Part shown: in pieces, positions 1 to 64,000 of the stretch | Position numbering within the stretch: the first letter of the stretch is position 1 | Layout: every line of letters begins with the position of its first letter | NCBI GenBank assembly: GCA_039630055.1 | Contig: JBCNVN010000004.1 | Span: forward strand, 19,811 to 83,810 | Direction: 5' to 3' | Origin: Candidatus Caldarchaeales archaeon | GTDB lineage: Archaea > Thermoproteota > Nitrososphaeria_A > Caldarchaeales > Wolframiiraptoraceae | Length of the DNA stretch: 64,000 nt | Position numbers and translations under genes: made by a program | The notes under the pieces: generated by a model | Database searches by the model: none | What the model saw: only the letters and a program-made list of their open reading frames with translations | Told to the model about the DNA's origin: nothing

Positions 1-1227
1 CTTCAATATATTCTCAGGGATCAAACGTTTGGCCTTCGGGCTTATGGCTTCAAGACCTATCTTGTTATCATTCTGAAGATCAACGGCAGGTAAGATCGTT
101 TGTCCTGGGACAAATGGATTATCGGGTGGGAGAGAGATGTGATGATTCATTCCTAAGAAGATTAGTCTATCAGGATGCTTTGTACCTGCTAGATACTCCT
201 TCAATATATGATAGAATAATACCTCCCATCTCGTATCAAATGAGACTGCTACTGTATCGGTAGTTCCCCAACCATAAAGCCCAACTATATCAGAGTCTTT
301 TCCAACGAACCATATCTTTCTTTCTTCAGCAACTTTGAGGGGTTCGACAGAGTCTGTGTAATGTGTGAGAACGTCGACTCCGAGATCAACCAATGCATGT
401 GAGACCTCTCTCTCCTTCGGTGGATCATACCACTCTCCAACGTATTTGATGTAAAGGGTAGCATCTGGATTAGCATCTTTTATCCCGAGATTGAATGCCG
501 CCATTCTTCTCCAATTCTGGACGCATGCTGGACCTACTGCAATTCCAATCTTGTTACTCTCAGTTATCGCTCCCGCAATCAATCCTTCTAGATACATTGC
601 TTGATATTGTCTTATGAAGACTCTCAAGAAATTCCTTTGAGATGATATATCGCTTCCCACTATTCCGAGGAAATATACATCTGGATATTCTGGAGCTACT
701 CTATGGAAAGATGGGACTGCTGCAGGCTCCCAGCTACCGAAAATAATGTTTGCTCCACCTACTGCTATCAAATCTTTAGCGGAAGAGATCGGGTCCTTAC
801 CCTTCAATACAACGCCTTCATCATATATATAATCAAACCATGGATAAAGTGTCTTCAACCTTTCTACTGCCTTTATCTGTCTACCATCCCATGTCGAACC
901 CTCTATATACCCACCTAGAACCATGCCCATGACAACCTTTAACCCCTTTGGAACCTCAGTTATCTTAGTCTCAGTACGCGTAACAGTACTAGTTACTGTA
1001 GTTGGTACAGTTACCGTAGTCGGTACAGTTACTGTGGCAGCGCCTACTGTGACTGTTCTTGTCTCCGTAAGAGTAGCAGGCGCCGCGGCGGTACTCCCTG
1101 CATAGTATCCTCCGACTCCTGCTACTATACCGGCGACGACTACTCCTGCAGCAACTTTTCCAGCTGTTGAGATAGCTTTCCTACGGGAAAGTTTTCTTAG
1201 TAATATTCTATCATCGCCTTCCTTCAT
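1..1227 (-). CDS. BMP-family ABC transporter substrate-binding protein with Tat signal (3' end runs off the window; absent from the ORF track)
   Basis: Manual translation from ATG at 1227 stays open to base 1. It begins MKEGDDRILLRKLSRRKAISTAGKVAAGVVVAG (twin-Arg plus hydrophobic segment), continues with a Thr/Val linker, then shows BMP-like motifs YLEGLIAGAITESNKIG, AFNLGIKDANPDA and YVGEWYDPPKEREV. Confidence 0.85.
   Translation of the reverse strand, partial: MKEGDDRILLRKLSRRKAISTAGKVAAGVVVAGIVAGVGGYYAGSTAAAPATLTETRTVTVGAATVTVPTTVTVPTTVTSTVTRTETKITEVPKGLKVVMGMVLGGYIEGSTWDGRQIKAVERLKTLYPWFDYIYDEGVVLKGKDPISSAKDLIAVGGANIIFGSWEPAAVPSFHRVAPEYPDVYFLGIVGSDISSQRNFLRVFIRQYQAMYLEGLIAGAITESNKIGIAVGPACVQNWRRMAAFNLGIKDANPDATLYIKYVGEWYDPPKEREVSHALVDLGVDVLTHYTDSVEPLKVAEERKIWFVGKDSDIVGLYGWGTTDTVAVSFDTRWEVLFYHILKEYLAGTKHPDRLIFLGMNHHISLPPDNPFVPGQTILPAVDLQNDNKIGLEAISPKAKRLIPENILK
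991..1035. repeat. 18-bp tandem repeat, about 2.5 copies, encoding the TVTVPT linker
   Basis: Units read agttactgtagttggtac / agttaccgtagtcggtac / agttactgt. Confidence 0.85.
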
Positions 1228-1468
1228 GACCTTTATTAAAGATGATGGGTAATATAAACGTTAACCATACATATTGTGATTTTTTCCCCTAGAAAACCCT
1301 TTCTTTAAACTCTATCTCTAACATGTCTATAGTTATGGAGTTAGAATTAGTAAGATGCAAAGATAATAAATACAGTTTTAGATACTATAAAGAGACCTGA
1401 AGATACAGGCTTTATCTTAGAAATAATTATTTTTATATTAATTTCATGGTATTTTGGAAGCTAGAAGT

Positions 1469-2284
1469 TTACTTTTCGTTTGCGAAAGCTACTATTCTAG
1501 CAAAGGCAGATTCGCCATCTTGGAACTTGAATGGGAAGGCTCCTATTATACATCTTCTATTGACTACTTTGCTTATCTCTCCACCCAGGTTCTCAGCATG
1601 TAGCACCATGTCAGGGAAAAGTTCAAGATGCATCAACTGGTAGTTCTTAGGCCATGGCAGTACCTCATCTATCTTCTTCCCCCACTTCTTCTCAGCTTCA
1701 GCCACCAGGTCAGGCCTAGCTCTCCTGATAACTGTGTTGAGAGGATGGTCTGCAGACATTGCATCTACACCTATCCATTTTATCTTCATATCTATACACC
1801 ATCTTGCAAAGCTCTCATCGGGACCTGGATGCTTCACCATATATCTAACTTCATCTGGCTCTGTTCCACACCAAGCATACTTATGATATCCAGTATGTAT
1901 TATGAGAATATCTCCCTTTTTGACCTCTATGCCTCCTTCTTTGGCAGCCTTCTTTATGGTCTCCGATGTATAGATATCGTAGTCTCCTACGTAAGGAGAT
2001 ATATCTACTATTACTCCTTCTCCTACGAGATAGTCTTCGAGGGGGAGGCTTGCTATATCTTTTCCACCCGTTACGAAGTGCATTTGGCTATCGAAGTGAG
2101 TCCCAAAGTGTAGTGAGGTCTCTATATATTGTGCGTTTACACCATGTTCTCCAAGCGTCTTTATCCAGTAGACCTTCATAGGTGGATACCACATGAAGGG
2201 TGGTTGCTTCCAGCTCGTCGGTTGAGATAAGTCGTAAATCCTAACCCTGCTCCAATCTACTATCTTACTCCAATCCAAAACCAT
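1469..2284 (-). CDS. Cyclase-family metal-dependent amidohydrolase (kynurenine formamidase/isatin hydrolase-like)
   Basis: HFGTHFD (HxGTHxD) motif, GDILIIHTG, IGVDAMSAD, HAENL and C-terminal ARIVA. Confidence 0.9.
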   Translation of the reverse strand: MVLDWSKIVDWSRVRIYDLSQPTSWKQPPFMWYPPMKVYWIKTLGEHGVNAQYIETSLHFGTHFDSQMHFVTGGKDIASLPLEDYLVGEGVIVDISPYVGDYDIYTSETIKKAAKEGGIEVKKGDILIIHTGYHKYAWCGTEPDEVRYMVKHPGPDESFARWCIDMKIKWIGVDAMSADHPLNTVIRRARPDLVAEAEKKWGKKIDEVLPWPKNYQLMHLELFPDMVLHAENLGGEISKVVNRRCIIGAFPFKFQDGESAFARIVAFANEK

Positions 2285-2381
2285 TCGAGATCACAAAATA
2301 CTTTACACTCTACATAATATAAATCTATTTTTTATACAGATAGAATAAAGTAGAAATAGTGAAGACAGGGTAAGTTATGTG

Positions 2382-2400
2382 AATCTCACATGTTGAGATT
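2382..2400. promoter_or_regulatory. 7-5-7 palindrome between the divergent cyclase and coxG genes; candidate operator
   Basis: AATCTCA-catgt-TGAGATT. Confidence 0.35.
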
Positions 2401-2438
2401 TGATTAAACTTAAAATCAACGATGAGTTTTATTAAAAC

Positions 2439-2888
2439 ATGAAGTTTGAAGGTAAACTAAATTTGAGATCTCGGAGAGAGGATGTCTGGAACTTTATATC
2501 AGAACCTGCTAAAGTTATTGAATGTGTCCCAGGCGTCGAAGAATACTCTCTCTCTGAAGGTAAGAGGATAACAGCAAGAGTTAAAGTATCTATCGGATTT
2601 ATTAAAGGAACTTTCCATACCTCTAGCAGTGTAGTTGAAGAAGACCATAGTAACTATACCGCCAAGTTGAAATTAGGTGGTTCAGGTGCAGGAAGCGGTT
2701 TTGATGCTTTAGTAGACATAAAGCTAAACGATATAGATGGTGGTACTGAGATGGTCTGGAAGGCTGATGTAAATGTTTCAGGACCACTAGGAAGCTTAGC
2801 TAAACCTATGCTAGAAGGTTATGTAAAAAAGCTTGTAGATCAGCTTTTCGACTGTATTAAACAGAGAGTTGTAAGCTCAAGTATTTAA
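2439..2888 (+). CDS. CoxG-like SRPBCC protein
   Basis: VWNFISEP..VIECVPG N-terminus, typical CoxG length, directly upstream of Mo-hydroxylase genes. Confidence 0.85.
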   Translation: MKFEGKLNLRSRREDVWNFISEPAKVIECVPGVEEYSLSEGKRITARVKVSIGFIKGTFHTSSSVVEEDHSNYTAKLKLGGSGAGSGFDALVDIKLNDIDGGTEMVWKADVNVSGPLGSLAKPMLEGYVKKLVDQLFDCIKQRVVSSSI

Positions 2889-2942
2889 GAAATAGATTTA
2901 AGTAAGGCTAGGTTTTTATCACGATGCAGGAGGAGAAAAAAA

Positions 2943-5339
2943 TTGTCCTACAAGTATATTGGAAAACCCATTCCCCCTCAAGATGCATTCTATAAAGTTA
3001 CTGGAACCGCCCAATATACTCTAGATATAGACCTTCCAGGAATGCTTTATTCTAAACTAGTTACCAGCACCGTACCCCATGCGAAGATAAAGAGGATTGA
3101 TATAAGTAAGGCTGAAAAAGTTCCAGGAGTAGTCAAAGTCGTAGTAGGAAGAGATTTCCCTTACAGAGTTGGGATGTATGCTGGAGATAGAGATCTTCTA
3201 GCGATTGATAAGGTTAGATGGGTTGGCCACCCAGTAGCAGCCGTTATTGCAGAAGATCTAGAGGCTGCCGAGAAAGCAATAGATCTTGTTGATGTAGAAT
3301 ATGAAGAGCTGCCAGCAGTATTCGATCCATTAGAAGCTCTTAGACCTGATGCACCTTTAATCCATGAGAAGATGGAAGAATATAGACATTCTCCTGCGTT
3401 TAGACCCATACCTGGAACGAATATTGCAAATAAGTTCACGTTAGTTAAAGGTGATGTGGAGAAGGGTTTCAGAGAAGCGGACATAGTAATCGAGGGACAA
3501 TTTTACATACCTCATGTAAGTCATTCATACATGGAGGTTCAAAACGTTATTGCACATTATCATTTAGACGGAACCATAGAGATATGGACAAGCTGGCAGA
3601 ATGTTGCTCCTATCAGGCAGATCATGGCCCTATCTCTAGGAATACCACACAACAAGATTATAGTTAGGATCCCTTATGTTGGAGGAGGGTTTGGAGGTAA
3701 AGCTGGTCTAGGATGGGAAGCTCTAGTGGCCATACTCTCTAAAGAGGCTGGATACAGACCTGTAAAACTTATCTTATCAAGAAGAGAACAGTTTACATCA
3801 GCTGCAGTTAGAGAAGGATTCTACGGATTTGCTAAAGCTGGATTCAAGAAAGATGGCAAGTTTATCGCTTACGATGTTAAATTCATATTAGATGCTGGAG
3901 CATACGGAGACTACACTGTTAACGTTGGTAGAGCAGTCGGCTACTCTGCTGATGGAAGCTACGAGATACCTAACATCAAAGTTGAATCTCTAACTGTTTA
4001 CACGAATAAGATACCTACAACAGCTCTAAGAGGCTTTGGGTACCCTGAAAGCCACTGGGTTCTCGAACAGATTATGGATAGAGCAGCACAGAAGATCGGC
4101 TTGGATCCTGCAGAGATCAGGAGGATCAATCTAGTCAAGCCAGGTGTATCGGAGACGTGTACAGGTGAGAGGCTTAGAGAAGATGTTGGAGATCCTCAGA
4201 AAGTATTACAAACTTTACTAGAGGGGATAGAATGGGATAAGCCGATCGAAAGTCTGAAAGAACCATGGAGGATAAGGTCTAAAGGTTTAGCCCTATTCGT
4301 TAAAGGTCCAGCTCAGCCTCCGAATGCTTCCGCCTCGGCCATCTTAAAGTTTAATGAAGATGCTAGCGTAGACCTATTAGTCTCTACCGGTAACTTTGGG
4401 CAGGGAACTGTAACCGCTTTGATCCAGATCGTTGCAGAAGAGTTTGGACTACCATTAGAGAAGGTGAGGGTAGATTATATTAGAGATACCCATAAATCGG
4501 CTTATACTTGGCAGACTGTGGGAAGTAGAGGATTGTTCACAGATGGCATAGCTGTCTTGAGAGCTGTTGAAGATGCTAAGAAACAGATATTCAAAGTGGC
4601 CTCTGAAGTCTTGAGGTGTCCAGAAGAACATCTTGAACTTGTAGATGGAGAAGTAAGAGTAAAGGGGAGACCATGGGAGAGGATACCTCTAAAAGATATA
4701 GTGATGGGCTATACTTATCCTAACGGCAACTCTATTGGAGGTCCGGTAATAGGTAGAGGCGTATTCATGTCCACCCATACCACATATCTCGATCCTGAAA
4801 CAGGACAAGGAAATCCGACGATATTCCATACTTTTGGAGGTACAGCAGTAGAGGTTGAAATAAACTTGCTCACAGGAGAAGTCGAGGTGTTAAAGGCGGT
4901 ACAGGTACTCGACCTGGGAAGAGTGATTAACCCACTACTAGTCAAACAACAGGTAAATGGAGGACTTCTAATGGGTTTAAGCATAGGATTATATGAGCAG
5001 ATAAAATTCGATGAGAGAGGATGGGTTATAAATCCCAACTTTACAAATTACTACCTAGTAAGAATAAAGGATATTCCTAGAGAAGTTATTAGAAAGTTTA
5101 TTGAAACACCCCAGCTGGACGGTCCATATGGGGCGAGAGGGATCGGTGAGTTAACAATGATAGGGGTTGCTCCTGCTATAGCGAATGCAATATTTAGAGC
5201 AACAGGTGTAAAAATAGATCGGCTTCCATTAAATCCGGAAAATGTTTGGAAGGCTCTCAATGAGCAGAGACCCGACCTAGTTAGTGAAGCTATGAATAAG
5301 TTTCTAAAATTGGAAGAGAAGGTAGAGGTGAGAATTTGA
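2943..5339 (+). CDS. Xanthine dehydrogenase-family molybdopterin subunit (copy 1)
   Basis: KVTGTAQY, VGGGFGGK, ALRGFG, GNFGQG and GARGIGE (catalytic Glu) motifs. TTG start after a GGAGG RBS. Confidence 0.92.
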   Translation: MSYKYIGKPIPPQDAFYKVTGTAQYTLDIDLPGMLYSKLVTSTVPHAKIKRIDISKAEKVPGVVKVVVGRDFPYRVGMYAGDRDLLAIDKVRWVGHPVAAVIAEDLEAAEKAIDLVDVEYEELPAVFDPLEALRPDAPLIHEKMEEYRHSPAFRPIPGTNIANKFTLVKGDVEKGFREADIVIEGQFYIPHVSHSYMEVQNVIAHYHLDGTIEIWTSWQNVAPIRQIMALSLGIPHNKIIVRIPYVGGGFGGKAGLGWEALVAILSKEAGYRPVKLILSRREQFTSAAVREGFYGFAKAGFKKDGKFIAYDVKFILDAGAYGDYTVNVGRAVGYSADGSYEIPNIKVESLTVYTNKIPTTALRGFGYPESHWVLEQIMDRAAQKIGLDPAEIRRINLVKPGVSETCTGERLREDVGDPQKVLQTLLEGIEWDKPIESLKEPWRIRSKGLALFVKGPAQPPNASASAILKFNEDASVDLLVSTGNFGQGTVTALIQIVAEEFGLPLEKVRVDYIRDTHKSAYTWQTVGSRGLFTDGIAVLRAVEDAKKQIFKVASEVLRCPEEHLELVDGEVRVKGRPWERIPLKDIVMGYTYPNGNSIGGPVIGRGVFMSTHTTYLDPETGQGNPTIFHTFGGTAVEVEINLLTGEVEVLKAVQVLDLGRVINPLLVKQQVNGGLLMGLSIGLYEQIKFDERGWVINPNFTNYYLVRIKDIPREVIRKFIETPQLDGPYGARGIGELTMIGVAPAIANAIFRATGVKIDRLPLNPENVWKALNEQRPDLVSEAMNKFLKLEEKVEVRI

Positions 5340-6214
5340 GCTTCGGTTCTCCATACTTTACTCTACCGGAGTTTACCTATCATAAACCGAAGACTCTCAG
5401 TGAGGTCCTTGAGCTATTAGAGAGATATGGTGATGAAGCAAAGATCTTAGCTGGTGGAGTAGGCTTAATACCGTTTATGAAAGAAAGGCTTATCTCCCCT
5501 ACACATGTCATAGATATAAAAGAGATATCTGAGTTGAAAAAACTTGAATATAGAAGAGGGGAAGGATTAACTATTGGCGCCACTATCACATTCTCAGAGC
5601 TAGAATCATATCAGATAGTTAGGGAGAAGTACAAAGCTTTGTATCAAGCGGTAAAAATAGCTTCAGACAGTATAATAAGAAATAGAGCTACATTGGTAGG
5701 AAATATATGCGAGGCTATACCATGGGTTGATGGCCCACCTCCATTAATAGCCTATGATGCTGAAGTCGAGATTAGAAGCTTGGATAAGGTTAGAAGAGTG
5801 TTAGTCGCAGACTTCATTAAAGGCCCAGTAGAGACCGATCTAAAACCTGGAGAGATCGTTACCTCTATAAAGATACCTGATATACCTGATGATGCAAGAA
5901 GTGGATTCATAAAATTTAACACAGGATCGGAGTTCGCTCTAGCAACTATCTCTGCTTATTTGGTGATGAAGAAGGAGAAGAGAGATGTGAGGCTAGTCTA
6001 TGGAGCCATCTCTACTAAACCTATAAGAGCTTTTGAAGCTGAGAAAATCCTTCAAGGCGAAGACGACATAAGAAATCTTATACGTTTAGCAGCTGTAAAG
6101 GCTTCTGAGGAGGTTGAAGTCGTCTCAGACGTACTGGCTTCTGAAGAATATAGAAGACATCTCGTCAAAGTACTTACCATGAAGATTTTGATGGATTTGG
6201 TGGAGGATGATTAA
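5336..6214 (+). CDS. Xanthine dehydrogenase-family FAD subunit (copy 1)
   Basis: KILAGG, IRNRATLVGNIC and ASEEYRRHL. Confidence 0.92.
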   Translation: MSFGSPYFTLPEFTYHKPKTLSEVLELLERYGDEAKILAGGVGLIPFMKERLISPTHVIDIKEISELKKLEYRRGEGLTIGATITFSELESYQIVREKYKALYQAVKIASDSIIRNRATLVGNICEAIPWVDGPPPLIAYDAEVEIRSLDKVRRVLVADFIKGPVETDLKPGEIVTSIKIPDIPDDARSGFIKFNTGSEFALATISAYLVMKKEKRDVRLVYGAISTKPIRAFEAEKILQGEDDIRNLIRLAAVKASEEVEVVSDVLASEEYRRHLVKVLTMKILMDLVEDD

Positions 6215-6216
6215 GG

Positions 6217-6705
6217 ATGGTTCGAAGAATAAATCTAAAAGTAAATGGATATAGAAGAAGCGTTGAAGTAAAAGATAATGAACTGCTTCTAGATGTATTA
6301 AGAGATAAACTGAAGATAAAGGGTTTGAAGCCAGCTTGCTGGCGTGGTGAATGCGGTCTATGCACAGTTATACTGAATGGAAAACTTGTAAAGTCTTGTC
6401 TTGTTCTTGCTGTTGAGGTTGATGGTTCTGAGATTGTTACCGTTGAGGGTTTGGCTAGGGATGGTGAGCTAACACCATTACAGAGAGCATTCATAGAGCA
6501 TGGAGCACTACAATGCGGATTCTGTACACCAGCGTTCGTCCTCGCCTCCCATCAACTGCTACTCGAAAATCCCGATCCATCCGATGAAGAGATAAAAGAG
6601 AGATTAAGCGGAATACTCTGTAGATGCGGTACATATTATGAGATTATAGAGGCGATTAAGAGTGCATCAAAGTATTATCGAAAAGATGTTACTGATCGGT
6701 CATAA
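6217..6705 (+). CDS. Xanthine dehydrogenase-family 2Fe-2S subunit (copy 1)
   Basis: CWRGECGLC, QCGFCTP and CRC. Confidence 0.93.
   Translation: MVRRINLKVNGYRRSVEVKDNELLLDVLRDKLKIKGLKPACWRGECGLCTVILNGKLVKSCLVLAVEVDGSEIVTVEGLARDGELTPLQRAFIEHGALQCGFCTPAFVLASHQLLLENPDPSDEEIKERLSGILCRCGTYYEIIEAIKSASKYYRKDVTDRS
6387..6537 (+). repeat. 151-bp perfect inverted repeat, copy A (partner at 19066-19216)
   Basis: Base-by-base comparison shows it is identical to the reverse complement of 19066-19216. The flanks diverge immediately. Confidence 0.95.
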
Positions 6706-6873
6706 GATCTTATCCAATTTTTCTTTTAATTTCTTCTCTAGACTTGGAGGCGGCTGCCAATTTACTTGGACCACTCTTACCCCCTGGTCTCTTAGAGAGA
6801 GATAGAATATCTCTAAACCAATGTTTACTGCTTTAATCTCTCCCTTAAATAGATTTAATATTTTCTCACTCAT
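6700..6873 (-). CDS. Small FdrA C-terminal-domain protein (57 aa; below the ORF-track cutoff)
   Basis: MSEKILNLFKGEIKAVNIGLEIFYLSLRDQGVRVVQVNWQPPPSLEKKLKEKLDKIL, with a GGGGG RBS. It resembles the NIGL..F...L..Q...VV...W.P tail of E. coli FdrA as I recall it. Confidence 0.85.
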   Translation of the reverse strand: MSEKILNLFKGEIKAVNIGLEIFYLSLRDQGVRVVQVNWQPPPSLEKKLKEKLDKIL

Positions 6874-6884
6874 CTTTTATCCCC

Positions 6885-8522
6885 CTATACTTCTATGAAC
6901 TCTCTGAAAACCCTCTTCAACTTTTCATCAGATATCCTACAATGTTTTGCTATTATAGCCGATGTAAAAGCCATCAAGGCATTCGTTGGAAAGACCAGTA
7001 CACCCAAATTCTTCAACTTCTCTTCTTGTACCATTGAGTTCTGAGGATCTGCCTCTGTACCACACACATGTCCTAGAATAACTATCTGCCTAGAGTCTTT
7101 CTCAGCTATCTTCCTAGCCTCAATTATAGAGTCCTGCATTGCTCCAACTGGGTCTGGATGAGCACCATAACCTAGAACAAAGTCTAAGGTTATTACTGCA
7201 ACTTCAGGATCTTTCGCCTCTTCTATCAATCTTATCTTTCTTATTGTTGGGTCGATCATCGGATGGGGTCTACCGGCTGTAAACTCTTCCTCACCAAGAT
7301 CTACTACTGTGTGCATTCGGCTCTTGTAAGAGTCTTCTAGCTTATACTTTAAGTCTAGAGGAGCATTACTGTATACATCTTTACCTATAAGTTCACGATA
7401 TATTAGAAGCGATTCATACATTAGTGTTCCTCCAGTGTAGAGTGCTCTCAAATATCTCTGATCTGCTTTCAAATTCTTTGAAAGGTTTCTACAGAGTTTC
7501 TTTAACTCGGATAGCTTTAGAGAGATCTTTGATCTAGCTTCTCTGTATTTCTCTGGACTGTTCATTTTGACCATGTCTAATACTGCTAATTGGAGGCTTC
7601 TAACTGAATGTATCCTTTTAGCTAATTTCTTTGGAGGAATATACTTTCTAGTCCCCAGGAAACATAAGACGAATGGTTTCCTAGTCTCTCCCTCAATAAA
7701 TTGGATGATCTTCTTTAGTACAGAAGAATCTGGAGGCTTTGAAATAACCATTATAGATTTTGTATCTTCATCTGCTTCGAGAGCCTTAATACAATCTATA
7801 GTCATTATTCCTCCCACTGCCTCCTTTACATCATTTCCACCTACACCGAGACCTTGTGAGATCCCTAGACCAACCTTATCTAAGAGCACGCTAACTTCTT
7901 GAAGTCCGGTTCCGGCTGCTGCAACCACACCGATAGGACCAGTTCTAACTTTGTTAGCGAAGGCTATGGCTTTACCGTTTATGATCGATGTTCCCGCTCC
8001 AGGTCCTAGAACCAGTAAGCCTCTCTCACTAGCATACTTCTTTAATTCTACTTCATCTTCTATTGGAACATGGTCACTAAACAGATGAATATGTATATTT
8101 TTCTCAAGTATTTTTAGGGCTAATTCTTTAACGTACTGACCAGGTATAGAGATTACTGCTAGATTGACGTCTGGCATGTCTTCCAATGCGGAATCAAGAG
8201 AAAAGTATGTCTTCTCTATAGATGGTTGGAGGCTGATAGAGGGCTTAGTCAACATGTCTTCTATATTTGAGATTATATTTGGAAGGAGGTTTTCATCTCT
8301 CGCTTTAATGGCTAATACTAGATCGTTAGGTGTGGCCGCTCTCCCCTCATCTGTTAGAAGACCCAACCTTTCCAAGATTTCCTTGTTTGTGCTAGTCCCC
8401 ATTACTAGAGCTGCATCAACCACTCCATCTATCTTCTTAACCTCTTCAGATAACTGCATCAGCTGCAATGAATCTCTGAAGAAATTCTCCTTAACTACAT
8501 TCTTTACGACATCCATGATCAA
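6885..8522 (-). CDS. fdrA: FdrA (AllF-like) acyl-CoA synthetase-like subunit
   Basis: FRDSLQLM, MGTSTNK, LYTGGTL, DLGEEEFTAGRPHPMIDP, DFVLGYGAHPDP and VCGTEADPQ. Confidence 0.9.
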   Translation of the reverse strand: MIMDVVKNVVKENFFRDSLQLMQLSEEVKKIDGVVDAALVMGTSTNKEILERLGLLTDEGRAATPNDLVLAIKARDENLLPNIISNIEDMLTKPSISLQPSIEKTYFSLDSALEDMPDVNLAVISIPGQYVKELALKILEKNIHIHLFSDHVPIEDEVELKKYASERGLLVLGPGAGTSIINGKAIAFANKVRTGPIGVVAAAGTGLQEVSVLLDKVGLGISQGLGVGGNDVKEAVGGIMTIDCIKALEADEDTKSIMVISKPPDSSVLKKIIQFIEGETRKPFVLCFLGTRKYIPPKKLAKRIHSVRSLQLAVLDMVKMNSPEKYREARSKISLKLSELKKLCRNLSKNLKADQRYLRALYTGGTLMYESLLIYRELIGKDVYSNAPLDLKYKLEDSYKSRMHTVVDLGEEEFTAGRPHPMIDPTIRKIRLIEEAKDPEVAVITLDFVLGYGAHPDPVGAMQDSIIEARKIAEKDSRQIVILGHVCGTEADPQNSMVQEEKLKNLGVLVFPTNALMAFTSAIIAKHCRISDEKLKRVFREFIEV

Positions 8523-8634
8523 TCGTCTTAGATTGGATTACGCTATGGAATAAATATTTCTAAGACATAGTCTTAATTCAGATCCCATTTACATGAGATA
8601 TAAAGTCTTTTAACTCTAGAAGAATGATGAGGGC

Positions 8635-8928
8635 CTATCCTCCACCTATGATCTCTACCAAGTCTATTACGTCAATCGATATACTGTCATTCTCTCTGAG
8701 CGGTGTCTCAACCCCCTTCAAAAGCTTGATACTATGCCCATTAACCAAGACCATTAAATTATCCCTCAACCTACCTTCATGATACAATGTCTTCGTAAAA
8801 TCTTCTCCCAAGATTCTTGAAATATCTTCTATCAGCTCTCTAACATTTTTGGGGGTCTTGTCCAGTATGATCTCATCCCGGTTAGCAATCTCTTTTAATC
8901 TAGAGTATAATCTAACTCTAATACCCAT
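8635..8928 (-). CDS. MoaD/ThiS-family (SAMP-like) ubiquitin-fold protein
   Basis: VLVNG...LKG.ETPLREND and C-terminal GG. Start re-called at MGIRVRLY (8928); the ORF track starts at 9021. Confidence 0.85.
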   Translation of the reverse strand: MGIRVRLYSRLKEIANRDEIILDKTPKNVRELIEDISRILGEDFTKTLYHEGRLRDNLMVLVNGHSIKLLKGVETPLRENDSISIDVIDLVEIIGGG

Positions 8929-8975
8929 CTCATATTTTTGATATAGATGACCAGCATAAATATTTTCTATCGCTA

Positions 8976-9905
8976 CTATGAAAGACCTGTAATTAGGTTT
9001 ATCAGCTTCTCGGTAAGACATGTATTCTTTACATAGTCTAGGAAGGATGATAAGCCGGTCAATACTCCTAAAGTTATATCTAAACCAGAAGTATGTCCTC
9101 TTCTCGCAAGATTGAGGATCGAGTCTATAAAAACTCCTTCATCTCTTGAAGCTATAGAATACAGTAATTGATGTAAGTGCTCATCATAAAAACCATCTTC
9201 TGCATATTTTAAAAACATTGCACTCTCCCAACTAGTATGGCTAAAGAGAAATTCATCATCTAGCATTATCTTGGGAATTTGGAATTCTTCACCTATTATA
9301 TTTAAGAAGCTGATGAATCCGATCAAGAAATCATCGCCTGAGGGTGTGAATCCACCACCTACACCGATGAGATCCCTATAATTTTCAACTTTCCTTAATG
9401 GTTCCAAGTCTCCCCTCGAAAATGGATAGACTACTTCTATCAAGAATCTTCTCAACTGCTCTATCTCTAAGATAGGTATAATGCTAGAAGGTATCGAGTA
9501 AAGGATGATTATAGTGTTCAATCCTTTAATAAACATTTTCTCGTATATCTTCTCTCGGAGATCGTCTAGATGATTGATATTTCCAATCGGTAGAGATGAG
9601 TATCGCTGAGCATTCCTTAAATCGATCTCGATTCTTCCAATCCTAATTTTACTCTCTTCAATATCAATACGATCTCGTAGTTCGATTTGTAGGTAGAATG
9701 GTGTTTCGAGAGTTTTTTGAGAAATGTTTATGGTGTATGGAGACCGGACATTCTTCTGTGTTATTATTATCATATCTCTACATACTTTAACGTATATCGT
9801 ATTAGCGAATATATGATGGATTGAAAACTCACCATAATAATTATCTAAAATCTCTATAGCCTTCTCTCCAATACTTGATGCATATAATTTATATCCCATA
9901 CTCAT
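8976..9905 (-). CDS. DUF2877 protein (YlbF/AllH-like)
   Basis: LIGVGGGFTPSGDDFLIG and GHTSGLD motifs. Confidence 0.88.
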   Translation of the reverse strand: MSMGYKLYASSIGEKAIEILDNYYGEFSIHHIFANTIYVKVCRDMIIITQKNVRSPYTINISQKTLETPFYLQIELRDRIDIEESKIRIGRIEIDLRNAQRYSSLPIGNINHLDDLREKIYEKMFIKGLNTIIILYSIPSSIIPILEIEQLRRFLIEVVYPFSRGDLEPLRKVENYRDLIGVGGGFTPSGDDFLIGFISFLNIIGEEFQIPKIMLDDEFLFSHTSWESAMFLKYAEDGFYDEHLHQLLYSIASRDEGVFIDSILNLARRGHTSGLDITLGVLTGLSSFLDYVKNTCLTEKLINLITGLS

Positions 9906-11157
9906 CTACATATGCTTCGAACGCGCTCTTGAATACTTCGAATGGAAAGGAAACTATGCCCGCGCCTATCTGGCCTACCCCTGCCTCCTTATGAGCTATA
10001 CCTGTATTGATTGTAGGGACTATCCCAGTCTTTAAAATCTTTCTGATATCTATTCCAGTAGGGGTTCCCTGAAAGTTCAGGTAAGGTATCTGGAAATACT
10101 TATGCTTAGTATAAGTAATCTCATACATCTTATTTGTTATCTCGATAGCCATCTGGACGCTTCCACCTACCCATGAGACGATCGCTGGAGCTGCTGCCAT
10201 AGCAAATCCTCCGAACCCCGCGGTCTCGGTGATCGAGCTGTCCCCTAAGTCAGGGTTAGCATCTGACTCTGAGTATCCTGGAAACCATACTCCCTTAGGG
10301 ATTGGAGCAGGAGAGGTGAACCATCTACTACCTAACCCACTAACCCATATCCCAGTCTCGGTTCCATTTCTAGACATAACCGTTACTATTGTGCTATACT
10401 TGATGTTGTGAGCGGTTAAAGTCATCGCCTTCGCAGCCGCCATCCCCAAGTTCAAAGTTGTAAAATTGTTTCCAGCTAGGAAACTGTATACTTCTCTTAT
10501 CGTCTGTATGTTGAATCCTGTGTTGATCATGTATGGGGTCATCTCTTTTAAGAGGAGGGCCGTGGCCGCGTTGTACCTATTATGGCAGTCATCACCCATC
10601 TGTAATGCTTGCGTTATGATGCTCTTCAAAGATACTCCACCTTTATCTTTTACTATCTCTCTTATCGTTGCTTGGAGGAGGGGTGCAACAGTCGACTCAA
10701 TCCATCTAAGCCTATCTATTACATCACTACTATAAGCTCCATATCTTAGAACTTTCCCTATCCCTTCATTAAAATTGGTATATGTTCTATTCCCATATTT
10801 TTTATCATATACTTCGTATATAGGCATTCTTGGAGATATGATCCCTGACATTGGTCCGACAGCATAGTGAATATGAGTAGGTTCTAGAGTGACTTGACCA
10901 GATTTAACAAGCTTCTCAGCTTCTTCGGGGGTATCCGCCCATCCCTCATATATTATAGCACCTATTACCGCACCCTTCATAGGTCCGCTGGCCTTCTCCC
11001 ATTTTAGAGGTGGACCAGCATGGAGAAGTAGATAGTCTTTCATCCCAGGTATCTTTTCTTTTGCTGTACCTACATCAACCCATACGGGATCAGACTCCAT
11101 CATTCTTTCAACAGCTTCTCTATTAGCCTTCTCAATCTCATCTTTTATCATAGACAT
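9889..11157 (-). CDS. DUF1116 protein (YlbE/AllG-like)
   Basis: LLHAGPP, AVGPMSG, QMGDDCHNR, DLGDSSITET and INTGIAHKEAGVGQIGAG. Confidence 0.92.
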   Translation of the reverse strand: MSMIKDEIEKANREAVERMMESDPVWVDVGTAKEKIPGMKDYLLLHAGPPLKWEKASGPMKGAVIGAIIYEGWADTPEEAEKLVKSGQVTLEPTHIHYAVGPMSGIISPRMPIYEVYDKKYGNRTYTNFNEGIGKVLRYGAYSSDVIDRLRWIESTVAPLLQATIREIVKDKGGVSLKSIITQALQMGDDCHNRYNAATALLLKEMTPYMINTGFNIQTIREVYSFLAGNNFTTLNLGMAAAKAMTLTAHNIKYSTIVTVMSRNGTETGIWVSGLGSRWFTSPAPIPKGVWFPGYSESDANPDLGDSSITETAGFGGFAMAAAPAIVSWVGGSVQMAIEITNKMYEITYTKHKYFQIPYLNFQGTPTGIDIRKILKTGIVPTINTGIAHKEAGVGQIGAGIVSFPFEVFKSAFEAYVDEYGI

Positions 11158-11343
11158 ATTTGATCAACTTTTTAGAAAGCTCAGCTATTAAAAAACCTTG
11201 ATCATGTAGCAATAGAGTGAAGAGTATAATAGAGAGACCCTACTAAAGCTTTTGATCTGATAGATTCTCTATATATGGAAATGTTTTAAGATTGTTCTTC
11301 GAATCCTATGGTATGGTGAAGAGTGATGGTGGGTGCTGTTATC

Positions 11344-12252
11344 ATGAAGAAGAGAGGCGAGACTTCTAGACTTCTACGTGAAGAACTGGAGAGGAAGGGG
11401 ATAATAGTTACACCCGGAGTATTCAATCCTTTATCTGCGATGCTTGCAGAGAAGATGGGGTTTAGAGCAGTATATATCTCGGGGGCAGCTATAACAGCTT
11501 CGCTCGGCCTACCGGATATCGGCTTGATAACTATGGATGAGATGGTTAGAATGGTCAAGTATATTACAGATGCTGTTGATATACCTGTTATAGTTGATGC
11601 AGATACTGGATATGGTGAGGCTTTAAACGTGGTTAGAGCTGTTGGAGAATTTGAGAAGGTAGGGGCGGCAGCTATACAGATAGAAGATCAGATTCTTCCA
11701 AAGAAGTGTGGACATCTCTCTGGTAAAAAGCTTATAGAGCCGATAGATATGGCTAAGAAGATTAGGGCTGCAGTAGATGCAAGAAAGAATCCAGATCTCG
11801 TAATTATTGCTAGAACAGATGCTAGAGGTGTGAACGGTTTTGAAGATGCTGTAGAGAGGGCGAAGATTTATCTAGAAGCTGGAGCGGACGTCATCTTTCC
11901 AGAGGCATTAGAGTCTGAAGAAGAGTTTATAGAGTTCGCTGAGAGGATAGACAGCCCCCTTCTAGCTAACATGACCGAGTTCGGCAAGTCTCCAATAATA
12001 TCCTATAAGAGATTGGAAGAGATAGGATACAAGTTCGTCATCTATCCTGTAACTTTGCTGAGGCTTGCCATGGCCGCTATCAGAGAAGGTTTAACAACCT
12101 TGATAGAAGATGGATCCCAAGAGAAGATGATCTCGAAGATGTTCACTCGGAAAGAACTGTATGAACTAATCCACTATGATGAATATGAAGATTTTGATAA
12201 AAGAGTATCTGAAGAAGTTGAGGCAAAGGTTGGTAGAGTATGGATAAGATAA
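11344..12252 (+). CDS. prpB: Methylisocitrate lyase (ICL/PEP mutase family)
   Basis: DADTGYG, IEDQILPKKCGH, IARTDA and LANMTEFGKSP; adjacent to prpD. Confidence 0.85.
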   Translation: MKKRGETSRLLREELERKGIIVTPGVFNPLSAMLAEKMGFRAVYISGAAITASLGLPDIGLITMDEMVRMVKYITDAVDIPVIVDADTGYGEALNVVRAVGEFEKVGAAAIQIEDQILPKKCGHLSGKKLIEPIDMAKKIRAAVDARKNPDLVIIARTDARGVNGFEDAVERAKIYLEAGADVIFPEALESEEEFIEFAERIDSPLLANMTEFGKSPIISYKRLEEIGYKFVIYPVTLLRLAMAAIREGLTTLIEDGSQEKMISKMFTRKELYELIHYDEYEDFDKRVSEEVEAKVGRVWIR

Positions 12253-13601
12253 CTCGAATCTTAGCAGCATATGCTTATGATATAGATTACGGGAAGCTAG
12301 CCTCGGAGACGATCCACGAGGTTAAGAGGAGGATAATAGATTCTCTCGGAGTGGCTTTTGCTGCTTACTATTCTGAGCCAGTCATCAAGAGCCGTAGACT
12401 TGCATCACTATACTCTACAGAAAGAGGTGGACGTATAATAGGCACTAGATATAGGGTTTCACCCGACTGGGCTTCATTCATAGATGGGATAATGATAAGA
12501 TACCATGATTACAATGATACGTATCTATCTAAAGAGCCTCTACATCCTAGTGATATGATCGCTGCCGCATTCGGTCTAGGAGATACATTAAATTCTTCAG
12601 GAATGGACATAATTACAAGCATAGCTATCGGCTACGAGATAGCTGTAACCCTTTGTGATGCTGGAAGCTTAAGGAGGAGAGGATGGGATCATGTAAACTT
12701 TCTAGGAATAGGTAGTAACATTCTCTCATGTAAACTTTTAGGATTAGACCTAGAAAAGATACAACATTCTCTCTCCATATATGTCGTCCCCCACGCTTCG
12801 ATGAGGCAGACTAGGGTTGGAGAACTCAGCATGTGGAAAGGGTCTGCCGCGGCGAACTCGACTAGAAACGCTGTATTCAGCGCTTTAATTGCAAGAGAAG
12901 GATTTACAGGTCCCTTCAAACCATTTGAGGGAGAGATGGGCTTCATAAAACAGCTCCTACAAGGGGATTTCGATATGAAGGCATTCACATCATTAGAGGA
13001 TAAGAAGACTCCCCTGAGGATCCTCGATACTTACATAAAGAAGTATCCGGTAGAATATCATGCTCAAACAGCTGTAGATGCAGCTTTGAAGCTGAGAGAG
13101 CAGGTTCACGTAAAAGATATAGAGAAGATCTTGATAGAGACCTTTCAGGCAGCTTACGATATTATTGGTCCTAAAGATCCTGAGAAATGGGATCCTCACA
13201 CTAAAGAGACCGCAGACCATTCTTTAATGTGGATAGTGGCCGCTACTCTAGCATGGGGAAACATTACGATCGAAAAGTATCAAGATATAAGAAATCCCCA
13301 AGTACTCTCTTTGATGAAGCTTATGGAGGTCAAGGTTGACCCAGAGATAGATGAGAAGTATCCAAGATCCTTTCCAAATAGGATAACGATAAAAACCAGA
13401 GATGGGAGGAGATTTACAGAAGAGGTAGAGTATGCTAGAGGACATCCAAAAAATCCTATGTCAGATGAAGAAGTTGAGAAAAAATTCAATGAGCTAACAG
13501 AGAATATTATTCCAAGAGATCAGAGGAGGAGATTGTTGGAAAAAATCTGGAGACTGGAAAATTACAATATAGAAGAGATCATTGATGATACAGTAATATA
13601 G
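12240..13601 (+). CDS. prpD: MmgE/PrpD 2-methylcitrate dehydratase
   Basis: RYHDYNDT, HPSD, GWDH, LSMWKG and ETADHSL. Confidence 0.88.
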   Translation: MDKITRILAAYAYDIDYGKLASETIHEVKRRIIDSLGVAFAAYYSEPVIKSRRLASLYSTERGGRIIGTRYRVSPDWASFIDGIMIRYHDYNDTYLSKEPLHPSDMIAAAFGLGDTLNSSGMDIITSIAIGYEIAVTLCDAGSLRRRGWDHVNFLGIGSNILSCKLLGLDLEKIQHSLSIYVVPHASMRQTRVGELSMWKGSAAANSTRNAVFSALIAREGFTGPFKPFEGEMGFIKQLLQGDFDMKAFTSLEDKKTPLRILDTYIKKYPVEYHAQTAVDAALKLREQVHVKDIEKILIETFQAAYDIIGPKDPEKWDPHTKETADHSLMWIVAATLAWGNITIEKYQDIRNPQVLSLMKLMEVKVDPEIDEKYPRSFPNRITIKTRDGRRFTEEVEYARGHPKNPMSDEEVEKKFNELTENIIPRDQRRRLLEKIWRLENYNIEEIIDDTVI

Positions 13602-13958
13602 ATTCTATGCTATTGAGTGATCTTAAAATAAAATATGGGATAAGCTTGAAGATACGCTGGAGAAAGAGCACATTTCTCCATTCAGATACTGTTGAGAAGT
13701 GGAAGACTCTACTTTGCTTAGATGAGAGAGTTAATTTCTCAATATTAAGAATAAGAGGTTAAGACTATAGTCGATCTTAAATTTAGTTGATGAAAATGGC
13801 CTAGTTTAAAATTTGATCAATGTGATGAGGATTCTTGACAATAGATAAAAGAAGCTTCCAGATTAGAGACGTAGACATTAAAAGAGCTCTATATTTTTTC
13901 CTGATATATGACCTATCCTTAAATACATCTTACATTTTAAGAGTGTCTGTGAGCGTGA

Positions 13959-15542
13959 ATGGGTGAGAAAGCTCATAGAACTATTGAAGAGTTGATTAAT
14001 GAACTAAACGATATGAGGAGGAAGGCTTTAATCGGTGGAGGACTGGAAGCTATAGAGAAACAGCATCAAGCTGGAAAATTAACGGCCAGAGAGAGGATTA
14101 ACATATTGTTGGACAAAGATAGCTTCATAGAATTAGATGCCTTCATGATGCATCGAGCCACCGAATTCGGGATGGATAAGAGAAAAGTTTTAGGAGATGG
14201 AATAGTTACTGGTCTCGGAAGAATAGATGGTAGATTGGTCGCTGTCTTCGCTCAAGATGCTACTTTTATGGGAGGCTCAATAGGAGAAGTACATGCCAAC
14301 AAGATCTCTAGAACACTCGACCGAGCAATGGAGCTAGGGATACCAATAATAGCTTTAAACGATTCTGGGGGTGCACGGATTCAAGAAGGTGTTACATCAC
14401 TTCATGCCATAGGAGAATATTTTGCAAGAAATGTTAGAGCGTCAGGAGTAATCCCTCAAATTACTGTAATGATGGGGCCGTGTGCAGGTGGTGCTGTATA
14501 TTCGCCAGCACTCGGAGACTTCATAATAATGGTAGAAAAGACTAGCTACATGTTTATCACGGGGCCACGAGTGGTAAAAGCCGTAATGGGTGAAGATGTT
14601 TCTTTCGAGGAGCTAGGTGGACCATACGTTCATGCACAAACTTCTGGGGTGGCTGATTTCATCGTACCAAACGATGTTGAAGCCTTGAATCTTGTGAGGA
14701 GACTGATATCCTATCTTCCATCGAATAGTCTTGAAGAGCCGCCGATAATAGACGTCGGAGACCCTGCAGATAGAATAAATGAAGAATTAAATTATATCGT
14801 ACCCTCCGATCCGAAGAAAAGCTATGACGTGAAAGAATTGATAAATCTGGTCTTTGATAAGGATAGTTTCCTAGAGGTTAAGAGAGATTTCGCACCGAAT
14901 GTTGTAGTAGGTTTTGCAAGGCTTGCCGGAATATCTGTAGGAGTTGTAGCGAACCAGCCAGCTTCACTGGCAGGCGTCCTAGATATAGATTCTTCTGATA
15001 AGATCGCTCGATTCGTAAGATTCTGCGACTGCTTTAATATCCCACTTATAACCTTCGTCGATGTTCCTGGATACCTACCTGGAACTAGACAAGAACATGG
15101 AGGAATAATCAGACATGGAGCCAAAGTAATATATGCTTATGTCGAGGCCACGGTTCCGAAGATCTCAGTCATAGTTAGGAAAGCATATGGTGGAGCCTAT
15201 ATAGCGATGTGCAGTAAAAGTTTGGGGGCTGACATGGTCTTCGCCTATCCCACTGCTGAGATAGCGGTCATGGGACCCGAGGGGGCAGTAGAAATAATAT
15301 ATAGAAAGGAGATCGATTCTGCTAAACCAGAGGAGAGGGAGGATATTATATCTAGGCTGATTAGAGAGTATAGATTAAAGTTTGCAAATCCATACATAGC
15401 TGCGAGCTATGGATACATCAACATGGTAATCGAGCCTAAGGAGACTAGACCGATGCTTGCCAAAGCTTTAAAGATGCTTATGAATGGTAAGAGAACACTT
15501 GTATCTAGGCTTCCGAAGAAACATGGAAACATGCCATTATGA
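13959..15542 (+). CDS. mmdA: Acyl-CoA carboxyltransferase (methylmalonyl-CoA decarboxylase alpha-like)
   Basis: GKLTARERI, DSGGARIQEG, GPCAGGAVYSP, RKAYGGAY and KKHGNMPL. Confidence 0.85.
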   Translation: MGEKAHRTIEELINELNDMRRKALIGGGLEAIEKQHQAGKLTARERINILLDKDSFIELDAFMMHRATEFGMDKRKVLGDGIVTGLGRIDGRLVAVFAQDATFMGGSIGEVHANKISRTLDRAMELGIPIIALNDSGGARIQEGVTSLHAIGEYFARNVRASGVIPQITVMMGPCAGGAVYSPALGDFIIMVEKTSYMFITGPRVVKAVMGEDVSFEELGGPYVHAQTSGVADFIVPNDVEALNLVRRLISYLPSNSLEEPPIIDVGDPADRINEELNYIVPSDPKKSYDVKELINLVFDKDSFLEVKRDFAPNVVVGFARLAGISVGVVANQPASLAGVLDIDSSDKIARFVRFCDCFNIPLITFVDVPGYLPGTRQEHGGIIRHGAKVIYAYVEATVPKISVIVRKAYGGAYIAMCSKSLGADMVFAYPTAEIAVMGPEGAVEIIYRKEIDSAKPEEREDIISRLIREYRLKFANPYIAASYGYINMVIEPKETRPMLAKALKMLMNGKRTLVSRLPKKHGNMPL

Positions 15543-16640
15543 TCCGAGAAACTGTGGTAGAAGAGATAGTACGACGGCTCCAGCTATGACAGATGTTATC
15601 TGACCACCTGTATTTGTTGCTATCGTATGCATCAGTATCCAGTTATCTGGATCTTCTTGACGAGCGATTAAATGAGCTGTCCTCGCGGCCATGGGGAATG
15701 CTGAGATACCTGTAGCTCCAATCAAAGGGTTTATCTTTCCTCCAGTTAGATAGTATGCTAGCTTTGCTGCTAGTAGCCCGAAAGATATGTCCGTTATGAA
15801 GGCTATGACTCCGAGCCCGAAGACCATAAGGGTTGAGAGATTTATGAATTTCTCTGCAAGCATGGTTCCACCAATACTCAAACCTAGTAATAGAGTCACA
15901 ATATTCGATAGTTCATTCTGGGCAGATTTTGACAGCCTCTCCACTACACCACACTCTTTTAAGAAGTTTCCAAACATCAAGGCCCCTATCAAAGGTAACC
16001 CTTTCGGAGCTATCAAACCTATTACGATCGTTACAATTATTGGGAAGATGACTTTTAATGTTTTAGGGTATCTTCCCGGCTTATAATACATTCGGGCTCG
16101 TCGCTCTCTTCTACTTAAAAGTAGCTTTGAGATTGGTACGAGGAGCAGCGGGGCGATAGAGATATACATGTAGGCTGAGACAGCTATAGGTCCAAGTAAA
16201 TCCTTTGCATATTTAGAGGCTACATATATTGCTGTCGGCCCATCCATGGCGCCTATTACGCCTATACTGGCGGCTCTCTCAGGTGTGAACCCTAGGGCCA
16301 AAGCTAAGGTGATTGTTAGGGGTATCCCTATCTGTGCAGGGATGGTCATAAGAAGAACCCATGGCATCTCAAAAAGGGGGCCGAAGTCTATCATGGCTCC
16401 AATACCGATGAAGATGAGGATTGGGAATATCTCTGTAAGTATACCGTAATCGTAAAGATATCTGATGAATCCTCCGACCTCCATCAACTCTCCGTATGGT
16501 ATGTTTACTAAGACTGCTCCAAACCCTATCGGGATCAAGAGTAGAGGTTCATACCCTTTCTTAACCGCTAAGTAGATGAGTACAAACCCGACAGCAATCA
16601 TAATTATATTGCCTGCATGTCCCAGTAAAAACTCCATCAT
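15537..16640 (-). CDS. mmdB: Na+-transporting decarboxylase beta subunit (OadB/MmdB family)
   Basis: YEPLLLIPIGFG, IGAMDGPT, INPLIGA.GISAFPMAAR; polytopic membrane protein. Confidence 0.92.
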   Translation of the reverse strand: MMEFLLGHAGNIIMIAVGFVLIYLAVKKGYEPLLLIPIGFGAVLVNIPYGELMEVGGFIRYLYDYGILTEIFPILIFIGIGAMIDFGPLFEMPWVLLMTIPAQIGIPLTITLALALGFTPERAASIGVIGAMDGPTAIYVASKYAKDLLGPIAVSAYMYISIAPLLLVPISKLLLSRRERRARMYYKPGRYPKTLKVIFPIIVTIVIGLIAPKGLPLIGALMFGNFLKECGVVERLSKSAQNELSNIVTLLLGLSIGGTMLAEKFINLSTLMVFGLGVIAFITDISFGLLAAKLAYYLTGGKINPLIGATGISAFPMAARTAHLIARQEDPDNWILMHTIATNTGGQITSVIAGAVVLSLLPQFLGS

Positions 16641-16649
16641 TAATCCACC

Positions 16650-17039
16650 CTACTCAATCTCTATTAAACTATCGCCTGCATTAACAGAAGCTCCTTCTTG
16701 AACATATATCCGCTTCACTCTACCAGATGTAGGAGAATATATCATATTCTCCATCTTCATACTCTCCAATACTATTACAGGATCTCCAGCTTTAACCGGA
16801 TCACCTTCCCTACATTTTATCGATACTATAGTTCCGGGGATCGGTGCCCTCACCAGACCTCGTGCTTTTACTGTCTCAACCCTTGCCTCTGGAATAGGAG
16901 TTGGAGATATTCTCTTTTCCTCTCGTTGGGTTGGAATAACTGTAGGTGGAGGTGTCATAGCTACTTCTTCTACGCCAACCTCCTCAACCTCAACTTCGAA
17001 TACTTTACCTTCTACTGTCACTCGGAACCTTCTCTTCAA
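16650..17039 (-). CDS. mmdC: Biotin carrier subunit (MmdC-like)
   Basis: LESMKMEN biotinylation motif and a Pro/Thr linker. Probable TTG start at 17039 after GGAGAGGTG; the ORF track starts at 17057. Confidence 0.88.
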   Translation of the reverse strand: MKRRFRVTVEGKVFEVEVEEVGVEEVAMTPPPTVIPTQREEKRISPTPIPEARVETVKARGLVRAPIPGTIVSIKCREGDPVKAGDPVIVLESMKMENMIYSPTSGRVKRIYVQEGASVNAGDSLIEIE

Positions 17040-17040
17040 T

Positions 17041-17373
17041 TCAATGCACCTCTCCATCCCGTAAAGAATTTAGGATACTTGAAATCTTCCATATTGATGG
17101 AGGAGTTGGTGAGCCCTCTTTTATATGAACAGTTTTTGTAGTCTGAGATAAAGATGCGATTACAGCGCTAATTCCTGCGATTACTTCAAGGCTTTCTCCG
17201 ACGATCTTCTTTACTTCGATTTCAGGTTTTTCTTTGATTTCTACCGGTCTATGATATGTGGATCGTCGAAGTAGATAGATCATTATTAGTAGGATAAGGA
17301 CCCCTCCTGATACGTATAGCAGCCAGTTCAAGGTAAAGACTAGACTTAAATCGATATAATTAGTTGAGACCAC
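17041..17373 (-). CDS. OadG/MmdD-like membrane anchor subunit
   Basis: N-terminal TM helix, a VIAGISAVIA helix and S.WK near the C-terminus; lies upstream of mmdC/mmdB. Confidence 0.65.
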   Translation of the reverse strand: MVSTNYIDLSLVFTLNWLLYVSGGVLILLIMIYLLRRSTYHRPVEIKEKPEIEVKKIVGESLEVIAGISAVIASLSQTTKTVHIKEGSPTPPSIWKISSILNSLRDGEVH

Positions 17374-17574
17374 GTAATGAATGAAAAAGACGTTCTATTT
17401 TAGTATTGCATATATTGGGATTCAATCTTCTATGTACTCATTAGAGGCGAACTTTAGCAGTCCACTTCTATTCAAGGTTCCAACATATTCAAGAGATAAT
17501 AACATAGTATATGGAAGAATAAGATTCATATATGAATTTTACATTAATACATTAATAACAATAAATGATCTTAA

Positions 17575-18342
17575 ATGTATGAAAACGTGATGGAAGAAGT
17601 AGGATTAAGAGATTCAAAGATCTATTTTTACGACGTTGTCAATTCCACTCAAGACTTAGCAAAAAGTCTCGGGTCGGTTGAAGAATTCACCGTGGTGGTA
17701 GCTAGAGAGCAACGCAGAGGTCGAGGGAGGATGGGGAGAGAATGGTACTCTCCTCTAGGTGGCCTATGGTTTACGATAATCCTATACCCTAAAACGCCTA
17801 TCTCAACTTATGCCATCCTTTCCTTATTAAGCTCATTATCGGTAGTCAGAACAATTGAAGACGTTACTGGACTTAAACCTTATATTAAGTGGCCAAATGA
17901 CGTATATTTGAATGGAAAGAAGGTTGCAGGAGTACTTGTAGAGTCAGATGTTATTGGAGAACTGATGATGAAAGCTTTTGTCGGGATAGGAGTGAACCTG
18001 AATTTTCGAATAGAATCAATACCTGAAAGACTTAGAGAAAGTGCAACAACAATCTTTGAAGAATATGGCAAGATGGTAGATACTGGAACCTTCTTATTAA
18101 AAATCCTACAAGAGTTAAAGAAGTATTATGGAGTATATAGAATCGGTTCCCATCAAAGATTAATCGAAGAGGTAAAGAGTAAGATGAACATGATTGGAAG
18201 AAAGGTCATAGTCTCTCTGGGTCATAGAGAATTGGTGGGCATGGTGAGAGACCTTGAGATGAATGGAAACCTAATCATCGAATCTTCAAATGTAAAGAAT
18301 ATTTTAAATCCCTCAGAGATCAAAAGACTAGAACTTATCTAG
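17575..18342 (+). CDS. birA: Biotin--protein ligase
   Basis: STQD, Q..GRGR.GR.WYSP, KWPND, KKVAGVL and GIGVN. Confidence 0.93.
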   Translation: MYENVMEEVGLRDSKIYFYDVVNSTQDLAKSLGSVEEFTVVVAREQRRGRGRMGREWYSPLGGLWFTIILYPKTPISTYAILSLLSSLSVVRTIEDVTGLKPYIKWPNDVYLNGKKVAGVLVESDVIGELMMKAFVGIGVNLNFRIESIPERLRESATTIFEEYGKMVDTGTFLLKILQELKKYYGVYRIGSHQRLIEEVKSKMNMIGRKVIVSLGHRELVGMVRDLEMNGNLIIESSNVKNILNPSEIKRLELI

Positions 18343-18902
18343 CTTCTAGCTCTATATACTATCTCTGAGAAATCTTTCCTCTTTAAGAGATATAGTATTA
18401 CTGCTATCTTCAGCCCGTCTCCTGGAAGAAATATTAACGCACCCATCGTTATCCCTCTACTTATTGCATCAGACAATACTATTCCAGAGAAATTTGATAA
18501 CCAGAAGATCAACCATGGAACACCAAGTCCATATATAACCAATTCAGCGATGATACAAGCGGTCAATGCCTTGATAATCCGCTTATCACTCATCGGATCA
18601 TAAAGTATACCTGTGATAGCTGCTGCTATTGGAAAAGATATTAGATATCCCGTAGTTGGACCTAAAAATGTTGTGAAACCTCCTCTAAAACCTGCGAAGA
18701 CAGGTAGGCCTGCTAAACCCATACCAAGATATATCATCTGGGATAGAAATCCAGTCTTGTATCCTCCAACTATCCCGGAAAGCATTATGAATAATGTCTG
18801 GAGGGTTATGGGAACTGGACCGATATAGAAAGCTATCTGGGCTCCGAGGAATGTAAAGACTGCAAAGATGCTTGATAAAACGATTAGACGGGTTTTAATC
18901 AT
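18339..18902 (-). CDS. bioY: Biotin transporter BioY
   Basis: PVPITLQT, GLPVFAG, GPTTGYL and FLPGD.LK. Confidence 0.93.
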   Translation of the reverse strand: MIKTRLIVLSSIFAVFTFLGAQIAFYIGPVPITLQTLFIMLSGIVGGYKTGFLSQMIYLGMGLAGLPVFAGFRGGFTTFLGPTTGYLISFPIAAAITGILYDPMSDKRIIKALTACIIAELVIYGLGVPWLIFWLSNFSGIVLSDAISRGITMGALIFLPGDGLKIAVILYLLKRKDFSEIVYRARS

Positions 18903-18918
18903 AGTTAAAAAAGGATGA

Positions 18919-19389
18919 TTATTTTTCTTTTTTAGCGACGCTCAATATTGCATCTATTATCGGTTTGTATCCTGTACATCTACAGAGAAGACCATTCAAG
19001 GCTTCTACAACTTCTTCTCTTGATGGTTTTGGATTATGATTGATGAGCCAGTGACCTACTATCAAGAACGCTGGTGTACAGAATCCGCATTGTAGTGCTC
19101 CATGCTCTATGAATGCTCTCTGTAATGGTGTTAGCTCACCATCCCTAGCCAAACCCTCAACGGTAACAATCTCAGAACCATCAACCTCAACAGCAAGAAC
19201 AAGACAAGACTTTACAGGCTCACCATCCAATAAAACTGTACATAGTCCGCAATCCCCTCTTTCGCATGCTTTCTTCGTTCCTTTCAATTTAAGCCCATCC
19301 CTAATCAACCATAAGAGTGTCTTATTTGATTCTACTTCAAAGGTCTTCTCCACCCCATTTATCTTGAAGCTTATCCTTCTTTTCTCCAA
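18919..19389 (-). CDS. Xanthine dehydrogenase-family 2Fe-2S subunit (copy 2)
   Basis: CERGDCGLC, QCGFCTP and CRCTGY. Confidence 0.93.
   Translation of the reverse strand: MEKRRISFKINGVEKTFEVESNKTLLWLIRDGLKLKGTKKACERGDCGLCTVLLDGEPVKSCLVLAVEVDGSEIVTVEGLARDGELTPLQRAFIEHGALQCGFCTPAFLIVGHWLINHNPKPSREEVVEALNGLLCRCTGYKPIIDAILSVAKKEK
19066..19216 (-). repeat. 151-bp perfect inverted repeat, copy B (partner at 6387-6537)
   Basis: Reverse complement is identical to 6387-6537. Confidence 0.95.
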
Positions 19390-20250
19390 CTAGACCACCT
19401 CCATAATCTCTTTCAACAATCTTCTCGTCAAGACTCTCACAAGGTTCAACCTATACTCTGCACTTCCTCTAACATCTGATATAGGTGAGACCCTTTCTGA
19501 AGCGGCCTGAACTGCTCTTTCTATCTTATCCTCCAATGTTCCCGGTTTTGCGAAAGCTTGTTCTGCTTCCCTAACCCTGAGAGGTGTCGGGGCCACACTA
19601 GCGTATGCTAGCCGGATCCTTATATCACCATCTTCCCTGTATCCCAATCCAGCTACTCCGACAACGGCTAGATCTTCACTCCAAACCCTCATCATCTTCA
19701 AGTATCTTCCATAGTACTTTCGAGGTGGCTCAGGTATGAATACTTCCTTCACTATCTCCCATGGTTTTAACACAGTCTTCTTAACTCCTGTAAAGAAGTT
19801 TTCTAGAGGTATCTCTCGAGAATTTTCTCTACTTATGATTCTTACTTTTGCATCTAAGACTAGAAGTGAGGGTGAACTATCTCCTGCAGGGCTAGCAGTG
19901 CATATATTTCCGACGAGAGTTGCTCTATTTCTTAAGATCACATCACCGATGGTTTTCACAGCTTCCCATAAGACTGGATATTTATTCTTGACGACCTGAG
20001 ACTCTAGTATCTTCTTAAAAGTAACTGTGGCACCAATCGTTAATCCTTCTCCCTCTTTATAATCAAGTTTATTTAATTCTTTGATCTTCTTGATGTCGAT
20101 TATGTGTTTAGCCTTCTCTAGTCTCTCCCTCAATGATACGATCAAGTCAGTGCCACCAGCAAGAATCTTCGCATCATCTGCATATCTCTCAAGAATCTCG
20201 AACAACTCTTCAAGAGTTCGTGGAGAAAAATAACTAAATCTTGGAAGCAT
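19390..20250 (-). CDS. Xanthine dehydrogenase-family FAD subunit (copy 2)
   Basis: AGGTDL, RNRATLVGNICTASPAGD and PISDVRGSAEYR. Confidence 0.93.
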   Translation of the reverse strand: MLPRFSYFSPRTLEELFEILERYADDAKILAGGTDLIVSLRERLEKAKHIIDIKKIKELNKLDYKEGEGLTIGATVTFKKILESQVVKNKYPVLWEAVKTIGDVILRNRATLVGNICTASPAGDSSPSLLVLDAKVRIISRENSREIPLENFFTGVKKTVLKPWEIVKEVFIPEPPRKYYGRYLKMMRVWSEDLAVVGVAGLGYREDGDIRIRLAYASVAPTPLRVREAEQAFAKPGTLEDKIERAVQAASERVSPISDVRGSAEYRLNLVRVLTRRLLKEIMEVV

Positions 20251-20256
20251 CTTTTC

Positions 20257-22575
20257 TCACCTCTTCTTATTTATTGCTTTCCATATATTCTCGAAACTTA
20301 TCGGTAGATTATTGATATTGACCCCCGTTGCGTGGAAGATTGCATTGGCGACAGCGGTCGGGACAGATAACATGGATAGTTCTCCAACCCCTCTAGCTCC
20401 ATAAGGACCATCGCTTTGAGGATTCTCTATAACTACGATCTGGTGTTCTTCAGGAATATCTCCAGCTCTTGCAATCTTATAGTCTGTAAGATTAGGGTTT
20501 AACATCTTCCCATTTCCATCATATTTATACTCTTCCCAAATACCTAGACTGAGAGATTGAATGCATCCTCCGATTATCTGCCCTTCAACTAGAAGTGGAT
20601 TGATGGCTTTTCCTACATCGAATGCGGATACTAGTTTTAGGATCTTTACCTCACCTGTCTCGATATCGAGTTCGATCTCTACAGCTTGTGCTCCGAAAGT
20701 CCACTTGAGAGCAGGATATCCTTGCCCTGTCTCCGGGTCGAGATATGATAGTCTACTTCCTACATAGTATCCACGTCCAATCAGTGGACCTCCAATGGTA
20801 TTTCCATTTGGATATACATATCCAGCCGCTATATCTTTTAATTGTAGGCTCCACTCAGGTCTACCCTTAACCATTATTTTCTCATCTTCTATGACTAGGT
20901 CATCTTTAGGAACTCTAAGTACCTGGGAAGCTACCTCTAATATCTGTTCTTTAATATCTCTTGCAGCTCTAATAACCGCTCTCCCCTCCATGAATAAGTT
21001 CCTGCTAGCTACCGTCTGCCAAGAATATGGTGTCACATCTGTATGCCTAAATGGTACAACTTTTATCTTCTCTACTGGAACGTTCAACTCTTCTGCAGCC
21101 ATCTGAGCGAGAGCGGTAACCGTTCCCTGACCTATCTCGGTAACCCCGACAGAGATCAAGAAGGTTCCATCTTCATTTAATTTTATTATAGCAGAGGATG
21201 CAGCATTAGGAGGCATCGCAGGAGCCTTCCAAAGTGCAGCAACACCCTTCGCTCTCAGCTTATTTCCGCCAACTGATACTGGGCGGGTTCCCCATCCAAT
21301 CTTATCAGCCACTGCTCTAATACACTGGTCTATCCTACCAGCGTCTTCTCTTAACCTCTCTCCAGTAGGCGTTGTTAGACCGGGTAGAAGAGCATTCTTT
21401 AATCTAAATTCAACCGGATCCATACCTATCTCTGCTGCTATGATCTCTATCTGTCTTTCAATAGCCCATAGGAACTCAAAGTGTCCGAAACCTCTAAACG
21501 CTGTACCCCATGGATGGTTAGTATACACCGTTAAGGATTCGGCTTCTAGATTAGGTACGAAGTATGGTCCAGTACATGAATATCCTGCAGCTCTAGCTAT
21601 GTTCACTCCATAATCTGCATAGGCTCCTGCATCGAATATGTAAAGTATCTTTTCAGCCATGATCTTTCCATCTCTGGTTACACCCGTTTTTATTCTTCCA
21701 TAGAATCCCTGTCTAACTGGAGCCGTCATAAACTGCTCCTCACGTGTTAACTCAAGCATCACAGGTCTGTACCCTGCTTTCTTGGATAGGAGAACTACAA
21801 GCGGTTCAAAGTTTATTCCTGCCTTTCCTCCAAAACCTCCTCCAACATAGGGAACATAAACAGATATCTTATGTAATGGTATTCCGAGCGAGTAGCCCAG
21901 TATGTACCTAATGGCGAAAGGGCTCTGAGCAGATGTCCATATCTTGATGCTTCCATCTTTTAGATATTGACCTATGCAGACATGGGGTTCCATTGGAACA
22001 TGGGAGACCTGAGGCATAAGAAACTCGTTCTCAACTATTACCTCACTCTCTCTAAAGCCTTCATCTAAGTTCCCCTTCTTCACTATAAATCTATTAGCTA
22101 TGTTTGTCCCTGGAATAGGGTTGAAGGCTGGAGAATGAGCATACTCTCCTAGTTCTTCATGAACTAGAGGAGAGTCAGGCTTTAATGCATCCCTTACATC
22201 TAATACAGGTTTCAGCGGATCATATTCTACCTTTATCTGCATAACGGCTTCCTCTGCTGTCTCCAGATCCTCAGCGACAACTGCTGCGACAGGTTCACCA
22301 ACCCATCTAACCTTTTTCTTCGCCAAGATATTTCTATCATTTACATATAACCCTACTCGGAATGGGAAGTCTTCACCGGTGGCAATGGTTACAACGTTTG
22401 GCATCTTCAAAGCATTACTGAAATCTATTGATTTGATCCTTGCATGGGCGTATGGGCTTAAAAGCAACTTTGCATACAGCATTCCCGGAAGCTCGATATC
22501 TCCAGTGTACTCAGCTGAACCAGTAATTTTTTCTATCGCATCTATTCTTTGAATAGGTTTGCCAACATACTTCAC
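20257..22575 (-). CDS. Xanthine dehydrogenase-family molybdopterin subunit (copy 2)
   Basis: VGGGFGGK, AFRGFG, TEIGQG, WQTVASR and GARGVGE. Confidence 0.92.
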   Translation of the reverse strand: MKYVGKPIQRIDAIEKITGSAEYTGDIELPGMLYAKLLLSPYAHARIKSIDFSNALKMPNVVTIATGEDFPFRVGLYVNDRNILAKKKVRWVGEPVAAVVAEDLETAEEAVMQIKVEYDPLKPVLDVRDALKPDSPLVHEELGEYAHSPAFNPIPGTNIANRFIVKKGNLDEGFRESEVIVENEFLMPQVSHVPMEPHVCIGQYLKDGSIKIWTSAQSPFAIRYILGYSLGIPLHKISVYVPYVGGGFGGKAGINFEPLVVLLSKKAGYRPVMLELTREEQFMTAPVRQGFYGRIKTGVTRDGKIMAEKILYIFDAGAYADYGVNIARAAGYSCTGPYFVPNLEAESLTVYTNHPWGTAFRGFGHFEFLWAIERQIEIIAAEIGMDPVEFRLKNALLPGLTTPTGERLREDAGRIDQCIRAVADKIGWGTRPVSVGGNKLRAKGVAALWKAPAMPPNAASSAIIKLNEDGTFLISVGVTEIGQGTVTALAQMAAEELNVPVEKIKVVPFRHTDVTPYSWQTVASRNLFMEGRAVIRAARDIKEQILEVASQVLRVPKDDLVIEDEKIMVKGRPEWSLQLKDIAAGYVYPNGNTIGGPLIGRGYYVGSRLSYLDPETGQGYPALKWTFGAQAVEIELDIETGEVKILKLVSAFDVGKAINPLLVEGQIIGGCIQSLSLGIWEEYKYDGNGKMLNPNLTDYKIARAGDIPEEHQIVVIENPQSDGPYGARGVGELSMLSVPTAVANAIFHATGVNINNLPISFENIWKAINKKR

Positions 22576-22690
22576 TTATCATCACCCTCCTAATAATTTT
22601 TTACATCTTCAAATCTCTAAACCTCAATATATCTCTTCACTCTCCATATTTTATCGAAAAATAATTATAGGGTAGGATAAGATTGAGGTT

Positions 22691-23431
22691 TCAGAATTCT
22701 ATCTCGAATGTTGAAGTCGGTTTTAGAGGTATAGTCTTATTGAGCAAATCTTGGGGAACAGGTCTTTCACCCATAAGACCACGTTCTAGTAGAGATGGTT
22801 TAACAGACTTGTTCCACTGTTCTTTTGTTATATAGTATACTCTTGCTCCTCCAAGCTCATGTTGTACTTCGGGCCATGGCTTTGTTACATGTTGAAGTCT
22901 AAAGCCCATTCTAAAGCCGAAGGGACTTTCAAAAGTGGCCCACCATTCATTTACGCCAACTATATCGAATGCATGCTCTACCTTTGCTGCATAGAGAAAT
23001 ATCCCAAGCCTCTCGGCACGTTTAAAGACTATCGTATGGAGGCTTATACAGATATTCTCATTATAGTATCGATGGTTGACGAGCCCCATCAATTCTCCAT
23101 CTTTATTAGTTGCTACTATCACGTATCCATCCTTTAACCTATTCTGTGACCATGCCAATATCTCTGAATAAGTTCTTACGGCGACGAGGTGGTAAAAGTC
23201 TTTATCGTATTTGTGGTCGACCAATTGTTTCAGAGTTTGGAGCATAGCTGGTGCCTCATCTTTAGTTGCAGGTCGAACAATTATCGGCTCGCCACTTTTC
23301 AATCTATATATCTTGGGTGGGAAGGGTTTCTGGAATCTTTCATCGGGTGGAGCACCTCTTAGAAATTCTTCAATCTCATCTACTCCAAACTTAAATTCTT
23401 CGAAAGAGATAGGTACAACTGGCTTAACCAT
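22691..23431 (-). CDS. Divergent GNAT-like (N-acyltransferase-fold) protein
   Basis: IIVRPATKDEA N-terminal strand-helix, VIVA..DGELMG and a degenerate R..RLG CoA-binding loop. Upstream of and co-directional with Mo enzyme 2. Confidence 0.55.
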   Translation of the reverse strand: MVKPVVPISFEEFKFGVDEIEEFLRGAPPDERFQKPFPPKIYRLKSGEPIIVRPATKDEAPAMLQTLKQLVDHKYDKDFYHLVAVRTYSEILAWSQNRLKDGYVIVATNKDGELMGLVNHRYYNENICISLHTIVFKRAERLGIFLYAAKVEHAFDIVGVNEWWATFESPFGFRMGFRLQHVTKPWPEVQHELGGARVYYITKEQWNKSVKPSLLERGLMGERPVPQDLLNKTIPLKPTSTFEIEF

Positions 23432-23549
23432 GTTTAAAACTAGTTATCGTGGAGAATAAATACCTTCTTCAGAATATTCTTCCAAGATTTATATTCTTCT
23501 AGATCTTCGAAGATGCTTATATCCATCCAATTACAAGATCCATACTGGA

Positions 23550-24713
23550 ATGAGAATATTCAAAGATGAAGAGAAGCTTTCTCCAGAATATGTTCCACAA
23601 GAACTTCCACATCGTGAGAGTGAGCTAAGTATGTTGAGAACATTCTTTAGTAGTGTTATTTCGGGAAGCCCATCGATATCGATTAGGCTGATAATTACGG
23701 GTTCGGTAGGAACTGGTAAAAGCGCTCTGGCCAAATTATTCGGGCAAAGAGCGGTCTCTGAAGCATCAAGAAAAGGGATAGACTTAAAATTTCTTTACGT
23801 GAACTGTAGAATAAGCAAGACGACATTCTCTGTCTTGAGAAAACTAATAGAACAGCTTAAAGCTAGGCTACCTGAGAGAGGTCTATCTAATGAAGAACTC
23901 ATCCACAGATTTCTAGATTATCTAGAATACAAGGGATTCTATGCTATAATAGCATTAGATGAAGTCGAGACACTTTTAAGAGAGGAAGGATCTGAACCAT
24001 TCTATCTCTTTTCTAGGATCGGAGAGGAGAGAATGAAGACCCCCAGAATCTCAACGATATTCATAATGAGAAGTCTAGATGTACTAGATATGCTGGACCA
24101 GAGTACTAGAAGCAGTCTTCTTGGAAATATAATATATCTTAAGGAATATGATTACGATCAGCTGTATGATATTGTAAAGTATAGAGCGAGTTTAGCTTTT
24201 AGACCTGATGCAATAGAAGAAGATTCGTTAAGCTTGATCGCAGAGCTAAGCAGCGAGAGAGGGGATGCTAGGTATGCTCTAGACATACTGTGGAGGGCTG
24301 GAAAGTTCGCAGAGGCGGAAGGCTTAACAACAGTAGAGCCGGAGCATGTTAGGAAGGCTGCTGCAAGCGTTTACCCAACAATAAGAAGAGAACATTTAGA
24401 ATATCTTGAATATGATTCAAAATTAATCTTGCTTGCATTAGCTAATGCATTAGATGCGGAGAAATCTGGATACGTTACTTCTAGTACTTTGAATGAATAT
24501 TATAGAATCGTCTGTGAAGAATATAGTGTGGAACCCAAGTCTTATACAAGTTTTTGGGGAGCGCTTCAACGACTTGACGATCTAGGAATAATTAGGATAA
24601 GGGTGGTCAGCGAGGGCTCGAAAGGAAGAAGATCATACATTTCTCTACTAGGCATACCGACATCTATATTGAGGAAAGAGCTAGAACCTTTAATACAAAG
24701 AAATCGGACGTAG
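23550..24713 (+). CDS. cdc6: ORC1/Cdc6 replication initiator
   Basis: YVPQELPHRE, Walker A GSVGTGKS, YVNC, Walker B ALDEVE, GDARYAL and a C-terminal winged helix. Confidence 0.92.
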   Translation: MRIFKDEEKLSPEYVPQELPHRESELSMLRTFFSSVISGSPSISIRLIITGSVGTGKSALAKLFGQRAVSEASRKGIDLKFLYVNCRISKTTFSVLRKLIEQLKARLPERGLSNEELIHRFLDYLEYKGFYAIIALDEVETLLREEGSEPFYLFSRIGEERMKTPRISTIFIMRSLDVLDMLDQSTRSSLLGNIIYLKEYDYDQLYDIVKYRASLAFRPDAIEEDSLSLIAELSSERGDARYALDILWRAGKFAEAEGLTTVEPEHVRKAAASVYPTIRREHLEYLEYDSKLILLALANALDAEKSGYVTSSTLNEYYRIVCEEYSVEPKSYTSFWGALQRLDDLGIIRIRVVSEGSKGRRSYISLLGIPTSILRKELEPLIQRNRT

Positions 24714-24758
24714 ACTCGATAATATTCATAAAAATATTTCACGAAAAAATAAGGTAAG

Positions 24759-26099
24759 CTAGGATTTTTTCATATTACTGGTAGATCTCTTCTTCTTAAC
24801 CTTTCCATTAGCTACTTTTTCTAGCTCCTCTTCTACTCCCCCACCCTCTTTTACATTCAAATAATTCTTTTTCAAGTATTCTACTTCTTCATCTGTTAGT
24901 TCAAAGTATTCTATTAATTTTATTTTAGACCCACGTGCATGAGAGATTATTATCCCGACGTATGGTAGCATGAATCTAGAGGCCTTGTATGATGAAAGAT
25001 GTAGTTTTGAAGCTATCTTAAAAGCAATTCTATCTCTAATCTCTCTCTCCTCTCTGTATTGTTGTAGAAATCTAATCTTATGGGGAAAACTAAATTTCTG
25101 AAAACCTTTAGAAGGTGTTTTTCTAGCTACTACGATCCCCCCAGTCATCAGAGGTATAGCATATCTCATCAACCTCCACATCTGAAGCTTGTTTATACGC
25201 TTAAAGTATAAGTCAGCTCTTGACATTAGGTCATAAGCTTCAGCTAGCTCTTCTATTTCAGTTATCTGTGTTGGTATGTTATCCAGAACCCAAGTATATA
25301 GTGCTTCTGGATCAATTTCCAATCCTTCAAGAGCAGCTCTAGCTCCTCTAATAGATTTTGAGTAGAAGATTATTCTTAAGGCTTCGAAGATCTCTCTAAC
25401 TCTATCTCTTTCCCCTAAGACCTTTAGATCATTCTCTGTTATGATTTTTTTACCGGACGATACTGCTTGTAAGTCCATTATAGCTGATCTGAGATCTCCT
25501 TTAGCTCCTTCAGCTATCTTGTCTATAACATCTTCTGAGACTTCTATTCCTTCTCTCTCACATATCTCTCTCAACCTTTTCGAGATTGTAGTTTTATTTA
25601 ACCTCTTAAACTCAATCATGAGAGATAATTCTCTGATCTGTGAAAGCTTCTGGTCCCATGGATTGTTAGCGATCAATACTAAGGGGACTTTACTCTCACT
25701 GATTATTTTCTTTAATGCTGCTATTCCTCCAGCATCCTCTCTTCCAGCTACACCATCAACTTCATCTACTAAGATAAGTCTCTTCGCATGGCCTTCTAAA
25801 GTAGCATACTGAGAAGATTCGCCGACCACCATCTTCATCTTCTCTTCATTCCTCCAGTCGCTCGCATTCACTTCAACCACATCGTATCCATGCTCTCTCC
25901 CATAGGCCAGGACTAGACTAGTCTTTCCGACTCCTGCTGGACCGTATAGGAGAGCAGCCTTTTTAGTAGGTTTACCTCTCTCCCAGCTTCTAATCCACTC
26001 TAAGAATTCTTCTATAGACTCTCTATTACCTACTACCTCGCTCACCTTTCTAGGCCTATATTTCTCAACCCAAAGTTGATCCATTTTCTTCCTTCCCAA
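24759..26099 (-). CDS. rfcL: Replication factor C large subunit
   Basis: WVEKYRP, GPAGVGKT, EVNASD.R, DEVDG and GDLRSAI. Confidence 0.95.
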   Translation of the reverse strand: MGRKKMDQLWVEKYRPRKVSEVVGNRESIEEFLEWIRSWERGKPTKKAALLYGPAGVGKTSLVLAYGREHGYDVVEVNASDWRNEEKMKMVVGESSQYATLEGHAKRLILVDEVDGVAGREDAGGIAALKKIISESKVPLVLIANNPWDQKLSQIRELSLMIEFKRLNKTTISKRLREICEREGIEVSEDVIDKIAEGAKGDLRSAIMDLQAVSSGKKIITENDLKVLGERDRVREIFEALRIIFYSKSIRGARAALEGLEIDPEALYTWVLDNIPTQITEIEELAEAYDLMSRADLYFKRINKLQMWRLMRYAIPLMTGGIVVARKTPSKGFQKFSFPHKIRFLQQYREEREIRDRIAFKIASKLHLSSYKASRFMLPYVGIIISHARGSKIKLIEYFELTDEEVEYLKKNYLNVKEGGGVEEELEKVANGKVKKKRSTSNMKKS

Positions 26100-26101
26100 C
26101 G

Positions 26102-28414
26102 TTATTTCTTCTTAGATTTTGACGCGATCCTCGCCAAGAATGCCATAAGCTGTACTTCTTCTGTTCCTCCTTCAGCAATCCTGTAATCTATCTCTCCTAA
26201 AAGATCAAGAAGTTCAAGTTTATCTTCTTCAGTCAAGTCTAGGTAGAATAGTTCACGGTATATTGCTGAGATTATATCTGAGCCAGACAAACCTTGAACA
26301 TAGATTAGTCTTCTCAATTCGTCTCTCGCTTGTATAAATTTTCCACTCAATGCTAGTTCGATTATCTTCCTTATCTCCCCCCTACTAACATATCCGAGAA
26401 TGTAGTAGACTGTCTTCTCATCTATTCTATTTGAGATTGTGGCGGATGCTTGTAAAATATTTATCGCTCTTCTCATATCTCCTTCCGAGAACTCATATAT
26501 AGCATCTAGAGCAGCATCCTCTACTTCCAGCTTCTCTTGCTCAGCGATCCATCTAATTCGACGTATTATATCATTCTTTGTTAATGGTCTAAACCTGAAT
26601 ACTGCACATCTACTCTGTATAGGCTCTATTATCCTATTACTATAATTTGCAGCTAAGATGAATCTACAAGTTGTTGAATATTGTTCCATAACCCTTCGGA
26701 AAGCATGCTGTGCATCATCTGTCAACTGATCACTCTCATCTAGTAACAGTATCTTGAACCCTATCTCTCCACCTATAGGGATCTGCCTAGCAAACATCTT
26801 AACCTTATCTCGAATAGTCTGTATTCCTCTTTCATCACTATTATGTAGTAGGATTGGGGTTGTTCCACCCCAAAATACTTCTGATTTCGGAACTGAAACA
26901 TCATAAACATATCCATCATAATCTTCGACCTCAATCGACTTTATCTCTACAGCATAAAGTGGTGATAGTGCCAATCGAATAATCTTTTCATATATTTCTC
27001 GACCATTAGGTGAGAGACGATCTTTACGTATCGTTCGTAGAATCTCTATCAAATTCCTCTTACTGATCCTACCGAATCTCTTTGAATAGATTTCATGTCC
27101 TAAAAGATGTCTAAGCCTTTCACATTCCCTCTCTTCTAAAAGACTATATATTATAGAGGTTGGGAGTAGATCGGATCCAATACTCGTAGATCTCCTTTCA
27201 AGTTTACATTCATCTTTAAAGATAAAACTCTCTATTCCCATCATCCTCGCAAGCCAAGCAATATCTATTAGAGCATCGACCGATCTTGAATTGTATCTAA
27301 CTATGCCTCCCCAACATCTAGAAGCATCTCCTAGATAATCTTTAATAAATGTGATCCTATCTGATAGTGATAAGCCGCATGAGCTTTCTAGAAAATGTTC
27401 ACTTTGAGTTCTTATCGGATTTATGAGGTAGAAATTTCCATCGTATAATTTTGTTGTTTGTGTATTAAGTATTAAATTTTCGGTATGGAAGAATTCGAAT
27501 GAATTATTATATGAAAAATCTTCTCGAATGCATAGCATATTCTCTGGTACTCGATTATCTGTTGACAAAGTTCTACTATCTAGGGGTCCATCATATAGCA
27601 TATTGAGAGTTGAATTGGCTCCTCTACATGGATTACTGGAATCCCCATAAACTTCAGCGAGGTAGACCCTCATAGATCGGGAAGATCTATCTATTACTTC
27701 TAATCTAGTAAGGGCTTCCCCAATTATAGGATCTATAATACTGGTTTTTCCAAATGCTAAAGACTCTGAGAAAACATGTGGTGAAAGACCTGGTTCGAGT
27801 CTTCCAAATTGTAAAGGATTCTTAAATGATATCAAGTATTCACCTACTTTGAGTTCAGATACCTTCTTAGCCACTATTTCAACACTTTTAGAGTCTATAA
27901 CCATAACTGAATGGTCGAGACTTGTCCTGATCTCGCCACCTTCATATTTTATTCTAGCGATCTTCTTTACTCTATGTCTGGAGATCGCTTCAATAGGTTT
28001 GAATACAATATTAAAGAATCGATCTATTGAGAGTATTTCTGGGCCTCTTTCAAGAAATATGTATGAGGCACTAGTCGACGTAAAGTATCTATCGGAAAGC
28101 TCTCCAATAGTAGTCCTCACGATAACCTTACCTTCTCTTATAAGTATCGGTGTTTCAGGAGTTACCGAAGCGTTTATCTCAACGAACCATCCATCTTCAA
28201 TATATCTTGGACCGTATAGATCTCTAGCGAGGGCATGAGCTGTCGCTGTCTTCCCTGTTCCCGGTGGTCCAGAGAAGAGCATATGGGGCACTGTTTTCGT
28301 CTTTAAAATATTCATTAAACTCGTTACTACTTCTTCTTGGTTTATTATCTCGGATAAGGTTTTGGGTCTATATTTCTCAACCCATGGAAGAGTTGCCACT
28401 GCTTCAATACTCAA
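26102..28414 (-). CDS. rfcS: Replication factor C small subunit containing an intein (about 327 aa after splicing)
   Basis: WVEKYRP, GPPGTGKT, EINA|SDERG interrupted by the insert, LDESD and IQSRC. Confidence 0.95.
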   Translation of the reverse strand: MSIEAVATLPWVEKYRPKTLSEIINQEEVVTSLMNILKTKTVPHMLFSGPPGTGKTATAHALARDLYGPRYIEDGWFVEINASVTPETPILIREGKVIVRTTIGELSDRYFTSTSASYIFLERGPEILSIDRFFNIVFKPIEAISRHRVKKIARIKYEGGEIRTSLDHSVMVIDSKSVEIVAKKVSELKVGEYLISFKNPLQFGRLEPGLSPHVFSESLAFGKTSIIDPIIGEALTRLEVIDRSSRSMRVYLAEVYGDSSNPCRGANSTLNMLYDGPLDSRTLSTDNRVPENMLCIREDFSYNNSFEFFHTENLILNTQTTKLYDGNFYLINPIRTQSEHFLESSCGLSLSDRITFIKDYLGDASRCWGGIVRYNSRSVDALIDIAWLARMMGIESFIFKDECKLERRSTSIGSDLLPTSIIYSLLEERECERLRHLLGHEIYSKRFGRISKRNLIEILRTIRKDRLSPNGREIYEKIIRLALSPLYAVEIKSIEVEDYDGYVYDVSVPKSEVFWGGTTPILLHNSDERGIQTIRDKVKMFARQIPIGGEIGFKILLLDESDQLTDDAQHAFRRVMEQYSTTCRFILAANYSNRIIEPIQSRCAVFRFRPLTKNDIIRRIRWIAEQEKLEVEDAALDAIYEFSEGDMRRAINILQASATISNRIDEKTVYYILGYVSRGEIRKIIELALSGKFIQARDELRRLIYVQGLSGSDIISAIYRELFYLDLTEEDKLELLDLLGEIDYRIAEGGTEEVQLMAFLARIASKSKKK
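26840..28168 (-). mobile_element. Intein (443 aa) at the NA/SDERG site of RFC-S, with an apparently degenerate LAGLIDADG region
   Basis: Starts SVTPETPIL, has block B TSLDHS and block F YVYDVSV, and ends LLHN followed by Ser+1. Confidence 0.92.
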
Positions 28415-28473
28415 TCATACCACCCCAAAACTATTTCTAACCCCAACCTATTACTCTTTCGATATTCTTCCCG

Positions 28474-29220
28474 TCATACTCTCTTCAACTTTAGAATATT
28501 GAATGCATTTTCGGTAGTTATCTCTTCGATCTTCTCGATAGGTAACTTTTTCAAAATGCTTATCCAACTGACGGAAATCTTTGCGTTTGACGGTTTATTC
28601 ACTTCTCCTGGAATGGGGGAGAGGGCTGGTGAATCCGACTCGATTAATATGTTTTCTAGTGGTAGCCTTCTTACAAGATTCTGCTTCTGGGGGCTTCTAG
28701 GTATTGATGGTGGAATACTGAAGAAGTAACCTTTCTTTACAGCCTCCTCAATATGTGAAGCTGAGCCATCGTAAGCATGCATTATTACTCTTTCAGCTTT
28801 ACTATTTAATAATATTTCCAGAGCATATTTCCCAGCACTCCTAGAATGCACTATTAACGGTAGGTCTAGTCTTTTAGAGAGTTCAATAAATTCTATGAAA
28901 TACTTTTTCTGCAATTCCTTATCGACACTAAGCTTGGGGTGAAAGTCTAATCCAACTTCGCCTACCGCTACTATCCTATTAGAATTTTCTTCAATCAATT
29001 CTATGACCTTATTGACATCTTCTAGGTTGTATGGCATTAAACCTAGTGATGGATAGATGTTCATATAGTCAGATATCTCTAGAACTCTAACCGAATCTTC
29101 AAATCCTAATCCAGAGCTGACGATGACTTCGATCCCTGCTCTTCTCGCATCTTCTAATATCTCATCTAATCTTCCCTCAAAAACTTTATCGGTAAGATGA
29201 CAGTGAACATCCACGATCAT
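28474..29220 (-). CDS. tatD: TatD-family hydrolase
   Basis: DVHCHL, GEVGLD, VHSRSA and ESDSP. Confidence 0.92.
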   Translation of the reverse strand: MIVDVHCHLTDKVFEGRLDEILEDARRAGIEVIVSSGLGFEDSVRVLEISDYMNIYPSLGLMPYNLEDVNKVIELIEENSNRIVAVGEVGLDFHPKLSVDKELQKKYFIEFIELSKRLDLPLIVHSRSAGKYALEILLNSKAERVIMHAYDGSASHIEEAVKKGYFFSIPPSIPRSPQKQNLVRRLPLENILIESDSPALSPIPGEVNKPSNAKISVSWISILKKLPIEKIEEITTENAFNILKLKRV

Positions 29221-29318
29221 TCCAGTAAAGAGACAGCATCCAACTATTTAATTCATAAGAGTACTCATAGTATTGATTACTGGAGAACTTTTTAAGAAAC
29301 CTTTAAACTATTTCCTAC

Positions 29319-29975
29319 ATGCCCTACGTGTATGGAGATATCGAGATAAGTTGGCTTGGGCATGATTCATTCTATGTTAAGTATGCTGATAAAAGGCTGT
29401 ACTTTGATCCATACAAGATTAGGCCAAAAGATAAAGCATCACATATATTCATATCCCATGAACATTTCGACCATTTAAGTCTAGATGATATAAGAAAGAT
29501 AGTATCCCCGGAAACCAATGTCGTAGCCTCTGAGTCTTGTATGAGGCAACTCACATCTCTAAAGATAGGATTATTGAATTATATGAGGGCGGGTGATGAA
29601 CTGGTAGTCTCAGGTGTAAGAGTTAAGGCAGTTCCAGCATATAACTTAAACAAGTTTAGAGAGCCGGGTATAGTATATCATCCTAAAGCTGCTGGCGGTG
29701 TTGGTTACATAGTTGAATTAGGTGGAGTTAAAATATACCATATGGGTGATACAGATTTTATACCTGAGATGAAGAACCTATCAGCCGACATAGTCTTCGT
29801 ACCTGTTAGTGGCACTTTCGTAATGACAGCTGAAGAAGCAGCTCAAGCTGTAAATGAGATTAAGCCGAAGATAGCGATACCGATGCATTATGGTGCAATA
29901 GTTGGAGGTAGCAAGGATGTTGAAGAATTTAAGAAGAGGGCGAATGTAGAAGTGGTCACTCTAGAGAAGGAGTGA
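29319..29975 (+). CDS. Metallo-beta-lactamase-fold hydrolase
   Basis: WLGHDSF, SHEHFDH, YHMGDT and IPMHY. Confidence 0.9.
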   Translation: MPYVYGDIEISWLGHDSFYVKYADKRLYFDPYKIRPKDKASHIFISHEHFDHLSLDDIRKIVSPETNVVASESCMRQLTSLKIGLLNYMRAGDELVVSGVRVKAVPAYNLNKFREPGIVYHPKAAGGVGYIVELGGVKIYHMGDTDFIPEMKNLSADIVFVPVSGTFVMTAEEAAQAVNEIKPKIAIPMHYGAIVGGSKDVEEFKKRANVEVVTLEKE

Positions 29976-29981
29976 GAGAAT

Positions 29982-30413
29982 ATGGAGAGATGCCAACATG
30001 ACTATGTTTACGGAGGTCTCTTAAATATCTTCGATGGAGAGATACTACTAAAAGTGATCGAATACTGGAAGTGTAGGAGGTGTGGAATAATCAGAGCTAG
30101 TTTTAGGACCATGGATACAGTCTCATCTACATATGGCATGCTCCCGGAACCTACATCAGTTGAAGAAAGATGGATAGTCCTAATATGTGGATATAAGAAA
30201 GATGCAGAACTTTATTCTATTAAGATAGGAGATGAAATTTTACATGGTTGTAGAGGTGGTGAGATAAAACTCCACGTTTATGAAGGATGGAAAATTAAGA
30301 GTATTGATGGAGAAGAGGTAGTAGGCCACTATAGCTTCCTCCTTGAGGAGGTCACTGCAGGATATATTGACCTATCGAGAGAGCCATTGAAGATTGTTGG
30401 TGTCCGGCATTAA
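29982..30413 (+). CDS. Hypothetical protein, possibly Zn-binding
   Basis: RBS GGAGTG, co-directional with the MBL gene, and CxH...CxxC residues. Confidence 0.7.
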   Translation: MERCQHDYVYGGLLNIFDGEILLKVIEYWKCRRCGIIRASFRTMDTVSSTYGMLPEPTSVEERWIVLICGYKKDAELYSIKIGDEILHGCRGGEIKLHVYEGWKIKSIDGEEVVGHYSFLLEEVTAGYIDLSREPLKIVGVRH

Positions 30414-30443
30414 ACAACCCCTACTTGTCCTCAGCTATCTTTT

Positions 30444-31634
30444 CTAGAGTATTACATCTTTCATCTTTATGAGCTCTGTATAGGTCTTCTCTATATCTTC
30501 ATCATTATTGTAGAAGTCTACTGATATTCTAACTATACCTGGCCTAGCCGAGACCACGACCTTCTTCTTGGATAATTCTTCTACAACTTTATACGGATCT
30601 CTTGCATATAGGCTTATTATCCCACTTCTCCTATCTTCTCTGATTGGAGAATAGATCTTAAAACCGTTATCGACTAATTCATCTATCATCATAGAGGTCA
30701 TCTTCTGTATTCTTCTCCAATTCGATTCAATGTTAAGCTTTCTAAAGTATCTGAGCGATTCTGCTAAACCTACTATGCTGGGTCCAGACCAGCTACCCCA
30801 TTCATATCTAGATGCAGAACTGGAGGGTTCAGCATCCAATAGAGGTAGAGGTCTTTCGAACAATCTACCTTCACCTCTGGTCATCCTATCTACTACTGAG
30901 TCTTTTACACCAAGCCACCCTATCCAACACCTTGTAAATACTGTATCTAGTAGCTCCTTGTTTATGTATAAGAAGGCTGCACCACTAGGTGCGAGAAGCC
31001 ATTTATATGAACCGCATAAAGCAATGTCTACTCCAAGTTCTTTCAAGTTTAGTGGAAATACTCCTACAGCATGGAATATATCGCTTATTAATAATGCTCC
31101 TTTTTCATGGGTTATCTTAGAGATTTCTTTTAGATCTTCTCTATACCCACTCAGCCATCCAACCATATCTACTGATACTATGATGGTCTTATCATCTATA
31201 AGCTTCTCATACTCTTCTAGTGGTATCGATCCATGCCTATACCTTGCTACCCTAATCTCATCAACTAATCTGTTCCTCAAAGTAGAGGAGAATACATTAA
31301 AGTTTGTTGGGAAGTTATGTTCAGCAAGTACTATATTAGAGTCATTCCTCCACTGGATAGAGGAGGCGATAGCGATTAAACCAGTAGAAGTATTCGGTAT
31401 AACTGCGATTTCATCATCTTTAACTCCGATCATGTCTGCGAAGAGTTTACGAGATTCTAATACATCTTTTATTACTCTTTCCCAGTCTTCTCCATCCATT
31501 AGCCAACTATTCAAAAACTCCTCCACAACCATGTGTACATGCTTAGATATGGCCCCGCTAGAAGCAGTATCAAGATAGGTATATCTTGAGAGTAGGGGGA
31601 AATCCTTTCTTATCTCATCATAATTCATAGACAA
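30444..31634 (-). CDS. Class V PLP-dependent aminotransferase-fold enzyme
   Basis: YLDTAS, NTSTG, SDIFHAVG and PLP lysine in SYKWLLAP. No desulfurase Cys motif. Confidence 0.88.
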   Translation of the reverse strand: MSMNYDEIRKDFPLLSRYTYLDTASSGAISKHVHMVVEEFLNSWLMDGEDWERVIKDVLESRKLFADMIGVKDDEIAVIPNTSTGLIAIASSIQWRNDSNIVLAEHNFPTNFNVFSSTLRNRLVDEIRVARYRHGSIPLEEYEKLIDDKTIIVSVDMVGWLSGYREDLKEISKITHEKGALLISDIFHAVGVFPLNLKELGVDIALCGSYKWLLAPSGAAFLYINKELLDTVFTRCWIGWLGVKDSVVDRMTRGEGRLFERPLPLLDAEPSSSASRYEWGSWSGPSIVGLAESLRYFRKLNIESNWRRIQKMTSMMIDELVDNGFKIYSPIREDRRSGIISLYARDPYKVVEELSKKKVVVSARPGIVRISVDFYNNDEDIEKTYTELIKMKDVIL

Positions 31635-31686
31635 TATTTTTCAATGGTAAAAAATAAATCCTTATAGTTGTAAGGAGATAGGTATT

Positions 31687-32832
31687 TTAGGAGACTGGCT
31701 CGTAGATTATTCCGAGCATCTTTGCATAATTGTAGGCTTCTGCAATCTCCTCTCCGTACAACCTTCTAGAGATGTCTCTGTATAAGTGTGGTTTCATTAC
31801 TACTCGATACTCTGGCCTATACTGTTCCATGATATTTACTAGAACCTTATCACCTATATGGTCTGCTATCCACTGAAGGATTGGTTTAGTATCACATTCT
31901 ATATGATTAGGCATTACTAGATGTCTGATTATCATATCTCCATTCTCTGAAGCTATAAGATGGTTCCTGGTTACAACCTCTCTATAACCCTTCTTTACAC
32001 CTACTCTAGATAGCCTCCTCGCACATTCATTACTCCAATACTTGAAGTCAGGCAACCATATATCGATAACATCCACTAATAGCTTCATAGCTTCTTCACT
32101 CATATACATGTTACTGTTCCACAGTATCGGTACATTCACATCAAGATGCTTAAGAGATTCAAGTATTACGTGTAGGTTGGGGGTTGGTTCACCACCCACA
32201 TAGTTTATATTAGCAGCCCCCTCAAGTCTAAGCCTCTTTGCTATAGTAGCAAGTCTCCTAGCATCAGATTCAACTCCAGCTTCTTCTACCCCTCCCGCTG
32301 GCTGAGAAATATCCCAATTCTGACAGAATACACAATGGAAGTTACATGATGTAAAGAATATTGTTCCTGAGCCTCCCTTACCTTCGACACCTATTAGAGG
32401 TGCCTCTTCACCATAATGATGGAAGAAGCTTGAGATATATGCTCTATGATCTAGCTTGCATACCCCTCTCTGACCTCTCGTTCTATCTATACCACATCTC
32501 CATTCACAGAAGTGGCAACTCTTCAACATCCTCCTAGCTAGCTCGATCTTCAAATCTAGGAAAGAAGGTTCGGTAAACCTAGTCTCGATACCTCTAGATC
32601 CTTTCTCAAAATATTCCTCGAATAATCTTGATGAATCAACATGTAATTCATCGTTTAATCTCCATAATTCATCTACTGAAGCCTTATCTAGATCAATATC
32701 GACAGGGATCGTCTTTAGTATCATGAACTTGGCAGGCGTATTGTTAAGCATCACAGACCTATACCATCTCAACCTCTTTCTTACTTCATCGTTACGCCAG
32801 ACCATTACCGCATCTGGTCTAAAGAGAAGCAT
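31687..32832 (-). CDS. PflX-like radical SAM protein
   Basis: CHFCEWRC, GSGTIFFTSCNFHCVFCQN, GGEPT and RHLVMP. Confidence 0.9.
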   Translation of the reverse strand: MLLFRPDAVMVWRNDEVRKRLRWYRSVMLNNTPAKFMILKTIPVDIDLDKASVDELWRLNDELHVDSSRLFEEYFEKGSRGIETRFTEPSFLDLKIELARRMLKSCHFCEWRCGIDRTRGQRGVCKLDHRAYISSFFHHYGEEAPLIGVEGKGGSGTIFFTSCNFHCVFCQNWDISQPAGGVEEAGVESDARRLATIAKRLRLEGAANINYVGGEPTPNLHVILESLKHLDVNVPILWNSNMYMSEEAMKLLVDVIDIWLPDFKYWSNECARRLSRVGVKKGYREVVTRNHLIASENGDMIIRHLVMPNHIECDTKPILQWIADHIGDKVLVNIMEQYRPEYRVVMKPHLYRDISRRLYGEEIAEAYNYAKMLGIIYEPVS

Positions 32833-32906
32833 GCTTAAGCCCTCTAATCTCTAGGTATATATCACCAAGTATTATTATAACATTTTTCTAAGACTTAATC
32901 TTTAGA

Positions 32907-33302
32907 ATGGTTATGAGTGGTGGGAGGCATAGCTACAAGGCTTTAAGATACTTTACGAAACTCTCCGATAGAGAGCATGCCATATTTGAGGCGGGAATAG
33001 CGTTAGCATCTATATTCCATCAACTTGTAGGCATGCCATTAGATATCAATTCGATCAAAGAAATAGAGAAGGCATTGAGTAATACATTCTCTTCCCAACC
33101 TTTTAGGAAAACTGTTGAGATAAGGATTAGGGAAGATTATGTTAAACGTGGATTCGAGGAGCCATACGATTATGGGGTAATCACCCCTGAGTCTCTAGAT
33201 GTAAGAGTTTTAATAGAGTATGGAGAAGCGAGGGTTTTAGCTAGGCTAAATTGGATAGATGATATAGGTTATCCACTAATGTATGTTGAAAAAGTTACTT
33301 AG
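32907..33302 (+). CDS. Archaeal dihydroneopterin aldolase family protein (MptD-like)
   Basis: REHAIFEAGIAL..IFHQ..G.P and C-terminal YPLMYV. Confidence 0.85.
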   Translation: MVMSGGRHSYKALRYFTKLSDREHAIFEAGIALASIFHQLVGMPLDINSIKEIEKALSNTFSSQPFRKTVEIRIREDYVKRGFEEPYDYGVITPESLDVRVLIEYGEARVLARLNWIDDIGYPLMYVEKVT

Positions 33303-33490
33303 ACGTCTAGAACTCTAGAGAATTGTGAAGAGGATCTACATTATTTCCGGGCCATACTATAATGGTGAGCGTCTTTAATCTTTAAGAACCTTTTAAAGAA
33401 ATAATAGAATGATTTTTTACAATCTTCATACCAATAAAGGTTCAATCTAACTCTAGGGTTGAATGTCTTGATTGTTCTCTAGATCGTAAC

Positions 33491-34012
33491 CTATTTAAAA
33501 GATGGTAGTTTTACTCCTCTCTGACCTTGATATCTTCCTTTATATGGTTTCTCAACTGCTGAAGAGAGTTTTGCGAATACTACATGTAGGAATCTATCTC
33601 CAGAATAGAGTTTTACTGGGAAATCTCCTCCAACCAGCTCTATCGTTAACTCTCCCTCAAAATTTGCATCTATAATTGTTGGAGGGATGCTTAGACCTAT
33701 CCTAGCATAGCTACTCCTCAGATTAACGAACCCCATCAAGTCTACGGGTAGCTTGATGTACTCGAGTGTATGAAGTAGGACGTGTTCTCTAGGCCAGATT
33801 ATGAAACTGTCTGACACTTCTATGCTATAATAATCCTCTATGTTGCTAGAGTCTCTAGTGTCCAGAGGCTTTGCAAGATTCTTCATTCTTGCTATAGTTC
33901 TACCTATCCTAAGATCGAGTCCATTCTCTCTAACGATAGATTCATGGAAAGGCTCAACGGTAAGTCTTCCATTCTTGATATATGCCCAAAGGTCGAAATC
34001 GCTCAATATCAA
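33491..34012 (-). CDS. dcd: dCTP deaminase
   Basis: MILSD, ENGLDLR, LRSSYARIG, IDANFEGELTIE and Y.GRYQGQ. Confidence 0.93.
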   Translation of the reverse strand: MILSDFDLWAYIKNGRLTVEPFHESIVRENGLDLRIGRTIARMKNLAKPLDTRDSSNIEDYYSIEVSDSFIIWPREHVLLHTLEYIKLPVDLMGFVNLRSSYARIGLSIPPTIIDANFEGELTIELVGGDFPVKLYSGDRFLHVVFAKLSSAVEKPYKGRYQGQRGVKLPSFK

Positions 34013-34094
34013 CCTATATCACTATCTTCACCCAAGAAATACATCTTTAAAATCATGTCTTCATGATAAAGCTTGGATTCCTTTCTAGATATTT

Positions 34095-34883
34095 CTAGGG
34101 TTCGACTTCAATAATATCCATATCTTTTACTACGTATACTCTGCATCCAGTCTCTCTTCTAAGCTTATCTTCGAGAGGACGTTCTCTACCTTCCCAAGCG
34201 GGGTATAGATGTGTTACTAATAGTAGCTTCGGCCGTGATTTCTTCACTATGTCTACTAATTCTTCATCTGAGGTATGTTTACCTAAGAGCATTTCTTTTG
34301 GAAACGAGCATTCATGTATTAGTATGTCAACATCCTTGGCTAGATTAATCATTCTCTCATCATAGACTGTATCTCCAGAGTAAGCTAGACTAAGACCGTC
34401 AACCTCAAACCTATACGCAACACTATTATAGTGTTCAACTGAAGAAGAATATATTTTAAGACTTGACGATTCTACTACGGATCCATCTTCAACCTCATAA
34501 GTATAGAGGTAGTTAGAGTGCTTCATCATCTCTGAAAGATAGCTGTATGCACCGCCATGATGTATCATCTTGTCTAGAAATTCTTTCAATCCAGATGGAC
34601 CATAAACCTCTAGCTTTGGAGGATTTTGCATAGGTCTCCCAAATTCATCGAAAAGTCTAATCTTTATCATGGCGGGTAGATCTAATACATGATCTATGTG
34701 AAGATGGGTGATAAGGATCTTACCAATGCTATTAGGGTTTACATCTCTTCTCCTCAGCTTCTCTATTGTTCCAGGTCCAGAGTCTAATAGGATCTTTCCT
34801 CCTGAGTACTCTATCAAGAATGAGGTTGAGAACCTGGATCTGGTGGGGATAATAGAGCCCGAGCCGAGTACAGTTATCTTCAG
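34095..34883 (-). CDS. RNase Z-like MBL-fold hydrolase, probable CTG start
   Basis: THLHIDH, YSGDT, HECSF, HTS and THLY. The in-frame N-terminus (L)KITVLGSG begins at a CTG at 34883; the ORF track starts at 34817. Confidence 0.85.
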   Translation of the reverse strand: MKITVLGSGSIIPTRSRFSTSFLIEYSGGKILLDSGPGTIEKLRRRDVNPNSIGKILITHLHIDHVLDLPAMIKIRLFDEFGRPMQNPPKLEVYGPSGLKEFLDKMIHHGGAYSYLSEMMKHSNYLYTYEVEDGSVVESSSLKIYSSSVEHYNSVAYRFEVDGLSLAYSGDTVYDERMINLAKDVDILIHECSFPKEMLLGKHTSDEELVDIVKKSRPKLLLVTHLYPAWEGRERPLEDKLRRETGCRVYVVKDMDIIEVEP

Positions 34884-34888
34884 ATTAG

Positions 34889-35566
34889 CTACACCCTCCT
34901 AGATAGGATCTCAACCCAAGGATTTTCTTTGATGAAGGAGGGTAAGAAAATTTTCTCATCTTTAAGGATATTTGAAGTATTCCTTTCCTCTACAAGCTTC
35001 TTTACATTATCAGTGGAGAGCTTAATCTTTTCAATCTCACTTACTCTGATAGCTATCATTTTCTGTTCTTTTTCAAGTCTATCCAGCCTAGCCTCTAGTT
35101 CTTCAAGCATCTTTATTATTCTTAAGATCTCAGATTTTATGAGGGCAAGCTCATACATGTCACGAAAATTACCATTATCCTTTATCAATTCTTTCTTCTG
35201 TTTTTTATCTTCAATCTTTGGGGGAACTATTTCTTCCGCTCCCATCGTATCATATATCACCAGACCTAATCCATGCCTTGCTAATACTCCTTCATCCACT
35301 ACTTTCGAGAACTTTCTTGGAACAGCTAATACTACGCCATCGAATTCTCTTATCAGCTTCTCTGCTTCGATCAATGCTTCATGGATCGTAGACCTCGAAC
35401 AGCATGATTCCTCACTGAGAATATTGACTATTATCTCTCTTCTTCCATCTGAGAGTATGAGCTGACCATCGATACATATAGACTCGTATCTTCTCCCAAC
35501 TTCATGGTAGCCTTCATCTGAGAATAATGTAGATATTATGTCTTCAGAAGTTATTTTCTTACGCAT
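34889..35566 (-). CDS. Arcadin-2-like protein
   Basis: Directly downstream of crenactin, with a coiled-coil segment. C-terminal ENPWVEILSRR resembles the crenactin-binding tail of Pyrobaculum arcadin-2 (EN.WV.IL, recalled). Confidence 0.72.
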   Translation of the reverse strand: MRKKITSEDIISTLFSDEGYHEVGRRYESICIDGQLILSDGRREIIVNILSEESCCSRSTIHEALIEAEKLIREFDGVVLAVPRKFSKVVDEGVLARHGLGLVIYDTMGAEEIVPPKIEDKKQKKELIKDNGNFRDMYELALIKSEILRIIKMLEELEARLDRLEKEQKMIAIRVSEIEKIKLSTDNVKKLVEERNTSNILKDEKIFLPSFIKENPWVEILSRRV

Positions 35567-36836
35567 AGTTTACCCATCCCTCCATCCTCTCCCACCTCCA
35601 TCTAAAATCGTATGGGATAGCATATCCATAAACTATGCAACCCCTCCATACCGAGAATGTTGGGTCTTTAGTGACGATCACTTGAACATTCTCGATCCCC
35701 TTCTCCTTCATCATCAGCTTGACCTTATCATCTGATGTAACTGCGACCCCTTCTAACCCTCTCGGGACTCTCCAGTTAAAGTTTCCACCTGATAGGATTA
35801 TCTTTGAGAAAAGGTGGGGTTGAAGTTCTATAGAGCACTTCTCTACAGCTTCTATAATTGATTCAGCCATATCCGTCATGCCATAAAAGTATGTATCACC
35901 TATCTTTACATCGCTAGGCTTATTCATGCCTCTCTTGAAATAGCTTTGGAAGATCTCATGTCCAGGATTTACAGTATACTCGCCTATTAGGAATCTTGTC
36001 CAGCTCTGCTCTCCTAGATCTATCTTGATCCTCGTACCCTCTATCTTTAATTCCGCTCTAACCTTCTCTGGATTCTTCTTAGCGAACTCTAGTGCTTCCT
36101 CAAGTCTTCTAGGCATGAGACCTAACTGCTCTTTCACTTTTCTTACTAGACCTTCTTCTTTCGCTAAGTCACCATAACCGGAATCCTTTAAGATCTCTGA
36201 AGTTAGTTTGTTTCCATCGGCTCCGCCTCTATTCAAAGCAACTACCGCATTCCTTATTGGGTACATTGAGATCGGACATACTTGAGTATTTCCATGCCCG
36301 CTCTCAACAACTACACATGTGGGGATTTTTTGAGAGATAGCTACAGCTAGAGGTTGTGGTATTATGGTAGCAGCTCTAACCATCATCTTTTCAGAATTCA
36401 TTTCTCCAAGTATGTTGAATAACTCTTCATACATGTATCTTGGAGCTGTTATAGTCAGACTTCCCACGACGTAGAATCCTCTAAAATCTGGATCACTGGG
36501 GATGAAGTTCTCGATAGAATACTTTGTAAGTTCTCTTATTACTCTCCAGGCCTTTACATCGTTCTTCTCTATTAAACCATTCTTCATCGGGTAGATAAGC
36601 CTCTCAGATAGATCTTCTCTCGCCTCAAGGAATGATGGGAGATCTCTGCCTACCACGATATCTCTATTTACACCCATGATCCTAGACATAACAGAACTCT
36701 TATCAATATAATACCCTCTATTCTCAACTACTTCAGGTACCTCCCCTATAGTTATAGGGCCATACTTGAAATCGCTTGTACCATAATCGATCGCGAAGAC
36801 ATGTGATCGTTTATATTCTTCACTCAAATGAATCAA
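35559..36836 (-). CDS. Crenactin (archaeal actin)
   Basis: IDYGTS..KYGPIT, PQPLAVAI, ESGHGNTQV.PIS, ALNRGG, WTRFLIGE, IILSGG.F.WRVP, SVWRG..VYGYA.P and C-terminal EGW. Confidence 0.93.
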   Translation of the reverse strand: MIHLSEEYKRSHVFAIDYGTSDFKYGPITIGEVPEVVENRGYYIDKSSVMSRIMGVNRDIVVGRDLPSFLEAREDLSERLIYPMKNGLIEKNDVKAWRVIRELTKYSIENFIPSDPDFRGFYVVGSLTITAPRYMYEELFNILGEMNSEKMMVRAATIIPQPLAVAISQKIPTCVVVESGHGNTQVCPISMYPIRNAVVALNRGGADGNKLTSEILKDSGYGDLAKEEGLVRKVKEQLGLMPRRLEEALEFAKKNPEKVRAELKIEGTRIKIDLGEQSWTRFLIGEYTVNPGHEIFQSYFKRGMNKPSDVKIGDTYFYGMTDMAESIIEAVEKCSIELQPHLFSKIILSGGNFNWRVPRGLEGVAVTSDDKVKLMMKEKGIENVQVIVTKDPTFSVWRGCIVYGYAIPYDFRWRWERMEGWVNYA

Positions 36837-37366
36837 ACCTCCTTGACCATAAAGTATTCAATAAGTTTTGAGTGGATCATCTTGACAGCATCAACATCTC
36901 TTGAACTAATCCTATATGAGGCTGTCAGTTTTCCAAAGAGTGGATAGGTCTCCAACACGATCTCTACTCCATGGATCTTTAATCTCTTAACCTCATTCAT
37001 TCTAGAGTCTAGATTTAACTTTCTCGCGACTTCCCCAAAATCAATACCTCTAAAAAAATAGTATACATCTATATACCAACATCCACCCCCGTTAACGATC
37101 TGTCTCACAACATCTTTTAGTCCAGCTGGATCTATCAATCCATCTTTATCTCTTAGAGAGAGTATAACTTCTGATCGATCCTCGCTCTCTGCAAGTGGCT
37201 CTAACTTAAACTTCTCCTTCTCTAGCATGTTATCTATCTTCTTCCATCCATGCCGAGATAATGTTGAGAGCAGGTTTTTCCATCCACCAGTGTATTGATA
37301 GAATCTACAGACTAGCCTGATATCAAGGTTGGTCATATCCAGATTACTATCTGATATCTCTGCCAT
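36833..37366 (-). CDS. Hypothetical protein translationally coupled to crenactin
   Basis: Its stop overlaps the crenactin start. Probable start MAEISD at 37366; the ORF track starts at 37423. Confidence 0.7.
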   Translation of the reverse strand: MAEISDSNLDMTNLDIRLVCRFYQYTGGWKNLLSTLSRHGWKKIDNMLEKEKFKLEPLAESEDRSEVILSLRDKDGLIDPAGLKDVVRQIVNGGGCWYIDVYYFFRGIDFGEVARKLNLDSRMNEVKRLKIHGVEIVLETYPLFGKLTASYRISSRDVDAVKMIHSKLIEYFMVKEV

Positions 37367-37438
37367 CCTAGAATATATCTCTTGGAGAGATATCTGAAAG
37401 TGGATAAAAATATAAACCACCACTTTCTTGTATCATCC

Positions 37439-37789
37439 ATGGTTAAGGTCTGGAGAAGGGGCCCATGGATAGACTTTAGAGAGAAGATCTCTATAAAGAC
37501 TTTAAGCTATGGTGAGAACTGTCTTCTAGTACTTTTTAAGATAGATTCTGGTGGGCAGGTTCCATTACATAGTCATCCCCAAGACCAGTATGGGCTAGTG
37601 ATAAGTGGGAGAGGTTACTTTACTTCAAGAGATGGGAATGTAGAAGTAGCTGAGGGAGACTCCTACCATATTCGATCAAATGAAGAACATGGATTTGCTG
37701 CTATAACGGATGTAGTCGTAATAGACATATTTGTACCACCGAGAGAAGACTATCTAAAACTAGCTCGGAGACCAGATGTCGATTACTAG
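37439..37789 (+). CDS. Cupin-domain protein
   Basis: PLHSHPQDQ, GDSY.I.SNEEHG and DIFVPPREDY. Confidence 0.88.
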   Translation: MVKVWRRGPWIDFREKISIKTLSYGENCLLVLFKIDSGGQVPLHSHPQDQYGLVISGRGYFTSRDGNVEVAEGDSYHIRSNEEHGFAAITDVVVIDIFVPPREDYLKLARRPDVDY

Positions 37790-37926
37790 TAGATGAGAGA
37801 TTGAGTTTTCTGAGAGCATAGGTTATGGCCCCATCAATATTTATCGATAAATTTAATGTCTTTTCTGAAATCTAGAGTAGCGTTAAATAGGTCGTAGATC
37901 AAAAGTAGAGAAGGAGAAGGGGGAAG

Positions 37927-40113
37927 ATGCCTAGAATTAAAAAGATCTCAGAGGTGCTGGATATACTCCGTCAAAAAGACCGTATAAGGAATATAGGGAT
38001 TATCGCTCACGTCGACCATGGTAAGACGACTACAACCGATAGCCTATTGGCGGCAGCCGGACTCCTATCACCAGCACTAGCCGGTAAAGCCCTCGCTCTA
38101 GACTATCTTGAAGAGGAACAGCAGAGGCAGATGACGATTAAGGCCGCCAACATCTCTCTCTACTACGAGATGGATGGCAGCCCATACATAATCAACATGA
38201 TCGATACTCCAGGTCACGTAGATTTTAGCGGTAGAGTTACGAGAGCTCTTAGAGCTATAGATGGAGCTGTGGTTGTCGTGGATGCTGTGGAGGGGGTGAT
38301 GACTCAGACTGAGACGGTGATAAGACAGGCTGTTCAAGAGAGGGTTAAACCCGTCCTTTACATAAACAAGATCGATAGATTGATCAAAGAACTGAGATTG
38401 ACACCTGAAAAGATACAGGAGACTTTAGCCAGAATCGTATTAGATGCTAATCGATTGATAGAGATGTATGCTGAGCCAGAGTATAGGGAGAAGTGGAAGG
38501 TTAGTTTTCAAGCTGGAAATGTAGCTATTGGAAGCGCAAAAGATAGATGGGGCTTCACTCTCCAGCAAGCTCAAAAGAAAGGTATAAAATTCTCAGATGT
38601 TCTTAAAGCCTTCAGCAATAACGATCTAGACTGGCTTAGAGAGAATACGCCGCTCCATGAGGCTATACTTGAGATGGTTATCACACATCATCCACCTCCA
38701 CATATTGCTCAAAGGTATAGAATACCGAAGATATGGAGAGGAAATATAGAAGATGAGGTTGGAAAGGCGATGTTAAACTGCAGTGAAGATGGTCCTACAG
38801 TAATGATCGTTACAGATGTTAAGGTAGATCCTCAAGCAGGGATTGTGGCCACGGGAAGATTGTTTAGCGGTACAGTAAATGAGGGGGACAACCTTCTTAT
38901 AGTCGGAAGGAATATAAAGAAGAGGATTCAGCAAGTTACGGTCTATATGGGTCCAAGTAGAGAGATAGTTGGATCTCTCCCAGCAGGCAATATTCCAGCC
39001 CTGCTTGGAATAGAGGAGGCGAGAGCCGGGGATACTCTAGCGACCTATGATGTCGTTCCGTTCGAGTCTCTAAAGTACGTCTCTGAGCCTGTTGTAACAA
39101 TATCTGTCGAGCCGAAACATAGTAGAGACCTACCCAAGCTAGTAGATTTCTTGAACAAACTTAGCATTGAGGATCCTACTCTCGTTACCACAGTGAGACC
39201 TGAGACCGGTGAATACTTGATAAGCGGTATGGGAACTCTTCATCTAGAGATAGCTCTTACATGGATATCCAAGGCAGGATTGGATATCATATCAGGTAAG
39301 CCAATAATCCTCTATAGAGAAACCATACTTGAGAGGGGAAAGGTTTTCGAGGGCAAGTCACCTAATAGACATAATAAGATATACATACAGGTTGAGCCAC
39401 TTGAAGAAGAGATTGTAGAATTGATTAGGAGAGGAGAATTGTTCGATGAGATGGATAAGAAGCAGATGGCGAAGATATTAAGAGACCATGGTTGGGATGC
39501 GGATATGGCTAGAGGTGTCTGGACTATTGATCCTAGGGGTAACATACTTGTAGACATGACCAAGGGAGCCCAATATCTACAAGAAAGTAAGATGATGATA
39601 ATTGGTGGTTTCCAGAGAGTTGTGCAGGAGGGGCCTCTAGCTGGAGAGAATATGAGGGGAGTAAAAGCAATACTAACCCAGGTTGAACTTCATGAAGATC
39701 CAGTCCATAGAGGTTATGCACAGATAGCTCCAGCAACATGGAGAAGTATGTATGCGAGTATTCTAAGCGCAAATCCGATTCTATTAGAGCCTGTGCTGAA
39801 GATAGAGGCGAAGGTTCCTCCAGACCTCATGGGAGCAGTTACCAGCGTTGTTACTTCTAAGAGGGGTAAAATAATGGAGGTAGCTCAACAAGAATACATC
39901 ACTGTGGTTACCGGAGAGATACCTGCTGCTGAAACATTCGACTTGAGCGAAGTGATGCGTGGAGCTACGGTAGGTAAAGCATTTTGGGCCACAGAGTTCT
40001 ATGCATGGAGACCAGTTCCAGCATCGATAAGAGATAAAGTAATAGAAGATATAAGGAGGAGGAAGGGTCTACCACCAAATATACCTAAGATATCAGATTT
40101 CGTAGAAGAATAG
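37927..40113 (+). CDS. fusA: Elongation factor 2
   Basis: AHVDHGKT, DTPGHVDF, NKID, GMGTLHLE and the diphthamide loop HEDPVHRG. Confidence 0.97.
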   Translation: MPRIKKISEVLDILRQKDRIRNIGIIAHVDHGKTTTTDSLLAAAGLLSPALAGKALALDYLEEEQQRQMTIKAANISLYYEMDGSPYIINMIDTPGHVDFSGRVTRALRAIDGAVVVVDAVEGVMTQTETVIRQAVQERVKPVLYINKIDRLIKELRLTPEKIQETLARIVLDANRLIEMYAEPEYREKWKVSFQAGNVAIGSAKDRWGFTLQQAQKKGIKFSDVLKAFSNNDLDWLRENTPLHEAILEMVITHHPPPHIAQRYRIPKIWRGNIEDEVGKAMLNCSEDGPTVMIVTDVKVDPQAGIVATGRLFSGTVNEGDNLLIVGRNIKKRIQQVTVYMGPSREIVGSLPAGNIPALLGIEEARAGDTLATYDVVPFESLKYVSEPVVTISVEPKHSRDLPKLVDFLNKLSIEDPTLVTTVRPETGEYLISGMGTLHLEIALTWISKAGLDIISGKPIILYRETILERGKVFEGKSPNRHNKIYIQVEPLEEEIVELIRRGELFDEMDKKQMAKILRDHGWDADMARGVWTIDPRGNILVDMTKGAQYLQESKMMIIGGFQRVVQEGPLAGENMRGVKAILTQVELHEDPVHRGYAQIAPATWRSMYASILSANPILLEPVLKIEAKVPPDLMGAVTSVVTSKRGKIMEVAQQEYITVVTGEIPAAETFDLSEVMRGATVGKAFWATEFYAWRPVPASIRDKVIEDIRRRKGLPPNIPKISDFVEE

Positions 40114-40253
40114 ATTGTAGAGATTGATTCTTGAAGAAGAATGGAATATCTAGATTATACTGATTCTATAATCATTAATCTAATTCCCTTCATAAATCCC
40201 ATACTAAAAAATCTTTATTGGTGTAAAGTACCATTATAGAATCGAGATGAAAT

Positions 40254-41399
40254 ATGGTAAAGATAGTTGTACTCGGCTATGGTAGAATAGGTTCTGCAAT
40301 CGTTGATACTCTCACCTCTTCTAAGATTGTATCAGGTATCGGAGTCTGCGACTCCAATTATGACGTTATCAAAGATCTGTCTAAAGAGAAAATTGAAGTA
40401 TTCCATATAGATGTCCATGACAAGAATATCTTGGTTAGGGTAATGAAAGAATATGATATTGCAGTATGTGCTCTACCAAGTTATCTAGGGTTTAAAGTCG
40501 AAGAGGCAGCGATAGAAGCTGGTGTAGATCTGGTTGATGTCTCTTATATGTCTGAAGACCCTTTCTCACTCGATGCTAGAGCTAGAGATGCTGGCATAAC
40601 GATAGTCCCCGATTGTGGTGTGGCTCCAGGATTAAGCAATATGCTAATCGGCCTTGGTTTTCAAGAATTCGATAAAGTCGATTCTATTAAAATATTGGTC
40701 GGTAGCTTGCCTCAGAACCCTATACCACCATTAGAATATATTATAACGTGGTCATCTGAGGATTTACTTGAAGAATATACTAGACCTGTAAGAATTATAG
40801 AGAACGGTACTCTTAAGTATGTTAACCCTCTCACAGGTATCGAGTTGATCGATTTTGAGGGTCTAGGTGTCTTCGAAGCATTCTACACCGATGGTTTAAG
40901 AACGTTATTAAAAACTCTAAATGGAAAGGTAGAATATATGTGTGAAAAAACATTGAGATATCCAGGACATGCAGAGAAGATTCTATTTCTTAAAGAAATA
41001 GGTATGCTCGATGAGGAGCCTTTAGATGTTGATGGTGTAAAGATGGTACCGAGAAAATTTTTGGCTAGATTGCTTGAAAAGAGACTTGGAGCCAGAGATC
41101 GTGACATGCTTCTATTGAGAGTAATGTTGAAAGGTGTTAAGAATAGTTCAACTTTTTCTAAGATATTTCAAGTTATCGATATGTATGATGTAGAGAAAAA
41201 TGTTACTGCATTATCTAGAACGACAGCATACACTGCAACTGGCACCGCATTGCTCCTCGGAATGAAAATGGTTAAGGAGAAAGGTATTCTACCACCAGAG
41301 ATTATCGGTTTCAACAAGAGATATATGGAATATCTATTGAATTATCTAGAGGAAAGAAAGATATCTATAAAGGAGATGGAAAGTTTTGAATATAAGTGA
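40254..41399 (+). CDS. Saccharopine dehydrogenase / lysine 6-dehydrogenase family protein
   Basis: VLGYGRIG, DCGVAPGLSN, EAFYTDGLRTL and EKTLRYPGH. Confidence 0.88.
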   Translation: MVKIVVLGYGRIGSAIVDTLTSSKIVSGIGVCDSNYDVIKDLSKEKIEVFHIDVHDKNILVRVMKEYDIAVCALPSYLGFKVEEAAIEAGVDLVDVSYMSEDPFSLDARARDAGITIVPDCGVAPGLSNMLIGLGFQEFDKVDSIKILVGSLPQNPIPPLEYIITWSSEDLLEEYTRPVRIIENGTLKYVNPLTGIELIDFEGLGVFEAFYTDGLRTLLKTLNGKVEYMCEKTLRYPGHAEKILFLKEIGMLDEEPLDVDGVKMVPRKFLARLLEKRLGARDRDMLLLRVMLKGVKNSSTFSKIFQVIDMYDVEKNVTALSRTTAYTATGTALLLGMKMVKEKGILPPEIIGFNKRYMEYLLNYLEERKISIKEMESFEYK

Positions 41400-41559
41400 A
41401 TAAGAAAGTAATCTTTTGGAGTTGCATGGATAGAAAAATCATAAAAACTATGATAGAATTTTATTTAAGGATAGAGAATATATCGGGGCTGGAAGGGTTT
41501 TGTTAGATTATCCCAGTACAATAGAAACTTTTAATAACTATTAAGAATAATTGTAGTTT

Positions 41560-42471
41560 ATGCATAAGAGAATATGTACGGTTGACCCTGTTAGCGCTAT
41601 TTCTAAAACAGTCGCAATACTAATCGTCATAATAATCATTCTTGGAGTAGTCGCTGCGGTAGAACCACTACTTATCCCTGCTAGAGAAGTGACTAGAACT
41701 ATTACCTTCACTACTACAGTAGGGGATGTGAATTGGGAGAATATTCAAAAGAGGGGTACAATAATAATCGGTACTTCTCCTGATTGGCCTCCGTTCGAAT
41801 TTCTAGACCCTAAGACAGGTAAGGTTATAGGTTATGAAGTAGAGTTGATGGAGATCATAGCACAGAGGCTTGGACTTAAAGTTGAGTGGAGGACTATGGA
41901 CTTCGCCACAATCATAGTTGCAGTAAAGAATAGAGATATCGATCTTGGCGTGAGCGGTTTTTCAGTAACTCCCGAGAGATTAGAAGAGATACAATTTACA
42001 TTGCATCATACTGTAACTGAGTCTCAATTGATAATGTTAACTAAGAGAGCTGAAGAATTAGGAATAAGGAAGCTTGAGAATATCGAGGAGATAGCAAAGT
42101 ATAAGCTAATCGTAGGTACAGGTTCTGGAACCACACAAGAAGCAGAGTTGATGGATTTAGTGAAGAGAGGCGTAATATCGATGGATCAAGCGAGATCTTA
42201 TGATGATTTTGGTGTAGCTTTAGAAGATCTAAAACTTGGTAGGATAGATGCCGTATACGCTGAGACGCCTATAACTACTTGGTGGATAATGACTGAAGAA
42301 ACACCCCTAGTAGTGGTTTATAGCAGCCCATACTGGCCCGTAGCATTCGTCGCCCATAAAGACTCAGACGAGCTGGTATCGAAGATAAACGGCGTCTTAT
42401 CAGAATTGATCATGGAGGGCAAAGTTGCAGAACTATACAAAAAGTGGACTTCCCCAGAAGTATTGAAGTAA
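41560..42471 (+). CDS. Polar amino-acid ABC transporter substrate-binding protein
   Basis: N-terminal TM helix, GTSPDWPPFEF, VTPER and GTTQE. Confidence 0.9.
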   Translation: MHKRICTVDPVSAISKTVAILIVIIIILGVVAAVEPLLIPAREVTRTITFTTTVGDVNWENIQKRGTIIIGTSPDWPPFEFLDPKTGKVIGYEVELMEIIAQRLGLKVEWRTMDFATIIVAVKNRDIDLGVSGFSVTPERLEEIQFTLHHTVTESQLIMLTKRAEELGIRKLENIEEIAKYKLIVGTGSGTTQEAELMDLVKRGVISMDQARSYDDFGVALEDLKLGRIDAVYAETPITTWWIMTEETPLVVVYSSPYWPVAFVAHKDSDELVSKINGVLSELIMEGKVAELYKKWTSPEVLK

Positions 42472-42482
42472 AGAGATGGAAG

Positions 42483-43133
42483 ATGACTCCCGTTGAACAA
42501 TTGCTCTTCCTGCTAAGCGCAGTCCCGGTAACCCTATCCATATCTATCCTATCTTTTCTATTAGGTCTAGGTCTTGGAATAATATTCTCATTTATGAGGA
42601 TCTACGGTTTAACGCCTCTAAAATATATCGCTGATGGATATGAGAAGATCTTTAGATCAGTACCCGTCCTCTCCATCATGTTCTTATTTTACTTCGGTTT
42701 AGGCGGATACATCCCGCTCTTTAAAAATTCATATCTCACATCGATAATAGCATTAGGACTTGTGAGTGGTGCAAATCAATCACAGATATTTAGAAGCTCG
42801 ATTGGAAGTGTAGGTAAAAGTCAGATGCTAGCTGCTAAATCTCTAGGACTATCTAATTTTAAAGCATTGAGATATGTTATCTTACCACAAGCGCTATTCT
42901 TAGCCGTTCCAGGTCTAGGAAGCGAGATAGCTTTACTAATAAAGGATTCTTCATACTCTTTCATAATCGGGGTGATAGAGTTGATGAAGAATACAGATAT
43001 TCTTAGAGCTGCTACAAGGTCTCTTGTCTTTCCATACGTTTCATCAGCATTAATATATGTGGCCTTAACATTCCCCTTTGCTACATATCTAGATAAGTGG
43101 GGGAGTAGAAAGAAAAGGGAGCTTGGATTATGA
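42483..43133 (+). CDS. Amino-acid ABC transporter permease
   Basis: FRSVP, AA.SLGL, VILPQA and LIKDSS. Confidence 0.9.
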   Translation: MTPVEQLLFLLSAVPVTLSISILSFLLGLGLGIIFSFMRIYGLTPLKYIADGYEKIFRSVPVLSIMFLFYFGLGGYIPLFKNSYLTSIIALGLVSGANQSQIFRSSIGSVGKSQMLAAKSLGLSNFKALRYVILPQALFLAVPGLGSEIALLIKDSSYSFIIGVIELMKNTDILRAATRSLVFPYVSSALIYVALTFPFATYLDKWGSRKKRELGL

Positions 43134-43861
43134 ACATACTTGAATGTCGAAATCTGACTAAGGTTTATGGAAAGGTGACGGCGGTCAAGAATGTTTCATT
43201 AGGTATAGGTAAAGGTGAGATCAAGGTAATCTTTGGTCCAAGCGGTTCTGGGAAATCTACACTTCTCAGATGCCTAGGACTTTTGGAGAGACCTACTAGT
43301 GGAAGAATCTATTTTAAAAACATAGACGTCTATTCATCTAAGCAAGACCTCAATAAGCTTAGAGCAAAGATAGGTTTTGTTTTTCAAGAACCCTCACTAT
43401 TCAGACACTTGACAGCATTGAAGAATGTATCTCTGGGACTGAGACATGTCCTCGGATATTCTCAAGAAGAAGCAGAAAGTAAAGCTATGGATGCTTTAAG
43501 ATTGGTCAAGATGGAAGAATGGGCAAGATATTATCCAGCTCAACTCTCCGGGGGGCAGCAGCAAAGAGTTGGCATTGCCAGGGCGATATCTATGGATCCA
43601 GAAATTATATTATTCGATGAGCCGACGGCAGCACTCGATGTTGAGCTTAAATGGGAAGTTATCTCAGTTATGAAAGATTTAGCAGATAGGGGGATAACTA
43701 TGCTTATCGCAACTCATGAATTAAGATTTGCAAAAGAGGTTGCGGACGAGATGATATTCATGGATCAAGGTGAGATAGTTGAGATTGGGGATACGGAGCA
43801 TTTCTTTACATCACCCTCGACAGAAAGAGCTAGAAAATTCATGGCTAAACTTCTAGGTTAG
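43130..43861 (+). CDS. Amino-acid ABC transporter ATPase
   Basis: GPSGSGKST, LSGGQQQR and FDEPT. Confidence 0.93.
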   Translation: MNILECRNLTKVYGKVTAVKNVSLGIGKGEIKVIFGPSGSGKSTLLRCLGLLERPTSGRIYFKNIDVYSSKQDLNKLRAKIGFVFQEPSLFRHLTALKNVSLGLRHVLGYSQEEAESKAMDALRLVKMEEWARYYPAQLSGGQQQRVGIARAISMDPEIILFDEPTAALDVELKWEVISVMKDLADRGITMLIATHELRFAKEVADEMIFMDQGEIVEIGDTEHFFTSPSTERARKFMAKLLG

Positions 43862-43870
43862 TAGATTGAG

Positions 43871-44533
43871 ATGTTATTCTTACTCGATTATTCAGATTTC
43901 CTAATAAACGGCTTTATCACGACACTCCAGGTTACATTGATAGGTGTAGGGTTGGGAATGGTGTTAGGGATAGTCGCATCTTTAGGAGATATATATGGGG
44001 GAAGGATAGTAAAGATTATTGTAAACGTGTATGTTGAGTTCTTCCGGGGATCGCCATTAATAGCTCAACTCTTTTTAATCTATTTCACTCTGCCAGTTTT
44101 AACTGGATTAAAACTAGACGTTACCACTGCTGGATACTTAACATTAGCTTTGAATAGTGGAGCTTATCAGAAAGGCTATCTCAAAGGTGCTATGGAAGCT
44201 GTCTTTAAAGACCAGTTCCTTGCCGCGCTATCTCTCGGCCTCCCACTTAGAAAGATACTAATGTATGTAGTCGTACCACAAGCTCTAAGAATTGTTATAC
44301 CCGCATGGTCGAATGAGCTTGCATCTATGGCGAAGAGCACTACAGCTCTAATCGTCATAGGTGTCAGAGAATTGCTCAATACGGGTGTCTCGATAACAGC
44401 TCAGACATTTAGACCATTAGAAACCTACCTATTCATCACTATCGTCTACTTTATATGGATATACACGATGTTAAAACTACTTGACATATTGTATAATAGG
44501 GTCAAGATACCTGGATTAGAGCCAGTAATATGA
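43871..44533 (+). CDS. Amino-acid ABC transporter permease
   Basis: YVEFFRGSP and VVPQALR..IPAW.NE. Confidence 0.9.
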   Translation: MLFLLDYSDFLINGFITTLQVTLIGVGLGMVLGIVASLGDIYGGRIVKIIVNVYVEFFRGSPLIAQLFLIYFTLPVLTGLKLDVTTAGYLTLALNSGAYQKGYLKGAMEAVFKDQFLAALSLGLPLRKILMYVVVPQALRIVIPAWSNELASMAKSTTALIVIGVRELLNTGVSITAQTFRPLETYLFITIVYFIWIYTMLKLLDILYNRVKIPGLEPVI

Positions 44534-44539
44534 TCAGTT

Positions 44540-45610
44540 CTATTTCTCAGATTCACCTCGACTAAGTTTCTCGTATACTATGACACTAATTCTTCCCGCA
44601 ACCTTCTCAGCTATCTCCATGAATGCCTTACTAGCAGGAGAGTTTGGATCTCTTATTACGACAGGTCTACCAACATCACCGCTTTCTCGAACTTCTGGGG
44701 CTAAGGGTATCTCACCTAAGAACGATATATTCATCTCTTTACATATCTTTTGAGAGTTTCCATATCCAAATATCTCGGTTCTAGAACCACATTCTGGACA
44801 GATAAAATAGCTCATATTCTCTATTATTCCAATTATATCTACTTTCAACCTCATGAACATCCTTAAAGATTTTAACGCTATTCTCAAAGCAGCATCTTGT
44901 GGAGTCGTAACTATCACTACACCTGTCAGAGGGATTGTCTGGGATAGGGTGAGGGGAGCATCACCAGTTCCAGGTGGTAGATCTACGATCAAGTAGTCTA
45001 TCTCACCCCAATCTACCCGGCTCAACATTTCTTCTACAGCTTTTCCAACCAGTGGCCCCCTCCATATTACCGGTGCATCTTCAGGCACCAGAAGCCCCAT
45101 AGACATAGTTTTTATTCCCATGTATGATAGACCTGGCTCAATCCTATTTTCACCTACAGAGAATGGTGGACGAATTATCTCGAGCATCTTAGGTATTGTT
45201 GGACCGTAAACATCTGCATCTAGTAAGCCGACGCTCGCCTTCTTAGAAGCCAATGCTAGGGCCAGATTTACGGCCACTGTAGATTTGCCCACACCACCCT
45301 TACCACTTGCAATAGCTATTACATTCTTTACACCTGGTATCTTCTTAGGAGTTGGGGGAGATAGAACTCTAGAAGTTATTCTAATCTTAACATCTCTCAC
45401 TCCATCTAATTTCTTAACCGCATCACGAGCTCTCTCTTCCAAGACCCCTCTAAGAGGACAGGCTGGAGTTGTAAGCTCTAAGACAAATGATACATCACCA
45501 TCTTCTGATATCTTTACATCCTTAACCATTCCGAGACTTACGATATCTCTACCGAGTTCTGGATCCACAACATTTCTCAAAACGCTTAAAACGTCCTTCT
45601 CGGAAACCAT
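44540..45610 (-). CDS. mrp: Mrp/NBP35 Fe-S carrier ATPase with N-terminal DUF59-like domain
   Basis: VDPEL, LTTPACP, SGKGGVGKST, DLPPGTGD and ENMS...CPEC. Confidence 0.93.
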   Translation of the reverse strand: MVSEKDVLSVLRNVVDPELGRDIVSLGMVKDVKISEDGDVSFVLELTTPACPLRGVLEERARDAVKKLDGVRDVKIRITSRVLSPPTPKKIPGVKNVIAIASGKGGVGKSTVAVNLALALASKKASVGLLDADVYGPTIPKMLEIIRPPFSVGENRIEPGLSYMGIKTMSMGLLVPEDAPVIWRGPLVGKAVEEMLSRVDWGEIDYLIVDLPPGTGDAPLTLSQTIPLTGVVIVTTPQDAALRIALKSLRMFMRLKVDIIGIIENMSYFICPECGSRTEIFGYGNSQKICKEMNISFLGEIPLAPEVRESGDVGRPVVIRDPNSPASKAFMEIAEKVAGRISVIVYEKLSRGESEK

Positions 45611-45687
45611 TCCTACTCCGTTTTACCCCCCATCCACAATAAAAACATTCCCAAATTACTCTTTCTATTCAATTATTGTTTAGAAAA

Positions 45688-45727
45688 ATGGTTTACCGTA
45701 AACCATAAAACTTTTACTAAAGTAAAC
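45688..45727. promoter_or_regulatory. Paired palindromes with GTAAA(C) half-sites
   Basis: ATGGTTTAC-C-GTAAACCAT (45688-45706) and TTTACT-AA-AGTAAA (45713-45726). Confidence 0.45.
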
Positions 45728-46019
45728 TCAATAATGATGATCTCTTAAGAAAATTACTAATCCATTTCTTAAAGAATAGTTGATACAAGTATAAGACTAC
45801 CAAAACGATTTTTATCGAGTCCATCTATCACTTTATATACAAGGTAGGTATAGATCCATGGGATTTATCCCCTATATTTAATCTTTGATGGTTATCTGGG
45901 CTGATAATTCGTTGATAATTGGATTAATATTAATTTCATTATCCTTTAAATATTGAATTGGCCGGTTTTATTGAATTATTAAGGTAAAAGTTTAATCTTA
46001 GATGTTTTAAATTTTAACT

Positions 46020-46322
46020 ATGAGTAAAGAGTCAATTAAAGAGGATAAGAAATTGGGTAGATTAAGAGATGGAAAGAGGTTGAAAGTGGAAGAGAAGTAT
46101 TGGAGGCTTGCTGTTGACACAGCTGTGAAGCAGCCTAGGCTTGCTTTTTATTCGCCTGTAGCTAGCACTGTTTTGAATTATTGGAAGAACGTAATTCCGA
46201 GGTTTAGTATTAGTGAGCTTTTGGCTAAGATCGTGGAGAAAGAGATAGCTAGTAGGTGGCCACATCTATATAATAGAGCTAAAAGATCACTAAACGTAAA
46301 GAGAGGAGGGAAGAGAGCATGA
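46020..46322 (+). CDS. Small basic hypothetical protein, possibly DNA-binding
   Basis: Lys/Arg-rich 100 aa. ATGA overlap with gyaR, whose GGAGG RBS lies inside this gene. Confidence 0.7.
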   Translation: MSKESIKEDKKLGRLRDGKRLKVEEKYWRLAVDTAVKQPRLAFYSPVASTVLNYWKNVIPRFSISELLAKIVEKEIASRWPHLYNRAKRSLNVKRGGKRA

Positions 46323-47323
46323 GACCATTGGTCTACGTTACTAGAAGGATCCCTGAAGTTGGCCTTTCTATATTAAGAGAATACTGTGAAGTAGTTTATA
46401 GAGATGAGCTGGCCCCACCTAGTAAGGAAGAGCTATTAAATAATATTAAAGATGTTGATGCGATATTCTGTACGCTTAATGAAAAGATCGATAAACAGGT
46501 TTTGGATTCTTCACCTAAGTTAAGAGTTGTAGGAACTATGAGCGTTGGGGTCGACCATATCGATATAGATTATGCAACTAGTAAGGGAGTGTATATCATA
46601 CATACTCCCGGAGTCTTAACCGAGACTACAGCAGACCTAGCATTTGCTCTTATTCTTTCAGTTGCAAGAAGAGTAGTAGAATCTGATAGGATAGTTAGAG
46701 AGGGTAAGTGGAAGATAGCATGGGCTCCTACGATGATGCTTGGATATGATGTCCACGGTAAGAAGCTTGGTATAATAGGTCTGGGTAGAATAGGGGCGGC
46801 CGTAGCTAAGAGAGCTAAAGGATTCGGTATGGAGATCTACTATTATGATAAGATTAGAAGAGAAGATCTAGAGAGAGATATGGGAATAGTATTTAAAAAC
46901 CTCGATGATATCTTGAGAGAATCAGACTTCATCTCAATACATGTTCCCCTCACAGAAGAGACGAGATACTTGATAGGTGAAAGAGAACTCAAGATGATGA
47001 AGCCTACAGCCATATTGATAAATACTTCACGGGGTCCAGTGGTTAATGAGAAGGCTCTAGTGAAGGCTTTGAGAGAAGGATGGATAGCAGGGGCTGGTCT
47101 AGACGTCTTTGAAGAAGAACCTCTACCCTATAATAGCCCTTTAATAGAACTTCCAAACGTTGTACTCACTCCACACATAGGTAGCGCTACTATCGATACT
47201 AGGAATAAGATGGCTGCATATGCAGCCGATGGTATAATTAGGGTATTGAGAGGAGAGTTGCCCGACAATCTTTACAATAAAGAGGTAGTTAAAATAAGAC
47301 CACCAGTAAAGCTCATAGATTGA
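46319..47323 (+). CDS. gyaR: Glyoxylate reductase / D-2-hydroxyacid dehydrogenase
   Basis: TPGVLTETTAD, GIIGLGRIG, INTSRG, LDVFEEEP and PHIGSA. Confidence 0.9.
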   Translation: MRPLVYVTRRIPEVGLSILREYCEVVYRDELAPPSKEELLNNIKDVDAIFCTLNEKIDKQVLDSSPKLRVVGTMSVGVDHIDIDYATSKGVYIIHTPGVLTETTADLAFALILSVARRVVESDRIVREGKWKIAWAPTMMLGYDVHGKKLGIIGLGRIGAAVAKRAKGFGMEIYYYDKIRREDLERDMGIVFKNLDDILRESDFISIHVPLTEETRYLIGERELKMMKPTAILINTSRGPVVNEKALVKALREGWIAGAGLDVFEEEPLPYNSPLIELPNVVLTPHIGSATIDTRNKMAAYAADGIIRVLRGELPDNLYNKEVVKIRPPVKLID

Positions 47324-47482
47324 TTTGCAATCTACATTTTTCTTCTTCTTGTTTACTCGATGAGAGATTTGAAGTCCATTTTTAAAATCTCAAGAAATTT
47401 AGAAATAATGGAAGATGGAGATGAAACTAAGTTATGGTCAAAATCAATCTCTAGATTTTTCCATATTTTTACATAGTTTAAA

Positions 47483-48355
47483 GTGAGGAGGAAAACATTA
47501 ATACTACAAGATACAGATTCAGTTAAAATGAGTATTGCTAGCCTTCTTAAGATAGTCGAAGACGCTCTAGTATCAGCAAGAGAGCATGCTCTTGAATCTA
47601 TTAGATCTGGATGGGGGCTTAAAATAAAGGGTTTAGGTGCATATGGCGATAAGTCTTACGGATTCGACTTGGCAGCTGAGAGAGCAGTAATAGATGTAAT
47701 AAATGATAGGCTTAGCAATGTAGCTATAATCTCCGAAGAGTTAGGGATTTCCGGCTCGAAGGATCCTGATTACTATGTCTTAATCGATCCAATAGATGGT
47801 AGTAGAAACGCTTCTAGAGGTATACCATTGTTTTCGACTACGATAGTTATCTCTAAAAGTATTAGTTCAAAAGATATACTTGTTGGAGGTGTTATAGACC
47901 ATTCAAATGGTGACCTATATATAGGTGAAAAAGATGGGAATGTGATAGCGGTGGGAAAGAAGCCCAGTCTTACGAAAACGAACTCTCTTAGTGATGCATT
48001 CTTGATAGTAAACACATTTTCTATAAGGAGTGAGAAGTACAGGAGATGGGGTGAAATGATAATTAACAGATCGTATGTTTCCCTCTTTCTAGGTACGACC
48101 GCTCTTGAGATCTGCTACATACTATCTGGGAGAGTCGATGGATATGTATGTCTAGGACCACATCTAAGACCTTTAGATTTCATCGCACCGATCTTTCTCT
48201 TAAAACTCTCGGGTGGATCCTACACTATATTAACAGAAGATGGAGAAGTTGATGAGATAAACCTATCTGCAGGTAAGAGCTTTGGCGTTATAGCAACATC
48301 GAATAAAGAACTTTTCAATGAGATAACAAAACTTAGGGAAGAAAGTCAATCTTAA
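47483..48355 (+). CDS. Inositol monophosphatase / FBPase family protein
   Basis: DLAAE, ISEE and IDPIDGS.N. The real start may be the internal MSIAS. Confidence 0.85.
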   Translation: MRRKTLILQDTDSVKMSIASLLKIVEDALVSAREHALESIRSGWGLKIKGLGAYGDKSYGFDLAAERAVIDVINDRLSNVAIISEELGISGSKDPDYYVLIDPIDGSRNASRGIPLFSTTIVISKSISSKDILVGGVIDHSNGDLYIGEKDGNVIAVGKKPSLTKTNSLSDAFLIVNTFSIRSEKYRRWGEMIINRSYVSLFLGTTALEICYILSGRVDGYVCLGPHLRPLDFIAPIFLLKLSGGSYTILTEDGEVDEINLSAGKSFGVIATSNKELFNEITKLREESQS

Positions 48356-48365
48356 TTATTTCTCT

Positions 48366-49376
48366 GTGATCAATTCTGGTTGGAGAGATATGGCGATACT
48401 GAGAACGGATGTTGAGGAATTAGAGAGGTTGAGAGGGAGTGGATATAGGATCGTTGGAAGACATTCAGCGGTTAAGATATGCCATTGGACAAAGAATGCT
48501 TTAAAAGGTGGAAAGCACTGTTATAAGAGTTGGTATGGTATAGAGAGTCATAGATGCTTACAGATGACTCCAAGCGTCCAGTACTGTAACATGATGTGTA
48601 TATTTTGTTGGAGATTCCATACAATAAATAGAATAAGACCTTATGATGGTGAATGGGATAGACCCGAACAAATTTTTGAGGGACTAATCCGTGAGCAGAG
48701 ACAGCTTCTTTCAGGTTTTAAAGGAAACCCTAAAGTTGATTCGAGGCTATTTAAAGAAGCCATGAATCCAAAACATATGGCTATCTCGCTAGATGGTGAA
48801 CCAACCCTATATCCATATCTAGCAGATCTAATAAAACTTGCATATGAATATGGGATGACTACTTTTCTAGTAACAAATGGGACAAATCCTGAAAGGCTTA
48901 GAGATTTGATCGATGAGAATGCTGAGCCGACAAATCTCTACATAAGCTTGTACGGTCCTGATCGAGAAACACATGTTAGAATGTGTAGACCTATCATTAG
49001 AGATAGTTGGATCAAGTTGAATGAGAGTTTGGAGCTCATGTCCAGCTTTACCAAGTCAAGACGGGTGATAAGGCTTACACTCGTCAAAGGATATAATATG
49101 AGGGGGATCGAAGAATATCTTGAGCTAATAAAGAAGGCTAGACCAGACTATGTAGAATGTAAAGCATATATGCATGTAGGAGAGAGTCAGAAGAGGCTTC
49201 CTAGAGAAGCTATGCCGAGCATGGAAGATATAATCGAATTCTCTGAAAAGCTGAGTATGATCCTCGGATATAAAGTTGTATTTCATGACTCAACCAGCCG
49301 GGTATCAATTCTAGCCGATCCAACATCTCCACACTATCTGAGAGATTCGACGAATATGGTGAGGAAAAGATTATGA
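48366..49376 (+). CDS. taw1: 4-demethylwyosine synthase (TYW1/Taw1)
   Basis: HSAVKICHW, CYK..YGIESHRC.QMTP, CNMMCIFCWR and AISLDGEPT. Confidence 0.94.
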   Translation: MINSGWRDMAILRTDVEELERLRGSGYRIVGRHSAVKICHWTKNALKGGKHCYKSWYGIESHRCLQMTPSVQYCNMMCIFCWRFHTINRIRPYDGEWDRPEQIFEGLIREQRQLLSGFKGNPKVDSRLFKEAMNPKHMAISLDGEPTLYPYLADLIKLAYEYGMTTFLVTNGTNPERLRDLIDENAEPTNLYISLYGPDRETHVRMCRPIIRDSWIKLNESLELMSSFTKSRRVIRLTLVKGYNMRGIEEYLELIKKARPDYVECKAYMHVGESQKRLPREAMPSMEDIIEFSEKLSMILGYKVVFHDSTSRVSILADPTSPHYLRDSTNMVRKRL

Positions 49377-49868
49377 TGGTTTTTTAAAATATTTTATTAA
49401 ACGTTCGTAGGTTTCTTCAGGTAGCTCGGGGATTATCTTAGTCCCCGAAATCACAGTCATAAAGTTTGTATCTCCAACCCATCTAGGTACTACGTGGAGA
49501 TGTATATGTCCTTCTATTCCAGCCCCTGCAGCTTCACCTATATTCAAACCAATGTTTAGCCCACTTGGATTATATTCCCTCTTCAACGCTCTTATACTAA
49601 TTACAGCCAAATTCATCAATTCGCATAACTCCTCTTCATCTAAACTTTCGAGGTCTCCAGTATGTCTATAGGGTGCTATCATCAAGTGACCACTAGTGTA
49701 TGGATACTTATTCAAGATTATGAAGCATTTGTCACCTCTATATAGTATAAGGTTCTCTCGATCTCTATATTCTTCACTCTCTATGCAGAAAACGCATCCT
49801 TTTTCTCTCTTTTCTTTAAGATGCTCTTTGATATACCTCATCCTCCAAGGAGCCCAGATAATCTTCAT
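49371..49868 (-). CDS. HIT-family hydrolase
   Basis: WAPWR, CVFC, NKYPY..GH and HIHLHVVPRW.GD. Confidence 0.92.
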   Translation of the reverse strand: MKIIWAPWRMRYIKEHLKEKREKGCVFCIESEEYRDRENLILYRGDKCFIILNKYPYTSGHLMIAPYRHTGDLESLDEEELCELMNLAVISIRALKREYNPSGLNIGLNIGEAAGAGIEGHIHLHVVPRWVGDTNFMTVISGTKIIPELPEETYERLIKYFKKPS

Positions 49869-49969
49869 TACACCTACACCTCATCTTACCGGCTTAAATT
49901 CTTTACTTCTAAAAGATCTCTTTTTTCCTAACAATATCTTTAAGAGTAGTTTAGAGAAGAAGTAGTTGT

Positions 49970-50425
49970 ATGAAGTCGGAGATAAAACAGATCAATATCT
50001 CTGGAAAACCTATAGTTAAACGGAGAGCAGTCGCTAGAGGCTTTATAAAGCTTCGTCAACAGACTATTGAAAAGATAAGGATGGGAGGTCTCGAGAAGGG
50101 AGATCCATTCCAGGTTGCGAGGTTAGCGGGGATAAACTCTGTAAAATTTACCCATCTACTCCTACCTCTATGTCATCCTATTGGAATAGACTATGTAGAA
50201 GTTAATCCGAGGATTAGAGAAGATGGTATAGAGGTTGAGGCCGTAGTCGAGGCCTTTGAGAAGACCGGCGTTGAAATGGAGGCTTTGACCGCTGTAAGCA
50301 TAGCTCTACTAAACATCTGGGATGTGGTAAAGATCTATGAAAAAGATTCCACAGGACAGTATCCTGAAACAGAGATCAAGAATATTAGAGTAGTTGAGAA
50401 GGTTAAAGGACATGTCAATGGCTAA
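49970..50425 (+). CDS. moaC: Cyclic pyranopterin monophosphate synthase
   Basis: KGDP, LPLCHP and KTGVEMEAL. Confidence 0.94.
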   Translation: MKSEIKQINISGKPIVKRRAVARGFIKLRQQTIEKIRMGGLEKGDPFQVARLAGINSVKFTHLLLPLCHPIGIDYVEVNPRIREDGIEVEAVVEAFEKTGVEMEALTAVSIALLNIWDVVKIYEKDSTGQYPETEIKNIRVVEKVKGHVNG

Positions 50426-50942
50426 ACCTCATGAGGAACATAAAATTAAAGCTCCCAAAATCCTCAGGTTCATCCTCTATACGGTTAGCACTTCTAGATA
50501 TAATGCTAAGCTCAAAGGTGAAGTGTATTCTGATGAGTCGATGGATGTAGCAGTTCGGATAATAAGAGAGAAGAATCATGAGATAGTTGGAAAAGATGTT
50601 ATTGATGATGATAAAGAGATGATCGCGCAAGCTCTTATAAAGTCGGTCGAGAAAGATGTTGATGTAATAATCTTTATGGGTGGGACAGGGTTAACGAGTA
50701 GAGATGTAACAATCGAGGCTGTAAGACCTTTACTCAGTAAGGAGGCGGAAGGTTTCGGGGAGATATTTAGATTTGAGAGTTATCGTAAGATAGGAGCGGC
50801 CGCTTTTCTAACAAGGGCAATGGCAGGAGTTATATCTGGAAAAGCGGTAATTTGTCTTCCAGGATCTCCCAATGCAGTAGAACTTGCACTAAAGATCTTT
50901 CTAGATGAATTTCCCCATCTTGTATATTTAGCTCGACAATAG
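50418..50942 (+). CDS. moaB: MogA/MoaB molybdopterin adenylyltransferase
   Basis: TVSTSR, GGTG...RDVT.E, GFGE.FR and LPGSP. Confidence 0.9.
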   Translation: MAKPHEEHKIKAPKILRFILYTVSTSRYNAKLKGEVYSDESMDVAVRIIREKNHEIVGKDVIDDDKEMIAQALIKSVEKDVDVIIFMGGTGLTSRDVTIEAVRPLLSKEAEGFGEIFRFESYRKIGAAAFLTRAMAGVISGKAVICLPGSPNAVELALKIFLDEFPHLVYLARQ

Positions 50943-50987
50943 AAGTTTATCAAGAGGTCTCTTGGCTGGATTTCGTATACATAAAAG

Positions 50988-51473
50988 TTATTTGGCTTCC
51001 AATGGTATTAAGACTTTGAGCTTAGATTCTTCTCCACGCATTACATGATAGCTTGGAGAACTAACCTGGCTATCTCCAATATATACGTGTCCATGAGTTA
51101 TTAGTTGTCTAGCTTGATGGATGCTTTTAGCATAACCCAGCCTAAATACGATCGTCTGGATCCTTCTCTCTAGTATATCTCTCACAGTCAACTTTAATAC
51201 ATCATCAGCTGTAGCATTTTCTTCGATCAGCCCCATCTTATACAATCTCTGGATAAGCCTACTCTCTTCCTGAACTCTTTTCTCCCCTGTTAACACGAAT
51301 AGAGATCTTGCTTGAGCTCTAATCTTCCTTAGTACGGTCTCAGCTCTCCATAGTTCTCGCTTATTCCTCAGACCATATTCTCCTAGGAGATGAAGTTCCA
51401 TAGATAATCTATCCGATTTCCAAGGATGTTTAGGAGTCTCATAACGTTTCCTAGGCCTCTTTGGATCGCCCAT
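50988..51473 (-). CDS. rps4: 30S ribosomal protein S4
   Basis: MGDPKRPRK..ETP.HPW, YGLRNKRELW and QARQLITHGH. Confidence 0.96.
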   Translation of the reverse strand: MGDPKRPRKRYETPKHPWKSDRLSMELHLLGEYGLRNKRELWRAETVLRKIRAQARSLFVLTGEKRVQEESRLIQRLYKMGLIEENATADDVLKLTVRDILERRIQTIVFRLGYAKSIHQARQLITHGHVYIGDSQVSSPSYHVMRGEESKLKVLIPLEAK

Positions 51474-51641
51474 CTCAGATACAATCCATATGAAGCTTCC
51501 TTATTAACTTCATCTAGACTATAAAAATTTGATGGGTTTTACTGTATAAACCGGGTTATTAGATATCTTGTTAATATTTCTACACAGTTTATGATTACAT
51601 GATAATCTATTAGAGCTACTTTACATCATAATTAAGAGAAT

Positions 51642-52916
51642 ATGAATGACCTTATCGAGAAGCTTTACCACTATATCTCACCTGAAGAAGCTTTGGAAAA
51701 GATAATTAGGAATATTAATCTGGTTCCAAGAGTGGAAGTGGTTGAGACTTATGAATCATGCGGCCGTGTATTAGCAGAAGATGTTAAATCACCTTATCCT
51801 ATCCCAAAGGATAACATTTCACATTATGATGGATATGCGGTGAAAAGTTCGGATACTCTAAAGGCATCTACAGTCAAACCAGTTAGATTGAAGATAGTTG
51901 GCAGAATAGATCTAACCTCAAATTATAATCTATCTATTGGAGGGGGAGAGGCTGTCTATGTAGTTACAGGCGCTAAAATCCCTGAAAATTCAGATGCAGT
52001 GATCCCAGTGGAAAGAGTTAGAATTTTGAAAGATTACATCGAGATAGTTAGACCGGTCAAGTATGGTGAGAATGTAACTTTTAGAGGGTCAGATGTAAAA
52101 GAGGGTGAGGTAATCTTGAAGAAGAGCCATATTCTTAGACCCCAAGATTTACGGTTTCTCCTAGATATAGGAAAGTTCAAGGTCAAGGTCTATGCTAAAC
52201 CTAGGATTTCATTAATGGGAGTTGGAGATGAATTAACAAATGATGTAAACCAATCGAATTATAAGAAGCTTGAAACATCTACTGTGATGATCTCAAGTTT
52301 TCTAAAGGAGTTTAACATAGACTCTACTAGGGTTGGGGTTGTTCAAGATTCGCCTCGACATATTCTAGAAACCGTTCTAAGCTCTCTAAGGAATAGTGAT
52401 GTTGTTGTAACAGTTGGAGGCGTCTCGCTTGGAGTAAAGGATCTCTGTTGGACGGAGCTGTCTAAGCATGAGGGAGCGATCCCGATTGCTAGAGGGTTAA
52501 GGATTCAGCCAGGTAGAGCTACTAGCATAGTCGTAATCGATGGTAAGCCTGTTATAATGCTTCCAGGACTTATTCAATCAACTATATGTGGAGTATACTA
52601 TATCTTATTACCTCTAGTATTTTACTTGCAAGGGTTACCGATGAAGAACGTTTTACCTGAAATATCAGCTGAATTAAGTGAAGAATTTTTTATAAGAGAG
52701 TATATATCTTTTAAGAGGATAAGATTTGTCAAGTTACTCAGAGATGGAGATCTTTTTATTGCAAAACCTGTTCAAGGAGATTCATCGATGATAGGTACCA
52801 TATTAAAGTCTGATGGCTTCATAGAAATACCTGAAGGTGTGGAGAGAATGGAACGAGGTGTTAAGGTAAAGGTAAGATTATTATCAATATCTCAACTTCT
52901 TCAACTTGATTTATAG
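51642..52916 (+). CDS. moeA: Molybdopterin molybdotransferase (divergent)
   Basis: GRVLAEDV, DGYAV, TGA..P...DAV, GDEL, GGVS.G..D and QPG. Confidence 0.85.
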   Translation: MNDLIEKLYHYISPEEALEKIIRNINLVPRVEVVETYESCGRVLAEDVKSPYPIPKDNISHYDGYAVKSSDTLKASTVKPVRLKIVGRIDLTSNYNLSIGGGEAVYVVTGAKIPENSDAVIPVERVRILKDYIEIVRPVKYGENVTFRGSDVKEGEVILKKSHILRPQDLRFLLDIGKFKVKVYAKPRISLMGVGDELTNDVNQSNYKKLETSTVMISSFLKEFNIDSTRVGVVQDSPRHILETVLSSLRNSDVVVTVGGVSLGVKDLCWTELSKHEGAIPIARGLRIQPGRATSIVVIDGKPVIMLPGLIQSTICGVYYILLPLVFYLQGLPMKNVLPEISAELSEEFFIREYISFKRIRFVKLLRDGDLFIAKPVQGDSSMIGTILKSDGFIEIPEGVERMERGVKVKVRLLSISQLLQLDL

Positions 52917-53077
52917 AATATTTTCAGAAAAATGAGAATAATATATTCTTCGTAATATTGTATTCTACTTATATGAAAATATCATTTCTAATCTCAGATG
53001 ATCCAAAAATAGTTATAACTCATAATGGGATCGAGAATGAGAAATATTAATATTAGAGAGTAGAAAATAGATATGCT

Positions 53078-53344
53078 GTGCCGTATATTAGGAAGGAGTA
53101 TAGAGATAGGCTTAATCCAAAGATAGATGCATTGATAGATGAGTTGAGCAAGGCGCCTCTGGAAGAACTTGACGGACAGTTAAATTATGTTATATTCCGG
53201 CTGCTTCTCCGCCTATATCCACCACGATACTTTAACTATAACAGGGCCATAGGTGTAATCTCATGCGTCCTCCAAGAATTCTATAGAAGACATGTAGCAT
53301 CATATGAAGATATTAAAATAGCTGAAACAGGAGATATTACTTAA
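53078..53344 (+). CDS. Small conserved hypothetical protein (DUF6899-like)
   Basis: MPYI...G.LNY...YN.AIGV..C...EFYRR....YED.K...GD pattern. Confidence 0.7.
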   Translation: MPYIRKEYRDRLNPKIDALIDELSKAPLEELDGQLNYVIFRLLLRLYPPRYFNYNRAIGVISCVLQEFYRRHVASYEDIKIAETGDIT

Positions 53345-53386
53345 TTATCAACCGATAGATAGACTGCCCAGTTAGAGAAGCGATAA

Positions 53387-55669
53387 TCAAGAAGAACCAG
53401 ATCTCTTATCTTTCTTCTTCAATTTTTCAGCCAATTCTCCCAGGACTTCATCAACCTTCTCCCCACTCATCTCTAATTTTCTGATAACCTCATCTAAGGT
53501 TACAACAGGTGCTTTCTTAATCTCTTCCTCTTCTATATCTTCATCTACTCTTTCCATTGAGGGTGATGGTTCAGATGGTAAAGGAATCATTATAGATGAT
53601 TCTCTTCGTCTTCTTAGAGATCTGATCACGGCTACAGCTACCAGAGATGTTGTAACCATAATAGTTAAAATGATTATTTGGAGAGAAGTCCATGAAAGAG
53701 GAATAGTTATGAAGATAGGTGAAGAGCTCTTTATATCAAACTCTCTCTGTATATGGTTATTCTGGTAGATAATGATGGCGATCAGATTTACCGATGGGAA
53801 TGGGCCGACATTATAAAGTTGACCATTATTATCGGTGACCCCCTCATATAGTAATCTACCATCTTCCGTCTTAACGATTATCCTTGCACCTTCGACAGGT
53901 AGCCCCAGATAGTCGGTAACCTTGAAAGAAGTCTTAAAGACCCTTACAAGTATTCTAATAGAGTAAGGTGAATTTTCTTCTATCTTTAATTCTTCCATGG
54001 ATTTTACATCAAATCCCTTCCATGTTGAGCTTATGATAATCCAGTCTCCAGTTCTCATCCATGTTTGAGAACTTGAAGAGACTTTTTTCACCTCCCCATC
54101 CTTATGTTTGATTACGAAGTCCACACCCTCAATAAACTCGTTATTCAATGAGATCGCTTGAAGGATGACTTTCTTTTCAATAGAGTATTCTGCGGTTACC
54201 TTCATGGGAGACTTGACTCCGTTGATGATGCATAGATCGTCTTGAACGATGCTACACCCTATCCACTTATCGAAAATCATCCTCGTGTAGTTATCTAGCG
54301 GTAAGATTCTGGGAGCTAGTATATCATATGTCTCATCTTCAAGTATCCATCGCTCCCTTTCTACGCCGGAATTTTTAGGTGTCTCGATAACTACCAGATA
54401 TTTCTTAACCCATATTGCTTTGATGATCAATGGCTCCCTTAGATTGGGAATTTCGATTATAGGGTTAGATGATATAATGCTCCCTGTCCATCCTTTAAAG
54501 ATTGTTTTTACACCATTTTCTATTTCTCTCTCAATGGGTGTGGCATTTATGATTAGATGGCTTCCTCTCTCTATCCACCCAGTCTTTTCTACGGTTATCG
54601 GATTCTCTGTCTCTATTGAGACCCAGTAGTAAACCCTCCAATCTGCTCTAGCTCTTACCGGTCCATCTATAAAGATATCCAGGATAGGGGTCGTCGAGGA
54701 TATCCCATTACTCCATCTATCAAAGACTATCTTAGTACTATTTGGCCAGATGACTTCATCTTGTATCTTATCAAAAATGAGTCTAGAACCATGCTCCATC
54801 CAATTATCGAGAAGTATCGGTTTGATATAGTTCGATTCCAGTAATACGTGATGATACTTTTTCCATACAGCTTGAATGACTATAGGTGAATAAACCTCAA
54901 TCTTGACAGGTCCATTAATGATTTCACGATCTTCATAATTTTCTGGTCGAAAGTCTATTATGAATCTCTCGAGCTCTACCTTCGTCTCCCCATCATTCAT
55001 ATAGATTACATCTTTTCCTGGCTCAATAGTGATTGTCTCACCTTCATTAAACCAGCCACTCTCAATATCTAGTGGATATTCAGAGACTATTTCAACATAG
55101 TATAATGTTCTCCAAACCGCTTTAGCTATTAGAGGCCTATCGAGCCTCTCGATATATATGTCTGCTTTTTCACTCTCTATATCTCCAGTCCATCTAGAGA
55201 AGATCTTTCTGATACCTTCTCCAAAATCCCAAATCTCTTGAATATCATATGCTACTAGAGAACCTCTATTTAACCAGTCTCTTATAATTTTGTAACCTGC
55301 ATCCAGCTCGATTAGATACTGTACTTGATATTTTGCAGTATATTCTTGAACGATAGTATCGTTCTTAGCGGTCACATTAAGAGTTGGATGAGTGCTGATA
55401 AGGGTCACACCTTCATACCATCCTTTGAAAACTATTCTAGTATTGTTACCATGGTATTCTAGAGATGTGTAGGGAATAGTACAGCTTACTTCTTGTCCAG
55501 CTAAGACTTCCACTTCACAATCAGAGATCTTAATCCTTTCACCTAGACCTGTATCGATATAGAAGATTATCCTTACCTTTTGCTGTTCAGAGGTAGCGGG
55601 ATCTATTATCGAGAACGCTATTAGAACTATCATGAAGATATGGAATAAGAGTTTAAATATCGTTCCCAT
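53387..55669 (-). CDS. Membrane-anchored cell-surface protein with tandem beta-rich repeats
   Basis: Signal peptide, about six repeats with F..W..G cores, a carboxypeptidase-regulatory-like domain (VTD..G.PVEGA...TD..G), a C-terminal TM followed by RRRR, and a charged tail. Confidence 0.8.
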   Translation of the reverse strand: MGTIFKLLFHIFMIVLIAFSIIDPATSEQQKVRIIFYIDTGLGERIKISDCEVEVLAGQEVSCTIPYTSLEYHGNNTRIVFKGWYEGVTLISTHPTLNVTAKNDTIVQEYTAKYQVQYLIELDAGYKIIRDWLNRGSLVAYDIQEIWDFGEGIRKIFSRWTGDIESEKADIYIERLDRPLIAKAVWRTLYYVEIVSEYPLDIESGWFNEGETITIEPGKDVIYMNDGETKVELERFIIDFRPENYEDREIINGPVKIEVYSPIVIQAVWKKYHHVLLESNYIKPILLDNWMEHGSRLIFDKIQDEVIWPNSTKIVFDRWSNGISSTTPILDIFIDGPVRARADWRVYYWVSIETENPITVEKTGWIERGSHLIINATPIEREIENGVKTIFKGWTGSIISSNPIIEIPNLREPLIIKAIWVKKYLVVIETPKNSGVERERWILEDETYDILAPRILPLDNYTRMIFDKWIGCSIVQDDLCIINGVKSPMKVTAEYSIEKKVILQAISLNNEFIEGVDFVIKHKDGEVKKVSSSSQTWMRTGDWIIISSTWKGFDVKSMEELKIEENSPYSIRILVRVFKTSFKVTDYLGLPVEGARIIVKTEDGRLLYEGVTDNNGQLYNVGPFPSVNLIAIIIYQNNHIQREFDIKSSSPIFITIPLSWTSLQIIILTIMVTTSLVAVAVIRSLRRRRESSIMIPLPSEPSPSMERVDEDIEEEEIKKAPVVTLDEVIRKLEMSGEKVDEVLGELAEKLKKKDKRSGSS

Positions 55670-55728
55670 CTACTCTTAGCTCTAAGCTTATCTATAAACT
55701 TCATCTATAAAATCTTTATCGTGTTTAT

Positions 55729-56115
55729 CTATTCTCTCCAACCTTCGAAAGTTATCCTTAAGTCTTTGTGAAAGATGAGAATTGGTATATTCTTTTTCCT
55801 TGCTTTTCTGATTATCTCAAGGTCTACTGTGGCTAGAGGGATCTTCAGCTCTTCTGCAGCTTTAACTATCTTCTCATCAACCGAGATCTCTCCGAGATAT
55901 CGTATTATTTTAAAATTAGAGGCTACTGCTAGAGCTACTCTCGCCATTCTAGACTTCTTCCCTCTACCTTTAGCGATGCCTTCAAGCTCTCTTATTACGT
56001 CTTCAAGAGTGTAAAGTTCTAGTTTTTCATCCAGTTCTTTCTCTGCTATCTCAATCAGATTTTTCCCCAGCTCTACGGAGAGCATAAGTAGGCTAGTATC
56101 TACCAATAACTTCAT
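55729..56115 (-). CDS. PIN-domain protein (Fcf1/Utp24-like)
   Basis: LVDTS, V..EL, VDE and AT.D; conserved position downstream of aIF2-gamma. Confidence 0.8.
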   Translation of the reverse strand: MKLLVDTSLLMLSVELGKNLIEIAEKELDEKLELYTLEDVIRELEGIAKGRGKKSRMARVALAVASNFKIIRYLGEISVDEKIVKAAEELKIPLATVDLEIIRKARKKNIPILIFHKDLRITFEGWRE

Positions 56116-56252
56116 CTAGATGATTTATAACGTCTACAAGATAAAAATCTACCTCGAACATACTATAATATAGTCTATCTCCCTTTTATTCACTATTTTC
56201 ACATATTAGAAATTTTTAAAATTATTTGTACGAGTGTCTCTAGAGTCTGGGT

Positions 56253-57494
56253 CTAAGTTATGATCCCGTAGCCTATAAGCCTCCATCCAGGCCCGATCTT
56301 TCTAGATATAGAAACTTTATCTCCTTTCTGTGCTACGATCGGTCTCGTCAACTTTATTTCAAGTTTATCTTTAGACCGATGCGTAACAACACCACTTGTA
56401 ACTGCTGAGTAGACGTTCAGTACTAGAGACTCTTTCTCATTTACTCCCGTAACCTCCATCCGTTCCTTCACTCCTACAACATACTTGAACAAAACATAAT
56501 CTAGATCTATAGTATCTAGTGTGGGAGGAAGTGTTCCTGGTTTTCCAGCTACATTCCCAGCCATCGCATCAGCTTTCGTCAAGCATGGATCCAGCTTGGT
56601 CTCGATTCCTGTTAATCCACCGCTCATAGCTTCTTCAACATCCCTACCTCCTGCTTTAATGTTGACTACCTCTGTTATTACAGATTCATACACCGAGCCT
56701 TGACCCTCCTCTGACGGTATTCCAGGAGCTATCTCTATTTCTTCTCCAATCCTTATCTTTCCTTGGATTATCGACCCTCCAATAACTCCACCTTTAATCT
56801 TGTCTCCAGGGGTGCCTGGAGGATTAACATCAAATGATCTTAGTATGGGCATTCTAAAGGGTTTGGAGAGGTCTCTTAAAGGTGTTGGAATAAACTTCTG
56901 GATCGCCCATAATAATAGATCTACCCCTGCTTTATGTTGTGCAGATACTGGGATTATTGGACAGCTCTCAAGCTTACTGTTCTTTAAGTATCTTTTAATC
57001 TCATCATAATTTTCGAGAGCTCTCTCCCTCGTTACAAGATCTATCTTATTCTGTGCGATAACTAGGTTATCTATATCCATTATGTAGACTGCTTGAAGAT
57101 GTTCACTATCTTGAGGTTGAGGAAATTCATGTCTTACATCTACTACGAATATTGCTCCATCGAATAATGCTGCTCCTGAAAGCATCGTAACCATTAATGA
57201 ATGATGTCCAGGGCAATCTATAAAAGATATGGATCTCTCAAAGATGGTCGCTGAACCACATCTTGGACATTTTTCTTCGACAGTATAGTTGAAGGGCTCT
57301 TCACATTTTGGGCATCGATATATTGGTGCATCAGCATAACCTATTCGGATGGTGATACCTCTCTTTAGTTCTTCTGAGTGGCGGGCGGGCCACACACCGG
57401 TAATAGCTTGGACTATAGTACTTTTACCATTATCTACGTGACCGAGCGTTCCAATATTGACCTCAGGCTGTTTCGGTAAAGCCTTCCCATACAT
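56253..57494 (-). CDS. eif2g: Translation initiation factor 2 gamma subunit
   Basis: QPEVNIG..GHVDNGKST, HSEELKRGITI, Zn-ribbon cysteines, DCPGH, QNKID and WRLIGYG. Confidence 0.95.
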   Translation of the reverse strand: MYGKALPKQPEVNIGTLGHVDNGKSTIVQAITGVWPARHSEELKRGITIRIGYADAPIYRCPKCEEPFNYTVEEKCPRCGSATIFERSISFIDCPGHHSLMVTMLSGAALFDGAIFVVDVRHEFPQPQDSEHLQAVYIMDIDNLVIAQNKIDLVTRERALENYDEIKRYLKNSKLESCPIIPVSAQHKAGVDLLLWAIQKFIPTPLRDLSKPFRMPILRSFDVNPPGTPGDKIKGGVIGGSIIQGKIRIGEEIEIAPGIPSEEGQGSVYESVITEVVNIKAGGRDVEEAMSGGLTGIETKLDPCLTKADAMAGNVAGKPGTLPPTLDTIDLDYVLFKYVVGVKERMEVTGVNEKESLVLNVYSAVTSGVVTHRSKDKLEIKLTRPIVAQKGDKVSISRKIGPGWRLIGYGIIT

Positions 57495-57726
57495 CTGACT
57501 CTCATTAATCTTTCTTCTTTATATGTATAGTCTTTAAGACTTTAAAATATGACATGGTACGAGTCGGTTTCAATTAACATTTTTAATATACTGCTCTTTC
57601 ACGAACTTATACTAAAAGTAATTATTCTTCTCAAACGATAGAAGTTGTTTGAGTTGTTCATGTGAGTAATCGTATAGATTAAATGGAAGCATTGACCAGC
57701 ATCTGCATGAGGTCTCTCCCTACATT

Positions 57727-58155
57727 TTAATATGTTTGAAGTTCTTCTTCGCTGAAAAAGATTCTAAACTCTCTGTTATATGATTCTACGCTATCAGAAG
57801 CATGAATAAGGTTGTCGGTTAACTCTATCGCTAGATCTCCTCTAATGGTTCCAGGCTCAGCGTGTATGGGGTCTGTTGCTCCAACAATCTTTCTAACAAC
57901 CCCGATAGCCCCCCTACCTTCTACCACCATCGCTACAACCCTTCTACCTTCCAGTGTTCTTACAAGATTTTCATAGAAATCTTTACCTCTATGAATACTG
58001 TAAAGTTCTTCAGCCATCTCTCTCCTCATCTTGAGGAACTTGATCTGCACGATTCTAAGCCCCTTCTTTTCAAATCTTCCAACTATCTCTCCTACCAGGC
58101 CTCTCTCTACACAGCTAGGCTTCAACATTATAAAGGTTCTCTCAACCTCTGGCAT
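57727..58155 (-). CDS. ndk: Nucleoside diphosphate kinase
   Basis: ERTFIMLKP, GATDP..AEPGTIRGD and NLIHASDS. Confidence 0.95.
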   Translation of the reverse strand: MPEVERTFIMLKPSCVERGLVGEIVGRFEKKGLRIVQIKFLKMRREMAEELYSIHRGKDFYENLVRTLEGRRVVAMVVEGRGAIGVVRKIVGATDPIHAEPGTIRGDLAIELTDNLIHASDSVESYNREFRIFFSEEELQTY

Positions 58156-58186
58156 GCATAAAAACTCTACAAACTATAATATAGAG

Positions 58187-59254
58187 TTAGAGTATTGTAC
58201 GCTGTCTACACCATTCATATAGAGGTCCGATTAGAACCTTCTCTGTATTCTTCAGCTCATCTATCCTACTCTTCCCTACAAGGTACATTGACGTCTTAAG
58301 CTCTAAGATTATTTTCTTAAGAAATTTCAAGACTGATTGAGCGCTCTCCATGGCTGGTTTGAGTAATGGTCTAGCTATTCCACCCATACTAGCACCTATG
58401 GCTATAGACTTAGCTATATCTAGACCGGTTCTTATACCGCCTGAGGCGACGACATCTATCTTGACGGCTGAAGATACTTCTATGATAGAGGCGGCTGTAG
58501 GTATTCCCCACTCGAGGAAGACATCTGCAAGCATCTTCTTCTCAAGGTTTCCCGCCCTCTCTGCTCTAATCTTCTCTACCAGTGTCCAGTTAGTTCCTCC
58601 CGCTCCAGCTACATCTATTGCTCTTACACCTATAGACTCCAATGATTTTGCGGCCCTCCTAGATATTCCACATCCAACCTCTTTGACTATAACCGGGACG
58701 CTTAATCGTTCTACCGCTTCACCTATAGCCTTCAATACTCCTCGAAAATTTGCAGAACCACCAACTTGAATCTGTTCTTGTAGACTATTTAAGTGAACTG
58801 CTAAAGCGTCTGCATCTATCATTTCAACAGCTTTCTCAGCGAGGTCTACCCCATCTCTCGCTAACTGTCCACCCCCGATATTGCCGATCAGAAATATATC
58901 TGGGGCCACGTCTTTAACGATTTTATAGGTTTGTCTGAGGGATTCTTTATAGATTGCTGCCCTCTGGCTTCCAACACCCATTGGGATTCCAAGCTCGGCG
59001 GCAGCCTCTGCAAGGTTTCTATTTATATCTAGTGCTTCTGGTGCGCCACCTGTCATACCTTCTATCAAGATCGGATAGTTAAATAGTCTTCCAAGAAATC
59101 TGGCTTCAAGTCTTATATCATCGATATTTAGCTCGGGTAATGGATTGTGTATCAATTCAACATACTCTAGCCAGGTAGACTTTTTCTTAAATTCTACATC
59201 TTCTTCAGCACATATTTTAATGTGATCTCTCTTTCTGGAGACTATTTCTCCCAT
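58187..59254 (-). CDS. fni: Type 2 isopentenyl-diphosphate isomerase
   Basis: RKRDHI, MTGG, GVGSQR, KEVGCG, GAGGTNW and SGGIR. Confidence 0.95.
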   Translation of the reverse strand: MGEIVSRKRDHIKICAEEDVEFKKKSTWLEYVELIHNPLPELNIDDIRLEARFLGRLFNYPILIEGMTGGAPEALDINRNLAEAAAELGIPMGVGSQRAAIYKESLRQTYKIVKDVAPDIFLIGNIGGGQLARDGVDLAEKAVEMIDADALAVHLNSLQEQIQVGGSANFRGVLKAIGEAVERLSVPVIVKEVGCGISRRAAKSLESIGVRAIDVAGAGGTNWTLVEKIRAERAGNLEKKMLADVFLEWGIPTAASIIEVSSAVKIDVVASGGIRTGLDIAKSIAIGASMGGIARPLLKPAMESAQSVLKFLKKIILELKTSMYLVGKSRIDELKNTEKVLIGPLYEWCRQRTIL

Positions 59255-59440
59255 TGTCTGAACTATAGATATAGATGTTTAATGATAAATATTTCTATAC
59301 CTAGCTAAACATGATTTGTTTAAGAGTAAAATAGTTTAATTATACTCTTTCCAAAATATGATACTACTGAAAGATATATGGCCTCTCAATCTTATAATCG
59401 ATAATCTACTCTTATTTCTCTACATGTCTTTACCTATGCC

Positions 59441-59830
59441 TCACCTCTGAGAGAGATATTTTCTGTACTCTGATAATCCTAATTTTAGAGTCGTCAAAGA
59501 TAAGATTGCACACTTTATTCTTGCTGGGCTTATAGGGACTCCTAGCATTCTAATGATATCCTCCTTCTGCATCTTCTCTACATCATCGATCTTTTTCCCT
59601 TTAACGTATTCTGTTAAGATGGAGGCGGAGGCTTGTGATATTACGCACCCCTCCCCCCTAAACCTAATATCTTCGATTACTCCATCATCGTTTAATTTTA
59701 ACTGAATCTCTATCACGTCACCACATAGCGGATTCCAATCTTTAACCTTTATATCTGGATTTTGAAGCTCTCCAAAATTTCTAGGAGACTTCCAGTGATC
59801 TAGAATTCTATCTTCATAGATCGAGCTCAT
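59441..59830 (-). CDS. sufU: SufU/IscU-type scaffold or sulfurtransferase
   Basis: PRNFG, NPLCGD, GCVISQAS and RIKCA. Confidence 0.9.
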   Translation of the reverse strand: MSSIYEDRILDHWKSPRNFGELQNPDIKVKDWNPLCGDVIEIQLKLNDDGVIEDIRFRGEGCVISQASASILTEYVKGKKIDDVEKMQKEDIIRMLGVPISPARIKCAILSLTTLKLGLSEYRKYLSQR

Positions 59831-61071
59831 TTAAAAATCTTCACCAGTCTCTGCAATGATTCTACAAATATGTCTACTTCTTCTCTAGTATTGTAGAAGT
59901 AGAAGCTTGCTCTCGCAGTTGCAGGAACGCCTAACTTCACCATTAAGGGCATACAACAATGGTGGCCTGATCTTATCGCTATCCCGTCTTCGTTCAGGAC
60001 CTGGGCAACATCATGGGCATGTATCATTCTACCATCGCTGAATACATTGAAAGATATGACTCCTCCCCTAATATTGATGTCATCATTTCCATAGACCTTG
60101 ACGGAGTCGATCTCATTAATTCTATCTAAAGCATATCTTGTTAATTCTTTTTCATGGTCTCGTATCTTCTCCATCCCAACCTTATTCAAGTAATCTATTG
60201 CTACACCGAATGCGATTGTATCTGCTATGTTAGGTGTACCGGTTTCAAACCTCCATGGAGGACCCTGAAATGTGGTCTCAGTTAGCTTAACCTCCTTTAT
60301 AATATCACTCCCAAGTAGGAGTGGCGGTGTCTTCTCTAAAAGCTCTTTCCTCCCATATAGGATCCCTACTCCAGTGGGGCCACACATCTTATGTGCGGAG
60401 AATGCGATGAAGTCTGCACCTATCTCTCTTACATCTATCGGCATGTGTGGAGCAGATTGCGCTGCATCAACCACAAATACTACACCATACTCATGACACA
60501 TTTCTCCAATCTCTTTTACAGGATTAATTGTTCCTAAGACATTTGAGACATGTGTCACTGAAACAATTTTTGTTCTATCTGTTAACAGCTTTTTATAGTC
60601 TTCTAATTTCAATGTATAATCTTTATTGATGTCAACGAATTTCAACTTTATACCTTTCTCTTGTAGTTTCTGCCATGGGACAAGATTGGAATGATGCTCC
60701 ATCACTGTTAGAATTACTTCATCGCCTTCTTTCAGATTGTTACCTGCATAAGACTGGGCAATAATATTTAATGCTTCGGTAGTATTTCTACAGTAAACGA
60801 TCTCTTCAGAAGAGTCTGCGTTGATAAACCTTCTAACCTTTTCTCTTACTCCTTCATATTCTCGGGTTGCCTCCTCGCTAAGATCATAAATTCCACGGTG
60901 AACATTAGCATTAAAATATTCATAATAGTGTTTTATCGCTTCTATCACGCATTTAGGTTTCTGGGATGTGGCCGCATTATCAAAGTATATTAATCGTTTT
61001 CCATTTATCCTTCTATTGAGGATCGGGAAGTCTTCTCTAACCCACTCTAAGCTGAGGAGCATCAAGCTCAC
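59827..61071 (-). CDS. sufS: Cysteine desulfurase SufS
   Basis: YFDNAATSQKP, ANVHRG, EHHSN, FSAHKM and RSGHHC. Confidence 0.95.
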   Translation of the reverse strand: MSLMLLSLEWVREDFPILNRRINGKRLIYFDNAATSQKPKCVIEAIKHYYEYFNANVHRGIYDLSEEATREYEGVREKVRRFINADSSEEIVYCRNTTEALNIIAQSYAGNNLKEGDEVILTVMEHHSNLVPWQKLQEKGIKLKFVDINKDYTLKLEDYKKLLTDRTKIVSVTHVSNVLGTINPVKEIGEMCHEYGVVFVVDAAQSAPHMPIDVREIGADFIAFSAHKMCGPTGVGILYGRKELLEKTPPLLLGSDIIKEVKLTETTFQGPPWRFETGTPNIADTIAFGVAIDYLNKVGMEKIRDHEKELTRYALDRINEIDSVKVYGNDDINIRGGVISFNVFSDGRMIHAHDVAQVLNEDGIAIRSGHHCCMPLMVKLGVPATARASFYFYNTREEVDIFVESLQRLVKIFK

Positions 61072-62357
61072 CTGTACTTATAATGCATCTCAAAGATGTC
61101 TTTGACGCTGGTCCTCTCTTCTTCAAATCTAGATTCAAACGATTCAAACTCGATGTCTTTGATCGAAAATCTCTTATGTTCCCACTTATTATCAACATAT
61201 TTCAGCGCTAGATCTTTAACGAATTTACTTGTAAAATTGTTTATAGCATGTGAAAGGAATCCTAAGGCTATCAACTTCACGGCTGAACTCATCTCTAATC
61301 CACGTGACATTAAGTAGAAGAGCTGTTCTCGGTCTATTGATGATGAAGATGAAGAGTGAGTTGCCTTTACATCGTTGGTTTCTATCTCTAGACTGGGTAT
61401 AGCGTCAGCCGAGGCTTCCTTATCTAACAATAGTGAATGCGAGGCTAGATATGAGTTCGAATTCTTAGAGTTGGACAATATTCTGATTATCCCTTTGAAT
61501 AGAGACCTGCTACTCTCTCTTAAAGCATTTCTATTCAAAGATTTAGCTACCGTATCTCTCCCTAGATGTATTAAGTTTGTTGTAAGATCAAACTTCTGAT
61601 CCCTTTCACCATATGATACCTCTATATTCTCGGCTAGAGATCCTACACCTTTCAGATATATGTTGGTTCTCGTCTTTGTTATGGATGAGCCTAGAAAGAC
61701 CTTATTCAGTCGAAACGTTGCATCATCTTCACAGATGATGTCTTGAATCTGTATGAATCTTCCCGAGTCATATGTTTGTAAATCATATATTGTAGCTGTA
61801 GAATTTCTTCCCAATACTATTGTCCAGCCTTCTGCATCTAGTGAGTCTTCATATCCACCAAATCTATTAATCATAATATTGACCCTACTGTTTGATTCTA
61901 CGTAGATGAAGTTTTTAGCCACGGTGGTCCCATCTAGGATTGAGAATCCTATTATTGGAAGACTTAACTCTAGGTTTTTAGGGATGTATATGAAAACTCC
62001 AGTATCAAAGAAAGAGTTTACGAAGCTGGGAAGCTTCTCATAATCAACGTTAAAATAGGGTCTTATCAGGGTTTCATACTTTTTTAAAGCCACTGTAATG
62101 TCTTGTATAATGAGCCCTGCCTTACTTGAATCATTTTTTACCCCTGACTCTAAACCTCCATTTAGAATAAAATAATTTAAATCTCTATTTAAGTCGATAT
62201 CGATCTCTCTTCTCCTATTTCTCACCTCTACTTTATCAAAATCGATATCTAAGAGATTATACTTCTTAAATAATTCTGAATTCTCTATTATCTCTTCTTT
62301 AAAGATCCTATAGGATCTTCTTCTGAATTCTTGTAGCCACTCATCTTCATTCTCCAT
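61068..62357 (-). CDS. sufD: Fe-S assembly protein SufD
   Basis: ADAIPSLEIETNDVKATHS and QLFYLMSRG. Confidence 0.9.
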   Translation of the reverse strand: MENEDEWLQEFRRRSYRIFKEEIIENSELFKKYNLLDIDFDKVEVRNRRREIDIDLNRDLNYFILNGGLESGVKNDSSKAGLIIQDITVALKKYETLIRPYFNVDYEKLPSFVNSFFDTGVFIYIPKNLELSLPIIGFSILDGTTVAKNFIYVESNSRVNIMINRFGGYEDSLDAEGWTIVLGRNSTATIYDLQTYDSGRFIQIQDIICEDDATFRLNKVFLGSSITKTRTNIYLKGVGSLAENIEVSYGERDQKFDLTTNLIHLGRDTVAKSLNRNALRESSRSLFKGIIRILSNSKNSNSYLASHSLLLDKEASADAIPSLEIETNDVKATHSSSSSSIDREQLFYLMSRGLEMSSAVKLIALGFLSHAINNFTSKFVKDLALKYVDNKWEHKRFSIKDIEFESFESRFEEERTSVKDIFEMHYKYR

Positions 62358-62363
62358 GTTTTC

Positions 62364-63752
62364 TCATCCTACCGTGCCTTCCATCTCCAACTTAATCAAT
62401 CTATTAAATTCAACAGCATACTCGAAGGGTAATTCTTTGATGAAGGGTTCTAGAAACCCTAGTACGATCATGTTTAATGCATCTTCTTCCTTTATCCCCC
62501 TAGACATCAAATAGAATAATTGGTCATCGCCTATCTTACCGACTGTCGCCTCATGAGTTACCTCAGCATCCTTTTCATGGATTTCATTGTAGGGATATGT
62601 GTCGGTTCTCGATTTATCGTCTAATATTAGTGCATCACATCTAACAGATGACTTTACGCCTACCGCACCCTTCTTAACTAGCAATAGTCCACGATAGGTC
62701 GTCCTTCCACCATCTTTACAGATGGATTTAGATGTTATTCTAGATGTAGTGTATGGAGCAAGGTGTAGAACCTTGGCCCCGGCATCCTGATGCTGTCCTC
62801 TCCCGGCAAATGCGACGGATAGAATCTCAGCTTTCGCATTCTCTCCTAACAGATATACGCTTGGATACTTCATATTTACACGGGAACCAATGTTTGCATC
62901 AATCCATTGAACTTCTGAGTCTCTATAAGCAAAAGCCCTCTTTGTAACCAAGTTGTAAACATCATGGCTCCAATTTTGTAGAGTCGTATATCTTACCTTT
63001 GCTCCTTCTTTCGCTATTACCTCTACTACTGCAGCGTGGAGAGATTGTGCAGAATAGTAGGGGGCGATACATCCTTCAATATAGCTTACTTTAGAGTTTC
63101 TATCTGCCACTATGAGTGTTCTTTCAAATTGTCCCATTTTAGGTGCATTCAATCTAAAGAAGACTTGTAGAGGCATCTCGATCTTTACGTTTGGTGGAAC
63201 ATAGATGAATGTGCCCCCACAGAATACAGCACTATTCAATGCTGCAAACTTATTATCAGTGTATGGGACAACACGTCCAAAATATTGTCTCACCAAGTCT
63301 GGATATTCTCTTATCGCAGTATTTATATCCTCGAAGATCACTCCCTTCTTGGATAAGTCTTCTCTCAGTTTATGATAGACCGACATCGTCTCGTACATGG
63401 CTCCAGCACCAGCTAAGAATTCTCTTTCAGCTTTCGGTATTCCGAGCTTATCAAAGATCTTCCTCATCTCTTCTGGCATCTCTTCCCAGCTTTTCACCTG
63501 ACCCTTGATAGGTTTAGCAAAATATGTTATCTCATCAAAGTTTATGCCTGATAGGTCTGCACCCCAGGTAGGGATCTCCCTACGCATGAAGTGTTCTAAA
63601 GCTTTTAGTCTAAATTCAAGCATCCACTCTGGCTCTCTCATCTCTGTCGAGATCAGCCTTACGATCTCTTCGCTTAGACCCTTAGGTGCGATGAATTCGT
63701 ACTCTAATTCTTCTCTCAACATATGCTTCGTTCTATCGATCTCTAATACCAT
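62364..63752 (-). CDS. sufB: Fe-S assembly protein SufB
   Basis: DNKFAALN, GQFERTLI, YIEGC, SLHAAVVE and HEATVGK. Confidence 0.95.
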   Translation of the reverse strand: MVLEIDRTKHMLREELEYEFIAPKGLSEEIVRLISTEMREPEWMLEFRLKALEHFMRREIPTWGADLSGINFDEITYFAKPIKGQVKSWEEMPEEMRKIFDKLGIPKAEREFLAGAGAMYETMSVYHKLREDLSKKGVIFEDINTAIREYPDLVRQYFGRVVPYTDNKFAALNSAVFCGGTFIYVPPNVKIEMPLQVFFRLNAPKMGQFERTLIVADRNSKVSYIEGCIAPYYSAQSLHAAVVEVIAKEGAKVRYTTLQNWSHDVYNLVTKRAFAYRDSEVQWIDANIGSRVNMKYPSVYLLGENAKAEILSVAFAGRGQHQDAGAKVLHLAPYTTSRITSKSICKDGGRTTYRGLLLVKKGAVGVKSSVRCDALILDDKSRTDTYPYNEIHEKDAEVTHEATVGKIGDDQLFYLMSRGIKEEDALNMIVLGFLEPFIKELPFEYAVEFNRLIKLEMEGTVG

Positions 63753-64000
63753 CTACTCACCTCCTTGGTATCCTTTAGCCTCTATCTCATGGGCCAATTC
63801 GGCGCCTCCAGTCTTCTTTATCTCTCCATCAATCATTACGTGCACTAGATGAGGCTTTACATGGTATAGAATCCGATTGTAATGAGTGATTAAGAGTACC
63901 CCAATATTATGTTTCTCGACAGCGATGTTGATAGCTTTCGAGATCAATCTTAGAGAGTCTATATCTATCCCCGAATCGGGTTCATCAAGGATAGCAAACT
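63753..64000 (-). CDS. sufC: Fe-S assembly ATPase SufC (C-terminal part; start lies outside the window)
   Basis: Manual translation gives FAILDEPDSGIDIDSLR...LLITHYNRIL...IEAKGY. Confidence 0.92.
   Translation of the reverse strand, partial: FAILDEPDSGIDIDSLRLISKAINIAVEKHNIGVLLITHYNRILYHVKPHLVHVMIDGEIKKTGGAELAHEIEAKGYQGGE

Follow-up and report, generated by a model that had tools for sequence, protein, structure and literature searches.

The window, the whole stretch of 64,000 nucleotides analysed, opens with an island of ∼23 kb (1–23431). Searches against Pfam and NCBIfam bear out the gene list drawn up for this region in the initial annotation, every gene being found at its listed position, as follows.

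1–1227, minus strand: Bmp, BMP/PnrA-family substrate-binding protein, truncated by the window start (PF02608, E=3.5e-28)
1469–2284, minus: cyclase-family metal amidohydrolase (PF04199, E=4.4e-35)
2439–2888, plus: CoxG (SRPBCC), accessory protein of XDH set 1 (PF06240, E=9e-28)
2943–5339, plus: XDH set 1 (2943–6705), large subunit (Pfam domains)
5336–6214, plus: XDH set 1, FAD subunit (Pfam domains)
6217–6705, plus: XDH set 1, 2Fe-2S subunit (Pfam domains)
6885–8522, minus: FdrA/AllF-like subunit of an AllFGH-type carbamoyltransferase (Ligase_CoA and CoA_binding domains; NF004760)
8635–9021, minus: MoaD/ThiS/SAMP-like beta-grasp protein (TIGR01687)
8976–9905, minus: AllH-like subunit, DUF2877 (PF11392, E=2e-20)
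9889–11157, minus: AllG-like subunit, DUF1116 (PF06545, E=6.6e-85)
11323–12252, plus: PrpB (TIGR02317, 410, above the cut-off of 354)
12240–13601, plus: PrpD-family protein (below all equivalog cut-offs)
13959–15542, plus: MmdA-type carboxyltransferase (PF01039, E=9.5e-197; TIGR01117)
15537–16640, minus: OadB-type Na+-translocating decarboxylase beta subunit (TIGR01109, 378, above 190.6)
16650–17057, minus: BCCP, biotin carboxyl carrier (Biotin_lipoyl domain)
17041–17373, minus: 110-aa membrane ORF, possible delta/gamma anchor (hydrophobic N-terminus)
17575–18342, plus: BirA biotin-protein ligase (TIGR00121, 172, above 83)
18339–18902, minus: BioY biotin transporter (PF02632, E=2.8e-39)
18919–19389, minus: XDH set 2 (18919–22575), 2Fe-2S subunit
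19390–20250, minus: XDH set 2, FAD subunit
20257–22575, minus: XDH set 2, large subunit, 53% identical to that of set 1
22691–23431, minus: GNAT-fold ORF, no Pfam family (AlphaFold2 and Foldseek)

The partners of the BMP transporter, an ABC_tran ATPase and two BPD_transp_2 permeases, are encoded immediately to the left of the window (L001:15983–19489). Replication genes border the island both upstream (PolB, Hel308, MCM and GINS) and downstream (Cdc6 and RFC); therefore, its archaeal origin and the boundary at 23431 hold. The whole arrangement is syntenic in all five same-genus genomes whose AllG neighbourhoods were fetched and is thus not due to an assembly accident.

Recurrence of the cluster around the GNAT-fold gene

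The GNAT-like ORF has no Pfam match above threshold (best Acetyltransf_3, E=0.034). Its AlphaFold2 model (pLDDT 89), used in a Foldseek search of the PDB, returns exclusively GNAT acyltransferases as top matches (E about 1e-6). The protein has 340 homologues, and an alignment of 32 sequences contains 36 invariant columns. The GNAT-like gene served as the anchor for a survey of gene content in 80 loci, at least 15 kb long in 43 cases. AllG is present in 35, FdrA in 37 and AllH in 31 of these loci, any of the three in 42, XDH-L in 34, the cyclase in 20, BMP in 18 and ABC parts in 25. At least eight distant lineages have XDH, cyclase, AllFGH and the GNAT-like gene together, and lineages with the core cluster include Caldarchaeales, Nitrososphaerales, Bathyarchaeia, Desulfurococcales, Chloroflexota and Thermotogaceae. 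The core is an uncharacterised cluster, widespread among archaea and bacteria, of the GNAT-fold protein, AllFGH, the cyclase, WQTV-type XDH, CoxG and the BMP-ABC transporter, and the N-heterocycle genes grouped together in the initial annotation are a real unit. The GNAT-fold protein is the hub gene that joins AllFGH/XDH clusters to Mmd clusters across phyla; what is observed directly is family membership, the GNAT fold, synteny and repeated co-location. At the genome level, 13 of 41 relatives carry the GNAT-like gene and all 13 also carry AllG, which itself occurs in 16 of the 41; in a phylum sample of 401 genomes, the 14 with the GNAT-like gene likewise all have AllG. Two observations run against the explanation favoured below: AllFGH was not seen in 38 of the 80 loci within the locus sequence examined, and one Nitrososphaerales GNAT subclade adjoins NUDIX and housekeeping genes instead.

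Enzymes of the cluster and their neighbours

Among the island enzymes none reaches an NCBIfam equivalog cut-off that names a substrate. This extends to all XDH subunits of both sets, which fall below every such cut-off, the best-scoring models for the FAD and Fe-S subunits being those of archaeal glyceraldehyde dehydrogenase. XDH set 1 contains the motifs GGGFGGKAG, ALRGFG, WQTV and GIGE. WQTV is found in 25 of 32 full-length XDH-L ORFs near a GNAT gene and is absent from the two XDH-L copies elsewhere in the host genome; judged by motif, the cluster XDHs form a subfamily of their own. Both large subunits have Ala in GGGFGGKA, at the purine-binding Glu site of xanthine dehydrogenases, and miss the XdhA and PucD cut-offs.

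The FdrA/AllF-like protein scores 425 bits against NF004760 (cut-off 433). The MoaD-like protein exceeds the TIGR01687 cut-off (52.6 versus 49.5), ends in GGG and likely starts at Met32, about position 8928; the position of its gene is kept in same-genus genomes. As in the E. coli AllFGH-AllK system, an oxamic transcarbamylase and catabolic carbamate kinase of anaerobic allantoin degradation, FdrA/AllF, DUF1116/AllG and DUF2877/AllH are encoded together, and an N-acyl-urea would presumably be phosphorolysed to carbamoyl phosphate and onward to ATP. Unlike that system, the island has no allECD-type upstream genes (AllD, PF02615, was not found in the host genome), its operon carries the inserted MoaD-like gene, and its partners are XDH, the cyclase amidohydrolase and the GNAT-fold protein. 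The substrate of the AllFGH-type enzyme is probably not allantoin-derived oxalurate. Carbamate kinase, which the initial annotation had proposed to seek, is encoded in the host genome as a partial gene at a contig edge (C23:5–577; 247 bits, model positions 120–308) and within the cluster in relatives. A full arcC lies beside the cyclase in G015 (442 bits, cut-off 358), an AA_kinase gene (not arcC-scored) is inside the G035 cluster, and matches resembling carbamate kinase occur in 5 of 80 GNAT loci, that of L077 being weak (26.8 bits).

The cyclase, proposed here to catalyse the ring-opening or amide-hydrolysing step, contains the motif HFGTHFDSQMH and adjoins AllG or FdrA in relatives. It shares PF04199 and the His/Asp metal motif region with kynurenine formamidase and isatin hydrolase, to the solved kynurenine formamidases being distant kin (best PDB E=7e-7). 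In contrast to these enzymes, it scores only 37 bits against arylformamidase TIGR03035 (cut-off 223), is extended at its C-terminus to a length of 271 aa and stands in a context of ureide metabolism, not tryptophan.

Neighbouring genes point to nucleobases. The apparent pyrimidine hints are CodA-like deaminases (10 of 80 GNAT loci, and also G002, G011 and G030), a TudS-related desulfidase (4 of 80, and flanked by the BMP gene and the cyclase in four sister genomes) and a uracil-type permease: of the NCS2 permeases found in 6 of 80 loci, one is nearest to a uracil permease and that of L123 to a xanthine permease. On contig C9 of the host, a true cytosine deaminase adjoins a second BMP-ABC transporter. 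As a purine hint, 3 of 80 loci have an adenine deaminase within the cluster. In an Anaerolineae locus it lies directly upstream of AllH-FdrA-AllG-cyclase-GNAT (TIGR01178, 574 bits, above 472), and it is likewise present in L126 and L118, which argues for purines in the Anaerolineae cluster, in another Chloroflexota locus and in Hadarchaeota.

The Mmd-type decarboxylase and PrpB/PrpD

The MmdA-type carboxyltransferase scores 782 against TIGR01117, below the cut-off of 999. The 110-aa membrane ORF has no Pfam match, and OAD_gamma holds the same position in L123 and L102. In 14 of 80 loci the GNAT gene has a carboxyltransferase of this type no more than 10 kb away, the lineages being Caldarchaeales, Bathyarchaeia, Hadarchaeota (two loci), Desulfurococcales (two loci), Scotarchaeum and Spirochaetales and the smallest gaps 36–632 bp; OadB occurs in 7 of the 80. 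In one of the 14 loci (L070) the enzyme is a carboxylase, because biotin carboxylase, mutase and epimerase are present there. Along the GNAT tree, Mmd switches between nearby and not nearby at least 10 times. G030, a complete genome, has a single Carboxyl_trans gene, which sits within the XDH/AllG/cyclase/GNAT cluster, and no OadB, clear BCCP or biotin carboxylase was found there. In Caldarchaeum-type genomes the carboxyltransferase is divergent and the only Mmd part present.

The host genome has one carboxyltransferase (the sole Carboxyl_trans homologue found by tblastn), one BCCP and one OadB. Searches of it for methylmalonyl-CoA mutase, MeaB, epimerase and biotin carboxylase found none of them; therefore, its single Mmd is without a classical source of substrate, which reinforces the link of Mmd to the cluster. 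Like the MmdABCDE of Veillonella and Propionigenium, a Na+-translocating methylmalonyl-CoA decarboxylase, it comprises an alpha carboxyltransferase, OadB-type beta, a biotin carrier and a small membrane subunit; unlike it, the island Mmd is uncoupled from mutase and epimerase and co-located with BirA, BioY and GNAT/XDH genes.

The co-conservation of Mmd with XDH/cyclase/AllFGH anticipated from the window holds in part: it recurs in distant lineages, but within the order OadB and AllG are found together in a single genus. Among 41 Caldarchaeales relatives, six have both OadB and AllG, three OadB only and ten AllG only; OadB occurs without AllG or the GNAT-like gene in G001 (same genus, 95% complete), G026 and G029. 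Also against the favoured explanation, the GNAT tree shows no trend between having Mmd and having AllFGH nearby, and the GNAT-adjacent carboxyltransferases form no clade of their own.

The same expectation fails for PrpB/PrpD, which are co-located with the cluster within this genus only. PrpB is in none and PrpD in two of the 80 loci, the pair is missing at the equivalent position in G002, and the two are uncoupled from AllG at the genome level. PrpB/PrpD form a propionyl-CoA/methylcitrate module attached at the genus level.

Proposed route and competing explanations

We tentatively favour, at a probability of roughly 45%, an island in which three units are joined: a nucleobase-catabolic cluster, an Mmd Na+ pump and a PrpB/PrpD sink. 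In this hot-spring archaeon it would most likely burn DNA or RNA bases for energy by an undescribed route. We infer all the substrates, the sequence of the steps and which way the GNAT reaction runs; the substrate of the first unit is most likely a nucleobase, as an oxidised N-heterocycle, with pyrimidines slightly favoured. The BMP-type ABC transporter would bring in nucleosides or bases, and the two paralogous WQTV-type XDHs, with CoxG, would hydroxylate the ring, for example uracil or thymine to (5-methyl)barbiturate. Hydrolysis by the cyclase, at a ring or an amide bond, would then yield an N-acyl-urea, whose ureido group AllFGH may convert to carbamoyl phosphate by phosphorolysis, a source of ATP through the carbamate kinase encoded elsewhere in the genome. 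The leftover carboxy-acyl (malonyl-type) group would be transferred to CoA by the GNAT-fold protein. The Mmd-type decarboxylase, a biotin enzyme made up of alpha, beta, BCCP and the small anchor, with BirA and BioY in its service, would decarboxylate the acyl-CoA and pump Na+. PrpB/PrpD with the single citrate synthase of the host genome would form a genus-specific propionyl-CoA sink. By our own reasoning, forming a thioester from an amide or ureide is thermodynamically unusual for a GNAT enzyme, which argues against this scheme. The pathway first read from the window is sustained in its recurrent N-heterocycle cluster, carbamate kinase and Mmd link and by the uracil-producing enzymes encoded nearby in other genomes, but not in PrpB/PrpD or the OadB–AllG link within the order.

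The oxidative pyrimidine pathway of Rhodococcus employs uracil/thymine dehydrogenase, barbiturase and ureidomalonase. The proposed route would resemble it in XDH-type nucleobase hydroxylation followed by ring opening to an acyl-urea with a malonyl-type skeleton. It would differ in that a cyclase-family hydrolase would stand in the place of barbiturase (an AtzD/TrzD-type enzyme was not found in the host genome by a search whose control was silent), the ureide would undergo phosphorolysis instead of hydrolysis, no urease was found in the host genome, and the malonyl unit would become a CoA ester decarboxylated by a Na+ pump.

In a purine-catabolic cluster for adenine, hypoxanthine or xanthine, XDH would produce xanthine or urate, from which an oxalurate-like ureide would arise through the cyclase and other hydrolases. 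AllFGH with carbamate kinase would harvest carbamoyl phosphate as they do in E. coli, Mmd/BirA/BioY and PrpBD being unrelated neighbours for amino-acid or organic-acid fermentation. This we consider rather unlikely, although E. coli AllFGH is described as an oxalurate phosphorylase by experiment, in an operon with carbamate kinase (PMC11326118), and the adenine deaminases, the xanthine-type permease of L123 and the largely uncoupled OadB and AllG within the order agree with it. AllD was not found in the host genome, the sole match to the allantoinase model is a dihydroorotase beside PyrB, and the uracil-producing enzymes, CodA-like and TudS-like, are commoner in the cluster than adenine deaminase. 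Purine use also fits poorly with Ala at the Glu site, and it leaves the recurrent GNAT–carboxyltransferase adjacency and the missing Mmd substrate source unexplained. Far less probable is aerobic CO dehydrogenase, whose signature loop contains Cys. That identity was rejected for the two CoxLMS-like sets, as these have ALRGFG or AFRGFG, neither signature form, in place of this loop, score 315–341 bits against TIGR02416 (cut-off 991) and lie among AllFGH, cyclase and nucleobase genes; a CoxG gene is nevertheless present, and the multiple CoxL/M/S of Caldarchaeales genomes are usually so annotated (PMC10547907).

Juxtaposition of unrelated modules in a variable region, with XDHs acting on aldehydes or other non-nucleobases, AllFGH scavenging external ureides for nitrogen and Mmd a separate decarboxylation, is in our estimate improbable, somewhat more so than purine catabolism. 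It accords with the glyceraldehyde dehydrogenase scores and with the interpretation of archaeal allFGHK in nitrifier genomes as external oxalurate uptake for nitrogen (PMC12625717). In relatives the modules do separate: Mmd and Prp are absent from the fetched stretch of G009 and PrpBD from G002, and G001 has Mmd without AllG. Juxtaposition is opposed by the co-location across distant lineages, the cluster-specific XDH motifs, the nucleobase transporters and deaminases in the same clusters and the embedding in the G030 cluster of that genome's sole carboxyltransferase.

Gene content of the island and its recurrence

The genome carrying the window (1.54 Mb in 80 contigs, 92% complete, 39% G+C) contains an island for which the initial annotation proposed oxidative catabolism of pyrimidines or other N-heterocycles, feeding a Na+ pump and the methylcitrate cycle. 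Pfam and NCBIfam scans recovered all genes listed there at their positions, including the gene termed SAMP-like.

1-23431: the island, with BMP, cyclase, CoxG, XDH1, AllFGH, MoaD-like, PrpB/PrpD, Mmd, BirA, BioY, XDH2 and GNAT-like genes
8635-9021: SAMP-like gene, above the cut-off of the archaeal MoaD model and with a C-terminal GGG
11286-11558, minus strand: 90-aa ORF belonging to no family and overlapping the start of PrpB, treated as spurious
22691-23431, minus strand: GNAT-like ORF

G+C content is even in 2-kb windows, 0.37-0.45 throughout the window. To the left of the window lie a transporter ATPase and two permeases, followed by a PadR/ABC-2 unit, GINS, MCM, Hel308 and PolB, with Cdc6 and RFC to the right of 23431. 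The limits of the island are therefore sound, replication genes being present on both sides (PolB-Hel308-MCM-GINS and Cdc6-RFC).

AllG was found in 16 of 41 related genomes, and window proteins were mapped onto the AllG neighbourhoods of 13 of these, leaving out G004 and G013, in which AllG is on short contigs. Gene order is the same in all five genomes of the same genus:

BMP-ABC / cyclase / CoxG-XDH1 / FdrA-MoaD-AllH-AllG / (PrpBD) / MmdA / OadB-BCCP-anchor / BirA / BioY-XDH2-GNAT

One genome, G002, is without PrpB/PrpD at the island position, and in four of the five the BMP gene and the cyclase are separated by an additional 303-aa gene. Outside the genus, eight genomes were compared, and a core consisting of cyclase, AllG/AllH, FdrA and XDH is kept; no OadB, BCCP, BirA, BioY, PrpB or PrpD was found in the compared stretches. 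Variable additions to this core are the GNAT-like gene (G009, G011 and G030), a carboxyltransferase (G035, G038 and G030), a MoaD-like gene, a CodA-like amidohydrolase and an amidase (G040). Some relatives may be losing the cluster, as AllG is reduced to fragments, with an in-frame TAG, in G027, one of the eight (contig 3, G027:C3:50137-50989), and the GNAT-like gene of G035 contains an in-frame TGA (G035:C45:3528-4196).

The GNAT assignment is supported by an AlphaFold2 model (pLDDT 89, pTM 0.86), for which Foldseek searches of the PDB returned almost exclusively GNAT acyltransferases and putative acetyltransferases, one uncharacterised protein excepted, with E values of ∼1e-6 to 1e-5 and target-length-normalised TM scores of 0.5-0.69 for single-domain targets. 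The ORF belongs to no curated sequence family, the best Pfam match being PF13302 (E=0.034, 15 bits against a cut-off of 25), and has no NCBIfam match. The family comprises 340 homologues at E≤0.001, the closest named relatives being Ca. Geocrenenecus (89% identity) and Ca. Caldarchaeum, which assigns the organism to the Caldarchaeales, and 36 columns are invariant among 32 sequences with identity down to 39%.

A scan of one genome per species yielded at least 561 relatives of the GNAT-like protein. Island families were mapped with phmmer onto the best 80 loci, which were taken with flanks of 10 kb at most and of which 43 span 15 kb or more. The anticipated co-occurrence of the cyclase/XDH/AllFGH group with the GNAT-like gene was borne out among these best 80 loci, with any of AllF, AllG or AllH in 42 (AllG 35, FdrA 37, AllH 31), the XDH large subunit (XDH-L) in 34 and the cyclase in 20. 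CoxG occurs in 12 of the 80, BMP in 18, ABC components in 25, the CodA-like amidohydrolase in 10, an MmdA-type carboxyltransferase in 14, OadB in 7, BCCP in 9 and BirA in 6. As labelled in the records, the loci derive from archaea (Caldarchaeales, Nitrososphaerales, Bathyarchaeia, Desulfurococcales/Pyrodictiaceae, Hadarchaeota and Scotarchaeum) and from Anaerolineae/Chloroflexota, Thermotogaceae, Spirochaetales, Methylomirabilota and Acidiferrales. The GNAT-like gene is present in 13 of the 41 relatives, every one of which has AllG, and in a phylum-wide sample in 14 of 401 genomes, again all with AllG, three of them outside the order.

No AllFGH gene was found within the DNA of 38 of the 80 loci, and the recurrent neighbours there (NUDIX, PALP-PadR and housekeeping genes of one lineage) were not informative. 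In a Nitrososphaerales subclade (loci L072-L082 and L087) the GNAT-like gene lies beside a NUDIX hydrolase in 12 loci, not beside AllFGH/XDH; a gene of the OTCase family and one for an amino-acid kinase are close by in five to six loci. Genes of CoA metabolism near the GNAT-like gene are ADP-forming acyl-CoA synthetase alpha subunits (3 of 80 loci), ACS-like ligases (3 of 80 loci and G011), one CoA-transferase pair and one CitF/CitE-like pair. In L124, from an Anaerolineae MAG, an FdrA-AllG-cyclase-GNAT unit is tandemly duplicated, with adenine deaminase and AllH ahead of it and an NmrA-like gene and an XDH set after it.

The XDH-type enzymes and AllFGH

Both XDH sets contain all the Pfam domains of the Mo-pterin large, FAD and 2x[2Fe-2S] subunits. 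Both XDH-L proteins score below all curated cut-offs, and neither set reaches the equivalogs XdhA, PucD and XdhB, the best match being NF043082 with 498 and 567 bits against 780. Xanthine dehydrogenases carry a purine-binding Glu after GGxFGGK, an Arg in FRGFG and a catalytic Glu, and the active-site loop of aerobic CO dehydrogenases contains Cys (form I) or reads AYRGAGR (form II). The motifs GGGFGGKAG, A[LF]RGFG, WQTV and G-E were located in the island proteins by pattern matching, not structural alignment. Unlike xanthine dehydrogenase proper, they have Ala at the position of the purine-binding Glu (GGGFGGKAG), with the Arg and the GE motif kept. The loop, ALRGFG or AFRGFG, is that of neither form of CO dehydrogenase, and TIGR02416 scores reach 315-341 bits against 991. 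Caldarchaeales papers annotate such genes as aerobic CO dehydrogenases (for example, PMC10547907); motifs and context argue against this annotation. In searches of solved structures, 4-hydroxybenzoyl-CoA reductase, quinoline oxidoreductase, CO dehydrogenase and xanthine dehydrogenase scored alike for both XDH-L proteins and thus do not allow a substrate to be called. Among the 32 full-length XDH-L ORFs located near GNAT genes, 25, from at least six lineages, carry WQTV, which is absent from the two other XDH-L copies of the genome (contigs C12 and C18), so that the proposed 'WQTV-type XDH' is a real cluster-associated subfamily. Mo-cofactor genes (MoaC, MoaB/MogA-like and MoeA) are found at window 49970-52916, 27 kb downstream of the island, and XdhC and MobA-like genes adjoin the third XDH set on C18.

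The AllF/FdrA, AllG and AllH genes are adjacent on one strand, as expected of a three-subunit AllFGH, with AllG at 284 bits (PF06545), AllH at 74 bits (PF11392) and AllF at 425 bits, just below the NF004760 cut-off of 433. The defining reaction of AllFGH oxamate carbamoyltransferase is oxalurate + Pi → oxamate + carbamoyl phosphate, and its operon partner is a catabolic carbamate kinase (AllK), whereas the island has no carbamate kinase in the window. A search of the genome located a partial arcC at a contig edge (C23:5-577, 247 bits). In relatives, a carbamate kinase adjoins the cyclase in the G015 cluster and an AA_kinase gene, not scored against arcC, is present in that of G035; carbamate kinase-like matches occur in five of the best 80 GNAT loci, the one in L077 being weak (26.8 bits). 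AllFGH has been characterised only in E. coli (PMC11326118).

The decarboxylase and the methylcitrate genes

An alpha carboxyltransferase, an OadB-type beta subunit and a biotin carrier are encoded together, the composition of a Na+-translocating methylmalonyl-CoA decarboxylase. The carboxyltransferase scores 655 bits with PF01039 and 782 bits with TIGR01117, below the cut-off of 999; TIGR01109 scores 378 bits (>190.6) and a Biotin_lipoyl domain is present. A 110-aa ORF with a hydrophobic N-terminus and no Pfam match is a candidate small membrane subunit, an OAD_gamma occupying the analogous place in L123 and L102, two GNAT loci in which the carboxyltransferase is accompanied by OAD_gamma, BCCP and OadB. 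Textbook Mmd receives methylmalonyl-CoA from succinyl-CoA via mutase and epimerase. In contrast, neither the mutase (PF01642) nor biotin carboxylase was found in the 92%-complete genome, and tblastn with mutase, MeaB and epimerase from relatives returned nothing; Mmd is therefore without its textbook substrate source in this genome. One carboxyltransferase, one BCCP and one OadB were found, making Mmd the sole biotin enzyme detected, which accounts for the presence of BirA and BioY at the island.

Fourteen of the GNAT loci contain a carboxyltransferase: three from the genus of the window, one (L070) with biotin carboxylase, mutase and epimerase and thus a carboxylase rather than a decarboxylase-type locus, and ten others (two Caldarchaeum, one other Thaumarchaeota-labelled archaeon, Scotarchaeum, one Bathyarchaeota, two Hadarchaeota, two Desulfurococcales and one Spirochaetales). 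Gaps between the GNAT and carboxyltransferase genes are as small as 36, 100 and 632 bp. Scored on the 64 rows with a locus of at least 10 kb (13 positive) of an 81-row GNAT-family tree, the state 'Mmd nearby' changes at least 10 times, so that the Mmd link is not one inherited block, and an independent-pairs test on this tree revealed no trend between 'Mmd nearby' and 'AllFGH nearby'. Within the order, OadB occurs in nine and AllG in 16 of 41 genomes and both in six, all of one genus; OadB without AllG or the GNAT gene in G001, G026 and G029 counts against an obligate Mmd link. The GNAT-adjacent carboxyltransferases do not form a dedicated clade: apart from the Caldarchaeum type, which is distinct, they are interspersed with copies of the carboxylase type. 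This divergent type (467-481 aa, 38-47% identical to the MmdA type; G030:C1:485307-486662, L053 and L056) sits between XDH and AllG in Caldarchaeum-type genomes. It is the sole Carboxyl_trans gene of the complete genome G030 and lies inside the cluster; since no OadB, clear BCCP or biotin carboxylase was found in G030, it may be a biotin-independent enzyme.

PrpB scores above the cut-off for methylisocitrate lyase (TIGR02317, 410 bits; cut-off 354), and the PrpD protein contains PrpD-family domains but reaches none of the three equivalog cut-offs. Only one citrate synthase is present in the genome, on a contig other than that of the island; its 78%-identical counterpart lies between MmdA and PrpD in G006 and G007. 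The methylcitrate route is the only propionyl-CoA sink visible in the genome. PrpB is above the cut-off in nine of the 41 relatives, eight of which have AllG (the ninth, G023, does not), and eight AllG genomes are without PrpB. No prp genes were found outside the genus in the fetched AllG neighbourhoods, and the 80 GNAT loci contain PrpB in none and PrpD in two. Thus, the proposed co-conservation of mmd and prp with XDH, cyclase and AllFGH failed for prp and held only in part for mmd. The position of Prp beside Mmd makes sense metabolically as a genus-level addition.

Substrates, proposed route and alternatives

Judged by homology, context genes in other lineages would name nucleobases as the substrates. 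Several hints are to pyrimidines. A recurrent 'Amidohydro_3' gene scores best with cytosine deaminase models (263 bits against a cut-off of 438), a Thermotogaceae NCS2 permease is nearest to uracil permease and, on another contig of the genome (G000:C9:14900-21400, L131), a cytosine deaminase above NCBIfam subfamily cut-offs lies beside a second BMP-ABC transporter. The 303-aa gene of the sister genomes, which is present in four of the 80 loci and absent from the genome of the window by tblastn, gives 96.8 bits against 130 with a model of TudS-related desulfidases.

L020:8560-9471; also in L098, L113, L115 and L128: 303-aa gene between the BMP gene and the cyclase, with the TudS-related match in its N-terminal half

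TudS desulfurates thiouracils (PMC10611767). A search with PF09663 for AtzD/TrzD barbiturase gave no match, a blank without weight as the control was silent in 14 of 14 genomes. We know of no sequence model for uracil/thymine dehydrogenase or ureidomalonase, and our literature search returned no paper naming their genes.

Family memberships and co-locations are what the analysis demonstrates; from these we infer all substrates and the reaction of the GNAT-fold protein. In the proposed scheme, the substrate would be taken up, hydroxylated by XDH and hydrolysed by the cyclase-type enzyme to an N-acyl-urea, which AllFGH would phosphorolyse to carbamoyl phosphate, carbamate kinase (the partial gene on C23) then yielding ATP. 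The GNAT protein would move the malonyl-type acyl group to CoA, and the acyl-CoA would be decarboxylated by the Na+-pumping Mmd. The product, if propionyl-CoA, would pass to PrpD/PrpB and, if acetyl-CoA, to an ADP-forming synthetase, of which C78 and C1 carry homologues. We assign this scheme a probability of about 0.45; its pyrimidine-specific version is doubtful.

The principal alternative is a purine/oxalurate cluster with an unrelated Mmd. In Anaerolineae, the gene immediately upstream of AllH encodes an adenine deaminase scoring above cut-off, adenine deaminase is also found in L126 and L118, and a Desulfurococcaceae permease is nearest to xanthine permease. PMC12625717 records archaeal AllFGH in ammonia oxidisers and interprets it as a means of using oxalurate; the word 'cyclase' does not occur in its main text. 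In E. coli, AllB, AllC, AllE and AllD make the oxalurate that feeds AllFGH; here, AllD (PF02615) was not found in the 92%-complete genome, and a TIGR03178 'allantoinase' match on C1 is dihydroorotase (PyrC) adjoining PyrB (aspartate carbamoyltransferase). Urease was not found either. We consider the purine/oxalurate explanation rather improbable, and plain juxtaposition of the modules unlikely.

An extension of the proposed scheme is a widespread anaerobic 'ureide-to-acyl-CoA' nucleobase pathway with a new GNAT-fold ureide/amide:CoA acyltransferase and a biotin-dependent Na+ pump, a speculative version with perhaps one chance in a handful. XDH would convert pyrimidines to barbiturate-type rings and might convert purines to 5-substituted barbiturates, and the cyclase-family hydrolase would open these rings; AllFGH would phosphorolyse the ureido groups to carbamoyl phosphate and hence ATP, and the substituted malonyl residue would be transferred to CoA by the GNAT-fold enzyme before decarboxylation by the Na+ pump. 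If so, one nucleobase would give energy at up to three points, and many genes annotated as 'aerobic CO dehydrogenase' in Caldarchaeales, Nitrososphaerales and Bathyarchaeia would encode nucleobase hydroxylases. Reconstructions of the metabolism of uncultured archaea would then no longer treat CoxLMS-like genes routinely as CO dehydrogenase genes. A function would be provided for a conserved GNAT-fold family without a Pfam model, the role of AllFGH would reach beyond allantoin and Na+-pumping biotin decarboxylases would gain a new substrate source.

Nucleobase catabolism with carbamoyl-phosphate harvest is known, and there is a fair chance that the island encodes a new pathway. Literature searches, covering papers without their supplements, revealed no cluster or pathway joining XDH, a cyclase hydrolase, AllFGH, a GNAT-fold protein and a biotin decarboxylase, and no archaeal oxidative pyrimidine pathway; the words xanthine, purine and methylmalonyl are absent from the main text of the Wolframiiraptoraceae paper. 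Sediments and hot springs hold much carbon, nitrogen and energy in the form of nucleic acids and, to our knowledge, anaerobic routes for burning their bases are still little known, above all in archaea. The enzyme set indicated by the island is open to testing and is found again in Caldarchaeales, soil Nitrososphaerales, Bathyarchaeia, Desulfurococcales, Hadarchaeota, Chloroflexota and Thermotogaceae.

Other features were observed around the island. Two neighbouring minus-strand ORFs of 760 and 128 aa at window 53387-56115 are without a Pfam match at E≤1e-8. Inteins (Intein_splicing inside AAA+ modules) are present in MCM (L001:9227-11929, left of the window) and in the RFC small subunit (window 26102-28414), and an actin-family, crenactin-like gene lies amid housekeeping genes at window 35559-36836.
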